64,000 nt of DNA from Flavobacteriales bacterium (GTDB lineage Bacteria; Bacteroidota; Bacteroidia; Flavobacteriales; UBA7312): NCBI GenBank assembly GCA_965277895.1, contig CBDIDR010000001.1:1121560-1185559 (forward strand). The letters are read 5' to 3'. The position numbers were made by a program, and so were the translations under genes. The notes under the pieces were generated by a model. That model was not told the DNA's origin. It saw only the letters and a program-made list of their open reading frames with translations, and did no database searches. The stretch's first letter is position 1, and each line of letters opens with the position of its first letter. Shown one piece after another: positions 1-64,000 of the stretch.

Positions 1-614
1 CCTACAACAAGTGTTGAGTTACATTTGTAGTCGAGCTCAAGGTATACTTGTTTATCAGTTGGTAAATTTATATCTGCAGTAGTACACTCAAAAATTTCGT
101 TTGCTTCTCCTGAGATAACACTTTTTATGTATTTGTTGCCAAATGCTGGATTAGAATTGTCATATATAGGCTCTAATGAATGGTTTAAGGAGTCAGTAAT
201 GACTTCTAAAACAGTTCCAATCCCTTCAAAATCTTCAACATATGGAAATGAATTAACTGAGTAGCTAACGGTTGGGTTTATAGTTGTTGTCTCATTAGGG
301 GTTAATTCGGCATAAATGTTATATGAAGTGAAATAAGGGTAGCTTACTCTACTAGATGAGATTCCATTCTTTTTTATTCCAGCTTCAATTAGAATGGTTT
401 GATTGCCAGTATTCAAAGTAGGAAAGGAAGTGGGTAGAGGGTACACTCCCTGAAATTCGTTATTAACATATACCCAAGCATCAGTAATGTTGTTAGTATG
501 GTCTCCGTCTACTGATATAGCTTCAATTTCAATGATAGAAGCAATACTTTCATCAGTGTTGATGATTTCACACCCACATAAGATAAGAAGCAAAAAAGTA
601 TAAATTAGTTTCAT
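1..614 (-). CDS. Putative lipoprotein, 3' end outside the window
   Basis: Not in the ORF track. ATG at 614 reads MKLIYTFLLLILCGCEIINTDESIASIIEIEAISVDGDHTNNITDAWVYVNNEFQGVYPLP..., a hydrophobic leader with a lipobox-like Cys, running toward the window edge. Confidence 0.75.
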   Translation of the reverse strand, partial: MKLIYTFLLLILCGCEIINTDESIASIIEIEAISVDGDHTNNITDAWVYVNNEFQGVYPLPTSFPTLNTGNQTILIEAGIKKNGISSSRVSYPYFTSYNIYAELTPNETTTINPTVSYSVNSFPYVEDFEGIGTVLEVITDSLNHSLEPIYDNSNPAFGNKYIKSVISGEANEIFECTTADINLPTDKQVYLELDYKCNSTLVV

Positions 615-648
615 TGTTTTTAGCTTAAACGTTAATTAGAAAAAAGTA

Positions 649-1647
649 TTACACTAAATTCATTTGATGACTAACTTTCATCTTTTCAAGAATTGTTTCA
701 GCAAGTTCCAAGGCACGTAATCCATCATTTATGGTAACGACTGGCTCCTTATCAAAAAGTACAACTTCATGAAAACTCTCTAGTTCATCTTTTATGGCGT
801 TAGTTTCTTCTACCTCTGGATTTTCAAAGTAAATTTGTTTTTTTCTTTTACCTTTTCCGAGGTCAAGCACTATTGCTAAAGGGTCAATCTTTTCAGAAGG
901 TTTTAGATTTTTCAATCGGATAACTTCTGTTTTCTTTTCTAATAAATCAATTGAAATATAGGCGTCTTTTTGAAAGACTCTTGTCTTACGCATATTTTTT
1001 AAGGACATACGACTGGCGGTTAGGTTACAGACGCATCCGTTATTAAACTCAATTCTAGCATTTGCAATATCTGGGGTGTCACTAATAACCGCTACTCCTG
1101 ATGCACTGATGTTTTTTATTGAAGATTTTACAATTTTGAGGATAATATCTAAATCATGAATCATCAAATCGAGTACTACACTAACATCGGTTCCTCGTGG
1201 ATTAAATTCAGACAGACGATGGGTCTCAATAAAGAGAGGCTTATCTATAAAGTCAACCGCCTTCTTAAAAGCAGGATTAAAACGTTCAACGTGACCAACC
1301 TGAACTTTGACACCAGCCTCTCTAGAAAGCTTAGTGAGTATTTCGGCTTCTAAAACAGTATGAGTTAGGGGTTTTTCTATGAAAACGTGTTTGTTAGCTT
1401 TGATTGCACTAGAAGCACAGTCAAAATGTGATACGGTAGGAGATACGATATCTACAACATCAGATTCCTCAATAAGTTGTTCAATGGATTTGAAGGATTT
1501 TACTCTAAATGTTCTGTTGACAATTTTAGCGTTTTCTCTGTCGGGGTCATAAAAGCCAATGACTTCGTATTTATCTTTTAATTCCAATAATATTTTTAGG
1601 TGAATTTTACCTAAATGTCCAGCGCCTATGACTCCAATTTTTATCAT
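649..1647 (-). CDS. Gfo/Idh/MocA family oxidoreductase (possibly GnnA-like UDP-GlcNAc 3-dehydrogenase)
   Basis: GVIGAGHLG Rossmann motif, EKP, GHVERFNP, DLMIHDLD. Confidence 0.85.
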   Translation of the reverse strand: MIKIGVIGAGHLGKIHLKILLELKDKYEVIGFYDPDRENAKIVNRTFRVKSFKSIEQLIEESDVVDIVSPTVSHFDCASSAIKANKHVFIEKPLTHTVLEAEILTKLSREAGVKVQVGHVERFNPAFKKAVDFIDKPLFIETHRLSEFNPRGTDVSVVLDLMIHDLDIILKIVKSSIKNISASGVAVISDTPDIANARIEFNNGCVCNLTASRMSLKNMRKTRVFQKDAYISIDLLEKKTEVIRLKNLKPSEKIDPLAIVLDLGKGKRKKQIYFENPEVEETNAIKDELESFHEVVLFDKEPVVTINDGLRALELAETILEKMKVSHQMNLV

Positions 1648-1696
1648 TAAAAAATATTATTTCTGCTAAAATAGAATTTTTATACACACTAATAAG

Positions 1697-1704
1697 TATT
1701 TTTG
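1697..1704 (+). promoter_or_regulatory. Bacteroidota sigma-70 -7 element upstream of pcm
   Basis: TATTTTTG matches TAnnTTTG, 13 nt before the ATG. Confidence 0.5.
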
Positions 1705-1717
1705 GAAGCGATTAAAG

Positions 1718-2362
1718 ATGAACGATAATTTTAGACATCAAGGCTTACGTTTAAATCTAGTGGAGCTGTTAAGAAATAAGGGAATTGCTAATGACAAAGT
1801 GCTCATGGCAATTTCTAAGATTCCTAGACATCTGTTCTTGGATAAAGCCTTTTTAGATTTTGCATATCAAGATAAAGCCTTTCCAATTGCTGCTGGTCAA
1901 ACCATTTCACATCCTTATACGGTGGCTTATCAAAGCGAATTGCTTGAAGTTAAGCCACATGAGAAGGTTTTAGAGGTAGGGACAGGTTCTGGTTATCAGA
2001 CTGCTCTTTTGTTGGAGCTTAAAGCCCAAGTGTTTACTATTGAAAGGCAAAAGGAACTTTACCAAAAAACCAAATCCTTTTTACCAAAGCTTGGATACCA
2101 CTGTATGTTCTTCTATGGTGATGGCTATAAAGGCTTAACCAATTTTGCCCCTTTTGACAAGATTATAGTAACGGCTGGTGCACCTTTCGTACCAGAAGAT
2201 TTAGTAAAACAATTGAAAGTAGGGGGTAGAATGGTTATTCCTGTAGGAGATTCGGACAAGCAAAAAATGATTTTAATTACAAAGAAATCAGAAGATAGTA
2301 TAGAACAGACGGTATTAGGTGATTTTTCTTTTGTTCCACTTTTACCGAAAAAGAGCCAATAG
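1718..2362 (+). CDS. pcm: Protein-L-isoaspartate O-methyltransferase
   Basis: PRHLF, GQTISHPY, VLEVGTGSGYQ, APFDKIIVTAGA, QLKVGGRMVIPVG. Confidence 0.95.
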   Translation: MNDNFRHQGLRLNLVELLRNKGIANDKVLMAISKIPRHLFLDKAFLDFAYQDKAFPIAAGQTISHPYTVAYQSELLEVKPHEKVLEVGTGSGYQTALLLELKAQVFTIERQKELYQKTKSFLPKLGYHCMFFYGDGYKGLTNFAPFDKIIVTAGAPFVPEDLVKQLKVGGRMVIPVGDSDKQKMILITKKSEDSIEQTVLGDFSFVPLLPKKSQ

Positions 2363-2369
2363 TATTTAT

Positions 2370-2377
2370 TACTTTTG
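2370..2377 (+). promoter_or_regulatory. -7 promoter element upstream of hbd
   Basis: TACTTTTG, 22 nt before the ATG at 2400. Confidence 0.55.
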
Positions 2378-2399
2378 CTCGAATTAAAATAAATGTATT

Positions 2400-3290
2400 A
2401 TGAAACATATTGGTGTTATTGGTGCAGGTACAATGGGTAATGGAATTGCTCATGTTTTTGCACAAAGTGGATATTCCGTTAGATTAATTGATTTATCTCA
2501 AGATGCTTTGGATAAAGCCTTATCTACAATTTCTAAAAACTTAGATAGAATGGTGGCTAAGGAGAAGATTTCAGAGTCGGACAAAACCAATACATTAAAT
2601 AATATTGACACTTTTACAGATATATCATCGGCTGTAAAAGGCTTAGATTTAGTTGTTGAGGCGGCGACTGAAAATATGGATATCAAACTCAAAATATTCT
2701 CTCAGTTGGATGAATTGTGTGATGCACACACCATTTTAGGTTCTAATACCTCCTCAATATCGATTACAAAAATTGCTTCTGCGACTCAGCGTCCTGATAA
2801 AGTAATAGGTATGCATTTTATGAATCCAGTACCAATTATGAAGTTGGTAGAGGTTATTCGTGGTTATGCTACTTCTGATGAAGTGACAAATACCATTATG
2901 GAGGTGTCTAAGTCATTGGGTAAAGCTCCTGTTGAAGTAAATGATTACCCTGGTTTTGTAGCTAATCGTATACTTATGCCAATGATTAACGAAGCTATTA
3001 TCACCTTGCACGAAGGCGTTGCTGGTGTTGAAGAAATTGACACGGTAATGATGCTTGGAATGGCTCACCCTATGGGACCATTGCATTTGGCTGATTTTAT
3101 TGGTCTGGATGTTTGTTTATCTATATTAGAGGTAATGCACCAAGGGTTTGGTAATCCAAAATATGCACCATGCCCATTATTAGTTAATATGGTAACCGCG
3201 GGTAAATTAGGAGTGAAGTCTGGCGAAGGATTTTACGATTACTCGGATGGATCTCGCAACAAAAAGCTTTCAGCACAGTTTGTGAGGTAA
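2400..3290 (+). CDS. hbd: 3-hydroxybutyryl-CoA dehydrogenase
   Basis: GAGTMGNGIA, SNTSS, GMHFMNPVP, PGFVANR, HPMGPL. Confidence 0.9.
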   Translation: MKHIGVIGAGTMGNGIAHVFAQSGYSVRLIDLSQDALDKALSTISKNLDRMVAKEKISESDKTNTLNNIDTFTDISSAVKGLDLVVEAATENMDIKLKIFSQLDELCDAHTILGSNTSSISITKIASATQRPDKVIGMHFMNPVPIMKLVEVIRGYATSDEVTNTIMEVSKSLGKAPVEVNDYPGFVANRILMPMINEAIITLHEGVAGVEEIDTVMMLGMAHPMGPLHLADFIGLDVCLSILEVMHQGFGNPKYAPCPLLVNMVTAGKLGVKSGEGFYDYSDGSRNKKLSAQFVR

Positions 3291-3866
3291 TTACTCAATC
3301 ACTCCTTGCCGTTTAGCGTCCTCTAAAATATACTCAATCCATTTATCCTCTTCAACGCTTTGGGGTTGGTAGGGCGTTTTTAGATTGTTGTCGTATAATC
3401 GAGCTAGGCTTTGCCAAAAAAAGGCTTGAAAACCACCCCTCAAATCCTTAATGATTTCATAGGTGCTAATGTTGGTTTCTCTGTAAATCAGTTTAGAGAG
3501 AATACGTCCTTCCCATCTAGAAAGTTTTTTTAAATCTTCAGCTAATTCTTCTTTCGCCCATTTTTCTACAGCCTTTATATAGGCTTTCTTCTTTCTGCGT
3601 TTGGGAATGCTGTCCAAATCGGCTAGCACACTATCCAGTTTTGAAGAGGCTAATTTGGCATAAGGGTAAACCTTAAGGGTTTTGTATTGCAATCGTCTAA
3701 AATACCGTTGGTCTTCCTTATTTTTAAAATGAAGAATTTGAACTTCGTCAATTTCACTAAGTACTAGAGTGTCCTTTTTGTCATAATACATTTCTTTAAT
3801 CATAAAGGTATCTACTTGTGAAAAGCATATAAAGGGGAAAAGTAATATGACAACAATTGATTTCAC
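3291..3866 (-). CDS. DUF4294-like exported protein
   Basis: Signal peptide ending CFS|Q, KVYPYAK, EGRILSKLIYRET, FFWQ motifs. Its stop codon directly abuts the hbd stop. Confidence 0.7.
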   Translation of the reverse strand: MKSIVVILLFPFICFSQVDTFMIKEMYYDKKDTLVLSEIDEVQILHFKNKEDQRYFRRLQYKTLKVYPYAKLASSKLDSVLADLDSIPKRRKKKAYIKAVEKWAKEELAEDLKKLSRWEGRILSKLIYRETNISTYEIIKDLRGGFQAFFWQSLARLYDNNLKTPYQPQSVEEDKWIEYILEDAKRQGVIE

Positions 3867-3870
3867 TACA

Positions 3871-3878
3871 CAAAGATA
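3871..3878 (-). promoter_or_regulatory. -7 promoter element upstream of the DUF4294-like gene
   Basis: caaagata on + is TATCTTTG on -. Confidence 0.55.
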
Positions 3879-3919
3879 TAGTAATGAAACAAGGAAAAAA
3901 GTAAAATTATTATGTGAGA

Positions 3920-4435
3920 TTACAAATACAAATCAATAAGCCCGTCGGGAGTATCCAAAACGATTTGCTTATTTTCTTTATCAATCTTGTGAATGAAGGG
4001 TTCGGCAATGGGAATGAGTATTTCTTTGCCTTTAAAGTCAATGACAAAAAGCTGTTGACCACTATTATCTTGAATGTTTACGATTTTACCAAGCTCACCG
4101 TGTTTTAAATCGCTGATAGAAAAGTTGATGACTCCAACAAAAGGGTTTTCATCTTCTGGTAGAAAATCTAGAGGTAGATAGGTTTCTTTGTTGATAAGTG
4201 TTGAAGCGTCTTCGTCACTATTAATATCTTCAAACTTTAAAAGAGCGATGCCATTATTTTTGAAACGAAAGTTGCTTATAAAGAAAGGAACTAAGCTACC
4301 ATTCATATCTATGAATAAGTGACTTAGTTCCTTAAACTTTGGGGATGAGCTAACATCTAATTTAATGTTTACTTCTCCCTTGTATCCGTGTTTTCGACTG
4401 ATTTTACCAAGAAAGAAACAATCTTCCTTTTTCAT
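3920..4435 (-). CDS. rimM: 16S rRNA processing protein RimM
   Basis: LGKISRKHGYKGEV, EILIP, PDGLIDLYL; directly downstream of rpsP. Confidence 0.93.
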   Translation of the reverse strand: MKKEDCFFLGKISRKHGYKGEVNIKLDVSSSPKFKELSHLFIDMNGSLVPFFISNFRFKNNGIALLKFEDINSDEDASTLINKETYLPLDFLPEDENPFVGVINFSISDLKHGELGKIVNIQDNSGQQLFVIDFKGKEILIPIAEPFIHKIDKENKQIVLDTPDGLIDLYL

Positions 4436-4442
4436 AATCTGT

Positions 4443-5228
4443 TTACTCAGCAGAATCTTCTTTCTTTTCTTCAGTAGCAGGAGCTTCCTCAGTAGCAGGT
4501 GCTTCCTCAGTAGTAGGTGCTTCTTCAGCAGCAGGAGCTTCTTCAGCAGCAGGAGCTTCTTCAGCAGCAGGTGCTTCTTCAGCAGCAGGTGCTTCTTCAG
4601 CAGCAGGTGCTTCTTCAGTAGCAGGAGCTTCCTCAGTAGCAGGAGCTTCCTCAGCAGCAGGAGCTTCTTCAGCAGCAGGTGCTTCCTCAGTAGCAGGTGC
4701 TTCTTCAGTAGCAGGAGCTACTTCAGCAGCAGGTGCTTCCTCAGCAACAGCTTCTACTTCTTCAGCTAGCTCAGCATTAGCGTTAGCCAATTCTTTTGCT
4801 CTGTTTTCACTGATTTCTTTTTCAGCAGCTAATCGTGCTTTTTTGTCGTCTTGCTCAGCTTTAGAAAGAGCATCTTTCTTAGAGTTGATTTTCTCTTCTT
4901 TTTCAGCTAACCAAGCTTCAAAACGATTTTCAGCTTCTTCTTCATTAAATGCTCCCTTAGCAACACCACCTAAAAGATGTTTTTTCATCATTACTCCTTT
5001 GTATTTCAAAAGAACTAAAGCGGTGTTAGTTGGTTGAGCACCTTTCATAACCCAATCCAATGCTCTATCGAAGTTTAGTTCAACAGTCGCAGGATTTGTG
5101 TTAGGATTGTACTGACCTAAATTCTCAATGAATTTACCGTCTCTTTTTGCACGGCTATCAGCAACAACTATTTTGTAGATTGGCTTTGATTTTTTACCGT
5201 GTCTTTGTAATCTAATTTTTGTAGGCAT
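4443..5228 (-). CDS. rpsP: 30S ribosomal protein S16 with a long acidic C-terminal extension
   Basis: MPTKIRLQRHGKK...IVVADSRAKRDGKFIENLGQYNP, GAQPT. Confidence 0.97.
   Translation of the reverse strand: MPTKIRLQRHGKKSKPIYKIVVADSRAKRDGKFIENLGQYNPNTNPATVELNFDRALDWVMKGAQPTNTALVLLKYKGVMMKKHLLGGVAKGAFNEEEAENRFEAWLAEKEEKINSKKDALSKAEQDDKKARLAAEKEISENRAKELANANAELAEEVEAVAEEAPAAEVAPATEEAPATEEAPAAEEAPAAEEAPATEEAPATEEAPAAEEAPAAEEAPAAEEAPAAEEAPAAEEAPTTEEAPATEEAPATEEKKEDSAE
4473..4742 (-). repeat. 15 x 18-bp coding tandem repeat (EEAPAA/EEAPAT) in the rpsP tail
   Basis: Unit approximately agcagcagg(a/t)gcttc(t/c)tc on +; 15 hexapeptide units counted in the translation. Confidence 0.95.
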
Positions 5229-5397
5229 AATTTTTCAGTTTAACTATCTCTGTAGTATCTGGTTAATAATTAGGGCGGCAAAGATGCAATTATTTCTTTG
5301 AAATAGAAAGAAAAACTAGATTTTAATACTTATCAACAATGGGTAATATTATTGGCTTAATTTTTACTTTTACAAAGCATTAACTCAAACATACAAA

Positions 5398-8300
5398 GTG
5401 TACTTAATTTTTGATACGGAAACTACAGGCTTACCTAGAAGCTGGAAAGCACCCATTACGGATGTAGAAAATTGGCCTAGGTGTGTGCAGATTGCATGGC
5501 AGTTATACGATGAAATGGGTGCTTTGATAGAGCAAAAGGACTTCCTTATTCGTCCTGATGGTTTTGATATTCCTTTTGAAGTTGAGAAAATTCATGGTAT
5601 TTCTACCGAACTAGCAATACAGAAAGGTCACGATTTAGCACAAGTTATTGCTGAATTTAAAGATGCAATTAAAAAAACAACTTTCTTGGTCGGTCAAAAC
5701 GTAGGTTTTGACGTTAATGTATGGGGTTGTGAGTTCCATAGACTGGATGAAGATTTAGAATGGACTAAGCTAAAGGTATTAGATACGTGTACAGAAAAGA
5801 CAGCTTCATTATGTCAAATACCTGGAGGTAGAGGTGGAAAGTTTAAATTACCTAATCTTACGGAATTACACCAGTATTTATTTCAGCAGTCTTTTGAAGA
5901 GGCACATAATGCCACTGCCGATGTAGAAGCAACAAGCCGATGTTTTTTGGAACTTCTTAGAAAGGAACACTATTCTTTGGAAGAGCTTCAGCAAGAAGCG
6001 GCTTATTTTTCAGAATTTCAATCAGCAAACCCTTCTACTATACAGCCTTTGGGTCTTAAGCACTTAAACCTAAAGGAAGAAAGTGCAAAACTTGTAAAAG
6101 TTGAAGATGTAAAGCCTGAAATTACAGTTGATAAGGAAATTGATTTAAGCTCATCTCCATTTGTTCATTTACATAACCATACGCAGTATTCTGTGCTTGA
6201 GTCAACTACCAAAATTCAATCCATGATTGATAGGGCAGTTGAGTTTGATATGCCTGCTGTTGCCATAACGGATTATGCCAATTTGTATGGTGCTTTTCAT
6301 TTTGTTGATGCTATACACAAACACCCCTCAAACAAGGAGATTATAGAGTTCAATAAAGCTGTTGATAAAGGGGATGAAAATGGACCTAAAAAAGACTTAT
6401 CCATAAAAGGAATTGTAGGTTGCGAACTGTCTATTTGCAGAGACCATGCTAATAAGGATACCAAAGACAATGGCAAAGCCATGGTTTTCTTAGCAAAAAA
6501 TAAAGAAGGCTATCATAATTTATCAAAGATGAGTTCTTTGGCATTCACTGATGGTTTTTATTATGTTCCTCGAATAGATAAGAAAATTGTAAGTAATTAC
6601 AAGAAAGACCTTATTGTTATTAGCGGTGGTATAAGTGGTGAGATTTCCGATTTAATTTTATCGGTTGGTGAACGACAAGCTGAAGAATCCATAATATGGT
6701 GGAAGGAGCAGTTTGGCGATGATTTCTACATTGAACTTGTACGACACGGAATTGAAGAAGATAAACGACTAAACGATACACTTATTCGTTTAGCAAAAAA
6801 GCATGGTGTAAAACTTATTGCAGCAAATAATTCCCATTACTTACACAAGGAAGATGCCAATGCCCACGACATTCTGTTGTGTGTAAAAGATGCTGAATTG
6901 CAATCGACACCTATTGGTAGAGGACGCGGCTTTAGGTATGGATTTCCAAATGATGAATACTATTTCAAATCTCAAGAGGAGATGAAAGCATTATTCAAAG
7001 ATATTCCAGAAGCTATTTCAAACATTAGTGAAATTGTATCAAAAGTAGAAAGCTATCAGCTTCAGAGAGATGTTCTTCTTCCTGCTTTTGACATTCCAGA
7101 GCAATTTGTGGTCAAAGAAGATGAAGAGGACGGAGGAAAAAGAGGAGAAAATGCCTATTTGAGGCACTTGTCTTACGAAGGGGCAAAAGAAAGGTATCCA
7201 GAAATTACGGATGAAATTCGCGATCGTCTTGACTTTGAACTTGAAACCATTGCCAAGACAGGCTATCCTGGTTATTTCTTAATTGTTCAAGACTTCACCA
7301 GTCAGGCACGGAAAATGGGTGTTTCGGTAGGTCCAGGTAGGGGATCTGCAGCTGGTTCTGCGGTAGCCTATTGTGTAGGGATTACTAATGTTGACCCTAT
7401 AAAGTATGACTTACTTTTCGAGCGTTTTTTGAATCCAGACAGGGTGTCTCTTCCGGATATTGATATTGACTTTGATGATGAAGGGCGAAATAAAATTATC
7501 GATTGGGTAGTCAATAAATATGGTCAAAATCAGGTAGCTCAAATTATTACCTACGGTACTATGGCAGCGAAATCTTCTTTGAGAGATACGGCCAGAGTCC
7601 TTGATTTACCACTTTCTGAAGCCAATGGTTTAACTAAGAAAATGCCAGACATAAAGTTGAATAAACTCTTCAACTTTGACGATAATGAACTTAAAGACAA
7701 ATTAAACGGTGAGCAGTTTAAGATGGCTCAAGAATTTAAGGAATTAGCCGATGGCGATGACTTACAGTCTAAAACCATAAAGCAAGCTACTATACTTGAG
7801 GGCTCACTAAGAAATATTGGACTACACGCTTGTGGGGTTATCATCACGCCTGATGATATCTCTAAATTTATACCTGTTCGTAAGGCCAAAGATACTGAGC
7901 TATTAGTAACTCAGTTTGACAACAGTGTTGTTGAATCTGCAGGAATGTTGAAGATGGACTTTCTAGGACTAAAAAACCTAACCATCATCAAAGACTGTTG
8001 TAAGATTATCAAACACATTCACGATGAGGATATAGACCCAGATAAAATTCCTTTAGACGATGAGTTAACTTATCAGCTTTTTCAAAGAGGAGAGACCAAT
8101 GGAATTTTTCAGTTTGAATCTCCTGGAATGCAAAAAAACCTAAAAGCACTTAAGCCGGATAAGTTTGATGACTTAATTGCTATGAATGCCTTGTACAGAC
8201 CTGGCCCTATGGAATACATTCCTAATTTCATTGCACGTAAGCACGGCAAAGAGGATATCATTTACGATTTACCTGAAATGTCTGAAATCCTTTCGGATAC

Positions 8301-9762
8301 TTATGGAATTACAGTGTATCAGGAGCAAGTGATGCTTTTATCTCAGGAATTAGCTGGTTTCTCTAAAGGTGATGCCGATGTACTTCGTAAGGCTATGGGT
8401 AAAAAGATTTTTGCTCTTCTAGAAAAACTCAAGCCTAAGTTTTTGGATGGTTGTAATGAGAGGGGTCATGATGTAGAGATAGCCGAAAAGATTTGGGGCG
8501 ATTGGGAAGCTTTTGCTGCCTATGCTTTCAATAAATCGCATTCGACTTGTTATGCTTTAATTGCCTTTCAAACGGCATATCTAAAGGCTCATTATCCTGC
8601 TGAATATATGGCGGCTTACCTTACCCATAACATGAACGATATAAAGAAAGTTACTTTTTATATGGAAGAGTGTAAGCGTATGGGTATAAAGGTATTAGGC
8701 CCAGATGTAAACGAGAGTTTTTACAAATTTGCGGTTAACAAAAAAGGAGAAATCAGATTCGGATTAGGTGCTGTTAAAGGTGTTGGAGAGGGTGCTGTAG
8801 AAACGATAGTAAACGAACGTCAGGAAAACGGAAACTACCAATCCATATTTGATTTAAGCAAACGTATTGATTTGAGAGCAGCCAACAAACGTGCTTTTGA
8901 AAGTTTGGTTTATGCTGGTGGCTTTGACAGTTTTGGTCATAAGCGTTCGACTTATTTTTATGATGATGGCACTGGAAGTATATTCTTGGAACGTGTTATG
9001 AAATATGGACATAAGTTTCAGGAAAATTTAGATTCTGCTCAGGTGTCTTTATTTGGTGAATCTTCCGAAGATGTGCTTTTAGAACCTAAAGTTCCGGACG
9101 TAGAGCCATGGAGTACATTAGAGATGCTTAATAAGGAAAAAGAAGTAGTTGGGTTTTACATTTCAGGACATCCATTGGATGATTACAAACTTGAAATGGA
9201 AAGCCTCTGTAACTTCAATATATCTGAAATAAAAGATTTTCAAGCCGTTAAGGGTAGAGATATTCTTATTGCAGGAATGGTAGCTCAGGTAGAACACCGT
9301 TTCACAAAAGGAGGAAAGCCATTTGGTACTATTTCCTTAGAAGACTATCACGACCAAATTACCTTCTTTTTGTTTGGTGATGATTACCCAAAATATAAGG
9401 CGTATATGACTGAGGGGTGGTTTGTCTATGCTCAGTGTAGAGTGCAAGAGCGAAAATGGAGTAAAGAGAACGAGTTGGAGATTAAGCTTGTTAATGTGGA
9501 GTTACTATCCGAAATTAAGGAAAAAGCTATTCGGTCAGTCTGTGTGAATATTGACTTGGAAGATTTAACGACTGATGTTATCAACAGAATTCAGGCTCTG
9601 GCAGAGGATAATGTGGGTAAGCATAACCTTAAAATTGTAGTAAACGATTCATCGGAAGGATATGCGGTTTCTTTGCGTTCAAAGAAATTTAAAATCAGTC
9701 TTGATGAAGACTTTATAAATGGTCTAAAACAAATTCCAATGTTGGAAATTCAAATCAATTAA
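5398..9762 (+). CDS. dnaE: DNA polymerase III alpha subunit with fused N-terminal DEDDh 3'-5' exonuclease
   Basis: FDTETTG / NVGFD / HNATAD exonuclease motifs; PHP HLHNHTQYS; GPGRGSAAGS, FERFLNPDR, PDIDIDF, KMDFLGL, FNKSHS. Confidence 0.97.
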   Translation: MYLIFDTETTGLPRSWKAPITDVENWPRCVQIAWQLYDEMGALIEQKDFLIRPDGFDIPFEVEKIHGISTELAIQKGHDLAQVIAEFKDAIKKTTFLVGQNVGFDVNVWGCEFHRLDEDLEWTKLKVLDTCTEKTASLCQIPGGRGGKFKLPNLTELHQYLFQQSFEEAHNATADVEATSRCFLELLRKEHYSLEELQQEAAYFSEFQSANPSTIQPLGLKHLNLKEESAKLVKVEDVKPEITVDKEIDLSSSPFVHLHNHTQYSVLESTTKIQSMIDRAVEFDMPAVAITDYANLYGAFHFVDAIHKHPSNKEIIEFNKAVDKGDENGPKKDLSIKGIVGCELSICRDHANKDTKDNGKAMVFLAKNKEGYHNLSKMSSLAFTDGFYYVPRIDKKIVSNYKKDLIVISGGISGEISDLILSVGERQAEESIIWWKEQFGDDFYIELVRHGIEEDKRLNDTLIRLAKKHGVKLIAANNSHYLHKEDANAHDILLCVKDAELQSTPIGRGRGFRYGFPNDEYYFKSQEEMKALFKDIPEAISNISEIVSKVESYQLQRDVLLPAFDIPEQFVVKEDEEDGGKRGENAYLRHLSYEGAKERYPEITDEIRDRLDFELETIAKTGYPGYFLIVQDFTSQARKMGVSVGPGRGSAAGSAVAYCVGITNVDPIKYDLLFERFLNPDRVSLPDIDIDFDDEGRNKIIDWVVNKYGQNQVAQIITYGTMAAKSSLRDTARVLDLPLSEANGLTKKMPDIKLNKLFNFDDNELKDKLNGEQFKMAQEFKELADGDDLQSKTIKQATILEGSLRNIGLHACGVIITPDDISKFIPVRKAKDTELLVTQFDNSVVESAGMLKMDFLGLKNLTIIKDCCKIIKHIHDEDIDPDKIPLDDELTYQLFQRGETNGIFQFESPGMQKNLKALKPDKFDDLIAMNALYRPGPMEYIPNFIARKHGKEDIIYDLPEMSEILSDTYGITVYQEQVMLLSQELAGFSKGDADVLRKAMGKKIFALLEKLKPKFLDGCNERGHDVEIAEKIWGDWEAFAAYAFNKSHSTCYALIAFQTAYLKAHYPAEYMAAYLTHNMNDIKKVTFYMEECKRMGIKVLGPDVNESFYKFAVNKKGEIRFGLGAVKGVGEGAVETIVNERQENGNYQSIFDLSKRIDLRAANKRAFESLVYAGGFDSFGHKRSTYFYDDGTGSIFLERVMKYGHKFQENLDSAQVSLFGESSEDVLLEPKVPDVEPWSTLEMLNKEKEVVGFYISGHPLDDYKLEMESLCNFNISEIKDFQAVKGRDILIAGMVAQVEHRFTKGGKPFGTISLEDYHDQITFFLFGDDYPKYKAYMTEGWFVYAQCRVQERKWSKENELEIKLVNVELLSEIKEKAIRSVCVNIDLEDLTTDVINRIQALAEDNVGKHNLKIVVNDSSEGYAVSLRSKKFKISLDEDFINGLKQIPMLEIQIN

Positions 9763-9767
9763 TTGTG

Positions 9768-9775
9768 TAATTTTG
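9768..9775 (+). promoter_or_regulatory. -7 promoter element upstream of trxA
   Basis: TAATTTTG followed by an A-rich leader. Confidence 0.55.
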
Positions 9776-9818
9776 TAAAGGAAATAAATCAAACAAATAA
9801 TAAAATAAAACCGATAAA

Positions 9819-10139
9819 ATGGCATTAGAAATCACTGACAAAAATTTTAAAGAAGTAGTACTAGACTCTGACAAACCTGTATTAGTTGACTTTTGGGCAA
9901 CTTGGTGTGGTCCTTGTAGAATGGTTGGTCCTATTGTTGATGAATTATCAAACGACTATCAAGGAAAGGCTGTTGTAGGAAAGGTTAACGTTGATGATAA
10001 CTCAGCAGTGCCTTCAGAATTTGGAATTAGAAACATTCCTGCACTTTTAATTTTCAAAAATGGTGAGATTGTTGATAAGGTAATCGGTGCCGTTCCAAAA
10101 AATGTATTAGCTGAAAAATTAGACGCTCAGCTTTCATAG
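9819..10139 (+). CDS. trxA: Thioredoxin
   Basis: VDFWATWCGPC, 106 aa. Confidence 0.96.
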   Translation: MALEITDKNFKEVVLDSDKPVLVDFWATWCGPCRMVGPIVDELSNDYQGKAVVGKVNVDDNSAVPSEFGIRNIPALLIFKNGEIVDKVIGAVPKNVLAEKLDAQLS

Positions 10140-10153
10140 TATTTTAAAAGATT

Positions 10154-10181
10154 AAAAAGGGGCTTTTAGCCCTTTTTTTTT
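10154..10181 (+). terminator. Intrinsic terminator after trxA
   Basis: aaaaaggggc-tttta-gcccttttttttt hairpin with a T-tract. Confidence 0.7.
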
Positions 10182-10184
10182 GAG

Positions 10185-11105
10185 ATGATTGATAGAAAAC
10201 ACATAGAGAAATTTGAAAATTTAGAGCTGCTTGCCAACCAGGTAGTAGAAGGCTTTATTACTGGACTTCATAAAAGTCCTTTTCATGGGTTTTCAGTTGA
10301 GTTTGCAGAGCATAGACTTTACAATTCAGGAGAAAGTACGCGTCACATTGACTGGAAGTTATTTGCTAGAACAAATAAGTACTTTGTCAAACGTTACGAA
10401 GAGGAAACAAACCTTAGGTGTAGGATAATCATTGATCAATCGTCCTCTATGTATTTTCCTAAAGTTGAATCCCCCTCATTGGAAAGCCCTAATAAGGTCT
10501 TTTTCTCGGCAGTTTGTTCTGCTGCTCTAATGAACCTTCTAAAACGCCAAAGAGACGCTATCGGTTTAAGTGTTTTTTCTGATAAAGTTCATCTTCATAC
10601 TAATGAAAAGACGAGTACTAAACATCATCAGTTTTTGATGCATCAGATCGATGGTATTATCAATGATTCCTCTACTATGAAAACGTCAAGAGTTACTGAC
10701 GCTCTGCATCAGATAGCTGAGAATATTCATCAACGTTCTTTAGTGATACTATTTAGTGATATGATGGATAATTCTGAAAATAATGAGGAATTGTTTTCAG
10801 CACTACAGCATTTAAAATTTAATAAGCATGAAGTGATTTTGTTTCATGTAATGGATAAGTCTAAGGAATTGGATTTTGAATATGAGAACAGACCATACAA
10901 ATTTGTAGATATGGAAACAGGAGAGGAGTTAAAACTATCTCCCAATGAGGTTAAAAAGAACTACAAAGAACAGTCGCAATCTTTTCTTAAAGAGTTAAAG
11001 CTTAAGTGTACTCAATACCGAATAGATTTTATTGAAGCAGATATTAATGAAGGTTTTGATAATGTCTTGTTATCTTACCTTGTCAAACGTTCAAAATTAT
11101 ATTGA
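10185..11105 (+). CDS. DUF58 family protein (VWA-like, MoxR-associated)
   Basis: GLHKSPFHGFSVEFAEHRLY, IDWK, IDQSSSM, ILFSD. Confidence 0.9.
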   Translation: MIDRKHIEKFENLELLANQVVEGFITGLHKSPFHGFSVEFAEHRLYNSGESTRHIDWKLFARTNKYFVKRYEEETNLRCRIIIDQSSSMYFPKVESPSLESPNKVFFSAVCSAALMNLLKRQRDAIGLSVFSDKVHLHTNEKTSTKHHQFLMHQIDGIINDSSTMKTSRVTDALHQIAENIHQRSLVILFSDMMDNSENNEELFSALQHLKFNKHEVILFHVMDKSKELDFEYENRPYKFVDMETGEELKLSPNEVKKNYKEQSQSFLKELKLKCTQYRIDFIEADINEGFDNVLLSYLVKRSKLY

Positions 11106-11123
11106 GTTTTTTTTGTGATTATC

Positions 11124-11155
11124 TTGTAAGTAATTCAAAAAACAATTTATATTTG
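11124..11155 (+). promoter_or_regulatory. Promoter of tRNA-Asp
   Basis: TTG (11124-11126), 21-nt spacer, TATATTTG (11148-11155); fits the Bacteroidota -33/-7 consensus. Confidence 0.7.
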
Positions 11156-11192
11156 CACCTCTTCAATTTTGAAGTTGTTCTTTTATAGAAAC

Positions 11193-11269
11193 GGTCTGGT
11201 AGTTCAGTTGGTTAGAATACATGCCTGTCACGCATGGGGTCGCGGGTTCGAGTCCCGTCCAGACCGCCA
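11193..11269 (+). tRNA. tRNA-Asp (GTC)
   Basis: GGTCTGG...CCAGACC acceptor stem, D-arm AGTTGGTTAG, anticodon arm CATGC-CTGTCAC-GCATG, T-loop GTTCGAG, encoded CCA. Confidence 0.98.
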
Positions 11270-11277
11270 ATAACATT

Positions 11278-11312
11278 CCCTCATTCTCTAGTAGAGTGAG
11301 GGATTTTCTTTT
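11278..11312 (+). terminator. Intrinsic terminator after tRNA-Asp
   Basis: ccctcattct-ctagt-agagtgaggg stem with one G-U pair, then attttctttt. Confidence 0.75.
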
Positions 11313-11424
11313 GTTGGGGGGGAAGGATATGGGGAAGAATTTTATATCTAGAATCTATTTCAAACTAAATAATTTTACTTTTAATTAAATTAATTATTTA
11401 AAGTTAAAATCATTGTTGGTAAGT

Positions 11425-12123
11425 TTATTTATTAAATGTTTTTGAAAGTGCTGAAGCTAACAAACCTGTTGGAACGGCAATCATACCCATACCTATAAAG
11501 ACAATGAATGTTGTAAATAGTTTGCCACCAATTGTTACAGGATACATATCGCCATAACCTACTGTTGTAAGAGTTGTTACTGCCCACCACAATGAATGGA
11601 AAACTGATTTAAATGCTTCAGGTTGTACAGGGTTTTCAAAATAATATATACCAACAGCTGAAACATACAGCAAAAAAATAGTCCCAACTATAAATACGAT
11701 AAGTTCATTTTTAATTGATTTAAAAGCATCTGTTATTCTATGAATTGCTTTATTATACTTGAATAGTTTTAACACTCTAAATAGTCTAAATAATCTAAAT
11801 ATTCTGATTGACCTTAAGTCAATTCCTGAAGTTAAATAAAATGGTAAAATAGCAAGGATGTCAATAATTCCGTAGAAGCTAAATAAGTAACTTCTACGAG
11901 GTTTTGTAAGCCAAAATCTAAGAATATATTCACAACTAAAAATAACAACACAAAAGAGCTCAAATCCATTTAAAATTGATTTATACTTATGATCTAAATC
12001 AGGAAGTGTTTCAATTGAAAATGATAGAAGTGATAAAATAATTAATGATTGAATAAAAAAATCAAAAAATCTACCAATTCTAGTGTCAGATTCTATTATT
12101 ATTTTGTATAATTTTTTCTTCAC
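11425..12123 (-). CDS. Voltage-gated-type K+ channel (ion transporter, 6TM)
   Basis: S4-like RSIRIFRLFRLFRVLKLFK; pore SLWWAVTTLTTVGYGD. Confidence 0.9.
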   Translation of the reverse strand: MKKKLYKIIIESDTRIGRFFDFFIQSLIILSLLSFSIETLPDLDHKYKSILNGFELFCVVIFSCEYILRFWLTKPRRSYLFSFYGIIDILAILPFYLTSGIDLRSIRIFRLFRLFRVLKLFKYNKAIHRITDAFKSIKNELIVFIVGTIFLLYVSAVGIYYFENPVQPEAFKSVFHSLWWAVTTLTTVGYGDMYPVTIGGKLFTTFIVFIGMGMIAVPTGLLASALSKTFNK

Positions 12124-12145
12124 TTCTTACTTATAAATTATCTGT

Positions 12146-12715
12146 TCATTTTTGAGATTTATATGATTCCGTCCAATCTTTTAAATTGTCTTTAACGGAA
12201 AGATGTAATTCCCATATCTTTTTCTTTTTACTTTTAAAAATTCCTTTAGGCTTAGGCGGAAGTATAAATTCATTGTTTAGTTCAACAAAAAAGTCAAATA
12301 AACTATTATCCAATTCATCCACTTTTTGAGCTAAATCTTTTTTATCAAGTTGCTCTAAAGCTACTTCAACTTTTTTTAGTTGAGGTCTCATCATAACAAA
12401 GTTTTCCATTAGATCTAAAATTTCATGAACATTTATAACGCCATCAGATTGAGATTCTTCAACTAAATCAAAAAAAGATTTATACATATTTTGAGCTACA
12501 TTAAAAGTAGCCACAGCTCCTTTAACTTGCCATGTTTTACATATTTTTTCCAATTGATTTTTATAGTTTCGACCTCCTGTATTTGCTCCCAAATGATTAA
12601 TCACTCTAATTGGTGTCGAATGTTTATCACCTAATAAATTATTAGAAACAGCTTTTCCGTAATTTCTACCAACTTCTCTTACTATCGAACGAACAAAAAC
12701 ATTACCTAATCCCAT
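12146..12715 (-). CDS. Hypothetical protein
   Basis: 189-aa ORF with TATGTTTG (-7 element, 12732-12739 on -) just upstream; no family recognised. Confidence 0.75.
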   Translation of the reverse strand: MGLGNVFVRSIVREVGRNYGKAVSNNLLGDKHSTPIRVINHLGANTGGRNYKNQLEKICKTWQVKGAVATFNVAQNMYKSFFDLVEESQSDGVINVHEILDLMENFVMMRPQLKKVEVALEQLDKKDLAQKVDELDNSLFDFFVELNNEFILPPKPKGIFKSKKKKIWELHLSVKDNLKDWTESYKSQK

Positions 12716-12956
12716 AATTTTTTATTTTAATCAAACATAATCATAATCTACATTTTAATCAATTTAATTTCACATTTACGGATATTTAATATGATTGTTG
12801 AATATTTTAAGTTAATGTCAATAACTATGACTTTATCCTTTCTAGTTCTTGTTGTAATTTAGAACCATGAAAGAAATCGATATTATTATTACGAGAAAGA
12901 TTGAGGCTTTATTAAACGAAAGATTTGAGGCTATTGAAAGAAAATATAATAAAGAA

Positions 12957-14207
12957 TTATTCTATAATTATTTTCTTTTCTACTGAACCGTCATTATAAA
13001 TTTCAATTACTGGTTGATTTTTAACATTTGTCTTTCTGCCAAATAAATCAAATTCTGAAATTTTAAATTTATTAGTGAGCTTTAAATCATCTAAAGAAGT
13101 CATATTGCAATCTTCACTAAAAAAGTGTTGAGTATCTATTTCGAACCAATTTTCAGAAGACCATTGACTATCATCAACATTTATACAAAATAAATCAGGG
13201 TTATCTGTTAAATTAATAATCATCTCAGCATTATTTCCATTTCTTAAATCTAAACTATTCAGATTATTATTATCACATCTAAAATCTTCTAATAAGATAT
13301 TCGATGATAAATCAATTTGAGTTATTTGATTCTCAAAACACCACACTTGAACAAGTCCAGTATTAGAAGAAATTTCTAATTCGGTTAGATTGTTTTGATG
13401 AACATATAGTGTATCAATAAGTAAATTATTACCAAGGCTTAAAAATGAAATTTGATTATTTCTACAATTTAATATATTTAAATTCATATTTAAATGTAGA
13501 TTGAGTGTAGTTAGAAAGTTGCTATGGCATAATAGTATTTCAAGATTTGTATTATTAAATAGATTTAAATTTTCTATTTCATTATCACCACAATTTAAAT
13601 AAGTTATTTCGGGGTTTTGATTTAAGTTCAATTCTATTAGCTGATTATTTCTAATATCTAACTCTTTTAATAAAGTATTATTTTCAAGATTAATTTCAGT
13701 AATTTGGTTGTTTCTCAGGTGTAAAAATTCCAATCCCAAACAATTGTTAACAATGATACTTTCAAGATTATTGTTGTTTCCATTAATATCCACTAGATTT
13801 AGGTTAGTATCAAAATTGATAGTTTGAAGATTGTTTGATGAAAAATCAATAGAAATTAAATTAATGTTGTTGTCTAAATTTATAATTTCAATACCGTTAG
13901 AACTTATATCTAACTCCGTTAAGTTATTATTTTGACTTAAATCCACATTATCTAGAAAATTGTTGCTGATATTTAAAATTTCTAGATTAGTAAAATCTTC
14001 AATTCCAGTGATGTCAAAAATCATTAAGCAGTTTAAATCTAGTAATGATACTGCTTCAATATTTGCAGTAATTACAGAATCATCCAATATATCATCTAGT
14101 CCTAAATCGATAAGTGCTTGTTCAAAGTTATCGTCTGGAATAAATGTTTGTTGACATAACCCAACATATGGAATCAACAAAATGACTAGAGTAATAATTG
14201 CTTTCAT
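12957..14207 (-). CDS. Secreted leucine-rich-repeat protein with a short variant T9SS-like C-terminal tail
   Basis: Start moved to ATG 14207 (MKAIITLVILLIPYVGLC|Q signal; TAGATTTG at 14229-14236); IPDDNFEQALIDLG cap; ~21-aa LRRs; tail DLFGRK...IEIYNDGSVEKKIIIE. Confidence 0.85.
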   Translation of the reverse strand: MKAIITLVILLIPYVGLCQQTFIPDDNFEQALIDLGLDDILDDSVITANIEAVSLLDLNCLMIFDITGIEDFTNLEILNISNNFLDNVDLSQNNNLTELDISSNGIEIINLDNNINLISIDFSSNNLQTINFDTNLNLVDINGNNNNLESIIVNNCLGLEFLHLRNNQITEINLENNTLLKELDIRNNQLIELNLNQNPEITYLNCGDNEIENLNLFNNTNLEILLCHSNFLTTLNLHLNMNLNILNCRNNQISFLSLGNNLLIDTLYVHQNNLTELEISSNTGLVQVWCFENQITQIDLSSNILLEDFRCDNNNLNSLDLRNGNNAEMIINLTDNPDLFCINVDDSQWSSENWFEIDTQHFFSEDCNMTSLDDLKLTNKFKISEFDLFGRKTNVKNQPVIEIYNDGSVEKKIIIE

Positions 14208-14348
14208 ATTTGAATCGATAAGTTCTCTCAAATCTAACAATTTAGTTTGAATAGGGCAGTACAATAGTAGTACTTATGAAAAGACCTTAGGAGCGAACTA
14301 TTACGTCACTAAGTTTATTGGTAGTGATAAGATTGAGTGGGATGTATT

Positions 14349-14377
14349 AAAAAACCCCCACTAAAAAGTGAGGGTTT
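14349..14377 (-). terminator. Intrinsic terminator for the DoxX pair
   Basis: On -: aaaccctcact-tttt-agtgggggtttttt; the single mismatch is a G-U pair only on the minus strand. Confidence 0.7.
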
Positions 14378-14412
14378 AGTTTCAAATAAATGAAATATAA
14401 TTCTAGATTTTG

Positions 14413-14778
14413 TTAGACGTAATTAAATAAAACAAATATTAGTAAAATTAATATGCTGAATGCTGGAAGAGACTTCTTGATTGGGTCTTTTACTTTAAAA
14501 TGCATTGCTAGAGCTCCTAGCATTAACAAAATCATAGACGATACTACATAAATATTAATTTGTTGTTTCCATACCCCAACGATTAATAAAATTGCAAGAA
14601 TGACTTTGATTGTGCCAATTATGTACATAAACCAATTTGGAAGACCATATATGTGAAATTCTTCTTTTAATGAAGTTGCATCCCCACCTCTATATGGTGT
14701 TTTATTATTAAAACGTAGTAACCACACATTTAAGATTGAAAGTGATACTATTAAATTGATGTAAAGTATATAATCCAT
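14413..14778 (-). CDS. DoxX family membrane protein
   Basis: 4 hydrophobic segments, EEFHIYGLP, GALAMHFKVKDP. Confidence 0.75.
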   Translation of the reverse strand: MDYILYINLIVSLSILNVWLLRFNNKTPYRGGDATSLKEEFHIYGLPNWFMYIIGTIKVILAILLIVGVWKQQINIYVVSSMILLMLGALAMHFKVKDPIKKSLPAFSILILLIFVLFNYV

Positions 14779-14790
14779 ATTTTTATTTTT

Positions 14791-15165
14791 TTAAATCTGA
14801 TTGCCTAAAATGACAATAATTGACATAAATATATATAAAATGTTGATAATAATTGCTTTAGCTCCATCGTTTCTTTGAACGTGTAAAATAATTGCAACTA
14901 TCATTGCGGCTATTATAACCAATGATGAAAGACTAATAATCCACGAATATTGATTGAATATTTTTGGAAGAATTAACCCTAATGATGTAGAGAATTCAAT
15001 TATCCCTATTAACAGTAGCTGATTTTTTGATAAGCTATCTACATACTCCATTTCTCGCCCACCTTTATGTTTTAATTTTTCTTTTGAAAACACAAGTTTT
15101 GGGATAGAATAGTATAGCATTGCCAAGGCAAGAAAGATTTGAACTACAAAAGTTATTAGAACCAT
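14791..15165 (-). CDS. DoxX family membrane protein
   Basis: 4 TM; PKL, IGIIE...GLILP, AMIVAIILH. Confidence 0.7.
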   Translation of the reverse strand: MVLITFVVQIFLALAMLYYSIPKLVFSKEKLKHKGGREMEYVDSLSKNQLLLIGIIEFSTSLGLILPKIFNQYSWIISLSSLVIIAAMIVAIILHVQRNDGAKAIIINILYIFMSIIVILGNQI

Positions 15166-15380
15166 TTATTGAATACTTATTAAGAATAATTCCTTTTAAA
15201 AAACTATTTAGTTTTTTGTTATGTCCAACAAATAAAGTGCAAAAAAACATAAGATTTACTTATTGCATCCTTAAGTTTATTGATTACAACAAGACTGATC
15301 TATTTATATTAAACTTTAATTAAATCAAAAGTTTTTTACTTTGACAACTAATACTATTTTTGTCTTGATTAAAACATACG

Positions 15381-16403
15381 ATGGGCGCATTATTTTTTTA
15401 TCTTTTCATTGCTTTATTTATATCTTTTATTTGTTCACTAACTGAAGCTGTTCTTTTATCCATTAATCAGTCTTACTTAGTTACAATAAAAAATAAATAC
15501 AAATGGGCCAATTCATTTTTGAATTACAAGCAAAATGTTGATAAGCCATTGTCTGCAATTTTAGCACTAAATACAATTGCACATACAATTGGAGCTGCTG
15601 GGGTTGGTGCAGAAGCCACTAAACTTTTTGGAGATACATCATTAGGAATAGTTTCAGCGATATTAACTTTTCTCATATTAATTTTCTCAGAAATAATTCC
15701 CAAAACACTTGGTGCTAAATACTGTAAGAATTTGTCAAAATCTACTTATTTTTTAATCAAGTGGATGATATTTTTAACATATCCATTGGTTGTAATTTCA
15801 TTTAAAGTAACTCAGCTTTTTTCTAAAAAAACAAATACTATAATCTCAAGAGAAGAATTATCTGCTATGGCAGATTTAGGTTTTAATGAGGGTATCTTCT
15901 CAGAAGATGAGAATAGAATCATTCAAAATATTTTAAATTTAAAAAAGATTAAAGTCACTGAAATTTTAACACCAAGAGTAGTCGTTGTTTCTGCAAATGA
16001 AAACCTTTCTCTAGAATCCTATTTAGAGCAAAAACCCATTTCAAATTTTTCGCGAATTCCGTTATTTTCTGAACAAAAAGAAAAAATTACTGGATATGTT
16101 TTATTACTTGATTTACTGAAAAACAATTCTGATGAAAATATATCTAAAAAGACATTGAAAGATTTTAAACGTGATATTTTAACTGTACCAAATACCATTA
16201 ATCTTTTCGTTTTATTCAATCGATTGGTGCAAAAAAAAGAACATATCTCTATAGTTGTTGATGAGTATGGTGGATTCGATGGAATTATTACAATGGAAGA
16301 TATTATTGAAACTTTATTAGGATTAGAGATAGTCGATGAAAGTGACCAGGTAGCTGATATGCAAAAATATGCTAAGCAAATTCGAAAAGATAATTTATCT
16401 TAA
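15381..16403 (+). CDS. CNNM/DUF21 + CBS-pair protein (CorB/HlyC family Mg2+ transporter)
   Basis: SFICSLTEAVLLS, NTIAHTIGAAG, SEIIPKT, ILTPR, FSRIP, VVDEYGG, EIVDE. Confidence 0.88.
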   Translation: MGALFFYLFIALFISFICSLTEAVLLSINQSYLVTIKNKYKWANSFLNYKQNVDKPLSAILALNTIAHTIGAAGVGAEATKLFGDTSLGIVSAILTFLILIFSEIIPKTLGAKYCKNLSKSTYFLIKWMIFLTYPLVVISFKVTQLFSKKTNTIISREELSAMADLGFNEGIFSEDENRIIQNILNLKKIKVTEILTPRVVVVSANENLSLESYLEQKPISNFSRIPLFSEQKEKITGYVLLLDLLKNNSDENISKKTLKDFKRDILTVPNTINLFVLFNRLVQKKEHISIVVDEYGGFDGIITMEDIIETLLGLEIVDESDQVADMQKYAKQIRKDNLS

Positions 16404-16457
16404 GCATAAAATAGATAGATTTTTCTGATGCCTTCTCAATCAAAAATTGAGGCTTAA

Positions 16458-16658
16458 ATTTTCCAGCCACCTAGCTTAATTAGACAAGCAGAATTGATGA
16501 GAACAGCTGAAAAGCTAAGTGTTAAATTTTTTAACAGACTGACTGCTTTCGGAGTTTTAAAATCATTAAAACCACTGCATGTTAAAGACTTAGCATTAAA
16601 AATGATTAATGAAGCAAAATCAAGTCAATTAGATAAAATTAATGTGTTTTCGAACTAG
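16458..16658 (+). pseudogene. 3' remnant of a probable NAD(P)H-binding (YraR/TIP30-like) oxidoreductase gene
   Basis: Frame IFQPPSLIRQAELMRTAEK...LKPLHVKDLALKMINEA...* is preceded by an in-frame stop and has no Rossmann N-terminus. Confidence 0.5.
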
Positions 16659-16685
16659 CGATAACTAATACTGAAACAAGAGGAT

Positions 16686-17087
16686 TTAGTTTATGTACCC
16701 ATTTTCTCCACCTCTTCCATCTTTTCTCCCATTTAAGTAAACGTCTTTGGTACTATCATTTACTGTGCTAAAGAGTGTCATATTTATTGAGGTATCAGAT
16801 GTCCAACTGTATTTAGCTTTGTTAAATGAATTTTCAAGCTTAAAGCCGGCATGAAATTTGGCTGTAGAATCAATTCCGATATAGCACATACTTATAAAAT
16901 ATATACTGTCACCATTATTCATTTCAGTTTTATGAACAAAAACATCTTTATCATCCATTGTGCTATTAACAAAGTTATCAGCAAAAGAATTACGGTTTAT
17001 ATCAATTGTAATTTCTTCAGAAACGCTAGAGTTAGGTTCTGAACAAGAACTTACTATTAAAACTAGAAGTAATACGTATTTATACAT
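16686..17087 (-). CDS. Hypothetical lipoprotein
   Basis: MYKYVLLLVLIVSS|C lipobox-like leader. Confidence 0.7.
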   Translation of the reverse strand: MYKYVLLLVLIVSSCSEPNSSVSEEITIDINRNSFADNFVNSTMDDKDVFVHKTEMNNGDSIYFISMCYIGIDSTAKFHAGFKLENSFNKAKYSWTSDTSINMTLFSTVNDSTKDVYLNGRKDGRGGENGYIN

Positions 17088-17096
17088 CTTGTAAAA

Positions 17097-17261
17097 TTAA
17101 TCAATTTTTTCTATTTCTAATAGAATATCATTTGCTTCCTTCTCAAGCTTATCACTTTCTTTTCTATTAGTTCTGGAAAGCTTAAAAGCTTGTTCTTTTT
17201 TCTTATTGTAAGCCTCTATTAGCTTTTCTTTTTTTGATTTTTTTTTGAAAAGTCCAAACAT
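17097..17261 (-). CDS. Small 54-aa helical protein (resembles the Lacal_2735 family)
   Basis: Below the ORF-track cutoff. MFGLFKKKSKKEKLIEAYNKKKEQAFKLSRTNRKESDKLEKEANDILLEIEKID* fills the gap between two minus-strand genes. Confidence 0.75.
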   Translation of the reverse strand: MFGLFKKKSKKEKLIEAYNKKKEQAFKLSRTNRKESDKLEKEANDILLEIEKID

Positions 17262-17277
17262 ATTTTTAGTGTTTTTT

Positions 17278-18573
17278 TTATTGGAGTATCAGTTTGTGAT
17301 TGCTTATGCCGTAAGATGTTTTAATAGTTAGGTTATAAACCCCTGTCGAGTAGTTAGATAAGTCTATTTGAGTATAAAACTCACCAATAGATTGGGTTGA
17401 TTCAATATATACTTGTTCACCTAAAACATTAGTCACTATAATTTCAGATTTAGAATCTGTGTTAAGTTCTAGATTGAAAATGTTTGAAGATGGGTTAGGA
17501 TATATATTAATATCTAAGTTAGTTTCATTGATAGAAGTAGCATTACAATTAGCTTCACATTCTTCTAGAGATTGATACATTCCTGAACCATCCATAGGGT
17601 CTGTACAAGCATCTTCAATGCAGTTCCAGCTATCTTCAACTACACCAGAGCAATTGGCTTCACATTCTTCTAGTGATTGATACATTCCTAAACCATCCAT
17701 AGGATCGACACAAGCATCTTCAATACAGTTCCAGCTATCTTCAACTACACCAGAGCAACTTGCATCACATTCTTCATATGTAAAAAACTCTCCTGAACCA
17801 TCCATTACTACCAAGCATTCGCCAGGTGATATACAATCATAAGTGATTTGAATTATTGTTTCACACATAAATTCACATTCTTCAAGAGAGTCGAATTCTC
17901 CTTGACCACTCATATCTTCAAAGCATGACTCATCCATACAATACCAAGAACTTTCGTTATCGCATTCAACCCATTCAGAAGCATCAAAGGAAGCAGACTC
18001 AAGGTTAATTATACCATCTGGTCCTGATAAAGAAAAAGAATTTGGAGTAATATTTAAGACTTCCACATTTATTTCAAAGCCATCATCAAATAAAGTCATA
18101 GAATTTCCATTTAATTCATAGGTATATTCTTCGAGTTCATAACAGTCTTCTTCATCAAATATATATATAGTAAAATTGTTGGAGGTAATTTCTACATAAT
18201 CGCCAATATCGGCATACCATTGACCTTGTATTGGATTTCCTTGAACAGTAATAGTTCCTTTCATACCCATTTGAACATGAGGTGTGCAGACATAATAGTG
18301 TGTCCCAACTTCCTCAAATACAACATAACCATCCGAATATAACTCAAAACCTCCATTGGATGCAGTGCCATCACTGTTGTACGTCTCTTCAGATACTTCA
18401 ACAGCATTATGTGAGCTTAAGTTTTCAAAGTAAACGGTATCTCCTAGATTTATAGTTAAGTCTGAGGGACTGAAAATCATATAATCTGTTGCATCAACAT
18501 TGTGTGATGTTGGAGTTTGTGCAATAGAAATAAATGGAAATAATAAAACGAATAAGGTGTATAAAGGTTTCAT
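17278..18573 (-). CDS. T9SS-secreted protein with an N-terminal cupredoxin (type-1 copper) domain and four-Cys repeats
   Basis: Signal SIA|Q; FSPSDLTINLGDTV, HNAVEV, YYVCTPHVQMGMKGTITV; 4 Cys-rich units; type A CTD IYPNPS...HKLILQ; TATATTTG at 18596-18603 on -. Confidence 0.85.
   Translation of the reverse strand: MKPLYTLFVLLFPFISIAQTPTSHNVDATDYMIFSPSDLTINLGDTVYFENLSSHNAVEVSEETYNSDGTASNGGFELYSDGYVVFEEVGTHYYVCTPHVQMGMKGTITVQGNPIQGQWYADIGDYVEITSNNFTIYIFDEEDCYELEEYTYELNGNSMTLFDDGFEINVEVLNITPNSFSLSGPDGIINLESASFDASEWVECDNESSWYCMDESCFEDMSGQGEFDSLEECEFMCETIIQITYDCISPGECLVVMDGSGEFFTYEECDASCSGVVEDSWNCIEDACVDPMDGLGMYQSLEECEANCSGVVEDSWNCIEDACTDPMDGSGMYQSLEECEANCNATSINETNLDINIYPNPSSNIFNLELNTDSKSEIIVTNVLGEQVYIESTQSIGEFYTQIDLSNYSTGVYNLTIKTSYGISNHKLILQ
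17546..17757 (-). repeat. 2 x 105-bp near-identical coding repeat (SGVVEDSWNCIEDACxDPMDGxGMYQSLEECEANC)
   Basis: Direct comparison of the copies at 17546 and 17651. Confidence 0.9.
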
Positions 18574-18649
18574 AAATAAACGGTTTAGGTTTCTTCAAAT
18601 ATATTAAAAGCTTTCTAGTTTTTAACTTTAATGAGTTTGAAGTCTTAGA

Positions 18650-20329
18650 TTATTCTAAAATAATTTTTTTCTGAACTGACCCATCTTCATATATATAAAA
18701 GAGAGGTACATTGACTTTAGGTAAACTTATTTGGCCCAAAACATTAACGATTTTACTCAACTTTTTGTTTGTAAAAGAGGGGGTGTTTAGATTACTCATC
18801 CCACAGCTTTCTAAGCATTCATTTATTGAATTATATTCAATAGTATCCGTGCTAATTTCACAGTCGATTGAATTGCATTTCCATCCTGCATTAGCCAAAA
18901 TTTTAATGCTTTTAAAACAAACGATTTCAATATTATTAGAATTTCTGATGTAGTGGCCATCAGTCAAATAATCTCCATAATACGATAGTGTTGAAGTATC
19001 GTTTAAAAATTCTAAATCTTCAATAATGATATAGTTTTTATAGGTGCTTATTTTGGTGCTATCAATACTTAATCCATTGTATTTGAAATCATTTGCGAGT
19101 TCATCACTTTGCAGTTCAATAGAATTTGTTACTATAACTACATTATCAATTCCTATTTGGTAGGCTTGAAAGTCATATGGAGCATCTATTTCTGAATTTG
19201 AGGAATAGCCATACACATCCCTTTTTACTAGATTAAATAGTCGATTTCCAAACTCTTCATACCCATTGCTAAATGTGAAATGACAGTTGTCAGTATGGTG
19301 CTGTAAACTTGCTGTTGGAATTATTGATATAGTTTCATTTTCTAAGGCTAGTTGCCTTTGTGCTTCTTTTATATCCATTAATTTTTCAATGGGTTTATTG
19401 CATCCGTTTTTTGTTTGAAAAATATAGATGTGCTCTAGATTTTGAAAATCATCCTCCCATGATTCTTGAAGTTGCAAAAACGCATTTTTGTAGGCTTCTG
19501 TATCTATTGCTATTCCATTTTCTATTGTCAGAGGACTATTAACGTTTGAATCGTATTCACCTTGAGACCAGAAAACAGCTTTTACAAAATCTTGAAGTTT
19601 ATTTTTGGCCAAGCGATAGTATAATTTTGAGTAAATACTTTCAAGTTCAGTCTGATAATTTGTTGGGGCTAAAAAACTGTTTATTCCTGTTCCGCTTAAT
19701 GATTGGTTAAAAATAGCTACTGGAAAACCTAGAGAATCAACAAGATGTTTAGCAAATCGTAATCCCCATTGTCCAGTATTTCCATTTGTTTCTGTATCTC
19801 CATCACCTTGTCCATAATACCATTGATGATTTTCAATTAATAAATCTATGCTATCCGTACTTAAGGAATAAACTCTAATAAAATTATTTTGAAACTCTTG
19901 AGAGCTGCCATTTTCCATTTTTGCCTGAGCATTGGATTGTCCTTGAATTACAAATACATCTCCACAAACAATATTTATAATGTTCAATTCTAGGGTACTG
20001 TCGTTGCCAAAATGACTGTATAGATTCACAGAATAGTTCATTAATTCTGCTGCAATTGTTATTTCAAAACTGAAAAATGTAGTGCTATCGTCAAAAGATA
20101 AATTTTGAGTCTGATACTCATGTAAATCATCTTCTCTATTAACAATGATAGAAATAGAACTATATGCTAATTCTGAATTATAAACTTCTCCAGCAATATT
20201 GAAGGTGCCAGAATTCGTTAAATCGTCTCTACCAATTAATTGATTATCTAAGGGATACTCAGTTAATACAACTTGAGAATACAAATTAATAGATAGTAAA
20301 CTTAAGAATACTATTAGCTTAATTTTCAT
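18650..20329 (-). CDS. Secreted SGNH carbohydrate esterase (SASA/CE6-like) with short variant tail
   Basis: Signal LYS|Q; GDVFVIQGQSNA, WSQGEYD, DNCH; tail NVLGQ...FYIYEDGSVQKKIILE. Confidence 0.8.
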   Translation of the reverse strand: MKIKLIVFLSLLSINLYSQVVLTEYPLDNQLIGRDDLTNSGTFNIAGEVYNSELAYSSISIIVNREDDLHEYQTQNLSFDDSTTFFSFEITIAAELMNYSVNLYSHFGNDSTLELNIINIVCGDVFVIQGQSNAQAKMENGSSQEFQNNFIRVYSLSTDSIDLLIENHQWYYGQGDGDTETNGNTGQWGLRFAKHLVDSLGFPVAIFNQSLSGTGINSFLAPTNYQTELESIYSKLYYRLAKNKLQDFVKAVFWSQGEYDSNVNSPLTIENGIAIDTEAYKNAFLQLQESWEDDFQNLEHIYIFQTKNGCNKPIEKLMDIKEAQRQLALENETISIIPTASLQHHTDNCHFTFSNGYEEFGNRLFNLVKRDVYGYSSNSEIDAPYDFQAYQIGIDNVVIVTNSIELQSDELANDFKYNGLSIDSTKISTYKNYIIIEDLEFLNDTSTLSYYGDYLTDGHYIRNSNNIEIVCFKSIKILANAGWKCNSIDCEISTDTIEYNSINECLESCGMSNLNTPSFTNKKLSKIVNVLGQISLPKVNVPLFYIYEDGSVQKKIILE

Positions 20330-20350
20330 TTTACAACTGTAAACTAATTC

Positions 20351-23300
20351 TTATTGAAGAATAAGTTTGTGATTTTTTATTCCATCCGTGGTTTCGATAC
20401 TTAGGTTGTAAACTCCTTTTGAATAGCCTGATAAATCAATCTTAGTATCAAACGTTCCTTTAATTTCTAGAGAATTCTCATAAACTTCTTGACCAATAGA
20501 ATTTACAACTTTCATATCAACTATTTGACGTTCTGAGATGTCAAAGGATATATTAAACTCTTTTCTTGAAGGGTTAGGGTATACCATCAGATTCTGCAAA
20601 TTTGATAATTTTTCGCCACCTAAAACGTAGTATACAGTTGATGAAAATGGAGTAGCAAATGAGGTTCCGTTTGTTCCACAAGCCCCACGTATTTTCCAAG
20701 AAATTTCATCTCCAGAACTTTGATTGAATTTAGTTTTAGAATTATCAGTTCCAGGAATATTGTTCCATTCGTAAACGTCACCACTAGTAATATTTGTCAT
20801 TTCTAAGAAGTAATGGTCTGGGTTTCCACTTGGTGGCGTATCCCAAGACATTATTACAGCCGTATTAGCTCCATTTGAACTTGTACTTAAGTTTATAGGC
20901 ATCTTATCGCAAGGGTCTTCAGTAGTAAAGTTTGAGAATTCGCCCCATCCTGAATGATACATTGGGTCTGAATTACCGTCTTCATCTACATTTGCTGTAC
21001 ACCATGCTTTGGTATGCCATTCATAATTAGTAGATTCTGTAAAGTTTCCTTTTAAGGAGTTTATATTTCCATTATCATCTCCGTTAACATAGCGGTAATT
21101 TGTTGATCCAAATTCTCGAATCTTTCCTTTGGATTGCCATACGCCCCATTCTTGAGAAGGTGCATCAGCGAAGAAGGTTACCCAATTTGCTTCAGTAAAT
21201 ACCGACAGATTTTCAAGGTTAGCACAAGCGGCTAGAGTAGTGTACTCAGAAGTTGCTGACCATGCCGATTGACAATCTATTGATAAGTCATCATTTAATA
21301 CTCTAGCTCTTATGGACCATTCGTAAGTAGTGGCTGGTTCCATAAAGTAACGTGTTCTGCTCGTTCCGTAATAGGCTTGTGTGTTTACAGGACCTGCCGT
21401 AATTACTGTCCAACTATTAGTGCCTAACTCTCGGTACCTTATCATGTAGTGAGAAGGAGCTACTTCAGTAGGTGACCAATTGAATCGTATTCTGTTATCG
21501 ATAATATTATCAACAAATAAACCATTTGGAACACTGTCGCATGGCGAAACTGTTACAGAGGAACAGTTTGCTTCACATTCTTCTAGTGTAGAGTAGGAGT
21601 CATCTACTACAGAAGATTCAACACACCCTAGATTTGTACAATTAAAATAAACTGTTGGCTCGTAAATTGTAAATAATGTTTCAGCCACACATCCTGTTAC
21701 AGCGTCAAATACAGCAACTGTATAAATGCCGGCTGTTAAACCAAATGGATTTTGAGGGATAAAGTTTTCATCAAATACATTTAAGCTGTATTGAGCTGAA
21801 CCACCAATACCAGAAGCAAATACATAACCATCATTACCACCAACTTCTGAAACATCCGAACTAGCTGTTATTATTATTGAAAATGATTCACAATAAACAC
21901 AGCTTCCATCGTCCAATGTTGCATTTGGATTAAAATTATCAGCAATTGGGTCAATACAGCCACAGTTTTCAATGGTTAATTCTAAAACTTCAATTATATC
22001 ACAACCAACAGAATTAATTGAATAGTTGTAATAGGTTCCGCTTTGGTAGTAAGTTGTTCCGTACCATTCAAAACTACCACATGCCACAATTGAAGTATTA
22101 GTTTCAGTGCTTTCTAAAATAGTTAAGTTCAGGTTAACAACACTATCACAACCAACTGAGTTTGTTAATGTGAAAGTTGGAGAGTTTGTGTTTTCTGTGT
22201 AGCTTATACCATCAATCCAAGTATATTCATCACAAGATACTATAGAGTCTATTCCGTATGTGGTCTCTAGTAATGATAAGTTAATAGTATAGACACTGTC
22301 ACATCCGTTAATACTAGAATAAATATTAGTGTAAACACCACTTTCTATGTATGTACTATCGTCCCATACAAAGGCGTCACATGATGTAATATTTGTATCT
22401 AAATTATAACTATTGTAGATAGTCAGATTTAGTGTAACTAATGAATCACAACCCACAGAATTAGTTAATGTGTAAGTAGGGGAGCTAGTACTTTCTGTAT
22501 AAGTAATACCGTCAATCCAAGTAAACTCATCACAATGCTCTTCTACATCTGTTCCACTATTACTATTGAGAATAGTTAAGTTAATAGTATGAGTACTATC
22601 ACAACCATATGTAGTTGTATAATTATTAATGTAACTACCACTTTCAGTATATGTGGAATCATCCCAAATAAATACATCACAAATACTAATGTTTTCAAAA
22701 GTATTTGCGGAATTATTGATAGTAAGATTAAGTGTTACTATACTATCACATCCAATAGTATTGATGTAATTATTAGTGTATGTGCCAGTAGAAGTATAGG
22801 TGCTGTCGTTCCATATGAATTCATCACAATGCGTTTCATTAATAAATGTACTGTCAGATTCTAATATACTTAGGTTAAGGGAAACTACACTATCGCAACC
22901 CACAGAATTAGTTAATACATAAGTAGGGGAACTAGTACTTTGCGTATAGGTTATACCGTCAATCCAAGTATAGTTATCGCAATGTACTTGAGTATCTGTA
23001 CCACTAGAACTGTTAAGAATCGTTAAATCAAGGGTATTGGTGCTATCACAGCCGTTTGAGTTTATGTAACTATTGGTATAAATACCACTTTCGGTATATA
23101 CAGAACCTTCCCAAACAAATTCATCACAAGCAGTTATTTGAGCAAATGAGCTATCAGAATAATAGATACTTAGATTTATGGTGTGAGAACTGTCACATCC
23201 TTCTACATTGGTGTAGTAATTGGTGTAAATACCACTAATAGTATAGGTGCTGTCGTCCCATACTAATTGGTCACAGTGTGTTTCATTAGTAAATGTACTG

Positions 23301-26300
23301 TCAGATTCTAATATGCTTAGGTTAAGGGTAACTACACTATCGCAACCCACAGAATTGGTTAATGCATAAGTAGGGGAGCTAGTACTTTCTGTGTATGTAA
23401 TACCGTTAATCCAAGTATAGTTATCGCAATGTACTTGAGTATCTGTACCACTAGAACTGTTAAGAATCGTTAAATCAAGGGTATTGGTGCTATCACAGCC
23501 GTTTGAGTTTATGTAACTATTGGTATAAATACCACTTTCGGTATATACAGAACCTTCCCAAACAAATTCATCACAAGCAGTTATTTGAGCAAATGAGCTA
23601 TCAGAATAATAGATACTTAGATTTATGGTGTGAGAACTGTCACATCCTTCTACATTGGTGTAGTAATTGGTGTAAATACCACTAATAGTATAGGTGCTGT
23701 CGTCCCATACTAATTGGTCACAGTGTGTTTCATTAGTAAATGTACTGTCAGATTCTAATATGCTTAGGTTAAGGGTAACTACACTATCGCAACCCACAGA
23801 ATTGGTTAATGCATAAGTAGGGGAGCTAGTACTTTCTGTGTATGTAATACCGTTAATCCAAGTATAGTTATCGCAATGTACTTGAGTATCTGTACCACTA
23901 GAACTGTTAAGAATCGTTAAATCAAGGGTATTGGTGCTATCACAGCCGTTTGAGTTTATGTAACTATTGGTATAAATACCACTTTCGGTATATACAGAAC
24001 CTTCCCAAACAAATTCATCACAAGCAGTTATTTGAGCAAATGAGCTATCAGAATAATAGATACTTAGATTTATGGTGTGAGAACTGTCACATCCTTCTAC
24101 ATTGGTGTAGTAATTGGTGTAAATACCACTAATAGTATAGGTGCTGTCGTCCCATACTAATTGGTCACAGTGTGTTTCATTAGTAAATGTACTGTCAGAT
24201 TCTAATATGCTTAGGTTAAGGGTAACTACACTATCGCAACCCACAGAATTGGTTAATGCATAAGTAGGGGAGCTAGTACTTTCTGTGTATGTAATACCGT
24301 TAATCCAAGTATAGTTATCACAATGCACTTGGGAGTCTATTCCAAAGGTAGATTCTAATATTGTAAGATTTAATACAGCGACACTATCACAGCCAGTTAG
24401 TGATGATGTAAGTTGACAAGATTGCTCGATAATATCAGAGCTATAATTAGCTCCATATATTATACCATCATTCCCATTTCCACTTAAATCGTAAACTGTA
24501 TTTCCTTCTCCTTCTTCAAAATCTAAATACAGTTGTAGGCCTTCTTCTTCACCAGAAGGAGAACAAGACATGTATTTTTGAATATCTGAAAGTGATAAAT
24601 CTAAATCCCAATATGAGAAATTATCGATAGAGCATTTAGCAAATGAAGGTGAATATCCAGAAGTATTAATACTAGCAATCTGAAAAGTGTTTTCAGAATT
24701 AGCAATTGTCCCCCCTGAGCCAGAATAAGCTCCTATATATTCTATGCCATCTAAGTATATACTCATGTCTTGGGGTCCTCTTATGATCGTGACAATGTTA
24801 TACCACTGGCCATGATTTAAATTTAAATTTTCAGCATTATAAGATCTTCTATCTGCCTGACCTTGACCTGTTCCATCGCCATAATTTATTGATATACCCG
24901 TATTAGAAATGTGAGACCATATTCCATAATAAATTGATCCATTTATGATATCATTATCGGTATGAAAAGCAGTAATACTTTCACCTAAGGCTAAATCGGT
25001 TGATAATTTCACATTATACTGAAACGATATTGGAAACGTAGGGTTATTTAAAATATCTCCAAACGTTATATAATCATTTGTACCATCAAAATCTAATGAA
25101 AAAATATTGTCACCTTGTTGTGAGGAATTAGTATAAATCCCATTTTCAGTATAAACATTTCCATTCCATTCGTAACTATCACAAATAGTAATTTCTGTTA
25201 ATGAAGTATCTGATTGATAAATTGTTAAATTTAGAGTTACAATAGAATCACAGCCATTTGAATTTCCACTAATAATAGTGTGTGTAGCTGAATTATTATT
25301 TTCTGTATAGCTAATGCCGTCTATCCAAGTAAATTCATCACAATGTACTTGAGTATCTGTTCCAAATGTTGGCTCATAAATTGTCAGGAATAATCTGGCA
25401 ATACTGTCACAGCCAACAGAATTAGTAGTGTTGAATACTTTTAATCCTGATTCAGTGTATAAGGAATCGTTCCATAGATAGCTTTCACAAGCACTAGCTG
25501 AAGTAAAGGATGATGTACTTTCTAAAATGCTTAGATTAAGTATTACAATACTATCACAGCCTAGAGAATTAGTTAATGTGAAAGTAGGAGAGTTGGTACT
25601 TTGGGTATAACTATTGCCATCTATCCAAGTGTATTCATCACAATGCACTTGGGTGTCTATTCCAAAGGTGCTTTCAAAAATTGTTAAATCGTATGTGTGT
25701 GTGCTATCGCATCCATTACTATTCACAAATGTGTTAGAGAAAATTCCACTTTCTGTATAGTTAATACCGTTCCATACAAACTCATCACAAACTGTTGTAT
25801 CTCCAAATGTATTAACGCTATTGAATATGGTCAAATTTAGTGTTACAATAGAATCACAGCCATTTGAATTTCCACCTATAATGGTGTGTGTAGCTGAATT
25901 ATTACTCTCTGTATAGCTAATGCCATCTATCCAAGTAAATTCATCGCAATGTACTTGAGTATCTGTTGCAAATGTTGGCTCATAAATTGTCAGGAATAAT
26001 CTGGCAATGCTGTCACAGCCAACAGAATTAGTAGTGTTGAATACTTTTAATCCTGACTCTGTGTATAAGGAATCGTTCCATAGATAGCTTTCACAAGCAC
26101 TAGCTGAAGTAAAGGATGATGTACTTTCTAAAATGCTTAGATCAAGTATTACAATACTATCACAGCCTAGAGAATTAGTTAATGTGAAAGTAGGAGAGTT
26201 GGTACTTTGGGTATAAGTATTGCCATCTATCCAAGTGTATTCATCACAATGCACTTGGGTGTCTATTCCAAAGGTACTTTCAAGAATTGTTAAATCGTAT

Positions 26301-29300
26301 GTGTGTGTGCTATCGCATCCATTACTATTCACAAATGTATTTGTGTACAGTCCACTTTGTGTATAGCTTATATTATTCCAAATAAACTCATCACATACCG
26401 TTATACTACTAAAAGTATTGTCGCTTTCATAAATAGTTAAGTTAAGTGTAACAATTGAGTCACAGCCGTCATTTGCAGTTAAGGTTACTGTCGCTGAATT
26501 ATTACTTTCTGTATAAGTTATACCATCAATCCAAGTAAACTCGTTACAATCAAATTGTACATCTGTGGAAAACTGTGAGTCATTTATTGTTAAATCTAGT
26601 GTAGCAGTACTATCACAACCATTATCGGCGGTAGTAGTGTAAGTGTATTGACCACTTGTATTGTAGGTGCTTCCATTCCATGTATATGAATCACATTCTT
26701 CAACAGTAGTTAGTGAAGTTGGATTTTCTAAAAAGGTAAGATTTAGTGTAATTGTAAGTGGGCAATTATATTCATTTGCTATAATATATTGGGCAGTGAT
26801 GTTATCTTCAAAGTAGGTGTTATTATCCAACCACAAAAAGGAATCTTCGCATGTAAATTTTTCATCTATGGCTTCAGAGCTTGGATTAATAGTAACATCG
26901 AAGTAATGAATGCTATCACAGCCGTTAGAGTTAGTATAAGCGAAAAAATAATTGCCGCTTGATATAATGGTGTCTTCAGCCCAAATAAATTCATCACAAA
27001 CGGTAGTATCGTTAAATATACTATCGGATTGAAGAATGATAAGATTTAGATTTGTTATACTGTCACAACCTTCAACAGAAGTTAAAGTATCGCTGTAATC
27101 ACCACTTTGATAATACATTGAATCATTCCAAAAATAGTTATCGCAACTAATAATAGTATCATTACTTTCTATGTAAATACATGATCCATCATCAGTATTT
27201 GCTGTAGGTTGGAAATTACATGAACTACTATCAGTACAGCCAAAAGTTACAAATCCAAGCTCACAATCTTCACTAAATGAATTCCAGTTATTAATACTCT
27301 GATTGTCAATAGTCCAGTTTGCACTTGACCAATCAGTATCATCAACGGTTATACAAAATAAATCTGGGTTTGAAGTAGCAGTCAAAACCAATTGAGTATT
27401 GTTCCCATTTTTTAAATTGAGACTATCAAGGTCATTATTTGAACAGTTTAATATTGTTAAATTGGTGTTGTTGCTTACATCTAGCTTAGTCAATTCATTG
27501 ACTCTACAATAGAATTCGCTTAAAAAAGAATTAGTGCTAACATCTAATTCTGTTATGGAATTATTTGAGCAATAAATAATTTCTAAATCTAAATTGTTAC
27601 TTACATCTAAACTTGAAAGTTGATTAATACCACACCTTAAAACTTTTAAGTCGATGTTATTACTTATGTCGAGGCTACTAAGTTGATTGGAGCTACAATA
27701 CAGATCTTCCAACTCTGTGTTTAGACTTATGTCTAATATAGATAACAAGTTGTCATAGCATTGTAATTTTGTTAATTCTAAATTTTGAGAAATATCTAAG
27801 TTTGAAATTTGATTCCCCCAACAATAAAGATTTATAAGGAGAGTATTTTGACTAACATCAATTGATGATAATTGATTGTTATAACAATGTAAAAGTGTTA
27901 GGGAAGTATTGTTACTTACATCTATACTACTAAGATTATTATTCCCTATATCAAACGATTCTAGATTTTGATTTTGACTTATATCTATGTTGGTAATTTG
28001 ATTATTGTAGCAATAGAGTGTGATTAAATTTGAGTTAAAGCTGATATCCAAGCTTGAAAGGTTATTTTCAAAACAATAAAGTATTTCTAAACTTTCAAAA
28101 TCTTCAATACCTGTTAAATCAGATATTCCTTTAGTTGAGACGTTTAAATAGGTTATATCTGAAATATTTTCAGTTAGTACATAATCATCAAGAACATTAT
28201 CATAACCAAAGTCTATAAGAGCTTGTTCAAAATTATCATCTGGAACATAAGTTAGATTTTGACAGTCTTCACTGAATGACACCTGAGTATCAATACTTCC
28301 ATTGTCGTTAGTCCAGTTTTCAGTAGCCCATTCTGTATCATCAACATTAATACATGTTAGGTTGCTAGCTGTAGCATTAAGAGACATATTGATGTTATTT
28401 CCATTTCTTAGATCGAGAAAAGTAAGATTATAATTAACTGAAACATTAAGATTTATGAGATTACTATTATTAGATAAATCAAGGTATGAGAGTTGATTTC
28501 CATTTAGATTTAAATCGGTGAGCGATAAATTATTACTCAAATCAATAGAAATTAAATCACAAGCATAAAGTAAAAGAACTTTCAAGGAATCATTATTACT
28601 AACATCTATTGTTTGTAAATCATTGTTATAAATGCCTGTTACCACCTCTAATAACAAATTATTAGTTAAATCAATATTCAATAGTTGATTTGAACTAAAA
28701 TTCAGCTCGTTTAAAAGGGTGTTGTTTGTGACATTTAGAAAGGTTAATTCATTAGCTCGACAGTTAATGTAAGTTAAGTCAGGGTTATTACTAAAGTCAA
28801 GACTTGTTATATTATTAAAACCACAATTTACAGATGTTAAGTCAACATTGTTCGATAAGTCTAACGCTAGAATTGAATTAACCCCACAATTTAACGTACT
28901 TAAATTGGTGTTGTTTGATAAATCAAGATTAGTCAGAAGATTAGCATTAATATCAAGATTTATTAATTCAATATTATTGCTTAAATCAATTTCGGTAAGT
29001 TGATTTATTCTTATATTCAATTCATATAAAGCAGGACTATTTGAAATATCTACACTTGTAAGTTGATTTGCATTAGCATTAAGTGTCTCAAGTTGTGTGT
29101 TATTTGATAAATCTAAAGCAGTTAATTGATTTTCCGCACAACATAGATTGGTTAATGATACAAAATCTTCTATACCCGTTAAGTCGGCAATGTCTTTGGT
29201 GCATAAATCTATGTAAGTAAGTCCACTAATGTTTTCAGTTAATACATAATTATCTAATATATCATCATATCCAAAATCTATTAATGCTTGTTCAAAATTA

Positions 29301-30061
29301 TCATCAGGAACATAGGTTAACAAGCCGTTAGTAGAATTGTATAGCTCAGTAATTTCAGTTTCAGTTAATGCTCTTGACCAATATGATAAGTCGTCCAATT
29401 TACCACTGAATAAGTACCAATGACCATTAGCCATATGTGTTTCACCAAATGTTAAATCAGTCTCTGAATAACTAATTTGACCTGATGAAGATATTTCACT
29501 ATCTAATTCTCCATTAATGTACTTTTTCAGATTAACCCCATCAAAGGTCATTACGACATGATTCCATTCATTATAATTAATTGGATTTGGACTCGAATGT
29601 GTTAAATCTATATCATCAATAACTATTTGCGAATAATACTCTCCTGAATAGCTTATTTGATTTCTAAATACTGACGTTCCGTTTCCATCCCATCTCCCCA
29701 TGATTGTATGAGATCTATTATTAAAAGGCGAAGGTTTTTCATTTAATAAAACCCAAGCACTCATTGTAAATGCATTAACATCAGGAATAGATGGATTTTC
29801 AACAACAATGCGGTTTTGTGCAGAGCCCCAACCTCCAGCGCTTTCTACATTGAATTCATAAGCACTATTTTCATTACCAAAACGATCAGTTGACAACGTT
29901 GCACCATAAACAATTCCATCATTAGAATTGGTGCTTTCATCGTTAGCATTTCCATTAAATGACCACCAGCCAACTAAACCATCATTTGATATATTATCAG
30001 GTATTTGTCCAAATCCAAAAAATGGAATTAATAGAATGATAATTGTATATAATGCTTTCAT
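20351..30061 (-). CDS. Giant (3236 aa) T9SS surface protein: LamG, 2 x LRR block, GCDS repeats with an internal second LamG, FN3-like triplet, type A CTD
   Basis: Signal GFG|Q; LVGWWSFNGNANDES...GKLDDLSYWSRAL; YVPDDNFEQALID x2; 30 CD..W..Y..GCDS modules; VYPNPS...HKLILQ. Confidence 0.9.
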   Translation of the reverse strand: MKALYTIIILLIPFFGFGQIPDNISNDGLVGWWSFNGNANDESTNSNDGIVYGATLSTDRFGNENSAYEFNVESAGGWGSAQNRIVVENPSIPDVNAFTMSAWVLLNEKPSPFNNRSHTIMGRWDGNGTSVFRNQISYSGEYYSQIVIDDIDLTHSSPNPINYNEWNHVVMTFDGVNLKKYINGELDSEISSSGQISYSETDLTFGETHMANGHWYLFSGKLDDLSYWSRALTETEITELYNSTNGLLTYVPDDNFEQALIDFGYDDILDNYVLTENISGLTYIDLCTKDIADLTGIEDFVSLTNLCCAENQLTALDLSNNTQLETLNANANQLTSVDISNSPALYELNIRINQLTEIDLSNNIELINLDINANLLTNLDLSNNTNLSTLNCGVNSILALDLSNNVDLTSVNCGFNNITSLDFSNNPDLTYINCRANELTFLNVTNNTLLNELNFSSNQLLNIDLTNNLLLEVVTGIYNNDLQTIDVSNNDSLKVLLLYACDLISIDLSNNLSLTDLNLNGNQLSYLDLSNNSNLINLNVSVNYNLTFLDLRNGNNINMSLNATASNLTCINVDDTEWATENWTNDNGSIDTQVSFSEDCQNLTYVPDDNFEQALIDFGYDNVLDDYVLTENISDITYLNVSTKGISDLTGIEDFESLEILYCFENNLSSLDISFNSNLITLYCYNNQITNIDISQNQNLESFDIGNNNLSSIDVSNNTSLTLLHCYNNQLSSIDVSQNTLLINLYCWGNQISNLDISQNLELTKLQCYDNLLSILDISLNTELEDLYCSSNQLSSLDISNNIDLKVLRCGINQLSSLDVSNNLDLEIIYCSNNSITELDVSTNSFLSEFYCRVNELTKLDVSNNTNLTILNCSNNDLDSLNLKNGNNTQLVLTATSNPDLFCITVDDTDWSSANWTIDNQSINNWNSFSEDCELGFVTFGCTDSSSCNFQPTANTDDGSCIYIESNDTIISCDNYFWNDSMYYQSGDYSDTLTSVEGCDSITNLNLIILQSDSIFNDTTVCDEFIWAEDTIISSGNYFFAYTNSNGCDSIHYFDVTINPSSEAIDEKFTCEDSFLWLDNNTYFEDNITAQYIIANEYNCPLTITLNLTFLENPTSLTTVEECDSYTWNGSTYNTSGQYTYTTTADNGCDSTATLDLTINDSQFSTDVQFDCNEFTWIDGITYTESNNSATVTLTANDGCDSIVTLNLTIYESDNTFSSITVCDEFIWNNISYTQSGLYTNTFVNSNGCDSTHTYDLTILESTFGIDTQVHCDEYTWIDGNTYTQSTNSPTFTLTNSLGCDSIVILDLSILESTSSFTSASACESYLWNDSLYTESGLKVFNTTNSVGCDSIARLFLTIYEPTFATDTQVHCDEFTWIDGISYTESNNSATHTIIGGNSNGCDSIVTLNLTIFNSVNTFGDTTVCDEFVWNGINYTESGIFSNTFVNSNGCDSTHTYDLTIFESTFGIDTQVHCDEYTWIDGNSYTQSTNSPTFTLTNSLGCDSIVILNLSILESTSSFTSASACESYLWNDSLYTESGLKVFNTTNSVGCDSIARLFLTIYEPTFGTDTQVHCDEFTWIDGISYTENNNSATHTIISGNSNGCDSIVTLNLTIYQSDTSLTEITICDSYEWNGNVYTENGIYTNSSQQGDNIFSLDFDGTNDYITFGDILNNPTFPISFQYNVKLSTDLALGESITAFHTDNDIINGSIYYGIWSHISNTGISINYGDGTGQGQADRRSYNAENLNLNHGQWYNIVTIIRGPQDMSIYLDGIEYIGAYSGSGGTIANSENTFQIASINTSGYSPSFAKCSIDNFSYWDLDLSLSDIQKYMSCSPSGEEEGLQLYLDFEEGEGNTVYDLSGNGNDGIIYGANYSSDIIEQSCQLTSSLTGCDSVAVLNLTILESTFGIDSQVHCDNYTWINGITYTESTSSPTYALTNSVGCDSVVTLNLSILESDSTFTNETHCDQLVWDDSTYTISGIYTNYYTNVEGCDSSHTINLSIYYSDSSFAQITACDEFVWEGSVYTESGIYTNSYINSNGCDSTNTLDLTILNSSSGTDTQVHCDNYTWINGITYTESTSSPTYALTNSVGCDSVVTLNLSILESDSTFTNETHCDQLVWDDSTYTISGIYTNYYTNVEGCDSSHTINLSIYYSDSSFAQITACDEFVWEGSVYTESGIYTNSYINSNGCDSTNTLDLTILNSSSGTDTQVHCDNYTWINGITYTESTSSPTYALTNSVGCDSVVTLNLSILESDSTFTNETHCDQLVWDDSTYTISGIYTNYYTNVEGCDSSHTINLSIYYSDSSFAQITACDEFVWEGSVYTESGIYTNSYINSNGCDSTNTLDLTILNSSSGTDTQVHCDNYTWIDGITYTQSTSSPTYVLTNSVGCDSVVSLNLSILESDSTFINETHCDEFIWNDSTYTSTGTYTNNYINTIGCDSIVTLNLTINNSANTFENISICDVFIWDDSTYTESGSYINNYTTTYGCDSTHTINLTILNSNSGTDVEEHCDEFTWIDGITYTESTSSPTYTLTNSVGCDSLVTLNLTIYNSYNLDTNITSCDAFVWDDSTYIESGVYTNIYSSINGCDSVYTINLSLLETTYGIDSIVSCDEYTWIDGISYTENTNSPTFTLTNSVGCDSVVNLNLTILESTETNTSIVACGSFEWYGTTYYQSGTYYNYSINSVGCDIIEVLELTIENCGCIDPIADNFNPNATLDDGSCVYCESFSIIITASSDVSEVGGNDGYVFASGIGGSAQYSLNVFDENFIPQNPFGLTAGIYTVAVFDAVTGCVAETLFTIYEPTVYFNCTNLGCVESSVVDDSYSTLEECEANCSSVTVSPCDSVPNGLFVDNIIDNRIRFNWSPTEVAPSHYMIRYRELGTNSWTVITAGPVNTQAYYGTSRTRYFMEPATTYEWSIRARVLNDDLSIDCQSAWSATSEYTTLAACANLENLSVFTEANWVTFFADAPSQEWGVWQSKGKIREFGSTNYRYVNGDDNGNINSLKGNFTESTNYEWHTKAWCTANVDEDGNSDPMYHSGWGEFSNFTTEDPCDKMPINLSTSSNGANTAVIMSWDTPPSGNPDHYFLEMTNITSGDVYEWNNIPGTDNSKTKFNQSSGDEISWKIRGACGTNGTSFATPFSSTVYYVLGGEKLSNLQNLMVYPNPSRKEFNISFDISERQIVDMKVVNSIGQEVYENSLEIKGTFDTKIDLSGYSKGVYNLSIETTDGIKNHKLILQ
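22961..24319 (-). repeat. Perfect tandem repeat, 3 x 447 bp plus 18 bp (149-aa unit of three GCDS modules)
   Basis: Copies at 22961, 23408 and 23855 read identical base by base; identical shadow ORFs at 23056, 23503 and 23950. Confidence 0.95.
25227..26338 (-). repeat. Near-identical duplication with 606-bp period (202 aa, four modules)
   Basis: Matching anchors at 25241/25847, 25321/25927 and 25681/26287; boundaries approximate. Confidence 0.85.
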
Positions 30062-30170
30062 AAAGAAAATTGTTAAGTATCAGTAAAAGTAAATTATTGT
30101 TTTTAAATCAATAGTTCATATTTAGTACTTTTTGATTTATTTAGGTTTTAGTTTGAATAATTATATTAAG

Positions 30171-30178
30171 TATTTTTG
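30171..30178 (+). promoter_or_regulatory. -7 promoter element upstream of the Kelch gene
   Basis: TATTTTTG, 29 nt before the GTG. Confidence 0.5.
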
Positions 30179-30207
30179 TACCTATCTAACTTTCAAACCT
30201 TTTTCAA

Positions 30208-32373
30208 GTGAATAATATACTTAATGCAATATTATTTTGTTTCTTTTTTTGTCTATCAACTGCTAGTCTATTTGCACAAGAATGGAGTGTTATGCCTTCT
30301 TACAATGGGGATAGTAGACATCACCCTATAACATTTTCTAATGATACATATGGTTTTGTAATTGCTGGTCAGACTGGTCCTGGCGAATATCTTGAAGATG
30401 TACACCGATTTGACTCTCAAACAAATACTTGGGAGCAGTTAGCCAATTTTCCTGGTGGTCCAAGGGGTTTCGGATACGGTGTTGCTAGTGGCAATAAGGC
30501 CTATTTGGGTTTCGGCAGAAATAACGAAGGCTATACAAACGATTGGTGGGAGTATGATATGCAAAATGACATATGGACACAGTTGGCCGATTTTCCATCT
30601 GCAGGAAGAATTCACCCCGCTTTAGTGATTGTCAATGAAAGTGTATATATGGGCTTAGGTGGTAATTCGTTTGGAAACTTAGGCGATTGGTGGGAATATA
30701 ATATAGAAGATGATGAATGGACTCAAAAAGCTGATTTTGAATTTGGAGACAGACACCATCCGTTTTACTTTGGAATAGGTGATTATCCTTATGTCGGTTT
30801 TGGTCATGGCAACTCATTAGGCAATGGCTATAATATTTACAACGATTTTTATAAATACGACCCATTCATCGATGAGTGGATTGTTATGTCTGAATTACCA
30901 GCTGAAGGTAGGGTAGCAGGAACGCAGTTTTCCTACAATGGAAAAGGTTATACCCTGAGTGGTGATGGTGATGACCACAGTACTTTAGACTCGGGTGAAT
31001 TATGGGAATATGACCCGCAGAATGATAGCTGGTTGCAGTTAGACTCACATCCTGGAAATTCTAGATGGGCTCCGGGCTGTTTTGTCATCAATTGTAATGT
31101 ATATTTTACCTCTGGATTAGATAGGCAATCGGGTACGTATTACAACGATATGCTAATGGCACAGTTAGGTGATGCATGCGGTTGTTTGGACAGTAATGCA
31201 ATTAACTATAATTCATCTTCGACTCTTCAGGATAACTCTTGCTGTTATATTTCAGGCTGTACAGATCCTTCTGCTTTGAACTACGATGGAGAAGCGTGTT
31301 TTGATGATGGAAGTTGTGTAGAGGTCAATATTGGTTGCGATAATCCCATGTCCTCTAATTATGATGCAATGGCGAATAGCTTAGATGGATTGGGAGGTCC
31401 ATTAGATATATACGAATTAGGTGTAGGCAGTTACCATTATGGTAATGCTTATGATATGGTCTTTGACTGTTTGGAAGAAGTAACGCTTAACTCTGTTGAC
31501 GTATATGCTCAAACAGATTTTTCCATCCAAGTTGAAATTCAGGACGAAAACGATATTCAAGTTTTTAGTAATACGTTTTCGCTTTCTACTGGACTTAATA
31601 CCTTATCATTGGATTATGAAATAGAAATTGGAGAGAATTACAAAATTGGAATTGAAGGAGAAAACTTTGGTCTTTTCAGAAATAACTTTGTTGATTCTAC
31701 CATTTTTCCATTATATATTGCTGATGCACTTTCTATAACAGCCAATACAACAGATAGCCCACAATCGTATTTTTATTATTTCTATAATTGGAACATAACT
31801 GCTAGTTGTGACGCTACCTTTGGGTGTACTGATTCTCTAGCGTGTAATTACCAAGAATTTGCACTAAATGATGACAGTAGTTGTGTTTTCCCTCAACTAG
31901 GTTATGACTGCGAAGGAAATTGTTTGTTTGGCGACTTAGATAATGACAGTATATGTGATTGCGAGGATATGCAAATTATTATTGAGGATTGCGATTGTGA
32001 AGGCAATGATCCCAATACCTTTACGGTTTTCTATAATGATGTAGATGAGAATGTATGTGTTGTATATGAATTTTGTGATTGCGAATGCTACAATGATTTT
32101 GATAATGATGGCATTTGTGATGAAAACGAAAAAAGTTGGAATTGTGTAGATAATGTATGCATTGACCCACTAGATGGTTTAGGTACTTATTTAAGTCTAG
32201 AAGACTGTGAGTCTAGTTGTCAATTACCAACAGGTGTAGGAGAATTTCAAACTACTAAACGCCTTGTAAAGGTTACAAACTTACTCGGTCAAGAAATTAC
32301 TCCAAACAAAAATATTCAAATGCTCTATATTTATGAAGATGGCACTGTTTTAAAGAGATTTATTGTCAATTAA
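30208..32373 (+). CDS. Secreted Kelch-repeat beta-propeller protein with Cys-rich linkers and short variant tail
   Basis: Signal LFA|Q; repeated G..G...WWEYD...W.QLADFP...R blades; GCTD motifs; DxDNDxICD units; tail NLLGQ...YIYEDGTVLKRFIVN. Confidence 0.85.
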   Translation: MNNILNAILFCFFFCLSTASLFAQEWSVMPSYNGDSRHHPITFSNDTYGFVIAGQTGPGEYLEDVHRFDSQTNTWEQLANFPGGPRGFGYGVASGNKAYLGFGRNNEGYTNDWWEYDMQNDIWTQLADFPSAGRIHPALVIVNESVYMGLGGNSFGNLGDWWEYNIEDDEWTQKADFEFGDRHHPFYFGIGDYPYVGFGHGNSLGNGYNIYNDFYKYDPFIDEWIVMSELPAEGRVAGTQFSYNGKGYTLSGDGDDHSTLDSGELWEYDPQNDSWLQLDSHPGNSRWAPGCFVINCNVYFTSGLDRQSGTYYNDMLMAQLGDACGCLDSNAINYNSSSTLQDNSCCYISGCTDPSALNYDGEACFDDGSCVEVNIGCDNPMSSNYDAMANSLDGLGGPLDIYELGVGSYHYGNAYDMVFDCLEEVTLNSVDVYAQTDFSIQVEIQDENDIQVFSNTFSLSTGLNTLSLDYEIEIGENYKIGIEGENFGLFRNNFVDSTIFPLYIADALSITANTTDSPQSYFYYFYNWNITASCDATFGCTDSLACNYQEFALNDDSSCVFPQLGYDCEGNCLFGDLDNDSICDCEDMQIIIEDCDCEGNDPNTFTVFYNDVDENVCVVYEFCDCECYNDFDNDGICDENEKSWNCVDNVCIDPLDGLGTYLSLEDCESSCQLPTGVGEFQTTKRLVKVTNLLGQEITPNKNIQMLYIYEDGTVLKRFIVN

Positions 32374-32451
32374 TTCAATTTTAAAACAAAATAAATACAC
32401 ATACTTATCTGTTTGTACTAAATGTGTATCAAATAGAAAATAGATATTTTA

Positions 32452-32459
32452 TATATTTG
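32452..32459 (+). promoter_or_regulatory. -7 promoter element upstream of the 2526-aa gene
   Basis: TATATTTG, 19 nt before the ATG. Confidence 0.6.
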
Positions 32460-32478
32460 GCTTCTTAACCTATCTTTT

Positions 32479-35400
32479 ATGAAGCATTTTACTAAGTATA
32501 TTTTCTTGTTATTTTTATTCTTCAATGCTACTGTTTCTTTTTCGCAAGGCCCTTCAATATCTGAAGTGATTTCTGGTTGTACGGATTCCGAAGCTTGTAA
32601 TTATAACCCTGAAGCAAATACAGACGACGGTTCATGTGTTGAGCAAAGTATGTTCACCTTAACTGTTGAAACCTGTGAAGAAGAATTTTTATGGTATGAT
32701 ACCATTCGTACTACATCTGGTACTTATGTTATTCCAGCAAATGATACTCTAAGTTGTGATAGTATTCTTGAACTAACTCTATTACAAAATTACTCAACAA
32801 CTAGTGATACAACAGTTTGTGATGAGTTTGTTTGGGAAGAAGATACTATTACTTCTAGTGGTTTACATACTAAGTCTTTTACTGCAGAAAATGGTTGTGA
32901 CAGCACGCACACTTTTAATGTTACTGTAAATACAAGTACTTATACTTTTTCTGAAGAAACAGCTTGTGGTAGTTATTTCTGGCCAACAGATCAGCAAGAG
33001 TATTTTCAAAGTGGAACTTACCAATTTGAATATACAAATAGTAATGAGTGCCCAAGTCTTGTAGAATTAGACTTAACCATTAATGAAACTTATTATATAA
33101 TTGATACTATTGTAGAAGTTTGTGATAGTTATACATGGCGAGGTGAGACTTATTTTCAAACAGGTACATTTGCTAAGGAATTTCAATCCCAAAATAATTG
33201 TGATAGTATTATAATTTTAGACTTAACAATTTATAATTCTGATACAACAGAAAGTGATATTACTGTTTGTGATGAGTTTGTTTTGCAAGGAAATACTTAC
33301 ACTACAAGTGGTGTTTACTTTACTGCTGGATTAGAAAATATAAATGGGTGCGATAGCACTCATTTTTACAACGTTACTATTAATTCGACTGAATATGAAA
33401 CAGATTTTAAACAAATTTGTTCAGATTCTTATACCTGGATAAATGGCGTTACATATTTTGATAATAATAATACTGATCAAGTTATATTAACTAATGGTGC
33501 TAGTGGTACATGTGACTTAATAGTTACGTTAGACTTAATATTTTTAGAACCTTCATCATCTGTTCAGACTGTTGATACATGTAATTCATATCAATGGATT
33601 GATGGCATTACATATACTGAGAGTACAGATTCAGCTATATTCATTACAGAAAACTCAGTTGGCTGTGATAGTGTCATTACTCTTAATTTAACAATTTACA
33701 ATTCTGATACTACATCTAGTAATATTACTTCTTGTAATGAATATACATGGGAAGATTCTACATATACTGAAAGTGGTAGTTATACTAAAACATTATTAAA
33801 TCAAAATAGTTGCGATAGTATTCATACACTTAACTTAATCATTAATTATTCTGATAGTACATTTAGTGATATAACAGTTTGTGATGAATTTGTTTGGCAA
33901 GGAGACACTTATACTGAAAGTGATACCGTAACAAAAACTCTAACAAATTCAAATGGCTGTGACAGTGTTCATACTTACTTCCTAACAATTATTGAAAGTT
34001 CATTTGGAACAGACATTCAAGAGTCTTGTGATGCATTTACTTGGATTGATGGTATTTCATACACAGAAAGTACTAATTCTCCAACTTTCATTCTTGAAAA
34101 TTCAGTTGGTTGTGATAGTGTAGTAACTCTTGACCTAACAATTAACTATTCGGATAGCACATTTAGTGACACTACAGTTTGTAATGCCTTTGTATGGGAT
34201 GATAGCACTTACACTGCTAGTGGACTATATACTAATGAATATATAAATGCTAATGGTTGCGATAGCACACATACGTTTAACCTAATTGTTAATTATTCTG
34301 ATACAATATTTGTTGATAGTACTGTTTGTGATGTATTTGTATGGTTAGGAGATACTTATACTGAAAGTGATACCATAACAAAAACATTAGAAAATTCAAA
34401 TGACTGTGATAGTGTTGTAACCATAGATTTAACTATTGTAAATAGTTCTCTTACAACATTTATTGATAGCACTGTTTGTAACGAATTATTTTGGGAAGAT
34501 AGTACCTATACAGAAAGTGGTACAATCACTAGAACATTTACAAATTCAGTAGGTTGTGATAGTGTTGTTACTTTGAATTTAACTGTATACGAGGATAATT
34601 TTTCAATTTCAACTGCTCAAGTATGTGATTCATATTTTTGGAACGACTCTATCTATACTGAAAGTGGTATTTACACATTTGAAGCAACAGGTCAATTTGG
34701 ATGCGATAGTGTTGCAACATTAGAATTAACAATATTAGAAAAAAGCTATTCTACCGATACTCGTTTTGAATGTGATACTTTAATCTGGTTAGATGGTAAT
34801 ACGTATACTGCAAGTAATAATACGGCAACATATACCATCGAAGACGGAAATTCAAATGGATGCGATAGTATCATAACACTTGACTTAACAATTCATGAAG
34901 TTGATTCAATTTCTAGTGATACTACTGTTTGTGATGAATTTATTTGGGAAGGTGTCACTTACACTGAAAGTGATACAATTACAAGAACTCTTGTAGCTTC
35001 AAATGGTTGTGACAGCATCCACACTATTATTTTAACTGTAAATGAAACTACTTTTGGAATAGATATTCAAGAACATTGTGAAGAGTATGAATGGATAGAT
35101 GGTAATACGTATGATGAAAGTAATAATACTGCTACATTCACTTTAACAAATTCGTTAGGTTGTGACAGTATAGTAACGCTTGATCTAACCATATTAGAAA
35201 GTTCGTCATCATTTACATCAGCAAGTGCTTGTGATAGTTATTTGTGGAATGATTCCTTATACACAGAATCAGGCTTAAAAACATTTATTACAACGAATGT
35301 TGCAGGCTGTGATAGTATTGCTAGAGTTTTCTTGACTATCAATGAAAGTACTAGCGGAATAGATACTCAAATTCATTGTGATGAATATACTTGGATTGAT

Positions 35401-38400
35401 GGTATTACTTACACAGAAAGCACTAATTCTGTTACCGACACATTGCTTAATGCACTGGGTTGTGATAGTGTAGTCACTCTTGACCTTACGATTAACTATT
35501 CGGATAGTACATTTAGTGATACAACCGTTTGTGATGTATTTGTTTGGGGAGATAGTACTTATACAGAATCAGGACTATATACTCATGAATTTGAAAATGT
35601 TAATGAATGTGACAGTACGCATACTATTAATCTAATTGTTAATTATTCGGACAGCACATTTAGTGATACTACGGTTTGTGATGTATTTGTATGGGATGGT
35701 GATACACTCACTGTAAGTAATTCATATACTAAACTGTATACAAATAGTAATGGATGCGATAGTACACATACAGTTAATCTAACTGTAAATGAGTCTACTT
35801 TTGGTACAGATGTTCAAGTACATTGCGATGAATATATTTGGATTGACGGCATTACATATACCGAGAGTACAGACTTAGCAACATTTGTACTAACTAATTC
35901 AGTAGGTTGTGATAGTGTAGTCACTCTTGACCTAACGATTTACTATTCAGACAGCACATTTAGTGATACAACAGTTTGCAACGTATTTGTTTGGGGCGAT
36001 AGCACTTACACTGAAAGCGGTGTTTATACACAAGATTTCGAAAATGTTAATGATTGTGACAGTACGCATACTGTTAATCTAATTGTTAACTATTCAGACA
36101 GCACATTCAGTGATACAACAGTTTGCGATGTATTTGTTTGGGACGGTGACACACTCACTGTAAGTAATTCATATTCTAAACTGTATACAAATAGTAATGG
36201 ATGTGATAGTACACATACTTATAATCTTACGGTAAATGAATCTACAAGTGGAACAGATATTCAAGTACATTGCGATGACTTTACTTGGATTGACGGCATT
36301 ACATATACCGAGAGTACAGACTTAGCAACATTTGTACTAACTAATTCAGTAGGTTGTGATAGTGTAGTCACTCTTGACCTAACGATTTACAATTCGGATA
36401 GCACATTTAGTGATACAACCGTTTGTGATGTATTTGTTTGGGGCGATAGCACTTACACTGAAAGCGGTGTTTATACACAAGATTTCGAAAATGTTAATGA
36501 TTGTGACAGTACGCATACTGTTAATCTAATTGTTAACTATTCAGACAGTACATTCAGTGATACAACAGTTTGCGATGTATTTGTATGGGATGGTGATACA
36601 CTCACTGTAAGTAATTCATATACTAAACTGTACTCAAACACTAATGGTTGCGATAGTACACATACATACAACCTTACTGTAAACGAATCTACAAGTGGAA
36701 CAGATATTCAAGAATCTTGTGATGAGTTTACTTGGATTGACGGTATAACCTACACAGAGAGTACAGATTCAGCAACATTTGTGTTAATCAATTCAGTTGG
36801 ATGTGATAGTACAGTAACACTTGACCTAACAATTAACTATTCGGATAGTACATTTAGTGATACTACTATTTGTGATGATGTATTTGTATGGGATGATAGC
36901 ACCTATATTGTAAGCGGGCAATATGCCAATGAGTATGTAAACAGTTTTGGCTGTGATAGTATTCATACTGTTAATCTAACCATTAACTATTCAGACAGTA
37001 CATTTAGTGATACCACCGTTTGTGATGTATTTGTATGGGATGGTGATACATTCACTGTAAGTAATTCATATACTAAACTATATACAAATAGTAATGGTTG
37101 CGATAGTACACACACGTATAACCTAACAGTAAATGAATCTACAAGTGGAACAGATATTCAAGAGTCTTGTGATGAGTTTACTTGGATTGACGGTGTAATT
37201 TATACCGAGAGTACAGATTCAGCAACATTTGTATTAATCAATTCAGTTGGATGTGATAGTACAGTAACACTTGACCTAACGATTAATTATTCGGATAGCA
37301 CATTTAGTGACACTACAGTTTGTGATGCCTTTGTATGGGATGATAGCACTTACACTACTAGTGGACTATATACTAATGAATACACAAATGCTAATGGTTG
37401 TGATAGCTCACATACTGTTAACCTAATTGTAAACTATTCAGACAGTACATTTAGTGACACCACCGTATGTAATGTATTTGTTTGGGGAGATAGTACTTAT
37501 ACACAATCAGGAGTGTATACCCATGAATTTGAAAATGTTAATGAATGTGACAGTACGCATACTATTAACCTTTTAGTTAACTATTCAGACAGTACATTCA
37601 GTGATACTACGGTTTGTGATGTATTTGTATGGGATGGTGACACACTAACTGTAAGTAATTCATATACTAAACTGTATTCAAATGCTAATGGTTGCGATAG
37701 TACACACACGTATAACCTAACAGTAAATGAATCAACATTTGGAACAGATGTTCAAGAATCTTGTGATGAGTTTACTTGGATTGACGGTATAACCTACACA
37801 GAGAGTATAGATTCAGCAACATTTGTATTAATCAATTCAGTTGGATGTGATAGTACAGTAACACTTGACCTAACGATTAATTATTCGGATAGCACATTTA
37901 GTGACACTACAGTTTGTGATGCCTTTGTATGGGATGATAGCACTTACACTACTAGTGGACTATATACTAATGAATACACAAATGCTAATGGTTGTGATAG
38001 CTCACATACTGTTAACCTAATTGTAAACTATTCAGACAGTACATTTAGTGACACCACCGCATGTAATGTATTTGTTTGGGGAGATAGTACTTATACACAA
38101 TCAGGAGTGTATACCCATGAATTTGAAAATGTTAATGAATGTGACAGTACGCATACTATTAACCTTTTAGTTAACTATTCAGACAGTACATTCAGTGATA
38201 CTACGGTTTGTGATGTATTTGTATGGGATGGTGACACACTAACTGTAAGTAATTCATATACTAAACTGTATTCAAATGCTAATGGTTGCGATAGTACACA
38301 CACGTATAACCTAACAGTAAATGAATCAACATTTGGAACAGATGTTCAAGAATCTTGTGATGAGTTTACTTGGATTGACGGTATAACCTACACAGAGAGT

Positions 38401-40059
38401 ACAGATTCAGCAACATTTGTATTAATCAATTCAGTTGGATGTGATAGTACAGTAACACTTGACCTTACGATTAACTACTCTGATAGTACATTTAGTAACA
38501 TTACAGTTTGTGATGCATTTGTATGGGATAGTATAACTTATACAGAAAGTGGTATTTATACCAATAGTTACATCAATAGCTTTGGTTGTGATAGCACTCA
38601 TACACTTGTTCTAACAGTAGATGAGACCACATATGGAGTAGATGAAATTATTGAGTGTGATGAGTTTACTTGGATTGATGGTCTGACTTATACAGAAAGT
38701 ACTGATTCAGCAATGTTTACTTTAACAAATGCTGAGGGGTGTGATAGTATAATTACATTAAACTTAACAATTCTTGAAAGTTCATCTTCATTATCTGTGG
38801 TTTCTGAATGTTATAGTTATTCATGGAATGATTCAACTTACACCCAAAGTGGAACATATATTTTTGAAACTACAGGACAAAATGGATGTGATAGTTTAGC
38901 CACACTTGAATTAACAATCAATAATAGTACAAGTGGGGTAGATGTTCAAGAGTCTTGTGATGAGTTTACTTGGATTGACGGTATAACCTATACGGAAAGT
39001 ACTGATTCAGCAACATTTGTATTAATCAATTCAGTTGGATGTGATAGTACAGTAACACTTGACCTTACGATTAATTACTCTGATTCTACTTTCGAATCAT
39101 TTACTGCCTGTGATTCTTATTCATGGAATGGAATTAATTGTATCGCTAGTGGTATGTATTACTATACCACTTCAAATTCACTTGGTTGTGATTCAACAGT
39201 AACATTAGATCTTACTATTATTAATAGTTCATCATCCATTGCAGACGTAATTGCTTGTGACAGTTATTTTTGGAATAATGAGCTATATACAGAAAGTGGT
39301 ACCTACACTGTAAATACATTCAATGTTGAAGGCTGTGATTCTACTGCTACTTTAAACTTAACTATTAATGGCCCTAGTACATCAACAGATTATGTAAGCA
39401 CCTGTGAAGCTTATCAGTGGAATGGTGAAGTATACTTTGAAAGTGGTACATACACCTATAATTCTATAGACATCTTTGGTTGTGATTCTATTGCAACATT
39501 AGAGCTTGAAGTATGTACACTTGAAGAACTAATAATTGATGGATTTAATAGTGTTGATACAGAATCTTCGGTTACATATTCTGTTCAAGAAAATTTAGGT
39601 TCATCCTATTTTTGGACTATTTCTAACTTAGGATTTATTTCTTCAGGTCAGTTTACTAATGAGATTATTGTAGATTGGTCAATTATCGAAGGTAACTCAA
39701 CTATTTGTGTAACTGAATCTAGAGATTGTTTCGGTCTGGACTGTGAAGGTGATACATATTGTACAAATATTGAAGTTAAAGATGTTGTTGGAATTGAAGA
39801 TATTTCTAGTGATTTTATCGAAATATACCCTAATCCTACTAGAGGAATATTTAACGTTTCAATACAACTTAACAATTTACAAAATGTGAGTTTAGAATTA
39901 GTAAACTCATTGGGTGAATTATTTTCTGACAAGAATTTAGGTGAATCAAAAGGTGAGCTTAACGAGTCATTTGATTTATCAAATCAGCCATCAGGTATAT
40001 ACTTATTAAGAATATCATTAGATGATAAGGTGATTACTAGAAAAGTAACATTGAATTAA
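32479..40059 (+). CDS. Giant (2526 aa) T9SS surface protein made almost entirely of 46 GCDS repeats, plus an Ig/PKD-like domain and type A CTD
   Basis: Signal SFS|Q; one GCTD motif; 46 modules counted; GSSYFWTIS..GQFTNEIIVDW; IYPNPT...SGIYLLRI...RKVTLN. Confidence 0.9.
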   Translation: MKHFTKYIFLLFLFFNATVSFSQGPSISEVISGCTDSEACNYNPEANTDDGSCVEQSMFTLTVETCEEEFLWYDTIRTTSGTYVIPANDTLSCDSILELTLLQNYSTTSDTTVCDEFVWEEDTITSSGLHTKSFTAENGCDSTHTFNVTVNTSTYTFSEETACGSYFWPTDQQEYFQSGTYQFEYTNSNECPSLVELDLTINETYYIIDTIVEVCDSYTWRGETYFQTGTFAKEFQSQNNCDSIIILDLTIYNSDTTESDITVCDEFVLQGNTYTTSGVYFTAGLENINGCDSTHFYNVTINSTEYETDFKQICSDSYTWINGVTYFDNNNTDQVILTNGASGTCDLIVTLDLIFLEPSSSVQTVDTCNSYQWIDGITYTESTDSAIFITENSVGCDSVITLNLTIYNSDTTSSNITSCNEYTWEDSTYTESGSYTKTLLNQNSCDSIHTLNLIINYSDSTFSDITVCDEFVWQGDTYTESDTVTKTLTNSNGCDSVHTYFLTIIESSFGTDIQESCDAFTWIDGISYTESTNSPTFILENSVGCDSVVTLDLTINYSDSTFSDTTVCNAFVWDDSTYTASGLYTNEYINANGCDSTHTFNLIVNYSDTIFVDSTVCDVFVWLGDTYTESDTITKTLENSNDCDSVVTIDLTIVNSSLTTFIDSTVCNELFWEDSTYTESGTITRTFTNSVGCDSVVTLNLTVYEDNFSISTAQVCDSYFWNDSIYTESGIYTFEATGQFGCDSVATLELTILEKSYSTDTRFECDTLIWLDGNTYTASNNTATYTIEDGNSNGCDSIITLDLTIHEVDSISSDTTVCDEFIWEGVTYTESDTITRTLVASNGCDSIHTIILTVNETTFGIDIQEHCEEYEWIDGNTYDESNNTATFTLTNSLGCDSIVTLDLTILESSSSFTSASACDSYLWNDSLYTESGLKTFITTNVAGCDSIARVFLTINESTSGIDTQIHCDEYTWIDGITYTESTNSVTDTLLNALGCDSVVTLDLTINYSDSTFSDTTVCDVFVWGDSTYTESGLYTHEFENVNECDSTHTINLIVNYSDSTFSDTTVCDVFVWDGDTLTVSNSYTKLYTNSNGCDSTHTVNLTVNESTFGTDVQVHCDEYIWIDGITYTESTDLATFVLTNSVGCDSVVTLDLTIYYSDSTFSDTTVCNVFVWGDSTYTESGVYTQDFENVNDCDSTHTVNLIVNYSDSTFSDTTVCDVFVWDGDTLTVSNSYSKLYTNSNGCDSTHTYNLTVNESTSGTDIQVHCDDFTWIDGITYTESTDLATFVLTNSVGCDSVVTLDLTIYNSDSTFSDTTVCDVFVWGDSTYTESGVYTQDFENVNDCDSTHTVNLIVNYSDSTFSDTTVCDVFVWDGDTLTVSNSYTKLYSNTNGCDSTHTYNLTVNESTSGTDIQESCDEFTWIDGITYTESTDSATFVLINSVGCDSTVTLDLTINYSDSTFSDTTICDDVFVWDDSTYIVSGQYANEYVNSFGCDSIHTVNLTINYSDSTFSDTTVCDVFVWDGDTFTVSNSYTKLYTNSNGCDSTHTYNLTVNESTSGTDIQESCDEFTWIDGVIYTESTDSATFVLINSVGCDSTVTLDLTINYSDSTFSDTTVCDAFVWDDSTYTTSGLYTNEYTNANGCDSSHTVNLIVNYSDSTFSDTTVCNVFVWGDSTYTQSGVYTHEFENVNECDSTHTINLLVNYSDSTFSDTTVCDVFVWDGDTLTVSNSYTKLYSNANGCDSTHTYNLTVNESTFGTDVQESCDEFTWIDGITYTESIDSATFVLINSVGCDSTVTLDLTINYSDSTFSDTTVCDAFVWDDSTYTTSGLYTNEYTNANGCDSSHTVNLIVNYSDSTFSDTTACNVFVWGDSTYTQSGVYTHEFENVNECDSTHTINLLVNYSDSTFSDTTVCDVFVWDGDTLTVSNSYTKLYSNANGCDSTHTYNLTVNESTFGTDVQESCDEFTWIDGITYTESTDSATFVLINSVGCDSTVTLDLTINYSDSTFSNITVCDAFVWDSITYTESGIYTNSYINSFGCDSTHTLVLTVDETTYGVDEIIECDEFTWIDGLTYTESTDSAMFTLTNAEGCDSIITLNLTILESSSSLSVVSECYSYSWNDSTYTQSGTYIFETTGQNGCDSLATLELTINNSTSGVDVQESCDEFTWIDGITYTESTDSATFVLINSVGCDSTVTLDLTINYSDSTFESFTACDSYSWNGINCIASGMYYYTTSNSLGCDSTVTLDLTIINSSSSIADVIACDSYFWNNELYTESGTYTVNTFNVEGCDSTATLNLTINGPSTSTDYVSTCEAYQWNGEVYFESGTYTYNSIDIFGCDSIATLELEVCTLEELIIDGFNSVDTESSVTYSVQENLGSSYFWTISNLGFISSGQFTNEIIVDWSIIEGNSTICVTESRDCFGLDCEGDTYCTNIEVKDVVGIEDISSDFIEIYPNPTRGIFNVSIQLNNLQNVSLELVNSLGELFSDKNLGESKGELNESFDLSNQPSGIYLLRISLDDKVITRKVTLN
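35820..36700 (+). repeat. Imperfect duplication with 447-bp period
   Basis: Anchor gattgacggcattacatataccgagagtacagacttagc at 35841 and 36288; boundaries approximate. Confidence 0.8.
37207..38465 (+). repeat. Near-perfect tandem repeat, about 2.1 x 594 bp (198 aa, four modules)
   Basis: Anchors at 37207/37801/38395 and 37741/38335; only isolated substitutions seen (T>I, V>A). Confidence 0.88.
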
Positions 40060-40081
40060 CGCTTAATACTCTTAAGCTTCT

Positions 40082-40115
40082 AAAAAAACTACTCTCAAAT
40101 GAGAGTAGTTTTTTT
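40082..40115 (+). terminator. Intrinsic terminator (possibly bidirectional) after the 2526-aa gene
   Basis: aaaaaaactactctc-aaat-gagagtagttttttt perfect hairpin. Confidence 0.88.
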
Positions 40116-40384
40116 ATTTGTTATACATTCTATATTCTACAATCAAGTTTCCATTAAGCACCTAAATAATTATCTATATCAAAAAAAATACGGAGTATAT
40201 GAAGTTCTTAATTTTAAACCTCATTGGTTTAATGATTGAAGAGTAGTCAAATCCAATATAAATTCAAACATATACTTATAAGTTATAGTTCAGTTGAAAT
40301 AAAGTAATAATTATATGCTGTTTTTGAACATAACTATATTCTAACTAAATTATATTATGAATTTAAAGTATTTAATCAGTATAT

Positions 40385-40419
40385 AAAAAAAGAGCTTAAA
40401 CAGTGTTTAAACTCTTTTT
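40385..40419 (-). terminator. Intrinsic terminator for the OmpA-family gene
   Basis: aaaaaaagagcttaaac-agt-gtttaaactcttttt; the mismatch is a G-U pair on -. Confidence 0.7.
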
Positions 40420-40440
40420 AGTTTGATTTTATTAATAGTC

Positions 40441-41463
40441 TTACGGAGTAACTATTTTGAATACTGTAGAACGTGCAGCAGCTCTTTCTAATATAGTATT
40501 GGCATTTTGAGATTGACTTTCACCAATTGAAATACTAATCAATTGATTTGGATTTACACCTTTACTTACTAAAAACTTTTTAGCATTATCAGCTCTACGC
40601 TGACCCAAATCAAGGTTATATTCCTCTGAACCAATTTTATCAGCTCTTCCAGTTATTTTAAGCTTATAATTAGTGTTCGACTTTAAAAAGCCAACAAAAT
40701 TCATAAGTTTAGCTTTTTCTGAATTAGATAATTCTGCACTATTGTATTTATTACTTAACTTATTGTCATCACAAAGTTTATTGTAATCAACTTTAGGTTT
40801 TGTTTCTGTTTTCGGTTTTACTTTCTCAACAACTTTAGGTGTTGTAGGTTTTGGAGTAACTTTCTTTGTTGGTTCACTAACTTTGACCGTTGTAGAAGTA
40901 AAATTCTTTGATGAAGGTACTTTTGGCTTCTCTACATTTTTATTTACTATAACAGAGCTTGCTTGTTTGTTCACTTCAATTACCTCTGTTTCCTTAGCTT
41001 TTTTCTTCTTTTTACCAAATAGTTCATAATTAACTGTAAGTGTTGGGCCATGTGTGATTGAATAACCAGCAGTAAAAGTAAAAGGATTACTTACAGGGTG
41101 GAACGCTACAGCTACTTCTTTTCTAAAACTTTCTGTTGAAAATAATGATGCATTAGTTAATCCAGTTGCAGCTTGTAAGGAAAAGTTATCGTTCAATCTA
41201 TATGTTAAACCTAACAAATCAACATAATCACCATTTCCATTGTCTATGTACTCAAAAGTATAATAAAGTCCAAATCTATCTAAAATTAAATCTCTACTAG
41301 CAAGTTGGAATCTGTAAAAGTTAAAATTTTCTTCAGTGAAGAATAAACCTATACCAACACCTGCTTCAAGTTTTTTATCTTTTGAAATAAAAGGCTTCTT
41401 CGATTGAGAAAAAGATGCACTTGAAAAGAATAATATAATTAGAAGTGTTAAGATGTGTTTCAT
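40441..41463 (-). CDS. OmpA family outer-membrane protein (barrel-like N-domain, Lys/Pro linker, peptidoglycan-binding domain)
   Basis: Start moved to ATG 41463 because TATATTTG at 41488-41495 overlaps the listed TTG start; GRADKIGSEEYNLDLGQRRA, ISIGE. Confidence 0.85.
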   Translation of the reverse strand: MKHILTLLIILFFSSASFSQSKKPFISKDKKLEAGVGIGLFFTEENFNFYRFQLASRDLILDRFGLYYTFEYIDNGNGDYVDLLGLTYRLNDNFSLQAATGLTNASLFSTESFRKEVAVAFHPVSNPFTFTAGYSITHGPTLTVNYELFGKKKKKAKETEVIEVNKQASSVIVNKNVEKPKVPSSKNFTSTTVKVSEPTKKVTPKPTTPKVVEKVKPKTETKPKVDYNKLCDDNKLSNKYNSAELSNSEKAKLMNFVGFLKSNTNYKLKITGRADKIGSEEYNLDLGQRRADNAKKFLVSKGVNPNQLISISIGESQSQNANTILERAAARSTVFKIVTP

Positions 41464-41513
41464 TTTATGAAATTTGTTAAAGCGTTGCAAATATATAAAA
41501 AGCTAACCACTAA

Positions 41514-41927
41514 TTATTTAGAGTATTGTTTATTTTTAAATAGATAATCTAGAGAGAATTTGCCTCCATCGCTTACTAGCATTGAAAGGTAAACAACAAC
41601 ATAAAGTAAAGCTTTTTCTTGCTTGTGAATACCATCGCCATAGTGCGTTATGAATGCTGCTACAAGCATAGTAATAATAAGAGGTATAGTCGCCAGTCTT
41701 GTTTTGTAGCCTATAGCAATAAAAATTGAGCAAAATACTTCAGAAAATACCACCAGTATTAATGAAATAGTAGGACCTAGACCAATTGGATTTGCAAATT
41801 TAATTTCACCACCAGCCATTAACTTACTAAGTTTTGGTAAGCCATGTGTTAGCATCAAAGCTGCTATTGATAAACGAACAATTAATAGTATTATATCTGA
41901 AAAATACGGTTGTTTTGTAATATTCAT
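41514..41927 (-). CDS. DoxX family protein
   Basis: LIVRL...MLTHGLPKL, FSEVFCS, KTRLA, FITH, GKFSLD. Confidence 0.88.
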   Translation of the reverse strand: MNITKQPYFSDIILLIVRLSIAALMLTHGLPKLSKLMAGGEIKFANPIGLGPTISLILVVFSEVFCSIFIAIGYKTRLATIPLIITMLVAAFITHYGDGIHKQEKALLYVVVYLSMLVSDGGKFSLDYLFKNKQYSK

Positions 41928-41931
41928 TGGT

Positions 41932-43266
41932 TTAATTTAAAATTAGTTTATGATGTTTTTCTGTATGTGCTGTCTTAATGACCACATGGTATAAACCAGA
42001 AGCATATGACGAAAAATCATATGTTTTTTTATAAGTATTAACTTGAGTGTCTGAAAAAGAATGAATCATTTTTCCAATGGGGTTATAAACTTCTACTGAA
42101 ATGTTTTGGGTGGTGGTAGAGTTTATATAAATTTCGAAAATATCATTGCTAGGGTTGGGGTATATAGAACTTTCAAAGTCTTTGTCAAATTCATTTATAC
42201 TAGCAGTGCTAAACTGAAAGGGAGTTGATAATTCTTCACAGCCTAAATCGTTACTTAACATTACGGTGTAGATACCAGTTGATTCTGGAAAGTAATATTG
42301 AGCGTTAGCACCTTGTATAATTTCATCGTTTAAAAGCCATTGATAATCATAACCAGACAAATCACAAAGTAACACTTGACCTTCAATAAAAATCTCTGGA
42401 GTAGGAAAAGATACATTGATATTAAAAGTATCTGCTGCCTCACAACCTTCATTATCATTAAAATATGCCATTATTTCTTCTGATGTATTTGCTTCATATA
42501 TCATTGGACTACCAGTGTATATTAAACTACCATTAGAGTTATACCATTCAACATTATTTGTATTCATGGGTTTAAATCTAATAGTTTGATTTTCGGCACT
42601 CCAAAGAGAAGAATTTCGATCTTCTACAGCTAAAGCAAATGTGCCGTATTGATTTTGAATTCCTTGAAGAGAGTTAGTGCATTCCGCTTTGTTAACTATT
42701 CTTATATCAATCCAGTTTGTAAAATTATGTAATGCAATTTGGAACGTACCAGCATATCCATCTTCCACTCCACAATTGTATGAGCTTACATCTTTGAATT
42801 CAATTACCATTTTATTATTCAAACTAGAGTATGAAACCTGACCTCCAGCATTAGGGTTCCAGTCTTCCCAAGCAGCAAATACACCTGCAAATGGACCACT
42901 CAAATTGGGGATTTCGTTTGAATTGTACCCATTTCCTGGTTCAATAAAGCTAATAAATCCGTTTGAAGAAATCCAGAATTGATGGTATACTTGATTATAG
43001 AAAGCAAATGGAAATCCAATATTGAAAGGTCCAAGAACTTCATCGTCACCAATTTCTTGGTTAACAGATTTTAATAAGGTGTCGTATTCTAACCCTAGAA
43101 TTTCAACAGAATAAGTATTCAGAAGCTCAATAGTTTCCTCATTTTCTATAATTGAGGCAATAGCCATTTGGTTTTGACAAATAGCAATATCATTAACCTC
43201 AATTTCGCATTGACAAAAAACATTTAATGAAAATACTAGCAAAGATAATGTTAATGAATATTTCAT
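41932..43266 (-). CDS. T9SS-secreted protein with a nidogen-like N-terminal domain and type A CTD
   Basis: Signal VFC|Q; GDDEVLGPFNIGFPFAFY...ISSNGFISF, WEDWNP; IYPNPS...HKLILN. Confidence 0.8.
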   Translation of the reverse strand: MKYSLTLSLLVFSLNVFCQCEIEVNDIAICQNQMAIASIIENEETIELLNTYSVEILGLEYDTLLKSVNQEIGDDEVLGPFNIGFPFAFYNQVYHQFWISSNGFISFIEPGNGYNSNEIPNLSGPFAGVFAAWEDWNPNAGGQVSYSSLNNKMVIEFKDVSSYNCGVEDGYAGTFQIALHNFTNWIDIRIVNKAECTNSLQGIQNQYGTFALAVEDRNSSLWSAENQTIRFKPMNTNNVEWYNSNGSLIYTGSPMIYEANTSEEIMAYFNDNEGCEAADTFNINVSFPTPEIFIEGQVLLCDLSGYDYQWLLNDEIIQGANAQYYFPESTGIYTVMLSNDLGCEELSTPFQFSTASINEFDKDFESSIYPNPSNDIFEIYINSTTTQNISVEVYNPIGKMIHSFSDTQVNTYKKTYDFSSYASGLYHVVIKTAHTEKHHKLILN

Positions 43267-43307
43267 TTGTTAATGGTTAGGTATTCTAAATTAGAAAAAA
43301 GATGGGT

Positions 43308-44591
43308 TTAATCAAAATATGACTCCAAAAATTTAGTGTCGAACCTTGAGTATTTTAGATTATTATGTAAGTCAGTAAACCTTTTTTTAATCGTATTCTT
43401 ATCTTTAGTTTTAGAGTTATGGTAATCATATACCAGACAAATCATTTTTATAATGTCTTCGTAGCTATATCTGATTTCATCAAAATCAAATTTTCTGTAA
43501 TATTGTTTTGAGGCCTTATTTTTATGTATTGACTTTAAGTAAATTGCACTCATTAAATAATAAATGTGTAGATAAAATAATTGATATTCATTTAAAATTT
43601 GATGTTCTCCTTCAAAATACTCATAGATGATTTTCATCAATTTTTTATTATTAGTGACAAGAGAAGTTACCATTAACTCAAAGAAATAATCAATTGGTAT
43701 TTTATTCTTTTTAGTATTTGACTCAATATAGTGTTGTAAAAGTTCATCAATTGAATCGTAATTGTTAGCGAGTACTTTTACAGATAAAATTCTACTTTTG
43801 AGAATAGGATGTATTTTGTTATCAAATGCTAAATTTTTGAAAGAGTCATTTACTGGTTTGCGATTTAAATAGTTTTTAAACTCTAAAACTGCATTTGAGA
43901 ATATAAGTACGTCCTCAGGTATTGGACATTTCTTCACAGTTTTAATCCAATTTCCGTAATAATTATTAAGGTTAGAATAATCGACAAAAATGGAATAAAC
44001 TATTTTATTAAAATTTTGATTTTTGAATATATTATTATCTATAATTTTTTTCTTTCTGAAAATAATTCCAATGGAGTTTCCTAAGTCTAGAACTTCATTA
44101 TACGAAAAGCTATCGAAACGCATTTCCTTAAGGTTAAATAGCTCATCTAAATATTGATAGTAGTTGTTATAAATTAATTCTCTAGAAAAGAAAATAATGA
44201 GGTCAATAAAATCTTCAGAGAAGTTTCTGATTTCATAAATAATGGTTGACAAATCTTTTTCATTAGGATTACTTATGAACTTATATATTTTATTTCTGTA
44301 CTTGAGTCGCTCTCTAAACGAATAGGTTTTTATGAAATGAGCGAAATTATTGTAACCATTAAATTTTGAGAGTATATCTAGAGATTTGGTTCTTGTCTTA
44401 ACATTTGGGATAATATCGTAAAGTCGTCGTAATGTATTGTAGTTAATTGACTCATCTATAGTTTCAAGAATAATATCAGATAACAATATACAATCACCAA
44501 GATTATTAATTTTGAATTTGAGTTTATTCTCTGTAGTTTTTTTTAATTCATCAATGAAGTAATTTTCGGTATGTTGAGATTTTTTAGACAT
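43308..44591 (-). CDS. Hypothetical cytoplasmic protein with a possible N-terminal HTH-like domain
   Basis: LSDIILETIDESINYNTLRRLY...SLDILSKFNGY; no signal peptide; very AT-rich. Confidence 0.65.
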   Translation of the reverse strand: MSKKSQHTENYFIDELKKTTENKLKFKINNLGDCILLSDIILETIDESINYNTLRRLYDIIPNVKTRTKSLDILSKFNGYNNFAHFIKTYSFRERLKYRNKIYKFISNPNEKDLSTIIYEIRNFSEDFIDLIIFFSRELIYNNYYQYLDELFNLKEMRFDSFSYNEVLDLGNSIGIIFRKKKIIDNNIFKNQNFNKIVYSIFVDYSNLNNYYGNWIKTVKKCPIPEDVLIFSNAVLEFKNYLNRKPVNDSFKNLAFDNKIHPILKSRILSVKVLANNYDSIDELLQHYIESNTKKNKIPIDYFFELMVTSLVTNNKKLMKIIYEYFEGEHQILNEYQLFYLHIYYLMSAIYLKSIHKNKASKQYYRKFDFDEIRYSYEDIIKMICLVYDYHNSKTKDKNTIKKRFTDLHNNLKYSRFDTKFLESYFD

Positions 44592-44600
44592 ATCAATTTA

Positions 44601-45066
44601 TTATTTTAATAGTTGTTTGAGTTTATCAAAGTTTTGCTTGTTAACTCCTGATATGTCAATTCTATATTTGATTTTTTTGTTTTTAGATTTAGTAATTACA
44701 ACAAAGTGTTTTTTGAGAGCTAATAAACTTGATATTTCATAACTTTCAACTATTTGTGTTTTTTTAATTGTAATTTCAGTATTGTAACTGCTAGTCAATT
44801 TTCTCCAAATTATATTTTCGGATTTTATTATAATTATTTCTCCAGAAACATTCACTGATATGTGTTTTGGAGAAAACACTAAAACTATTAGCATAACTGC
44901 TAAGAGTATAAATACAAATGGGAAATATTCTCCAATTGCCTTAGATAAATTTCCATCTGTAAAAGCCGCAGTAATCAGGTTAAGATTAATTACAAGAAAT
45001 AGAATATAAAATAGTGATGAAAAAAAAAAGCACTCTATTTCTAGAAGTTAGGTTGAACTTGTTCAC
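44601..45066 (-). pseudogene. Membrane protein gene frameshifted in a 10-T run (about 154 aa if the run is 9 T)
   Basis: GTG 45066 starts MNKFNLTSRNRVLFF; removing one base from A10 (45020-45029) joins it to the 44601-44894 ORF; TAGGTTTG at 45093-45100 on -. Confidence 0.65.
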
Positions 45067-45128
45067 TTGTTAATTCAATTTAGACGAAAGGACAAACCTA
45101 CAAAAATAAGTACATATTTAATACATTA

Positions 45129-48029
45129 TTAATGTTTTGTTACAATAAAGTTGCTTTCTGTATCATAAGAATAGATTTTCAGAAAATATATACCATTAGA
45201 CAAATGAGTAGTATTTATTGAAGGTGATGATGAAGATTCTAATTCATATTTAAATATAATTTGACCTAAAGAATTAGTAAGTTGAATATTATAAGTTTTG
45301 TCAATCAATCCATAAAGATTGATAGTATTAGTAAATGGGTTAGGAAAAACACTAATTACACCATCATTGCTTAGTCGTTCACCACCTAAAGTATAATATT
45401 CAAATTCTGAAAAGGATGTTGACCATGAAGTGCCATTTTCTCCACATGCTCCTTTAATTCTCCAAGAAAATTCATGACCCGAACTAAGTCCGAATTTAGT
45501 TTGTGAATTACTATTTCCATCAATGTTATTCCATTGGAACTGTTGGCCTGTCGTAAGGTTGTTTAACTCTAAAAAGTAATGGTCAGGATTACCACTTTCA
45601 GGAGTATTCCAATTCATAGTTAAGGTTGTTGCAGAAGAATTAGATGATGTAAAGAGTTCATTAGGGAGTTTATCACAAAGGTTTTCTGTAGAAAAATTAT
45701 GAAATTCTCCCCAGCCAGAATGGTACTCTAAATCTGATTCTCCATTTTGATTTTCATTTCCAAAGCACCATGCTTTAGTGTGCCATTGGTAGTCGGTATT
45801 TTCAATAAAGTTCCCTTTTAGTGTATTGATACTATTTTCACCAATTACGTATCTATAATTTTCTTGTCCAATCTCACGCATTTTACCCTTCACTTGCCAA
45901 ATAGAAGACTCCATTTCAGTAGGTGAATCGGCGTTAAATGTTACCCAATTGGCTTCTGTACTAACAGATTGATTTTCCAAATTAGGACATTCAGCTAATG
46001 TTGTAAAATAAGAGGATGCAGACCATTCAGACTGACAGTCAATGCTTAAGTCTGAATTTAAAACGCGACCTCTAATATTCCATATGTATGAAGTAGATGG
46101 CGTCATAAAATATCTATTTCTTGAGGTGCCACCGTATGTGTTATCATCAATTGCCCCAGCAGATATAACTATCCATTCTGATGAAGTTGTAGGTCTGTAT
46201 CTTATCATATAATGTGAAGGTAATTCTTCAGGCAAAGACCAATTAAAACGCACTCTATTGTGAATAATGTTGTCAACCGTTAGACCAGTTGGTGCATTAT
46301 CACAAGGTGAATTAGCATATTGACAAGAACCATCATCTTCAGTAGCTTGTGAATTATAGTTTAAGGCATTTTCATCTACACAGCCATAAACGCAACAGAT
46401 GCAAGAGCCATCATCTGTGTTTGCCAAAGGATTATAGTTAGGTGCATTGGGGTCGGTACATCCAAAAACTTCAACAAAACAAGGAAATTCATGAATTCCT
46501 AAGTTGCTCCAATCATTAGAGTTTAATACTATCCATTCTGAATTGTCAGAAGTAGTACCTGCTGAAGAATACCAATTGTCATTGCCTTCTTCAGTCGAAC
46601 ATTTTCTAACTAAAGTATGATCTTTTGTAGCATTGGATATACCTGCTACTGACCAGCCACTTCCAGGGTCACCATTCCAGTCGCCAATTATGTCAACTAT
46701 ACTATAACCACCTTCTTCTGGAGATGAATTTGAGGAAGGTTGATTGCCGTAAACTAATGCCATTCCATCATCACCATTACTCAGATGAGTTGTAGTCATA
46801 TCAGCTTGCTCTAAAATCTGTGCGTCAGAGGACGGATGAGCAACTATAAAAATACCGTTTGCCTCAACTGTTGAACCTGCATCAAAATAATGCCATGAGT
46901 CATACACTCCAACTTCTTCTGGAGAATTAACAACCAAAGCCAAAGCATAATCATCAAGGCTGACAGTACTTTCTGTTGGGTTATATATTTCTAGATATTT
47001 ATTATTAGAATTTCCTTCAGCATATTCAGAGAAAAATAGTGAAGCAAAAGAATCATTATTTTCATAAATACATGAACCGTCATCGTCAATAGCATCCGGA
47101 TTGTAATTGAGGGCTAAGGGGTCAGTACAACCATTATTATAAACCAGTCGAATACCTACTGGCATATGGTCGGTGATATAGCTATCGTAATTGTCAAAAC
47201 CACCAACAATATAGTTGTCCACTGGAATGGTCAGCACTTCGCCACCTTCGGAGTTTAAATCGTCAAATAGTTCATTAGTTACAAGTAAGTGGTCAATATG
47301 GCTTGGCCAGTTAGGAAATGAAAAGTTTTGAGGATTTCCGTTGGCAATATCAATATCTGCAAACAGATAGTTTTCCGAATCATCTATAAAATCTTGGAAT
47401 ACATTATCCTCATAATCATCTGTTAGCTCATCATTATAATCACCTAGAACGATAACATTTTCGTCTGGTAGATAAGTGTCAATATATGTTTTGATATAAC
47501 CAAGGGCTAACCATCGCCTATATTCTTCGTCCGAGCTGTCTGTAGTATCAAAATTACCATCTCCGCAGCATTTCAAGTGTATATTAATAACGTAATATTC
47601 AAAGTTATTTTTCTCTAGATGAATGAGGTAGGGGGAGCGACCAGCAAAAGCATAGTTATAAGTCTCTTCGGCATAAATTTTATATTCATCAATAACTGTA
47701 ACATCGTCTTTTACGGCATATGCTAGATTTATGCCTCCATAATTAGCATCTGAAACATATCCGCTATAACCTTCAATATTTGCTAGCATATTCTCGAATG
47801 CCATCATGTCGTTTATCTCTTGAAAACCAATCACTTCAGACTCCAATTCTATTATAATATCGGAAACATAGTTAATCGTTGTTTCACCATCTTTAGGGAA
47901 GCTTTCGAGGTTCCATGTGGCGACATCGAAGGTTTCTTCAGTACCAAAACTTAAGTCTGAAAGACTTTGTGCAAATGAAGAAAATGAAATAAATAGGAGT
48001 AAAAACAGATAGTTTTTAGCTAAAGACAT
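45129..48029 (-). CDS. T9SS-secreted DNase I-like (EEP) nuclease/phosphatase with lamin-tail domain, FN3-like triplet and type A CTD
   Basis: TWNLE, QEI, HLKCC, LGDYND, IDH, TDHMP; LFFSEYAEGNSNNKYLEIYNP; VFPNPF...GIYFLKI. Confidence 0.87.
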   Translation of the reverse strand: MSLAKNYLFLLLFISFSSFAQSLSDLSFGTEETFDVATWNLESFPKDGETTINYVSDIIIELESEVIGFQEINDMMAFENMLANIEGYSGYVSDANYGGINLAYAVKDDVTVIDEYKIYAEETYNYAFAGRSPYLIHLEKNNFEYYVINIHLKCCGDGNFDTTDSSDEEYRRWLALGYIKTYIDTYLPDENVIVLGDYNDELTDDYEDNVFQDFIDDSENYLFADIDIANGNPQNFSFPNWPSHIDHLLVTNELFDDLNSEGGEVLTIPVDNYIVGGFDNYDSYITDHMPVGIRLVYNNGCTDPLALNYNPDAIDDDGSCIYENNDSFASLFFSEYAEGNSNNKYLEIYNPTESTVSLDDYALALVVNSPEEVGVYDSWHYFDAGSTVEANGIFIVAHPSSDAQILEQADMTTTHLSNGDDGMALVYGNQPSSNSSPEEGGYSIVDIIGDWNGDPGSGWSVAGISNATKDHTLVRKCSTEEGNDNWYSSAGTTSDNSEWIVLNSNDWSNLGIHEFPCFVEVFGCTDPNAPNYNPLANTDDGSCICCVYGCVDENALNYNSQATEDDGSCQYANSPCDNAPTGLTVDNIIHNRVRFNWSLPEELPSHYMIRYRPTTSSEWIVISAGAIDDNTYGGTSRNRYFMTPSTSYIWNIRGRVLNSDLSIDCQSEWSASSYFTTLAECPNLENQSVSTEANWVTFNADSPTEMESSIWQVKGKMREIGQENYRYVIGENSINTLKGNFIENTDYQWHTKAWCFGNENQNGESDLEYHSGWGEFHNFSTENLCDKLPNELFTSSNSSATTLTMNWNTPESGNPDHYFLELNNLTTGQQFQWNNIDGNSNSQTKFGLSSGHEFSWRIKGACGENGTSWSTSFSEFEYYTLGGERLSNDGVISVFPNPFTNTINLYGLIDKTYNIQLTNSLGQIIFKYELESSSSPSINTTHLSNGIYFLKIYSYDTESNFIVTKH

Positions 48030-48100
48030 AGGTTAAATGTTAGTTATTGCTAAGTTAAGAAAAGCAAGTCTAATAAAATCATTTAAAACGTTAATAATCG

Positions 48101-48108
48101 TATTTTTG
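48101..48108 (+). promoter_or_regulatory. -7 promoter element only 4 nt before the ATG at 48113
   Basis: TATTTTTG-tggc-ATG. Confidence 0.5.
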
Positions 48109-48112
48109 TGGC

Positions 48113-49150
48113 ATGCGAAATACCTTAACAATTTTATCTCTCTTTATTTCTACCTTAACTTTCGGACAAAGTTTAAATGATCTTTTTTTTGGGGAAAGTG
48201 ATGCTTTTGAAGCCGTAACGTGGAACTTAGAGTTTTTTCCAAAAAATAATCAAACTACTATTGATTCAACTGCACTAGCAATTAGCCGATTGGATGCCGA
48301 TGTCTTTGCTTTACAAGAAATAGATGATGTCAATGCCTTTCAGCAATTAGCTAATAGTTTGCCAAACTATGAGGGCTACATTATTCCAGATAATTACGGA
48401 AATTTGACTTTAGCGTATTTGGTTAAAGAAAATGTAGAAGTCGTTAACCATATGTCCATTTATACTTCTTCTTCATATAATACTATGTTTGCTGGAAGAC
48501 CACCATATTTAATTCAGCTTATACATAACGGAACTACGTATTATTTAATCAATGTTCATTTCAAATGTTGTGGAGACGGCACACTCAACATATCTGACTA
48601 TTCTGATGAAGAATACAGACGACTTCAAGCATCAAATCAAATCAAAACGTATATAGATAGTTACCTGCCAGATGAAAATGTGATTGTTTTGGGTGATTAC
48701 AACGATTTGCTCGAAGAAGGAGAGTCCAATAACGTATTTCAGTCAATTATAGATGATTCGGAAAACTATCTATTTGCGGATATGTTAATAGCTCAACAAA
48801 CTAGCTCAAATTGGTCTTTTCCATCATGGCCATCTCATTTAGACCATATTTTGATTACCAATGAACTCATTGATGATTTCAATAATTCTTACAATAATGT
48901 TCAAACTATCTTGATGGATAATTATTTTTCAAATGGTTTTTATGGTTATGACAATTGTATTTCTGATCACCGACCAGTTGCTATCAAACTTTTTCAGACC
49001 CCATCAAATATAGAGGAGGAGAATAAGGCACCTTCAAAACTTAAAGGAATTCGTGATATACAGGGTAGAAAGACCCTTCCTCAATCAAATAATTTACAGT
49101 TTTATTACTATGAGAACGGAACTGTAGAAAAACATTTTATAATCAATTAA
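48113..49150 (+). CDS. Secreted DNase I-like (EEP) paralog with short variant tail
   Basis: Signal TFG|Q; TWNLE, LQEI, HFKCC, LGDYND, LDH, SDHRP; tail DIQGRK...YYYENGTVEKHFIIN. Confidence 0.87.
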   Translation: MRNTLTILSLFISTLTFGQSLNDLFFGESDAFEAVTWNLEFFPKNNQTTIDSTALAISRLDADVFALQEIDDVNAFQQLANSLPNYEGYIIPDNYGNLTLAYLVKENVEVVNHMSIYTSSSYNTMFAGRPPYLIQLIHNGTTYYLINVHFKCCGDGTLNISDYSDEEYRRLQASNQIKTYIDSYLPDENVIVLGDYNDLLEEGESNNVFQSIIDDSENYLFADMLIAQQTSSNWSFPSWPSHLDHILITNELIDDFNNSYNNVQTILMDNYFSNGFYGYDNCISDHRPVAIKLFQTPSNIEEENKAPSKLKGIRDIQGRKTLPQSNNLQFYYYENGTVEKHFIIN

Positions 49151-49152
49151 GT

Positions 49153-49857
49153 ATGGATTTAAAAGGCAAGCACATTTTATTAACCGGAGGTAGTTTGGGT
49201 ATTGGTAAATCAACAGCCAAGAAGTTAGTGGATAAAGGAGCAAAGGTTTTAATCACAGGACGTAATGCTGAACGCTTAAAAGTTGCTTCTGAATATTCAG
49301 GTGCTGAAGCTATTGTGTTTGATGTTTCTGATTTGGATAATATCACTGAAAATGCTCAGAAATGCCTTGACCTATTGGACGGTAAAGTGGATGTCCTAAT
49401 TAACAATGCAGGAATTGGTTCATTTGAAAAAGTCGAAGATATAAATCACGAGCAATTTCTAGAAGTATTTAATACTAACGTTTTTGGTTTGGCTTTATTA
49501 AGTAAAGAGATAATTCCTACAATGAAATCTCAACAATCGGCTACGATTATTAATATTGGTTCTTCAGCAAGTGTTAAAGGTTTTGCCAGAGGAAGCGTTT
49601 ATGCTGCCTCAAAATTTGCAGTTAGAGCTTTGACACAATGTTGGCAAGCAGAATTACGACCTTTTAACATAAGAGTATGTCAGCTAAACCCTAGTGAAGT
49701 GACAACTGCTTTTTACAATCAAGAGCGTATAGAGAGGGTAGAAGAAAAGAAAAAACTATCGCCTAATGAAATAGCTCACTCCATTATATCAGTACTGGAA
49801 ATGGAAGATAAAGGCTTCATTACCGAACTAAATGTTTGGGCAACTAATCCTTTTTAA
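49153..49857 (+). CDS. SDR family oxidoreductase
   Basis: TGGSLGIG, NNAG, YAASK. Confidence 0.92.
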   Translation: MDLKGKHILLTGGSLGIGKSTAKKLVDKGAKVLITGRNAERLKVASEYSGAEAIVFDVSDLDNITENAQKCLDLLDGKVDVLINNAGIGSFEKVEDINHEQFLEVFNTNVFGLALLSKEIIPTMKSQQSATIINIGSSASVKGFARGSVYAASKFAVRALTQCWQAELRPFNIRVCQLNPSEVTTAFYNQERIERVEEKKKLSPNEIAHSIISVLEMEDKGFITELNVWATNPF

Positions 49858-49863
49858 TTAATT

Positions 49864-50073
49864 CTATTTTTTCTTATCGAAAAAGGCATCTAGTATAGTC
49901 TTAAGTCCTTTGTAAGCAAAGAAGAATAGACATAAGATAAAGAAAACGCCCAATGCTTGTAATGCCAAACTGCCTTTGCTATTGCCAATAAATAAAGTGA
50001 CAGCAGCAGTAAAAATAAAAAAGATGGACATGGAAATCCATATCATGCCATTACTCAGTTTTTGTTTATCCAT
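49864..50073 (-). CDS. Small 2-TM membrane protein (DUF6095-like)
   Basis: Two hydrophobic helices, KGLKTILDAFF; overlaps the murQ stop. Confidence 0.6.
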   Translation of the reverse strand: MDKQKLSNGMIWISMSIFFIFTAAVTLFIGNSKGSLALQALGVFFILCLFFFAYKGLKTILDAFFDKKK

Positions 50074-50875
50074 TGTTGTATTTGTTTAGGGCGGCTCTTA
50101 CGCTTCCGGTTTGCTCTATTAATTCTTTGGCAGAATCGTAGTCCAGTCCTGTTTCTTCAGCTACCATAAGTGTGCCTCTATCAACAAGCTTATCGTTACT
50201 TAACTGCATATCCACCATTCTATTTCCCTTTACTCTTCCTAACTTTATCATTAATGAAGTAGAAATCATATTCAACACTAATTTTTGTGCTGTGCCAGCC
50301 TTCATTCGTGTACTACCCGTTACAAATTCAGGGCCAACAACAACTTCAATAGGGAATTGAGATACTGAAGCAAGGGGAGAGCCTTCATTACACGTAATAC
50401 AAGCCGTAAGTATATTATTTGATTTACATTTTTCAAGACCTCCAATAACGTAAGGTGTTGTACCAGAAGCAGCTATACCTATTACGGAATCTAATTCACT
50501 AATATTATGCTCTTTTAAGTCTTTCCAAGCTTGTAGAGTATCATCTTCAGCAAATTCAACGGCTTTTCTAATAGCTGAATCGCCACCAGCTATAATACCT
50601 ATTACATGGTCGTGAGATACTCCAAATGTTGGAGGGCATTCTGAGGCATCGACAATACCTAATCTTCCACTAGTGCCAGCACCTATGTAGAACAGTCGAC
50701 CGCCTTTTTCCATTCTAGAGAAAATAGCATTAACAGTTTCCTCAATCATTGGAATAACAGCTTCAACAGAAGTTGCTACCTTTTTATCTTCTTCATTGAT
50801 ACCCTTTAATAGACTTAGAGTATCCATTTTGTCTAGATTATTGTGATTGGAAACTTGTTCGGTTGTTTTTTTCAT
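50066..50875 (-). CDS. murQ: N-acetylmuramic acid 6-phosphate etherase
   Basis: GAGTSGRLGIVDASECPPTFG, GPEFVTGSTRMKAGTAQK, GNRMVD. Confidence 0.96.
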   Translation of the reverse strand: MKKTTEQVSNHNNLDKMDTLSLLKGINEEDKKVATSVEAVIPMIEETVNAIFSRMEKGGRLFYIGAGTSGRLGIVDASECPPTFGVSHDHVIGIIAGGDSAIRKAVEFAEDDTLQAWKDLKEHNISELDSVIGIAASGTTPYVIGGLEKCKSNNILTACITCNEGSPLASVSQFPIEVVVGPEFVTGSTRMKAGTAQKLVLNMISTSLMIKLGRVKGNRMVDMQLSNDKLVDRGTLMVAEETGLDYDSAKELIEQTGSVRAALNKYNNG

Positions 50876-50878
50876 TCT

Positions 50879-53296
50879 CTATAATGTGGGGTATTTTTTA
50901 GGGTTATGTTCGTGCATAATATCATAAACCTTTTCAAAAATATCATCCGTATTAGGTTTAGAGAAATAATCTCCATCTTCACCATAAGCAGGTCGGTGGT
51001 CTTTTGATGAAATTGTTTTTGGCTCACAATCTAAGTGGAAATATCCTTTTTGTTCTTCCAATACTTTTTGCATCATAAAGGCAGTAGCACCAGCCGATAC
51101 ATCTTCGTCAATAAAGACCACTTTATTAGTCTTTTTTAGGCTTTCTACAATAGCATGATTTGTATCAAATGGTAATAAGCTTTGAACGTCGATAACCTCA
51201 CATGAAACTTCAACTTTCTCTAGTTCTTTGGCTGCTTCGCTTACAATTCGCCAAGTAGAACCATATGTTACTAGAGTGATATCACTTCCTTCTTTAGTAA
51301 TTTCTGGTACACCTACTGGTGTAGTAAATTCACCAAGATTTGAAGGTAATTTTTCTTTTAATCGGTAACCGTTTAGGCATTCTACTACAATAGCTGGTTC
51401 ATCACTTTTCAGTAGTGTATTGTAAAAACCAGCTGCCTTGGTCATATTTCGAGGGACAAGTACATGCATACCTCTTAAGCCATTTAGCATCATGCCGAGA
51501 GGTGAGCCAGAATGCCAAATGCCTTCTAGTCTATGGCCTCTTGTTCTAATGATTAAAGGAGCTTTTTGTTTACCTTTTGTTCTATAATGAAGGGTTGATA
51601 AATCATCAGACATACCCTGAAAACAGTAAAGTAAATAGTCCAAATATTGGATTTCTGCGATAGGTCTAAGTCCTCGCATAGCCATACCAATTCCTTGTCC
51701 TAAAATAGTTGCTTCACGAATACCAGTATCAGATACCCTAAGTTCACCATACTTTTGTTGTAAGCCCTCAAGTCCTTGATTAACACCACCAATCTGCCCG
51801 CTATCTTCTCCAAAGACCAACACTTCAGGGTGCTTTGAAAGAATTGCATCAAAATTATCTCGGATAATTACTCTAGCATCAACTTCTTCGGCATCACTAT
51901 TGTAGCTTGGCTCAATTGACTCTACTTTATCTATGGATTGTTTTGACTGACTGTATAGATGAGAACTGTATCTGTCTTGATTTTCATCATTCCACAAACT
52001 CAGTTGAGTTTTAATTTTTTGTTTAGCATTCGTATTTTCTCCTCTAACTAGTCGTAGGGCTGAACGCAAAGCGGAAAATATATTTCTACGGTGTGGATTA
52101 AGTTTGGCATCAAACTCTAGCTTTTCTTTGATGGATTTAATGAAAACTCCATTTGAACTTTCGTTTATTAACTCATCCAATAATTGAGTTGCTAGACTTA
52201 ACTCAGAGAGAATAGGGGATTGGTAAGCCTTCCAGGCTGTATTTTTTTGCTTTGAAACCTCTTTTTTAATTTCAGCCCTCAAAGTATCAAGTTCTTCAGT
52301 ATTTGAAATAGAATTGCTTACAATCCATTCTTTAAACAAGTCGATACAATCAAAATCTGATTCCCACTGTAAACGTTCTTTGGATTTATACCTTTCATGA
52401 GAGCCTGAAGTAGAATGCCCTTGTGGCTGGGTCATTTCTATGACGTGAACTAGAACAGGAACGTGTTCTTTCCTAGCTATTTTTTCAGCTTTTTCATAGG
52501 CTTCAATTAAAGCGGGATAATCCCATCCTTTTACTTTTATAATCTCAAAACCTTTTCCATTCTTATCTCTTTGGAATCCTTTGAGTATTTCGGAAATATT
52601 TTCCTTTGTAGTTTGATGCTTACTGTGTACAGAAATACCATACCCATCGTCCCAAACAGACATAACCATTGGGATTTGCAAAACTCCTGCAGCATTAATG
52701 GCTTCAAAAAAGTGACCTTCTGAGGTTGATGCATTTCCTATAGTACCCCAAGCAATTTCATTTCCATTTTTAGAAAAAGATGTCCAGTCTTTGAGGTCTT
52801 TATTTTCTCTAAATACTTTTGACGCCTGAGCAAGACCTACTAATCTAGGCATTTGACCTGCTGTACAAGAAATATCCGATGCTGAATTGTATTGTTCTGT
52901 TAGAGCTCTCCAACTACCATCTTCATTTAGAGATTGAGTTGAAAAGTGTGCTACCATCTGACGGCCACCAGACTGTGGCTCGGCATCTATATCTGCATGA
53001 CCATACAGAGCAGCAAAAAATTGCTGAACAGTTAATTCGTCGATAGCCATCATAAAGGTTTGGTCTCTGTAGTATCCTGAGCGGAAATCACCCTTTTTAA
53101 AACAGCGAGCCATGGCTATTTGAGCTAACTCTTTACCATCACCAAAGATTCCAAAACTTCCCTTACCAGAAAGAACTTCTCTTCGCCCCATAAGACTCAT
53201 CTCTCTACTTCTACAAGCTACTTTATAGTCATTAATGACAGATGCAGTAAAATCGTTGTAGGTGAGTTCTTCTGTTTTGGATTCTTTTGTAGTCAT
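50879..53296 (-). CDS. Fused alpha/beta E1 of a 2-oxoacid (probably branched-chain) dehydrogenase
   Basis: SGYYRDQ, GNASTSEG, GHSTSGSH, FGED, DTGIREATI, AEIQY, GIWHS. Confidence 0.88.
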   Translation of the reverse strand: MTTKESKTEELTYNDFTASVINDYKVACRSREMSLMGRREVLSGKGSFGIFGDGKELAQIAMARCFKKGDFRSGYYRDQTFMMAIDELTVQQFFAALYGHADIDAEPQSGGRQMVAHFSTQSLNEDGSWRALTEQYNSASDISCTAGQMPRLVGLAQASKVFRENKDLKDWTSFSKNGNEIAWGTIGNASTSEGHFFEAINAAGVLQIPMVMSVWDDGYGISVHSKHQTTKENISEILKGFQRDKNGKGFEIIKVKGWDYPALIEAYEKAEKIARKEHVPVLVHVIEMTQPQGHSTSGSHERYKSKERLQWESDFDCIDLFKEWIVSNSISNTEELDTLRAEIKKEVSKQKNTAWKAYQSPILSELSLATQLLDELINESSNGVFIKSIKEKLEFDAKLNPHRRNIFSALRSALRLVRGENTNAKQKIKTQLSLWNDENQDRYSSHLYSQSKQSIDKVESIEPSYNSDAEEVDARVIIRDNFDAILSKHPEVLVFGEDSGQIGGVNQGLEGLQQKYGELRVSDTGIREATILGQGIGMAMRGLRPIAEIQYLDYLLYCFQGMSDDLSTLHYRTKGKQKAPLIIRTRGHRLEGIWHSGSPLGMMLNGLRGMHVLVPRNMTKAAGFYNTLLKSDEPAIVVECLNGYRLKEKLPSNLGEFTTPVGVPEITKEGSDITLVTYGSTWRIVSEAAKELEKVEVSCEVIDVQSLLPFDTNHAIVESLKKTNKVVFIDEDVSAGATAFMMQKVLEEQKGYFHLDCEPKTISSKDHRPAYGEDGDYFSKPNTDDIFEKVYDIMHEHNPKKYPTL

Positions 53297-53338
53297 TTAG
53301 CTTGGGGTTTGATTTCGCGAAATTAAGAAAAAACAGCC

Positions 53339-54193
53339 TTATAGTAAGATGTCAAGTATGACAAATGCACCAAAAACAACAGACGCAATACCATTTGTAG
53401 TGAAAAAAGCTAAATTAACTCTACTCAAGTCTTTTTCAGAAATGATAGTATGTTGATATATTAGTAGGGCAGAGAACAATGCAAAACCAATCCAATATAG
53501 TAGATTTATTTCTAGTAATACTCCTGCATATGCAAGAGAGAGGAAGGTGATGAGATGGAAAAATTTACTCAAATTCAAGGCCTTTTTTCTACCTAAGAAT
53601 ACGGGTATAGAATTTAGTTTATTCTCTTTATCAAAGGTATCATCCTGAAGGGCGTAGATGATATCAAATCCAGATACCCAAAACAATACAGCAACTGAAA
53701 ATAAAATGGGAGTTAGTGCAAATTCTCCAGATACTGCCAAATATGCACCTAGTGGTGCTAGTGCTAATCCTAAACCTAAAACTAGGTGGCACAAAGACGT
53801 AAATCTTTTGGTGTAGCTGTAACCTAAAACAACTATCAATGCAATGGGTGATAAATAAAAACAAAGTGTATTTATAAAATAGGTTGTAATTATAAAGTTT
53901 ACACTAGTGAAAATAACAAATAGGAGTGCTGCCTTAGGACTAATTACACCTTTTGGAATTTCACGAACTTCGGCCGTTCGTGGATTTTTTAAATCAATAT
54001 CCCTATCAATATATCTATTAAATGCCATAGCAGCAGAACGAGCAAATACCATACACATCAATACCAAAACCAAATTTCCCCAATCAAAACCAAACTGACT
54101 ACTTGCTAAGAAAAAACCGATTAGAGCAAATGGCAATGCAAACACAGTATGACTGAATTTTATAAGCGATAGGTAATTATTTAGTGTTGCCAT
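53339..54193 (-). CDS. UbiA-family polyprenyltransferase (MqnP-like)
   Basis: IKFSHTVFALPFA, ARSAAMAFNRYIDRDID..NPRT, YSYTKRFT, GFDIIYALQD. Confidence 0.85.
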   Translation of the reverse strand: MATLNNYLSLIKFSHTVFALPFALIGFFLASSQFGFDWGNLVLVLMCMVFARSAAMAFNRYIDRDIDLKNPRTAEVREIPKGVISPKAALLFVIFTSVNFIITTYFINTLCFYLSPIALIVVLGYSYTKRFTSLCHLVLGLGLALAPLGAYLAVSGEFALTPILFSVAVLFWVSGFDIIYALQDDTFDKENKLNSIPVFLGRKKALNLSKFFHLITFLSLAYAGVLLEINLLYWIGFALFSALLIYQHTIISEKDLSRVNLAFFTTNGIASVVFGAFVILDILL

Positions 54194-54200
54194 AGTTGAT

Positions 54201-55904
54201 TTATTTTGCCCAAACTTTTCTTAAAATGAGTTGTTTGTCACTAGCTTTATCCATCATTTTTAGGTTGTAAATGGGGTAGAAGTTACCGCTATCTAATTTG
54301 ACTTTAATTGTTTCAAAACGTTTTTTGATTTCTAGAGTTACAACCTCATCAGTATCTTTAATGATGTCATTAAGTTTTGAGTCGTTTGCAGCAGTTCCAT
54401 TAACAGACAAAATCTCATCGCCTACAGCAATGCCTTTACTTTCTGCTTCACAAGTATTCTGTATTTTCTTAATAATGTGTTTGCCGTTTTGAACAATTGA
54501 AATAAACCCAAATTTATGTGCACTTAATGACTGGTTGTTTGTTTTTACTAATTCAAAACCAACGTAAGAAAGAGCTTCAGTAAGTGTTTTCGTATACTCT
54601 TCTGTTCCGTAGATGTGATTGTTAAATACTTCACTAACTTTTAGACTTCCGTACTTGACGCATAATTGCTGGAAATCATCTTCAGTATATCCACTGTTTC
54701 GATAGTCTTCATACAATTCTGTCATTACATCATTAAGAGAATGTTTTCCTTCAGAATGCTTTATGATGAACAAGTCTATCATCAACATATTTAATGCTCC
54801 ATCAGCGTATATAGAGGTTTTTCTATTGGGAATTCCTAAACTGTAGCCATCGAGCCAAGTATCAAAAGCACTATTAGCTACTGAAAGGTTATGTCTACCG
54901 TCATTTTCATAATGGCGTTTTAAGTTTTCGTTTTGAGTTTTTATAAATTGTTCCCAATTGAACACATGGCCACGTTTTAGCATCAAATCACCCATGTATG
55001 TAGTAACCCCTTCAGCTACATAGCCTAATTTGGAGTAGTTTTCTTTGGTGTAATCGTAGGGTAACATTTCTTTTGGACGAATGGCTTTTATATTCCAAGT
55101 ATGGTAAAGCTCATGAGAACAAATTCCTAGAATATTATCGTATTTGGTTTTAAAAACATCCTCTTTGTCACCCATTAATATTACCGTTGAATTGGTGTGT
55201 TCAACACCATGATAACTAGGGTATGGTGTGATTTGAAATAAGAAGTGATAATCGTCCACTGGAAGACTTTTAAAGCATTCTACCTGTGCTTTTGTAAAGC
55301 CTATAAAATCGGCTTTAACTTTTTCAAAGTCAGGCTTACATTTCCCTTGTATCCAAAGGTGATAAGTAATGCCATCAACAATGTATTCGTCATGCAGTAG
55401 GCTGTTTGATGCAATAAATGGTGATTCGGCTAATTGATCAAAACTATTAGCGAACAAATAGCCATCATCGTTCATTTTCATTCCACAAGCAATTTTGTAG
55501 TCTGAAGGTATTTCCAATTCAAGCTGACAGGCTGAATTTTCTCTGCCTACTACATACATACAGCAGTTTACTGGATTAACGTAGAGTTGATTCTCATCCA
55601 AATAGGTAGAGCCTGCATCCAACTCATTAGCGTAGTAGTTATAGGTTATAGTTACACTACTAGCATTATGACATTCTACTTCCCAACAATCCTTTGTTGT
55701 TTTTTGAAAAGGCAATTCATTTCCGTTTTCATCAAAGGCATTCCACTTTTGAATATTTTTAGCAAAATCACCAAGTTCATATCTACCAGGTCTCCAAGCA
55801 GGAAGCTGAAAACATAGTTCTTTATCCCCATTAGTTTGGACGGTTAAATCTATGTCTATAAGGTGTTTATATGCTTTTTTGTACGAAAATAAGTAGTGTG
55901 TCAT
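54201..55904 (-). CDS. M61 family metallopeptidase with PDZ domain
   Basis: PAWRPGRY, GVEH, SHELYHTWN, EGVTTY, GDEILSVNG; TATCTTTG at 55924-55931 on -. Confidence 0.9.
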   Translation of the reverse strand: MTHYLFSYKKAYKHLIDIDLTVQTNGDKELCFQLPAWRPGRYELGDFAKNIQKWNAFDENGNELPFQKTTKDCWEVECHNASSVTITYNYYANELDAGSTYLDENQLYVNPVNCCMYVVGRENSACQLELEIPSDYKIACGMKMNDDGYLFANSFDQLAESPFIASNSLLHDEYIVDGITYHLWIQGKCKPDFEKVKADFIGFTKAQVECFKSLPVDDYHFLFQITPYPSYHGVEHTNSTVILMGDKEDVFKTKYDNILGICSHELYHTWNIKAIRPKEMLPYDYTKENYSKLGYVAEGVTTYMGDLMLKRGHVFNWEQFIKTQNENLKRHYENDGRHNLSVANSAFDTWLDGYSLGIPNRKTSIYADGALNMLMIDLFIIKHSEGKHSLNDVMTELYEDYRNSGYTEDDFQQLCVKYGSLKVSEVFNNHIYGTEEYTKTLTEALSYVGFELVKTNNQSLSAHKFGFISIVQNGKHIIKKIQNTCEAESKGIAVGDEILSVNGTAANDSKLNDIIKDTDEVVTLEIKKRFETIKVKLDSGNFYPIYNLKMMDKASDKQLILRKVWAK

Positions 55905-56046
55905 TTGGTCTGAATAATGGGCTCAAAGATACAGATTCTTAGTTGAAAACTCTGTTAATAAAGTTGACTGACTTTGTAGCTTATTAACTAGTGCTTTTTT
56001 ATTTTTACACTCCTATATTAATCAGACCAAATTTAAAGCTCAAAAA

Positions 56047-57900
56047 ATGGCAGAGAATCAGTATACAGAAGATAATATTCGCTCACTTGACTGGAAGGAG
56101 CATATTCGTCTTCGTCCAGGTATGTATATTGGTAAGTTAGGAGATGGTTCTTCAGCTGATGATGGTATTTATATTCTTATCAAAGAGGTAATAGATAACT
56201 CCATTGATGAATATGTAATGGGCAATGGGAAGACAGTTGAAGTTACAATCAGAGACAAAAAAGTATCTGTTAGAGATTATGGTCGTGGCATTCCACTTGG
56301 CAAAGTGGTTGATTGTGTATCTAAAATAAATACGGGTGCCAAGTACGATTCCAAAGCGTTTAAGAAATCTGTTGGACTTAATGGAGTAGGTACCAAGGCG
56401 GTTAATGCATTATCCAGTTATTTTAAAATTCAGAGTGTTAGGGATGAACAAACTAAACTTGCTGAGTTTGAGAGTGGGGCTGTAACCAACGATGCACCGA
56501 TTGAAAGCTCTTCTTTAAGAAAAGGAACTAAAGTAACCTTCATTCCTGACCATAGTATTTTTGGTAATTTCCGTTTTCTTAATGAGTATGTTGAGAAAAT
56601 GCTATGGAATTATTGCTACTTAAATCCAGGACTTACCATTTTGTACAATGGCGAAAAATTATACTCTGAAAATGGTCTAAGAGATTTATTGGAGCAAAAT
56701 ATAGATTCCAAAATTGTCTATCCTATTATTCATCTAAAGGGTGAAGACATTGAAATAGCTATGACCCATTCTCAAAAAGGCTATGGCGAACAGTATTACT
56801 CTTTTGTTAATGGTCAGCATACCACACAAGGTGGTACTCACCAATCCTCATTTAGAGAAGCAGTAGTGAAAACAGTGAGAGAGTTTTATGGCAAAAATTT
56901 TGATGCCGTAGATATTAGACAAAGTATCGTTGCTGCTGTTAGTGTTAAAGTGATTGAGCCTGTATTTGAATCTCAAACTAAAACAAAGTTAGGGTCAAAC
57001 GATATAGGTCCTGGAATGATGACTATTAGGACATTCATCAATGATTTTATTAAAACTCATTTAGATAATTACCTGCATAAGAATCTGGAAACTGCAGATT
57101 TATTATTGAAGAAAATTATCGAAGCCGAAAAGGAAAGAAAAGCTTTAGCAGGAGTAAGGAAATTGGCTAAAGAAAGAGCTAAAAAGGCCAATCTTCACAA
57201 TAGAAAATTAAGGGATTGTCGAGTTCATTATAACAATCACAAGAACGATAAACGATTCGATACAACTTTATTCATTACTGAGGGTGATTCAGCAAGTGGA
57301 TCCATTACAAAAGTAAGAGACGTTAACACTCAAGCTGTATTTAGCCTCAAAGGTAAACCTCTTAATTCATATGGGCTTACTAAAAAGATTGTATACGAAA
57401 ACGAAGAGTTTAATCTTTTACAAGCGGCTCTAAACATAGAAGACGGTTTAGAAGGTTTGCGTTACAAAAATGTAGTTATTGCTACAGATGCCGATGTTGA
57501 TGGTATGCACATCAGATTATTATTAATAACCTTCTTTTTACAGTTCTTCCCAGAGCTAATTAGAGAAGGGTATTTATATATATTGGAAACGCCTTTATTT
57601 AGGGTAAGAAACAAGAAAGAAACTATTTACTGTTACTCAGATGCCGAACGTCTTGAGGCTATGAATAAGTTGGGTAAAAAACCAGAAGTTACACGATTTA
57701 AAGGTCTTGGAGAAATTTCGCCAAATGAGTTCAAACATTTCATTGGGAAGGATATTAGACTAGAGCCTGTAATTATAGGAAAAAAGATGAGCGTTGAAGA
57801 ATTATTGTCATTCTACATGGGTAAAAATACTCCTGAAAGACAAGAGTTTATCATAGATAATTTACGATTTGAAAACGATAAAGAATTAGAAGATAATTAA
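56047..57900 (+). CDS. parE: DNA topoisomerase IV subunit B
   Basis: [46 protein letters not shown]. Confidence 0.92.
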
Positions 57901-57905
57901 AACAC

Positions 57906-60551
57906 ATGAGTGTAGAAGATACTTCATTAGAAAATAACGATTTACCAAAAGATATTTCCCACATCAATGGGATGTATAAAAATTGGTTTTTGGATTATGC
58001 CTCCTATGTTATTTTAGAGCGTTCAGTTCCACTTATTGAAGATGGTCTAAAACCCGTGCAAAGACGAATTTTACATTCGTTAAAGGATTTGGATGATGGA
58101 CGATTTCATAAGGTTGCTAATGTAGTAGGTCATACTATGAAATATCACCCTCATGGTGATGCATCTATATATGATGCTATGGTTCAAGTAGGGCAGAAAA
58201 ACCTACTGTTAGACCTTCAAGGTAACTGGGGTAATACTCTTACAGGTGATAGTGCGGCAGCAGCTCGTTATATTGAAGTAAAGCTATCAAAGTTTGCACT
58301 AGATGTCGTTTATAACTCAAAAATTACTGATTTCTCACCATCTTACGACGGTAGAGGAAAAGAGCCCCTAGCATTACCAGTAAAATTTCCCCTGCTTTTA
58401 GCCCAAGGTGTTGAAGGAATTGCTGTTGGATTATCCACAAAAATACTTCCTCATAATTTCATTGAGCTTATCGATGGTTCTATTAAAATATTAAAGGGAG
58501 TAAAACCAAAGATTTATCCAGATTTTCCTAATGGAGGAATGGCAGATTTTTCCAACTATAACGATGGAAAAAGAGGTGGAAAAGTCCGCGTTCGGGCGAA
58601 AATTTCTGTTTACGACAGCAAGACTCTTAAAATTAGTGAAATACCTCATGGTACTACAACTGTTTCTCTTATTAACTCTATACTAAAAGCTAATGACAAG
58701 GGTAAAATCAAGATTAAAAAGATTGATGATAATACCTCTGAAGGAGTTGAAATATTAGTTTATCTACCTGCAGGAATATCTCCTGATAAAACAATTGACG
58801 CCTTGTATTCTTTCACTGACTGTGAGGTAACCATATCACCTTTAGGTTGTGTTATTGAGAATAACAAGCCTCGATTCATGGGTGTTAGTGAAATGTTACA
58901 AGTATCTACTAATAACACTCTAGATTTACTCAGAAAAGAGCTTGAAGTTAATCTGAAAGAATTACAAGAGAAATGGCACTTTTCATCATTAGAAAAGATA
59001 TTCATTGAAAACCGTATTTACAGAGATATCGAAGAATGTGAAACTTGGGAGTCAGTAATTCAAACAATAGATGTTGGTCTTAAGCCATTCACAAAGAAAC
59101 TACTCAGAGAAGTAACTGAAGATGATATCGTTCGATTGACAGAAATTAAAATAAAACGTATTTCAAAATTTGATGCTTTTAAAGCTGATAAAGATATTCT
59201 TAATTTAGAAGAACATATTAGTGGAATTAAAGATAAACTTGCCAATCTTGTTGATTACGCTATTGAATTTTTCAAAAATATTAAGAAAAAGTATAGTGAA
59301 AATAGAGGTAGAAAAACTGAAATAAAGACTTTTGATAACATCATAGCGGCAAAAGTAGTTGCCAAAAATCAAAAACTTTATGTGAATAGAGAAGAAGGTT
59401 TCATAGGAACAAGTATGCGAAAAGACGAGTTTTTATGTGACTGTTCTGACATTGATGAAATCATTGTTTTCAGAAAAGACGGTAAGGTTGTAGTTACAAA
59501 AGTAGATAAGAAAACTTTTGTGGGTAAAAACATCATTCACGCTGCTGTATTCAAGAAGAAAGATGAGCGTACCACTTACAATTTGATTTATACCAATGGA
59601 GTGAATAAAAACTCCTACATGAAGCGTTTCCAAATCACTAGTTCTACTAGAGATAAAGAATACGATTTGACTAAAAACAGCAAAGGTGAAATCATTTACT
59701 TTACGGCAAACCCTAATGGTGAAGCCGAGAAAGTAACAGTCCATTTACGTGCTTTGCAGCGTCTCAAGAAACTGAAAATTGATATTGATTTTTCTGAATT
59801 AGCTATAAAGGGTAAGCTTTCAATGGGTAACCTTGTCTGCAAAACACCTATTAAAAAAATAGAGTTAAGAGAAGAAGGAGTTTCCACCTTGTCTGCTAGG
59901 AAAATATGGTTTGATGATGTTGTCAATAAATTAAATGTTGATAGTAGGGGTAAATTTCTAGGAGATTTTGAATCTAATGACAAGATCTTAGTTGTGCATA
60001 AATCTGGCATTATGCAATTATTGAATTTTGATTTAAGTAGGCATTTCAATGAAGATATCCTTCTTATTGAAAAATGGAAGCCACAACAGCCATTGACAGC
60101 AGTCTACTATGACGGACAAAAAGAGTGCTATTTTATAAAACGTTTCCTTGCTATTGATAGCGACAAAGCAATTACAATTATTAGTTCTTCCAAAGGATCA
60201 TATTTAGAAATCATATCCTCTCATCCATCCCCTGAAATTCACTTGTCCTATGTTAAAGAAAGAGGAAAGGACAGGAAAGAAGAAAGCATTAATGCAGTTG
60301 ACTTTATTGCAGTAAAAGGAGATAAGGCACAGGGTAATAAGTTAAGTTCAAAGAAAATTCAAAAAATTGAACTTATTGAGCCTGAAATAGAGGAAGATGA
60401 AACTGTTATTGCTGAAGAAGTTACTTCACATTCAGATGAACCTCAAGCAGATGCAAATGACGATGGTCTTAAAGCTGAAAAATCCAATGATGACTCAAAA
60501 ATTATAATAGATGAGGATAGCACAGATAACCAGTTTAAGCTAGAGCTTTAA
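57906..60551 (+). CDS. parC: DNA topoisomerase IV subunit A
   Basis: DGLKPVQRR, YHPHGD, QGNWG, AAARY, GIAVG; follows parE. Confidence 0.92.
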   Translation: MSVEDTSLENNDLPKDISHINGMYKNWFLDYASYVILERSVPLIEDGLKPVQRRILHSLKDLDDGRFHKVANVVGHTMKYHPHGDASIYDAMVQVGQKNLLLDLQGNWGNTLTGDSAAAARYIEVKLSKFALDVVYNSKITDFSPSYDGRGKEPLALPVKFPLLLAQGVEGIAVGLSTKILPHNFIELIDGSIKILKGVKPKIYPDFPNGGMADFSNYNDGKRGGKVRVRAKISVYDSKTLKISEIPHGTTTVSLINSILKANDKGKIKIKKIDDNTSEGVEILVYLPAGISPDKTIDALYSFTDCEVTISPLGCVIENNKPRFMGVSEMLQVSTNNTLDLLRKELEVNLKELQEKWHFSSLEKIFIENRIYRDIEECETWESVIQTIDVGLKPFTKKLLREVTEDDIVRLTEIKIKRISKFDAFKADKDILNLEEHISGIKDKLANLVDYAIEFFKNIKKKYSENRGRKTEIKTFDNIIAAKVVAKNQKLYVNREEGFIGTSMRKDEFLCDCSDIDEIIVFRKDGKVVVTKVDKKTFVGKNIIHAAVFKKKDERTTYNLIYTNGVNKNSYMKRFQITSSTRDKEYDLTKNSKGEIIYFTANPNGEAEKVTVHLRALQRLKKLKIDIDFSELAIKGKLSMGNLVCKTPIKKIELREEGVSTLSARKIWFDDVVNKLNVDSRGKFLGDFESNDKILVVHKSGIMQLLNFDLSRHFNEDILLIEKWKPQQPLTAVYYDGQKECYFIKRFLAIDSDKAITIISSSKGSYLEIISSHPSPEIHLSYVKERGKDRKEESINAVDFIAVKGDKAQGNKLSSKKIQKIELIEPEIEEDETVIAEEVTSHSDEPQADANDDGLKAEKSNDDSKIIIDEDSTDNQFKLEL

Positions 60552-60595
60552 TAATGCTCTTTTAATTGGTTATATTTGTACCAATATATTTTTTT

Positions 60596-62977
60596 ATGAA
60601 AAAACATATCCTACTCCTCACGTTATTTTTATTATCAATTCAACTGTATTCACAAAGTAGTGACAACCTAAATCTTTTGGGTTCGCTGAATTATCCTGGA
60701 ACACAATGTAGTGACATTTGGGGATATGTAGATTCATCTGGTAGAGAGTACGCCCTCGTAGGTTTACGAAATGGATTTTCAGTTGTTGACATATCTATTC
60801 CTACTAATCCAACGGAATCTTTTTTTATAGCTGGAGTACAATCCATTTGGAGAGATATAAAAGTATGGAACAATTATGCATTTGTTACTGCAGACCAAGG
60901 AAGTGGTGGTTTATTGATAGTTAACTTGAATGACTTATCAGGAAATACATACGTTAATACTACCATTGATAACAATGGGAGTTATATGTTTACACATGCT
61001 CACAACATTTACATAGATGAGACTGGCAAAGCATATATTTTTGGTGGAGATATTACGCCAGATCAAAATACATCAGGTGCACTGATACTTGATGTTACAA
61101 ACGTATCTATTACGGCAACTGATACTGTTTTGCCTTTAGTTCGTGGCCTTTTCGATAATTTCTATTTACACGATGGAATGGCAAGAGGCGATACCTTGTG
61201 GGGCTCTGCAGTTTACGAGGGTAAATTCTTTGCTATTGATGTTTCAGACCCTGCAAATCCAGTTATTTTCAATGATAGTTTAGCTTTTCATGAAACACCT
61301 AATCTTTTTACGCATAACTGCTGGATTTCCGATGATGGAAATACATTATATACTACAGATGAAAAAAGTGGTGCTTATATAGCATCATATGACGTTTCAG
61401 ACTTAGACAACATAGAAGAATTAGATAGGATACAGTCTTCTCCTGGTAGTGAAGTGATTCCTCATAATGCTCATGTATTGGGTGATTACCTAGTGACCTC
61501 ATATTACAGAGATGGAATAGTTGTTCATGATATAACTTATCCAAACCACATGGTTGAAGTCGCACATTATGATGCTTATTATGCAGGTGGTGATGGTTTT
61601 GATGGCTCTTGGGGAGCTTATCCTTATCTACCCTCAGGAGTAATATTATCTTCAGAAATTAACAGTGGCTCAAATGGTGAGGGTTTATTATTAGTTCTTG
61701 AGCCAGACTATATGCCGGCGTCTTTCTTACAAGGAACAATAACGGATTCATTAAGTGGCGCTCCGATTAATGATGCATTAGTAAGAATGTTGACGTTTGA
61801 TGTGTTATCGACATCCTCTAATATAGCAGGAGATTACTTTATTGGAATTGATGACCCAAATACCTACAATGTAGAATTTAGTAAATCGGGATATTTTACT
61901 GATACATTACAAATTACACTAACCAGTGGAGATTTAGTTACTCAAAATGTTAAACTACTTCCAAAAAATTCATTTTCTAAAACAGGTAAAGTAGTTAATA
62001 GTGGAGGACAAGGTATCCCAAACTCTCAAATTATGGTAATCAGTCCGTTTTACACAGATACCGTTTATACAAATAGTAATGGAGAGTTTATTCTTGACAC
62101 CTTATTTCAAGCGAACTATACTTTTTATGTTGGGCACTGGGGCTATAAAACTACTTGCAATGATATTGCTATTGTCAACGATAGTATTTCACTAACGCTT
62201 CCTTTAGATTCTGCATACTTTGACGATTTCACTTTTGATTTTGGCTGGGAAGCAAGTGGTAATGCAACTGACGGCTTTTGGGAAATAGGAAAACCTAATC
62301 CAACTATTGATGACAACCAGATATACAATTCATCTCAGGATATTGAAAGTGATTGTTATGTGAATGCCTATATAACCGGAAATGCAGTTGGAGGTGGTGC
62401 AGGAGCAGATGATGTTGACGATGGCTTTGTTTTATTAAAATCTCCTGTTTTTGATTTAACAAGCTATTATAATCCAGCTATAAAATTTTACCAATGGTTT
62501 GCCAACGGCGGTGGTTGGTCAGTAGCTAATGACTCTATGAATATATATTTGGACAATGGTCAAGAGCAAGTATTGGTTTCAAATACAGTAGGTCAATTAA
62601 ATAATTCATGGTTAGAAAAGAATATTAACGTTTCCCAATTTATTTCTGCGACTTCTGAAATGAGATTCTTAGTAAAAGTCACTGACTATAGTCCTGATAA
62701 TCATCTTTCTGAAGGAGGTATTGATGGTTTTGAAGTCTATGAAGACACAATAAACCCTCTTGGAATTTCTTCTTTTGATTTGGAAAATGAAATGATTTAT
62801 CCTAACCCTTCAAGTTCTATTATTAATATTCCAATCGAAGGTGTTAAAAAAATCTTTAACTCTTCAGGTCAATTGATGTTAACCTCATCAGAAAATGTAA
62901 TTAGAGTAAGTGAGTTTAACTCAGGTATTTACTTTGTTTTGATTGAAAATAAATATTTCAAATTCGTTAAGTTATAA
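60596..62977 (+). CDS. Choice-of-anchor B (LVIVD-repeat) T9SS protein with carboxypeptidase-regulatory-like domains
   Basis: Start moved to ATG 60596 (TATATTTG at 60571-60578); SDIWGY, WRDIK, HN, LHD, THNCW, TTDE, PHN, WGAYPYLPSG; IYPNPS...GIYFV. Confidence 0.85.
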   Translation: MKKHILLLTLFLLSIQLYSQSSDNLNLLGSLNYPGTQCSDIWGYVDSSGREYALVGLRNGFSVVDISIPTNPTESFFIAGVQSIWRDIKVWNNYAFVTADQGSGGLLIVNLNDLSGNTYVNTTIDNNGSYMFTHAHNIYIDETGKAYIFGGDITPDQNTSGALILDVTNVSITATDTVLPLVRGLFDNFYLHDGMARGDTLWGSAVYEGKFFAIDVSDPANPVIFNDSLAFHETPNLFTHNCWISDDGNTLYTTDEKSGAYIASYDVSDLDNIEELDRIQSSPGSEVIPHNAHVLGDYLVTSYYRDGIVVHDITYPNHMVEVAHYDAYYAGGDGFDGSWGAYPYLPSGVILSSEINSGSNGEGLLLVLEPDYMPASFLQGTITDSLSGAPINDALVRMLTFDVLSTSSNIAGDYFIGIDDPNTYNVEFSKSGYFTDTLQITLTSGDLVTQNVKLLPKNSFSKTGKVVNSGGQGIPNSQIMVISPFYTDTVYTNSNGEFILDTLFQANYTFYVGHWGYKTTCNDIAIVNDSISLTLPLDSAYFDDFTFDFGWEASGNATDGFWEIGKPNPTIDDNQIYNSSQDIESDCYVNAYITGNAVGGGAGADDVDDGFVLLKSPVFDLTSYYNPAIKFYQWFANGGGWSVANDSMNIYLDNGQEQVLVSNTVGQLNNSWLEKNINVSQFISATSEMRFLVKVTDYSPDNHLSEGGIDGFEVYEDTINPLGISSFDLENEMIYPNPSSSIINIPIEGVKKIFNSSGQLMLTSSENVIRVSEFNSGIYFVLIENKYFKFVKL

Positions 62978-62987
62978 TTACAGCCCT

Positions 62988-63809
62988 ATGGAATCTCATG
63001 TAATTACAAGTCAAAGAGGCAAAGAGATACTTTTAGATTTAAATTTAAACTCTGTCAAAAATTTACCTCTTGTAATTTTCTGTCATGGATTCAAAGGATT
63101 TAAAGACTGGGGACCATTTAATGAGGTTTCAAAGCAATTCGTTAATTCCGGCTTAAATTTTCTAAAATTTAATTTCTCATTTAATGGAGTAACAGTTAAT
63201 GACCCAAATAATTTCGTGGATTTAGAGGCCTTTGGAAATAACAATTTTACAATTGAGCTAGAGGATTTAGAAAGTGTGATTAGTTGGTCATTAAAACAAT
63301 TGGAAGATAAAGTTGACATTAATCAAATTTACTTGATGGGGCATAGTAGAGGAGGAGGTATTTCCATTCTAAAATCATCACAAAATAAACACATTAAAAA
63401 AGTAGTTTCATGGGCGAGTGTTTCAGATTTCGAACGAAGAATTATTAATGATAAACTTGATTTGTGGAAAGAAAGAGGGGTAGCATATGTATTTAATGGG
63501 AGAACAAATCAGCAAATGCCTTTGTATTATCAGTTTTATGAAGACTTTATTGAGAACAAGGAGAAACTTTCTATAAAGAAAGCTAGCAAGTCATTAGAGA
63601 TACCTATTTTAATAGTTCATGGGGTAAATGATGAGACAGTTAATTTTAAAGAAGCTGAAGAGCTAAAATCGTGGATTTCTCATTCTCATCTTTTAAAGAT
63701 TAAAGACTGTGATCATATTTTTAATGCGAAACATCCATTTGATGCTAAAATGATACCAAAAGAATTAAAAGTAGCAATACAAGAGAGTATATCTTTCTTT
63801 AAAAGCTAA
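62988..63809 (+). CDS. Alpha/beta hydrolase
   Basis: HGFKGFKDWG, GHSRGG nucleophile elbow, HG..D..V, DHIF; ATG 62988 avoids overlap with the upstream gene. Confidence 0.88.
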   Translation: MESHVITSQRGKEILLDLNLNSVKNLPLVIFCHGFKGFKDWGPFNEVSKQFVNSGLNFLKFNFSFNGVTVNDPNNFVDLEAFGNNNFTIELEDLESVISWSLKQLEDKVDINQIYLMGHSRGGGISILKSSQNKHIKKVVSWASVSDFERRIINDKLDLWKERGVAYVFNGRTNQQMPLYYQFYEDFIENKEKLSIKKASKSLEIPILIVHGVNDETVNFKEAEELKSWISHSHLLKIKDCDHIFNAKHPFDAKMIPKELKVAIQESISFFKS

Positions 63810-63833
63810 ATTACTATTGACAGTAACCTTAAT

Positions 63834-64000
63834 ATGAATGTTTTATTAGTAGATAATTACGATTCTTTTACATTTAATCTGTACCATCTTTTAGAGGCTA
63901 TGGTTGATAGAGTAACTGTGGTCAGAAACGATGAGTTAGATTTTAACACTGTTAAATCATTTGATAAAATAATATTATCACCAGGACCAGGACTTCCTTC
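63834..64000 (+). CDS. Anthranilate/aminodeoxychorismate synthase component II (TrpG/PabA), 3' end outside the window
   Basis: MNVLLVDNYDSFTFNL...VVRND...IILSPGPGLP. Confidence 0.9.
   Translation, partial: MNVLLVDNYDSFTFNLYHLLEAMVDRVTVVRNDELDFNTVKSFDKIILSPGPGLP

Follow-up and report, generated by a model that had tools for sequence, protein, structure and literature searches.

The region between positions 12957 and 49150 of the window (the whole stretch of 64,000 nucleotides analysed here) encodes nine T9SS cargo proteins, four of which end in a 42-aa tail that, in models and alignments, looks like a type A CTD reduced to three strands: the strand of the G-loop and the last two. By a modest preference, the tail is considered a separate and undescribed class of T9SS sorting signal, which, in a group of uncultured marine Flavobacteriales with small genomes, would derive from a type A CTD that lost four strands, an origin separate from that of the short CTDs of Prevotella intermedia. 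In some families, 36 or more proteins per genome would bear it, for the most part small hydrolases and binding proteins, and current models do not detect it. The organism is itself an uncultured marine member of the Flavobacteriales, and the locus is its largest T9SS cargo cluster. The explanation which, as a whole, is regarded as probable is that the locus does not constitute a shuffling system in itself, and its proteins would be mosaics of genome- and clade-wide modules, gathered in a cargo cluster in which short CTDs also serve as T9SS signals.

The cargo locus and its modules

The region is the densest T9SS-cargo cluster of the genome (1.8 Mb, 35% GC). Nine of the 65 cargo genes on contig C1 lie within the 36 kb of the locus. 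When cargo genes were placed uniformly 5,000 times, the maximum in 36.2 kb averaged 5.3 instead of the nine observed (P about 0.003), and the clustering is modestly above chance. Cargo ORFs, according to our own calls, occupy 9.0% of all bases. The nine cargo genes described in the initial annotation are all present as ORFs with signal peptides (Table 1), and hydrophobic N-termini followed by Q, read by eye as Sec signal peptides, are found in 9/9 proteins; the true start of 12957 is probably an internal ATG giving MKAIITL... The locus is, however, not pure cargo: three DoxX genes and an OmpA-like gene lie inside it, together with ORFs 16686 and 43308, for which Pfam gave no family, and ORF 15381, which is transporter-like (read by eye only).

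Table 1. Positions of the genes and parts of the locus and of its flanks (parts listed in their order in the protein; genes named by their first position).
Feature	Position	Strand	Parts and remarks
tRNA-Asp	11193-11269		
12957, LRR protein with short tail	12957..14264	-	LRR_4 match; LRR cassette with 43% identity to the one in 20351
Short C-terminal tail (tailS, 42 aa) of 12957	12960..13085	-	
17278	17278..18573	-	Cupredoxin; 4 four-Cys (17545-17946); type A CTD (17281-17508); matches Copper-bind and Por_Secre_tail (Pfam) and TIGR04183
18650	18650..20329	-	SASA-family esterase; four-Cys (18803-18883); short tail (18653-18778)
20351, giant of 3236 aa	20351..30061	-	LamG; LRR x2 (27242-29326); GCTD; 31 GCDS units (21968-27172), with a second LamG inserted within the array; GCTD; 86-aa domain; four-Cys (21563-21646); FN3x3 (20582-21556); type A CTD (20354-20587)
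30208	30208..32373	+	Kelch propeller; GCTD x3; middle domain; four-Cys (32137-32220); short tail (32245-32370)
32479, giant of 2526 aa	32479..40059	+	GCTD; 46 GCDS (32644-39516); pre-CTD domain; type A CTD (39820-40056)
OmpA-like peptidoglycan-binding protein	40441..41490	-	OmpA match; also adjoins the 32479 orthologue in G004
41932	41932..43266	-	Type A CTD (41935-42168); 76.5% orthologue in G004
45129	45129..48029	-	EEP nuclease (47130-47969); GCTD; LTD; GCTD x2; FN3x3 (45351-46319); type A CTD (45132-45353)
48113	48113..49150	+	EEP nuclease (48167-49012); flexible linker; short tail (49022-49147)
SIS-domain, murQ-like gene	50066-50875		

The heads proposed in that annotation are mostly recovered by Pfam (cupredoxin, SASA esterase, Laminin_G_3, Kelch, and Exo_endo_phos); the exception is the nidogen-like head of 41932, a protein in which Pfam matches only the CTD. 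The six module recurrences that it named are all present in the sequence, as judged with HMMs built from the copies of the window and with blastp against our own ORF calls, both over the whole genome. There is one LRR cassette in 12957 and a pair in 20351 (identities of 36-47% across some 350 aa). The four-Cys mini-domain is found four times in 17278 and once each in 18650, 20351, and 30208, and the GCTD linker in 20351 (two copies), 30208 (three), 32479 (one), and 45129 (three). The GCDS repeat forms 31 units in 20351 and 46 in 32479; the FN3-like triplet (FN3x3) is common to 20351 and 45129 (63% identity, 317 aa), and the EEP nuclease to 45129 and 48113 (54% identity, 275 aa). The signal peptides of 12957, 17278, and 20351 are alike in sequence, and the translations of 17278, 20351, and 41932 do carry the HKLILQ/N ends. 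Among these modules, GCTD is a 20-aa two-Cys joint between domains, GCDS is a 50-aa two-Cys repeat that forms long stalks, four-Cys is a 28-aa knot usually placed directly before the sorting tail, and FN3x3 together with the CTD constitutes an end cassette. The small Cys-bearing joint modules matched no Pfam family.

The genome contains T9SS genes over the curated cut-offs, namely those for SprA (2604 bits), PorV (481 bits), and PorU (1330 bits). In the proposed route, each cargo protein would cross the inner membrane by Sec, its C-terminal signal would be recognised in the periplasm, and the protein would then pass through the SprA translocon to PorV, to be released or fixed on the surface by PorU. 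Signals of two kinds would be used, namely a type A CTD of 75-80 aa in five proteins and the 42-aa short CTD in four. Judging from their domain families, the two giants may present adhesive LamG/LRR heads on rigid repeat stalks, and the small proteins (two EEP nucleases, an esterase, a cupredoxin, and a Kelch protein) would be involved in scavenging.

The stalks of the giant proteins

The AF2 model of a stretch of three GCDS units is all-beta (pLDDT 90). When compared with the PDB by Foldseek, its best matches were stem fragments of GhpA, the grappling-hook protein of a T9SS (8 of the 13 top-ranked rows), a weak likeness (best E 3.8e-4, TM 0.40 by query length, rmsd 8-11 A). No PorP-like gene was matched beside the giants among the scanned ORFs of the locus, and the search for a PorE-like anchor gave only the nearby OmpA-like gene, at 45 bits against a PorE cut-off of 600.

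Both giants contain tandem arrays with a period of 447 nt, the copy number being 4.2 in 20351 (92% identity) and 4.5 in 32479 (86%). For most GCDS units, the closest other unit belongs to the same gene (24/31 and 35/44), and in a distant paralogous array the median best unit identity within the array is 97%. These observations would fit the giants being contingency genes, in which gain and loss of the 447-nt superunit alters the length of the stalk and constitutes, instead of module exchange, the source of variation at the locus. This reading is considered possible but doubtful. Identities of 86-92% indicate that the copies are not very recent, and the period preserves the reading frame, hence no on/off switching would result. 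Moreover, such a process would be an addition to the main explanation, that of genome-wide module mosaics, and does not exclude it.

A short tail in the place of the type A CTD

The prediction of T9SS cargo relies almost entirely on CTD models. At the cut-offs of TIGR04183 and PF18962, a type A CTD is recognised in only five of the nine proteins of the locus (17278, 20351, 32479, 41932, and 45129). The other four (12957, 18650, 30208, and 48113) end in the short tail, which found no match in Pfam or NCBIfam even at E up to 10 and which is likewise missed by TIGR04183 and PF18962 at that threshold. Eight proteins of the genome carry it, all with signal peptides, and it comprises the last residues in 8/8; its invariant residues are G15, Y30, G33, and K37.

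A search of 1.84 billion representative proteins gave 3,776 clusters with the tail (E up to 0.001), almost all of them from five families of uncultured Flavobacteriales. It is the exact C-terminus of the protein in 143 of the 150 best matches (the remaining seven are not exactly C-terminal) and in 109/110 of a second set; the orthologue of 48113 in G004, for instance, has five residues beyond the tail. In an order-level sample, 81 of 201 genomes contain the tail, including every sampled genome of the five families (20/20, 2/2, 22/22, 16/16, and 17/17) as against 3/123 in other families, and a phylum-level sample gave 2 of 300 other genomes. The carriers named among the matches listed are all metagenome-assembled genomes. 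The related genome G028 has 26 tail matches, and PorV was not found in it at E up to 1e-40.

The relationship between tail and CTD is best seen in orthologues of the Kelch protein (55-75% identical). In G000, G004, and G007, the C-terminal end consists of four-Cys and short tail, and in G028 of the short tail without a four-Cys match; G010, G013, G016, and G018 instead have two four-Cys followed by a type A CTD. Architectures are not fixed across relatives, the Kelch head being found in three architectures and at two genomic positions. When aligned with MAFFT, the tail matches the type A CTDs of its orthologues with two internal deletions, and its G15, Y30, G33, and K37 align with the corresponding strands. 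The homology of tail and CTD rests on this alignment of orthologues, because the match of the tail profile with the 58 CTDs of the genome itself (hhalign) covers 14 columns at 17% probability. The ends also vary when the nuclease of 48113 is compared with its 120 best homologues: the short tail terminates 60 of them, a type A CTD 20, and a dockerin-like module 24; a further 14 are long forms ending with the EEP domain, and two are fragments.

In the AF2 model of 48113 (pLDDT 87), the EEP domain is followed by a linker (residues 299-302, pLDDT under 50) and by three strands (310-314, 328-333, and 338-343) lying in blocks of pLDDT about 90. Complexes of CTDs with PorV have been modelled already and also solved. 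The complex of PorV with the tail was modelled with a score of 0.91 in 3/3 runs, the best of three controls giving 0.00; the pLDDT of the partner was at least 82, at least 93% of the contacts were common to the runs, and the tightest contacts are made by residues 12-19 of the tail, which form the conserved-G loop. Such a mark was reached by 58/80 solved complexes and 2/110 mismatched pairs, counts that apply here only approximately because the model used our own alignments. The model supports the binding of the short tail to PorV, but the score may reflect likeness to the known CTD-PorV structures instead of binding.

That the tail is an anchoring or binding module, or a signal of another pathway, which is C-terminal merely as dockerins are, appears rather improbable. 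This would agree with its failure to match any curated CTD model, with the dockerin-like end of the same nuclease head, which indicates that functionally differing C-terminal modules swap at that place, and with the second PorV/PorQ-family protein present in the genome. However, this paralogue is also found in families without the tail (7/7, 5/5, 7/7, 2/2, and 1/1) and hence is not tail-specific. In addition, close orthologues carry a type A CTD exactly where the tail stands here, and the conserved strands of that CTD align with the tail; the tail is strictly terminal, and it docks in the model on PorV via the conserved-G loop, all of which favours a sorting signal.

A kit common to the genome and the clade

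Module sharing within a gene cluster is not proof of local shuffling. The kit was initially described as locally shuffled, a claim which the genome-wide occurrence of the modules, the FN3x3 tree, and the DNA repeats speak against. All modules except EEP are also found elsewhere in the genome: the GCTD linker has 109 copies in 19 ORFs, and the type A CTD is present in 58 proteins. LTD and the 86-aa domain have relatives only outside the locus, where the nearest relative of three of the four short tails is also found. Eight full-length ORFs outside the locus carry copies with 72-79% identity to the FN3x3 of 20351, whereas the copy of 45129 reaches only 63%. In the tree, these two copies lie on opposite sides of the deepest split (support 100/100) and form the most distant pair, the one of 45129 clustering with its G004 orthologue. 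At the DNA level, no repeats of at least 85% identity joining different genes of the locus were found; the inverted repeats of 20351 and 32479 have 71-75% identity only, and the repeats of at least 85% identity and at least 200 nt are exclusively tandem arrays within single genes. No recombinase families appear in the Pfam matches of the scanned ORFs of the locus (15381 and 49153 were outside the scan). The near-identical repeats and recombinase of a shufflon-like or cassette-exchange system were therefore not observed. The FN3x3-CTD end cassette, of 1.5 kb, has 94-98% DNA identity across dispersed genes in the small-genome Flavobacteriales with the tail.

Old local duplications have nonetheless left some traces. 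These are the EEP pair (45129/48113), the LRR cassettes, which are slightly closer inside (43-47%) than outside (35-42%), the CTDs of 17278 and 20351, which are near-best matches of each other (50%), and the GCDS units, which are somewhat closer between the giants (69/59%) than to the distant array (53%).

In related genomes, the right half of the locus (48113, 45129, 41932, DoxX, OmpA, and 32479) is syntenic in G004 with the module order kept, except that the orthologue of 45129 has one GCTD copy fewer, and the 48113/45129 pair is also syntenic in G016. In five congeners with fragmented assemblies, neither the 945-aa head of 20351 nor the SASA head of 18650 was found. The assemblies of the relatives break at these repeats, so that such a "not found" is weak evidence. 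The cupredoxin head is present in G004 in a 278-aa protein at another locus, without matches to our own module HMMs. Shuffling is visible between related genomes, the kit is common to the genome and the clade, and the visible exchange is mostly between genomes. From these sequence comparisons, diversity seems to arise by tandem amplification within genes, old duplications, and, between genomes, head relocation and tail exchange at linker modules. The idea of a surface toolkit consequently holds for secreted, modular head-stalk-tail proteins of a T9SS organism, but not for a kit that is local or shuffled within the locus.

An active, locally recombining toolkit, in which neighbours exchange heads, stalks, and tails to give new surface proteins, is distinctly improbable: the cargo density, the good or best paralogues in the locus for EEP, LRR, GCDS units, and the CTD and signal peptide of 17278/20351, the divergent orientation of giants with common repeats (recombination between which could invert the Kelch gene), and the left half not found in congeners would favour it, but it is already weakened by the FN3x3 tree and the repeat survey, with identities below 85% everywhere between different genes, and the closer or only relatives elsewhere of tails, LTD, 86-aa domain, and GCTD, the synteny of the right half with G004, and the lack of a recombinase match among the scanned ORFs also argue against it.

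Implications

If the tail is indeed a separate class of sorting signal, the T9SS secretomes of these bacteria would be under-counted. With the tail as a working signal, CTD models would miss 4/9 cargo genes of the locus, 8/66 in the genome and, in certain families of uncultured marine Flavobacteriales, dozens in each genome. The choice between tail and long CTD may also set the fate of the protein, for example release rather than anchoring. Furthermore, the tail would be a natural minimal three-strand signal from a second lineage, which bears on the question of which parts of the CTD are needed by PorV and the translocon.

Comparison with known systems

The tail most resembles the short CTDs which, in the literature available, have so far been reported only from P. 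intermedia. As described in the accessible portion of that study, these are 40-55 aa long against 70-80 aa for the ordinary form, form one three-stranded sheet whose counterparts in the long CTD are strands 3, 6, and 7, retain motifs B, D, and E, are cleaved and glycosylated, and were found largely with HMMs from ordinary CTDs (PMC11969387). The three strands retained in the tail would be the equivalent of motifs B, D, and E. Both signals appear to have in common the length range, the three-strand sheet, the G-loop, the tyrosine strand, and the final basic strand; both coexist with long CTDs in the same genome and are modelled in PorV like long CTDs. In contrast, the tail belongs to Flavobacteriia and not to Bacteroidia, represents another sequence family, and is missed by ordinary-CTD models. 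With regard to the type A CTD (TIGR04183/PF18962), the tail is similarly strictly C-terminal, preceded by a linker, and carried by Sec-exported proteins of a T9SS organism; orthologues may have the one or the other, and the conserved strands of the CTD align with the tail. The tail differs in having half the length, lacking the first two strands and the middle hairpin, and giving no HMM match.

The giants appear to share with adhesins of the GhpA/SprB type, from what is available of their description, an N-terminal binding head, a C-terminal T9SS signal, and a long stem built from dozens of small repeats that contain disulfides and are rich in Ser/Thr (bioRxiv 10.1101/2024.01.29.577165). Unlike GhpA as described there, to which the TM is only 0.40, they have repeats of about 50 aa with two Cys, LamG/LRR heads and not a hook, a type A CTD, and no adjoining PorP-like gene among the scanned ORFs. 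Finally, the signal peptide, variable domains, Ig/FN3-like spacers, CTD, and many paralogues are those of ordinary Bacteroidota T9SS cargo, as far as the consulted extract of its survey covers them (PMC10202324); the locus and its genome are set apart from such cargo by a high density in a small genome (9.0% of bases) and by Cys joint modules without a Pfam family.

Gene content of the locus

The assembly analysed here comprises 1,806,078 bases in three contigs (35% GC). All nine cargo ORFs of the initial annotation are present between the tRNA-Asp gene and a SIS-domain murQ-like gene, and in all nine proteins a hydrophobic N-terminus is followed by a glutamine, as judged by eye. The picture of a locus of nine cargo genes has to be widened in that the interval also holds DoxX, OmpA-like and other ORFs. 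It is the densest cargo cluster of the genome: a stretch of 36.2 kb holds nine of the 65 cargo genes of contig C1, where 5,000 uniform placements gave a maximum of 5.3 on average (P ~0.003). The heads of the cargo proteins are diverse; that of 41932, proposed as nidogen-like, was not confirmed and has no Pfam family. For 12957, the first-start rule gives a TTG start with 19 extra residues; the signal peptide starts at an internal ATG (MKAIITL...), which is the likelier true start.

Among the remaining genes, the DoxX gene at 41514 has orthologues that adjoin 41932 in the related genome G004 and lie near murQ in another, G005. The OmpA-like gene holds the same position beside 32479 in G004 and could be a surface-fibre anchor; it scores 45 bits against a PorE cut-off of 600. 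The ORF at 43308 encodes 427 aa with neither a signal peptide nor a Pfam or NCBIfam family, and it is missing between orthologous neighbours in G004, so that it represents either an insertion in the source genome (G000) or a loss in G004.

Features of the locus (window positions) and related features elsewhere in the source genome (contig C1)
Feature	Position	Strand	Description	Basis
tRNA-Asp	11193-11269		left border
Cargo gene 12957	12957-14264	-
DoxX-family membrane-protein genes	14413-15165 and 41514-41927		three, interspersed with cargo genes	Pfam
Transporter-like ORF	15381			by eye
ORF	16686		no Pfam family	Pfam
Cargo gene 17278	17278		cupredoxin head	Pfam/NCBIfam
Cargo gene 18650	18650		SASA esterase head	Pfam/NCBIfam
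Cargo gene 20351	20351		Laminin_G_3 and LRR head	Pfam/NCBIfam
Cargo gene 30208	30208		Kelch head	Pfam/NCBIfam
OmpA-like gene	40441-41490	-	Lys/Pro-rich linker; tail-to-tail with giant gene 32479
ORF	43308-44591	-	no Pfam family	Pfam
Cargo gene 45129	45129		Exo_endo_phos head; also LTD, fn3	Pfam/NCBIfam
Cargo gene 48113	48113		Exo_endo_phos head	Pfam/NCBIfam
murQ-like gene	50066-50875		SIS domain; right border
FN3x3-CTD cassette	C1:394893-396392		= L138:4996-6495
FN3x3-CTD cassette	C1:627452-628951		= L139:1-1500
FN3x3-CTD cassette	C1:421176-422675
FN3x3-CTD cassette	C1:621288-622491
FN3x3-CTD cassette	C1:406807-407811
GCDS array	C1:376017-387230		four consecutive ORFs on one strand
Second PorV/PorQ-family protein	C1:1671354-1672391		= L106
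Neighbouring ORF	C1:1672404-1676525		1373 aa

A short C-terminal tail probably linked to type IX secretion

The locus had been put forward as a candidate for an undescribed system; that description is best narrowed to a short sorting tail. The type A CTD models (TIGR04183 / PF18962) are reached by only five of the nine locus proteins, and a 42-aa C-terminal stretch is common to 12957, 18650, 30208 and 48113. This short tail is found in eight proteins of the genome, forming the last residues in each case. Searches of Pfam and NCBIfam with it gave no match even at E values up to 10, and comparison with a profile of the genome's own CTDs aligned 14 columns with 17% probability.

Four lines of evidence tie the tail to the T9SS: orthologue swaps, shape, docking and machinery. 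With regard to the first, the Kelch (30208) orthologues of G000, G004, G007 and G028 carry the short tail at their C-terminus; those of G010, G013, G016 and G018 carry a type A CTD instead. When aligned with MAFFT, the tail matches the CTDs of these orthologues with two internal deletions, the first strands and the middle hairpin being missing. Similarly, of the 120 homologues that match the 48113 nuclease best, 60 have the short tail (340-351 aa) and 20 a type A CTD (370-402 aa), the rest being 24 with a dockerin-like end, 14 long forms and two fragments. As for shape, the AF2 model of 48113 (pLDDT 87) presents the tail as three strands after a low-confidence linker.

Docking was modelled with the PorV of this genome (20-row alignment) and the short tail (11-row alignment). 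Each of the three runs gave the complex a score of 0.91, and the best of three controls had 0.00; partner pLDDT was 82 or higher, and the runs had no fewer than 93% of the contacts in common. The tightest contacts involve a tail loop with an invariant glycine. Of 80 solved complexes, 58 attain the same mark, as do 2 of 110 mismatched pairs, counts that hold only roughly because our own alignments were used. The model supports binding of the short tail to PorV, and its good score may be due to likeness to known CTD-PorV structures. Finally, SprA, PorV and PorU are all encoded in the genome above their cut-offs. Taking homology, orthologue swaps and models together, the cargo would cross the inner membrane through Sec, be recognised by its long or short CTD, and then pass from SprA to PorV and PorU.

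A second PorV/PorQ-family protein is also encoded (128 bits, cut-off 90), beside an ORF whose C-terminus weakly matches PorU. Its candidacy as a dedicated shuttle for the short tail was rejected: it occurs in all five tail-bearing families of the order and in five families that lack the tail, and is therefore not tail-specific.

Distribution of the short tail

When the 48113 tail by itself was used in a word-based search, there were only two matches; a profile search with longer lengths was informative. Run on 1.84 billion representative proteins, a profile of 11 tails matched 3,776 clusters at E <=0.001 (1,301 at E <=1e-10), and 143 of the best 150 matches lay at the exact C-terminal end. A second search, in which 8,000 candidates were scored, found at least 2,931 proteins with the tail; PF18962 was present in none of the 120 tail proteins among the matches listed. 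The heads among the matches listed include LRR, PKD, cupredoxin, beta-lactamase-fold, PHB-depolymerase esterase and Omp28 domains, and the source names are either 'hypothetical' or a description of the head.

In a sample of the order, the tail was found in 81 of 201 genomes, comprising every sampled genome of five families (0.8-2.3 Mb, with up to at least 36 copies per genome) and 3 of the 123 genomes of other families. Across the phylum, 2 of 300 other genomes carried it, with one copy each. All 79 tail loci from named records among the matches listed come from MAGs, most of them labelled Flavobacteriales, Cryomorphaceae, Crocinitomicaceae, uncultured Weeksellaceae or Bacteroidota. The MAG behind three loci (L043, L071 and L098) bears the gammaproteobacterial name Thalassomonas and is probably a mislabelled or contaminated bin. 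The tail of G016 (L020:1781-1906), whose translation contained many X characters in alignment A1, was left out of the tail alignment (A2).

A module kit of the whole genome

Module recurrence was assessed with HMMs built from the window copies and with blastp against our own whole-genome ORF calls (3,084 ORFs of at least 60 aa), and every recurrence claimed within the locus was borne out. The LRR cassette occurs once in 12957 and twice in 20351 (36-47% identity), the four-Cys mini-domain four times in 17278 and also in 18650, 20351 and 30208, and the GCTD linker in 20351, 30208, 32479 and 45129. The GCDS stalk repeat is present in 31 units in 20351 and 46 in 32479, the two divergent giants. 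The FN3-like triplets (FN3x3) of 20351 and 45129 are 63% identical, and the EEP nuclease domains of 45129 and 48113, 54%.

Local shuffling of these modules, as had been proposed, is not supported, the kit being genome-wide and the between-gene DNA repeats of the locus below 85% identity. Over the whole genome, the type A CTD is found in 58 proteins, the GCTD linker in 109 copies in 19 ORFs (nine copies in four ORFs at the locus), the four-Cys mini-domain in 13 copies across 10 proteins, FN3x3 in thirteen ORFs, the LRR cassette in two further ORFs outside the locus, and GCDS in 117 units across eight ORFs; a second large array of these units lies at C1 376-387 kb. Eight full-length ORFs elsewhere contain FN3x3 copies that share 72-79% identity with the one in 20351, which is closer to them than to the copy in 45129; in a maximum-likelihood tree, the latter groups with its G004 orthologue (100/100), and the deepest split separates these two from every other copy. 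Relatives of the LTD of 45129 and of an 86-aa domain of 20351 lie solely outside the locus, and the nearest relative of three of the four locus short tails is a tail at C1 373 kb.

At the DNA level, with thresholds of 85% identity and 200 nt, the repeats that involve the locus are confined to tandem arrays inside 20351 and inside 32479, and no recent exchange with other parts of the genome was found. Inversion or cassette exchange between the two giants was rejected because the arms of their inverted repeats are only 71-75% identical. Some old local kinship is nonetheless visible: EEP is confined to the two neighbours in the whole genome, LRR cassettes are slightly closer inside the locus than outside, and the CTDs of 17278 and 20351 are near-best matches (50%). 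The GCDS units of one giant reach 69/59% median best identity to the other against 53% to the distant array, with the nearest neighbour in the same gene for 24 of 31 and 35 of 44 units.

Elsewhere in the genome, an end cassette of FN3x3 plus type A CTD (1.0-1.5 kb) is shared at 94-98% DNA identity by five dispersed genes, which suggests gene conversion or very recent spread; identity is 85% in two more genes and just 77% for the copy in 20351. The four ORFs of the distant GCDS array hold 36 units, whose best identities to one another have a median of 97%; these ORFs look like pieces of a single giant gene, broken up by frameshifts or by misassembly of the repeats.

Comparison with related genomes

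Synteny could be followed only in part, because the contigs of G002, G004, G005, G009 and G016 break off no more than a few kb from the anchor genes; absences in relatives are weak evidence, since the assemblies break at repeats. In G004, whose flanking proteins are 93% identical to those of G000, the right half of the locus and its flank keep their order: E1 dehydrogenase, murQ, SDR-like gene, orthologues of 48113 (82%), 45129 (74%) and 41932 (77%), DoxX, OmpA and the 32479 orthologue. Module order is also as in G000, save for one GCTD copy missing from the 45129 orthologue. The murQ and SDR-like genes and the 48113 and 45129 orthologues are kept in G016, from another genus. In G005 (L014, G005:C9:1-9200), a DoxX gene connects the murQ side with orthologues of genes found at 422-425 kb in G000, where they adjoin another cargo cluster; this junction points to a rearrangement at cargo clusters.

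The Kelch gene varies in position and architecture. It has the same architecture and lies beside the 32479 orthologue in G004; in G005, G010, G013, G016 and G020 its neighbours are orthologues of genes found at 1.33 Mb in G000. The Kelch domain of G005 lies inside an ORF of 918 aa or more, which begins with a head that is 37% identical to a 611-aa G000 protein and has a zinc-protease-like HExxH motif, by eye. Neither the 945-aa head of 20351, bar one LRR match in another gene, nor the SASA head of 18650 was found in the fragmented assemblies of five congeners. The cupredoxin head appears in G004 in a 278-aa protein at a different locus, matched by none of the module HMMs. Overall, shuffling can be seen between genomes, at linker modules, and not inside the locus.

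Comparison with known systems

Searches of the literature library used here found nothing related on the T9SS in Cryomorphaceae or marine Flavobacteriia MAGs, and no short CTDs outside Prevotella intermedia. A three-unit GCDS stretch models as an all-beta rod (pLDDT 90). In the PDB, stem fragments of GhpA match this model best and take up 8 of the 13 top-ranked rows (best E 3.8e-4, TM 0.40). GhpA is described as a T9SS-secreted grappling hook of Aureispira, with a stem of 52 small disulfide-linked Ig-like repeats after an N-terminal hook (bioRxiv 10.1101/2024.01.29.577165). The anchor genes of GhpA lack a clear counterpart at this locus. The structural resemblance to GhpA is weak, yet it fits a head-stalk-tail reading.

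CTDs are listed as types A, B and C, and the last 22 residues of one of them are reported to be enough for secretion of GFP (PMC10202324). In P. intermedia, presented by its authors as the sole species reported with both kinds of CTD, 48 'short CTDs' of 40-55 aa are described, in which three strands correspond to strands 3, 6 and 7 of long CTDs and motifs B, D and E are kept; they are cleaved and glycosylated, and were modelled in PorV as long CTDs are (PMC11969387). The tail described here comes from another class of bacteria, is missed by standard models and, going by the published description, belongs to a different sequence family; it is like the P. intermedia short CTDs in size, shape, position and modelled docking.
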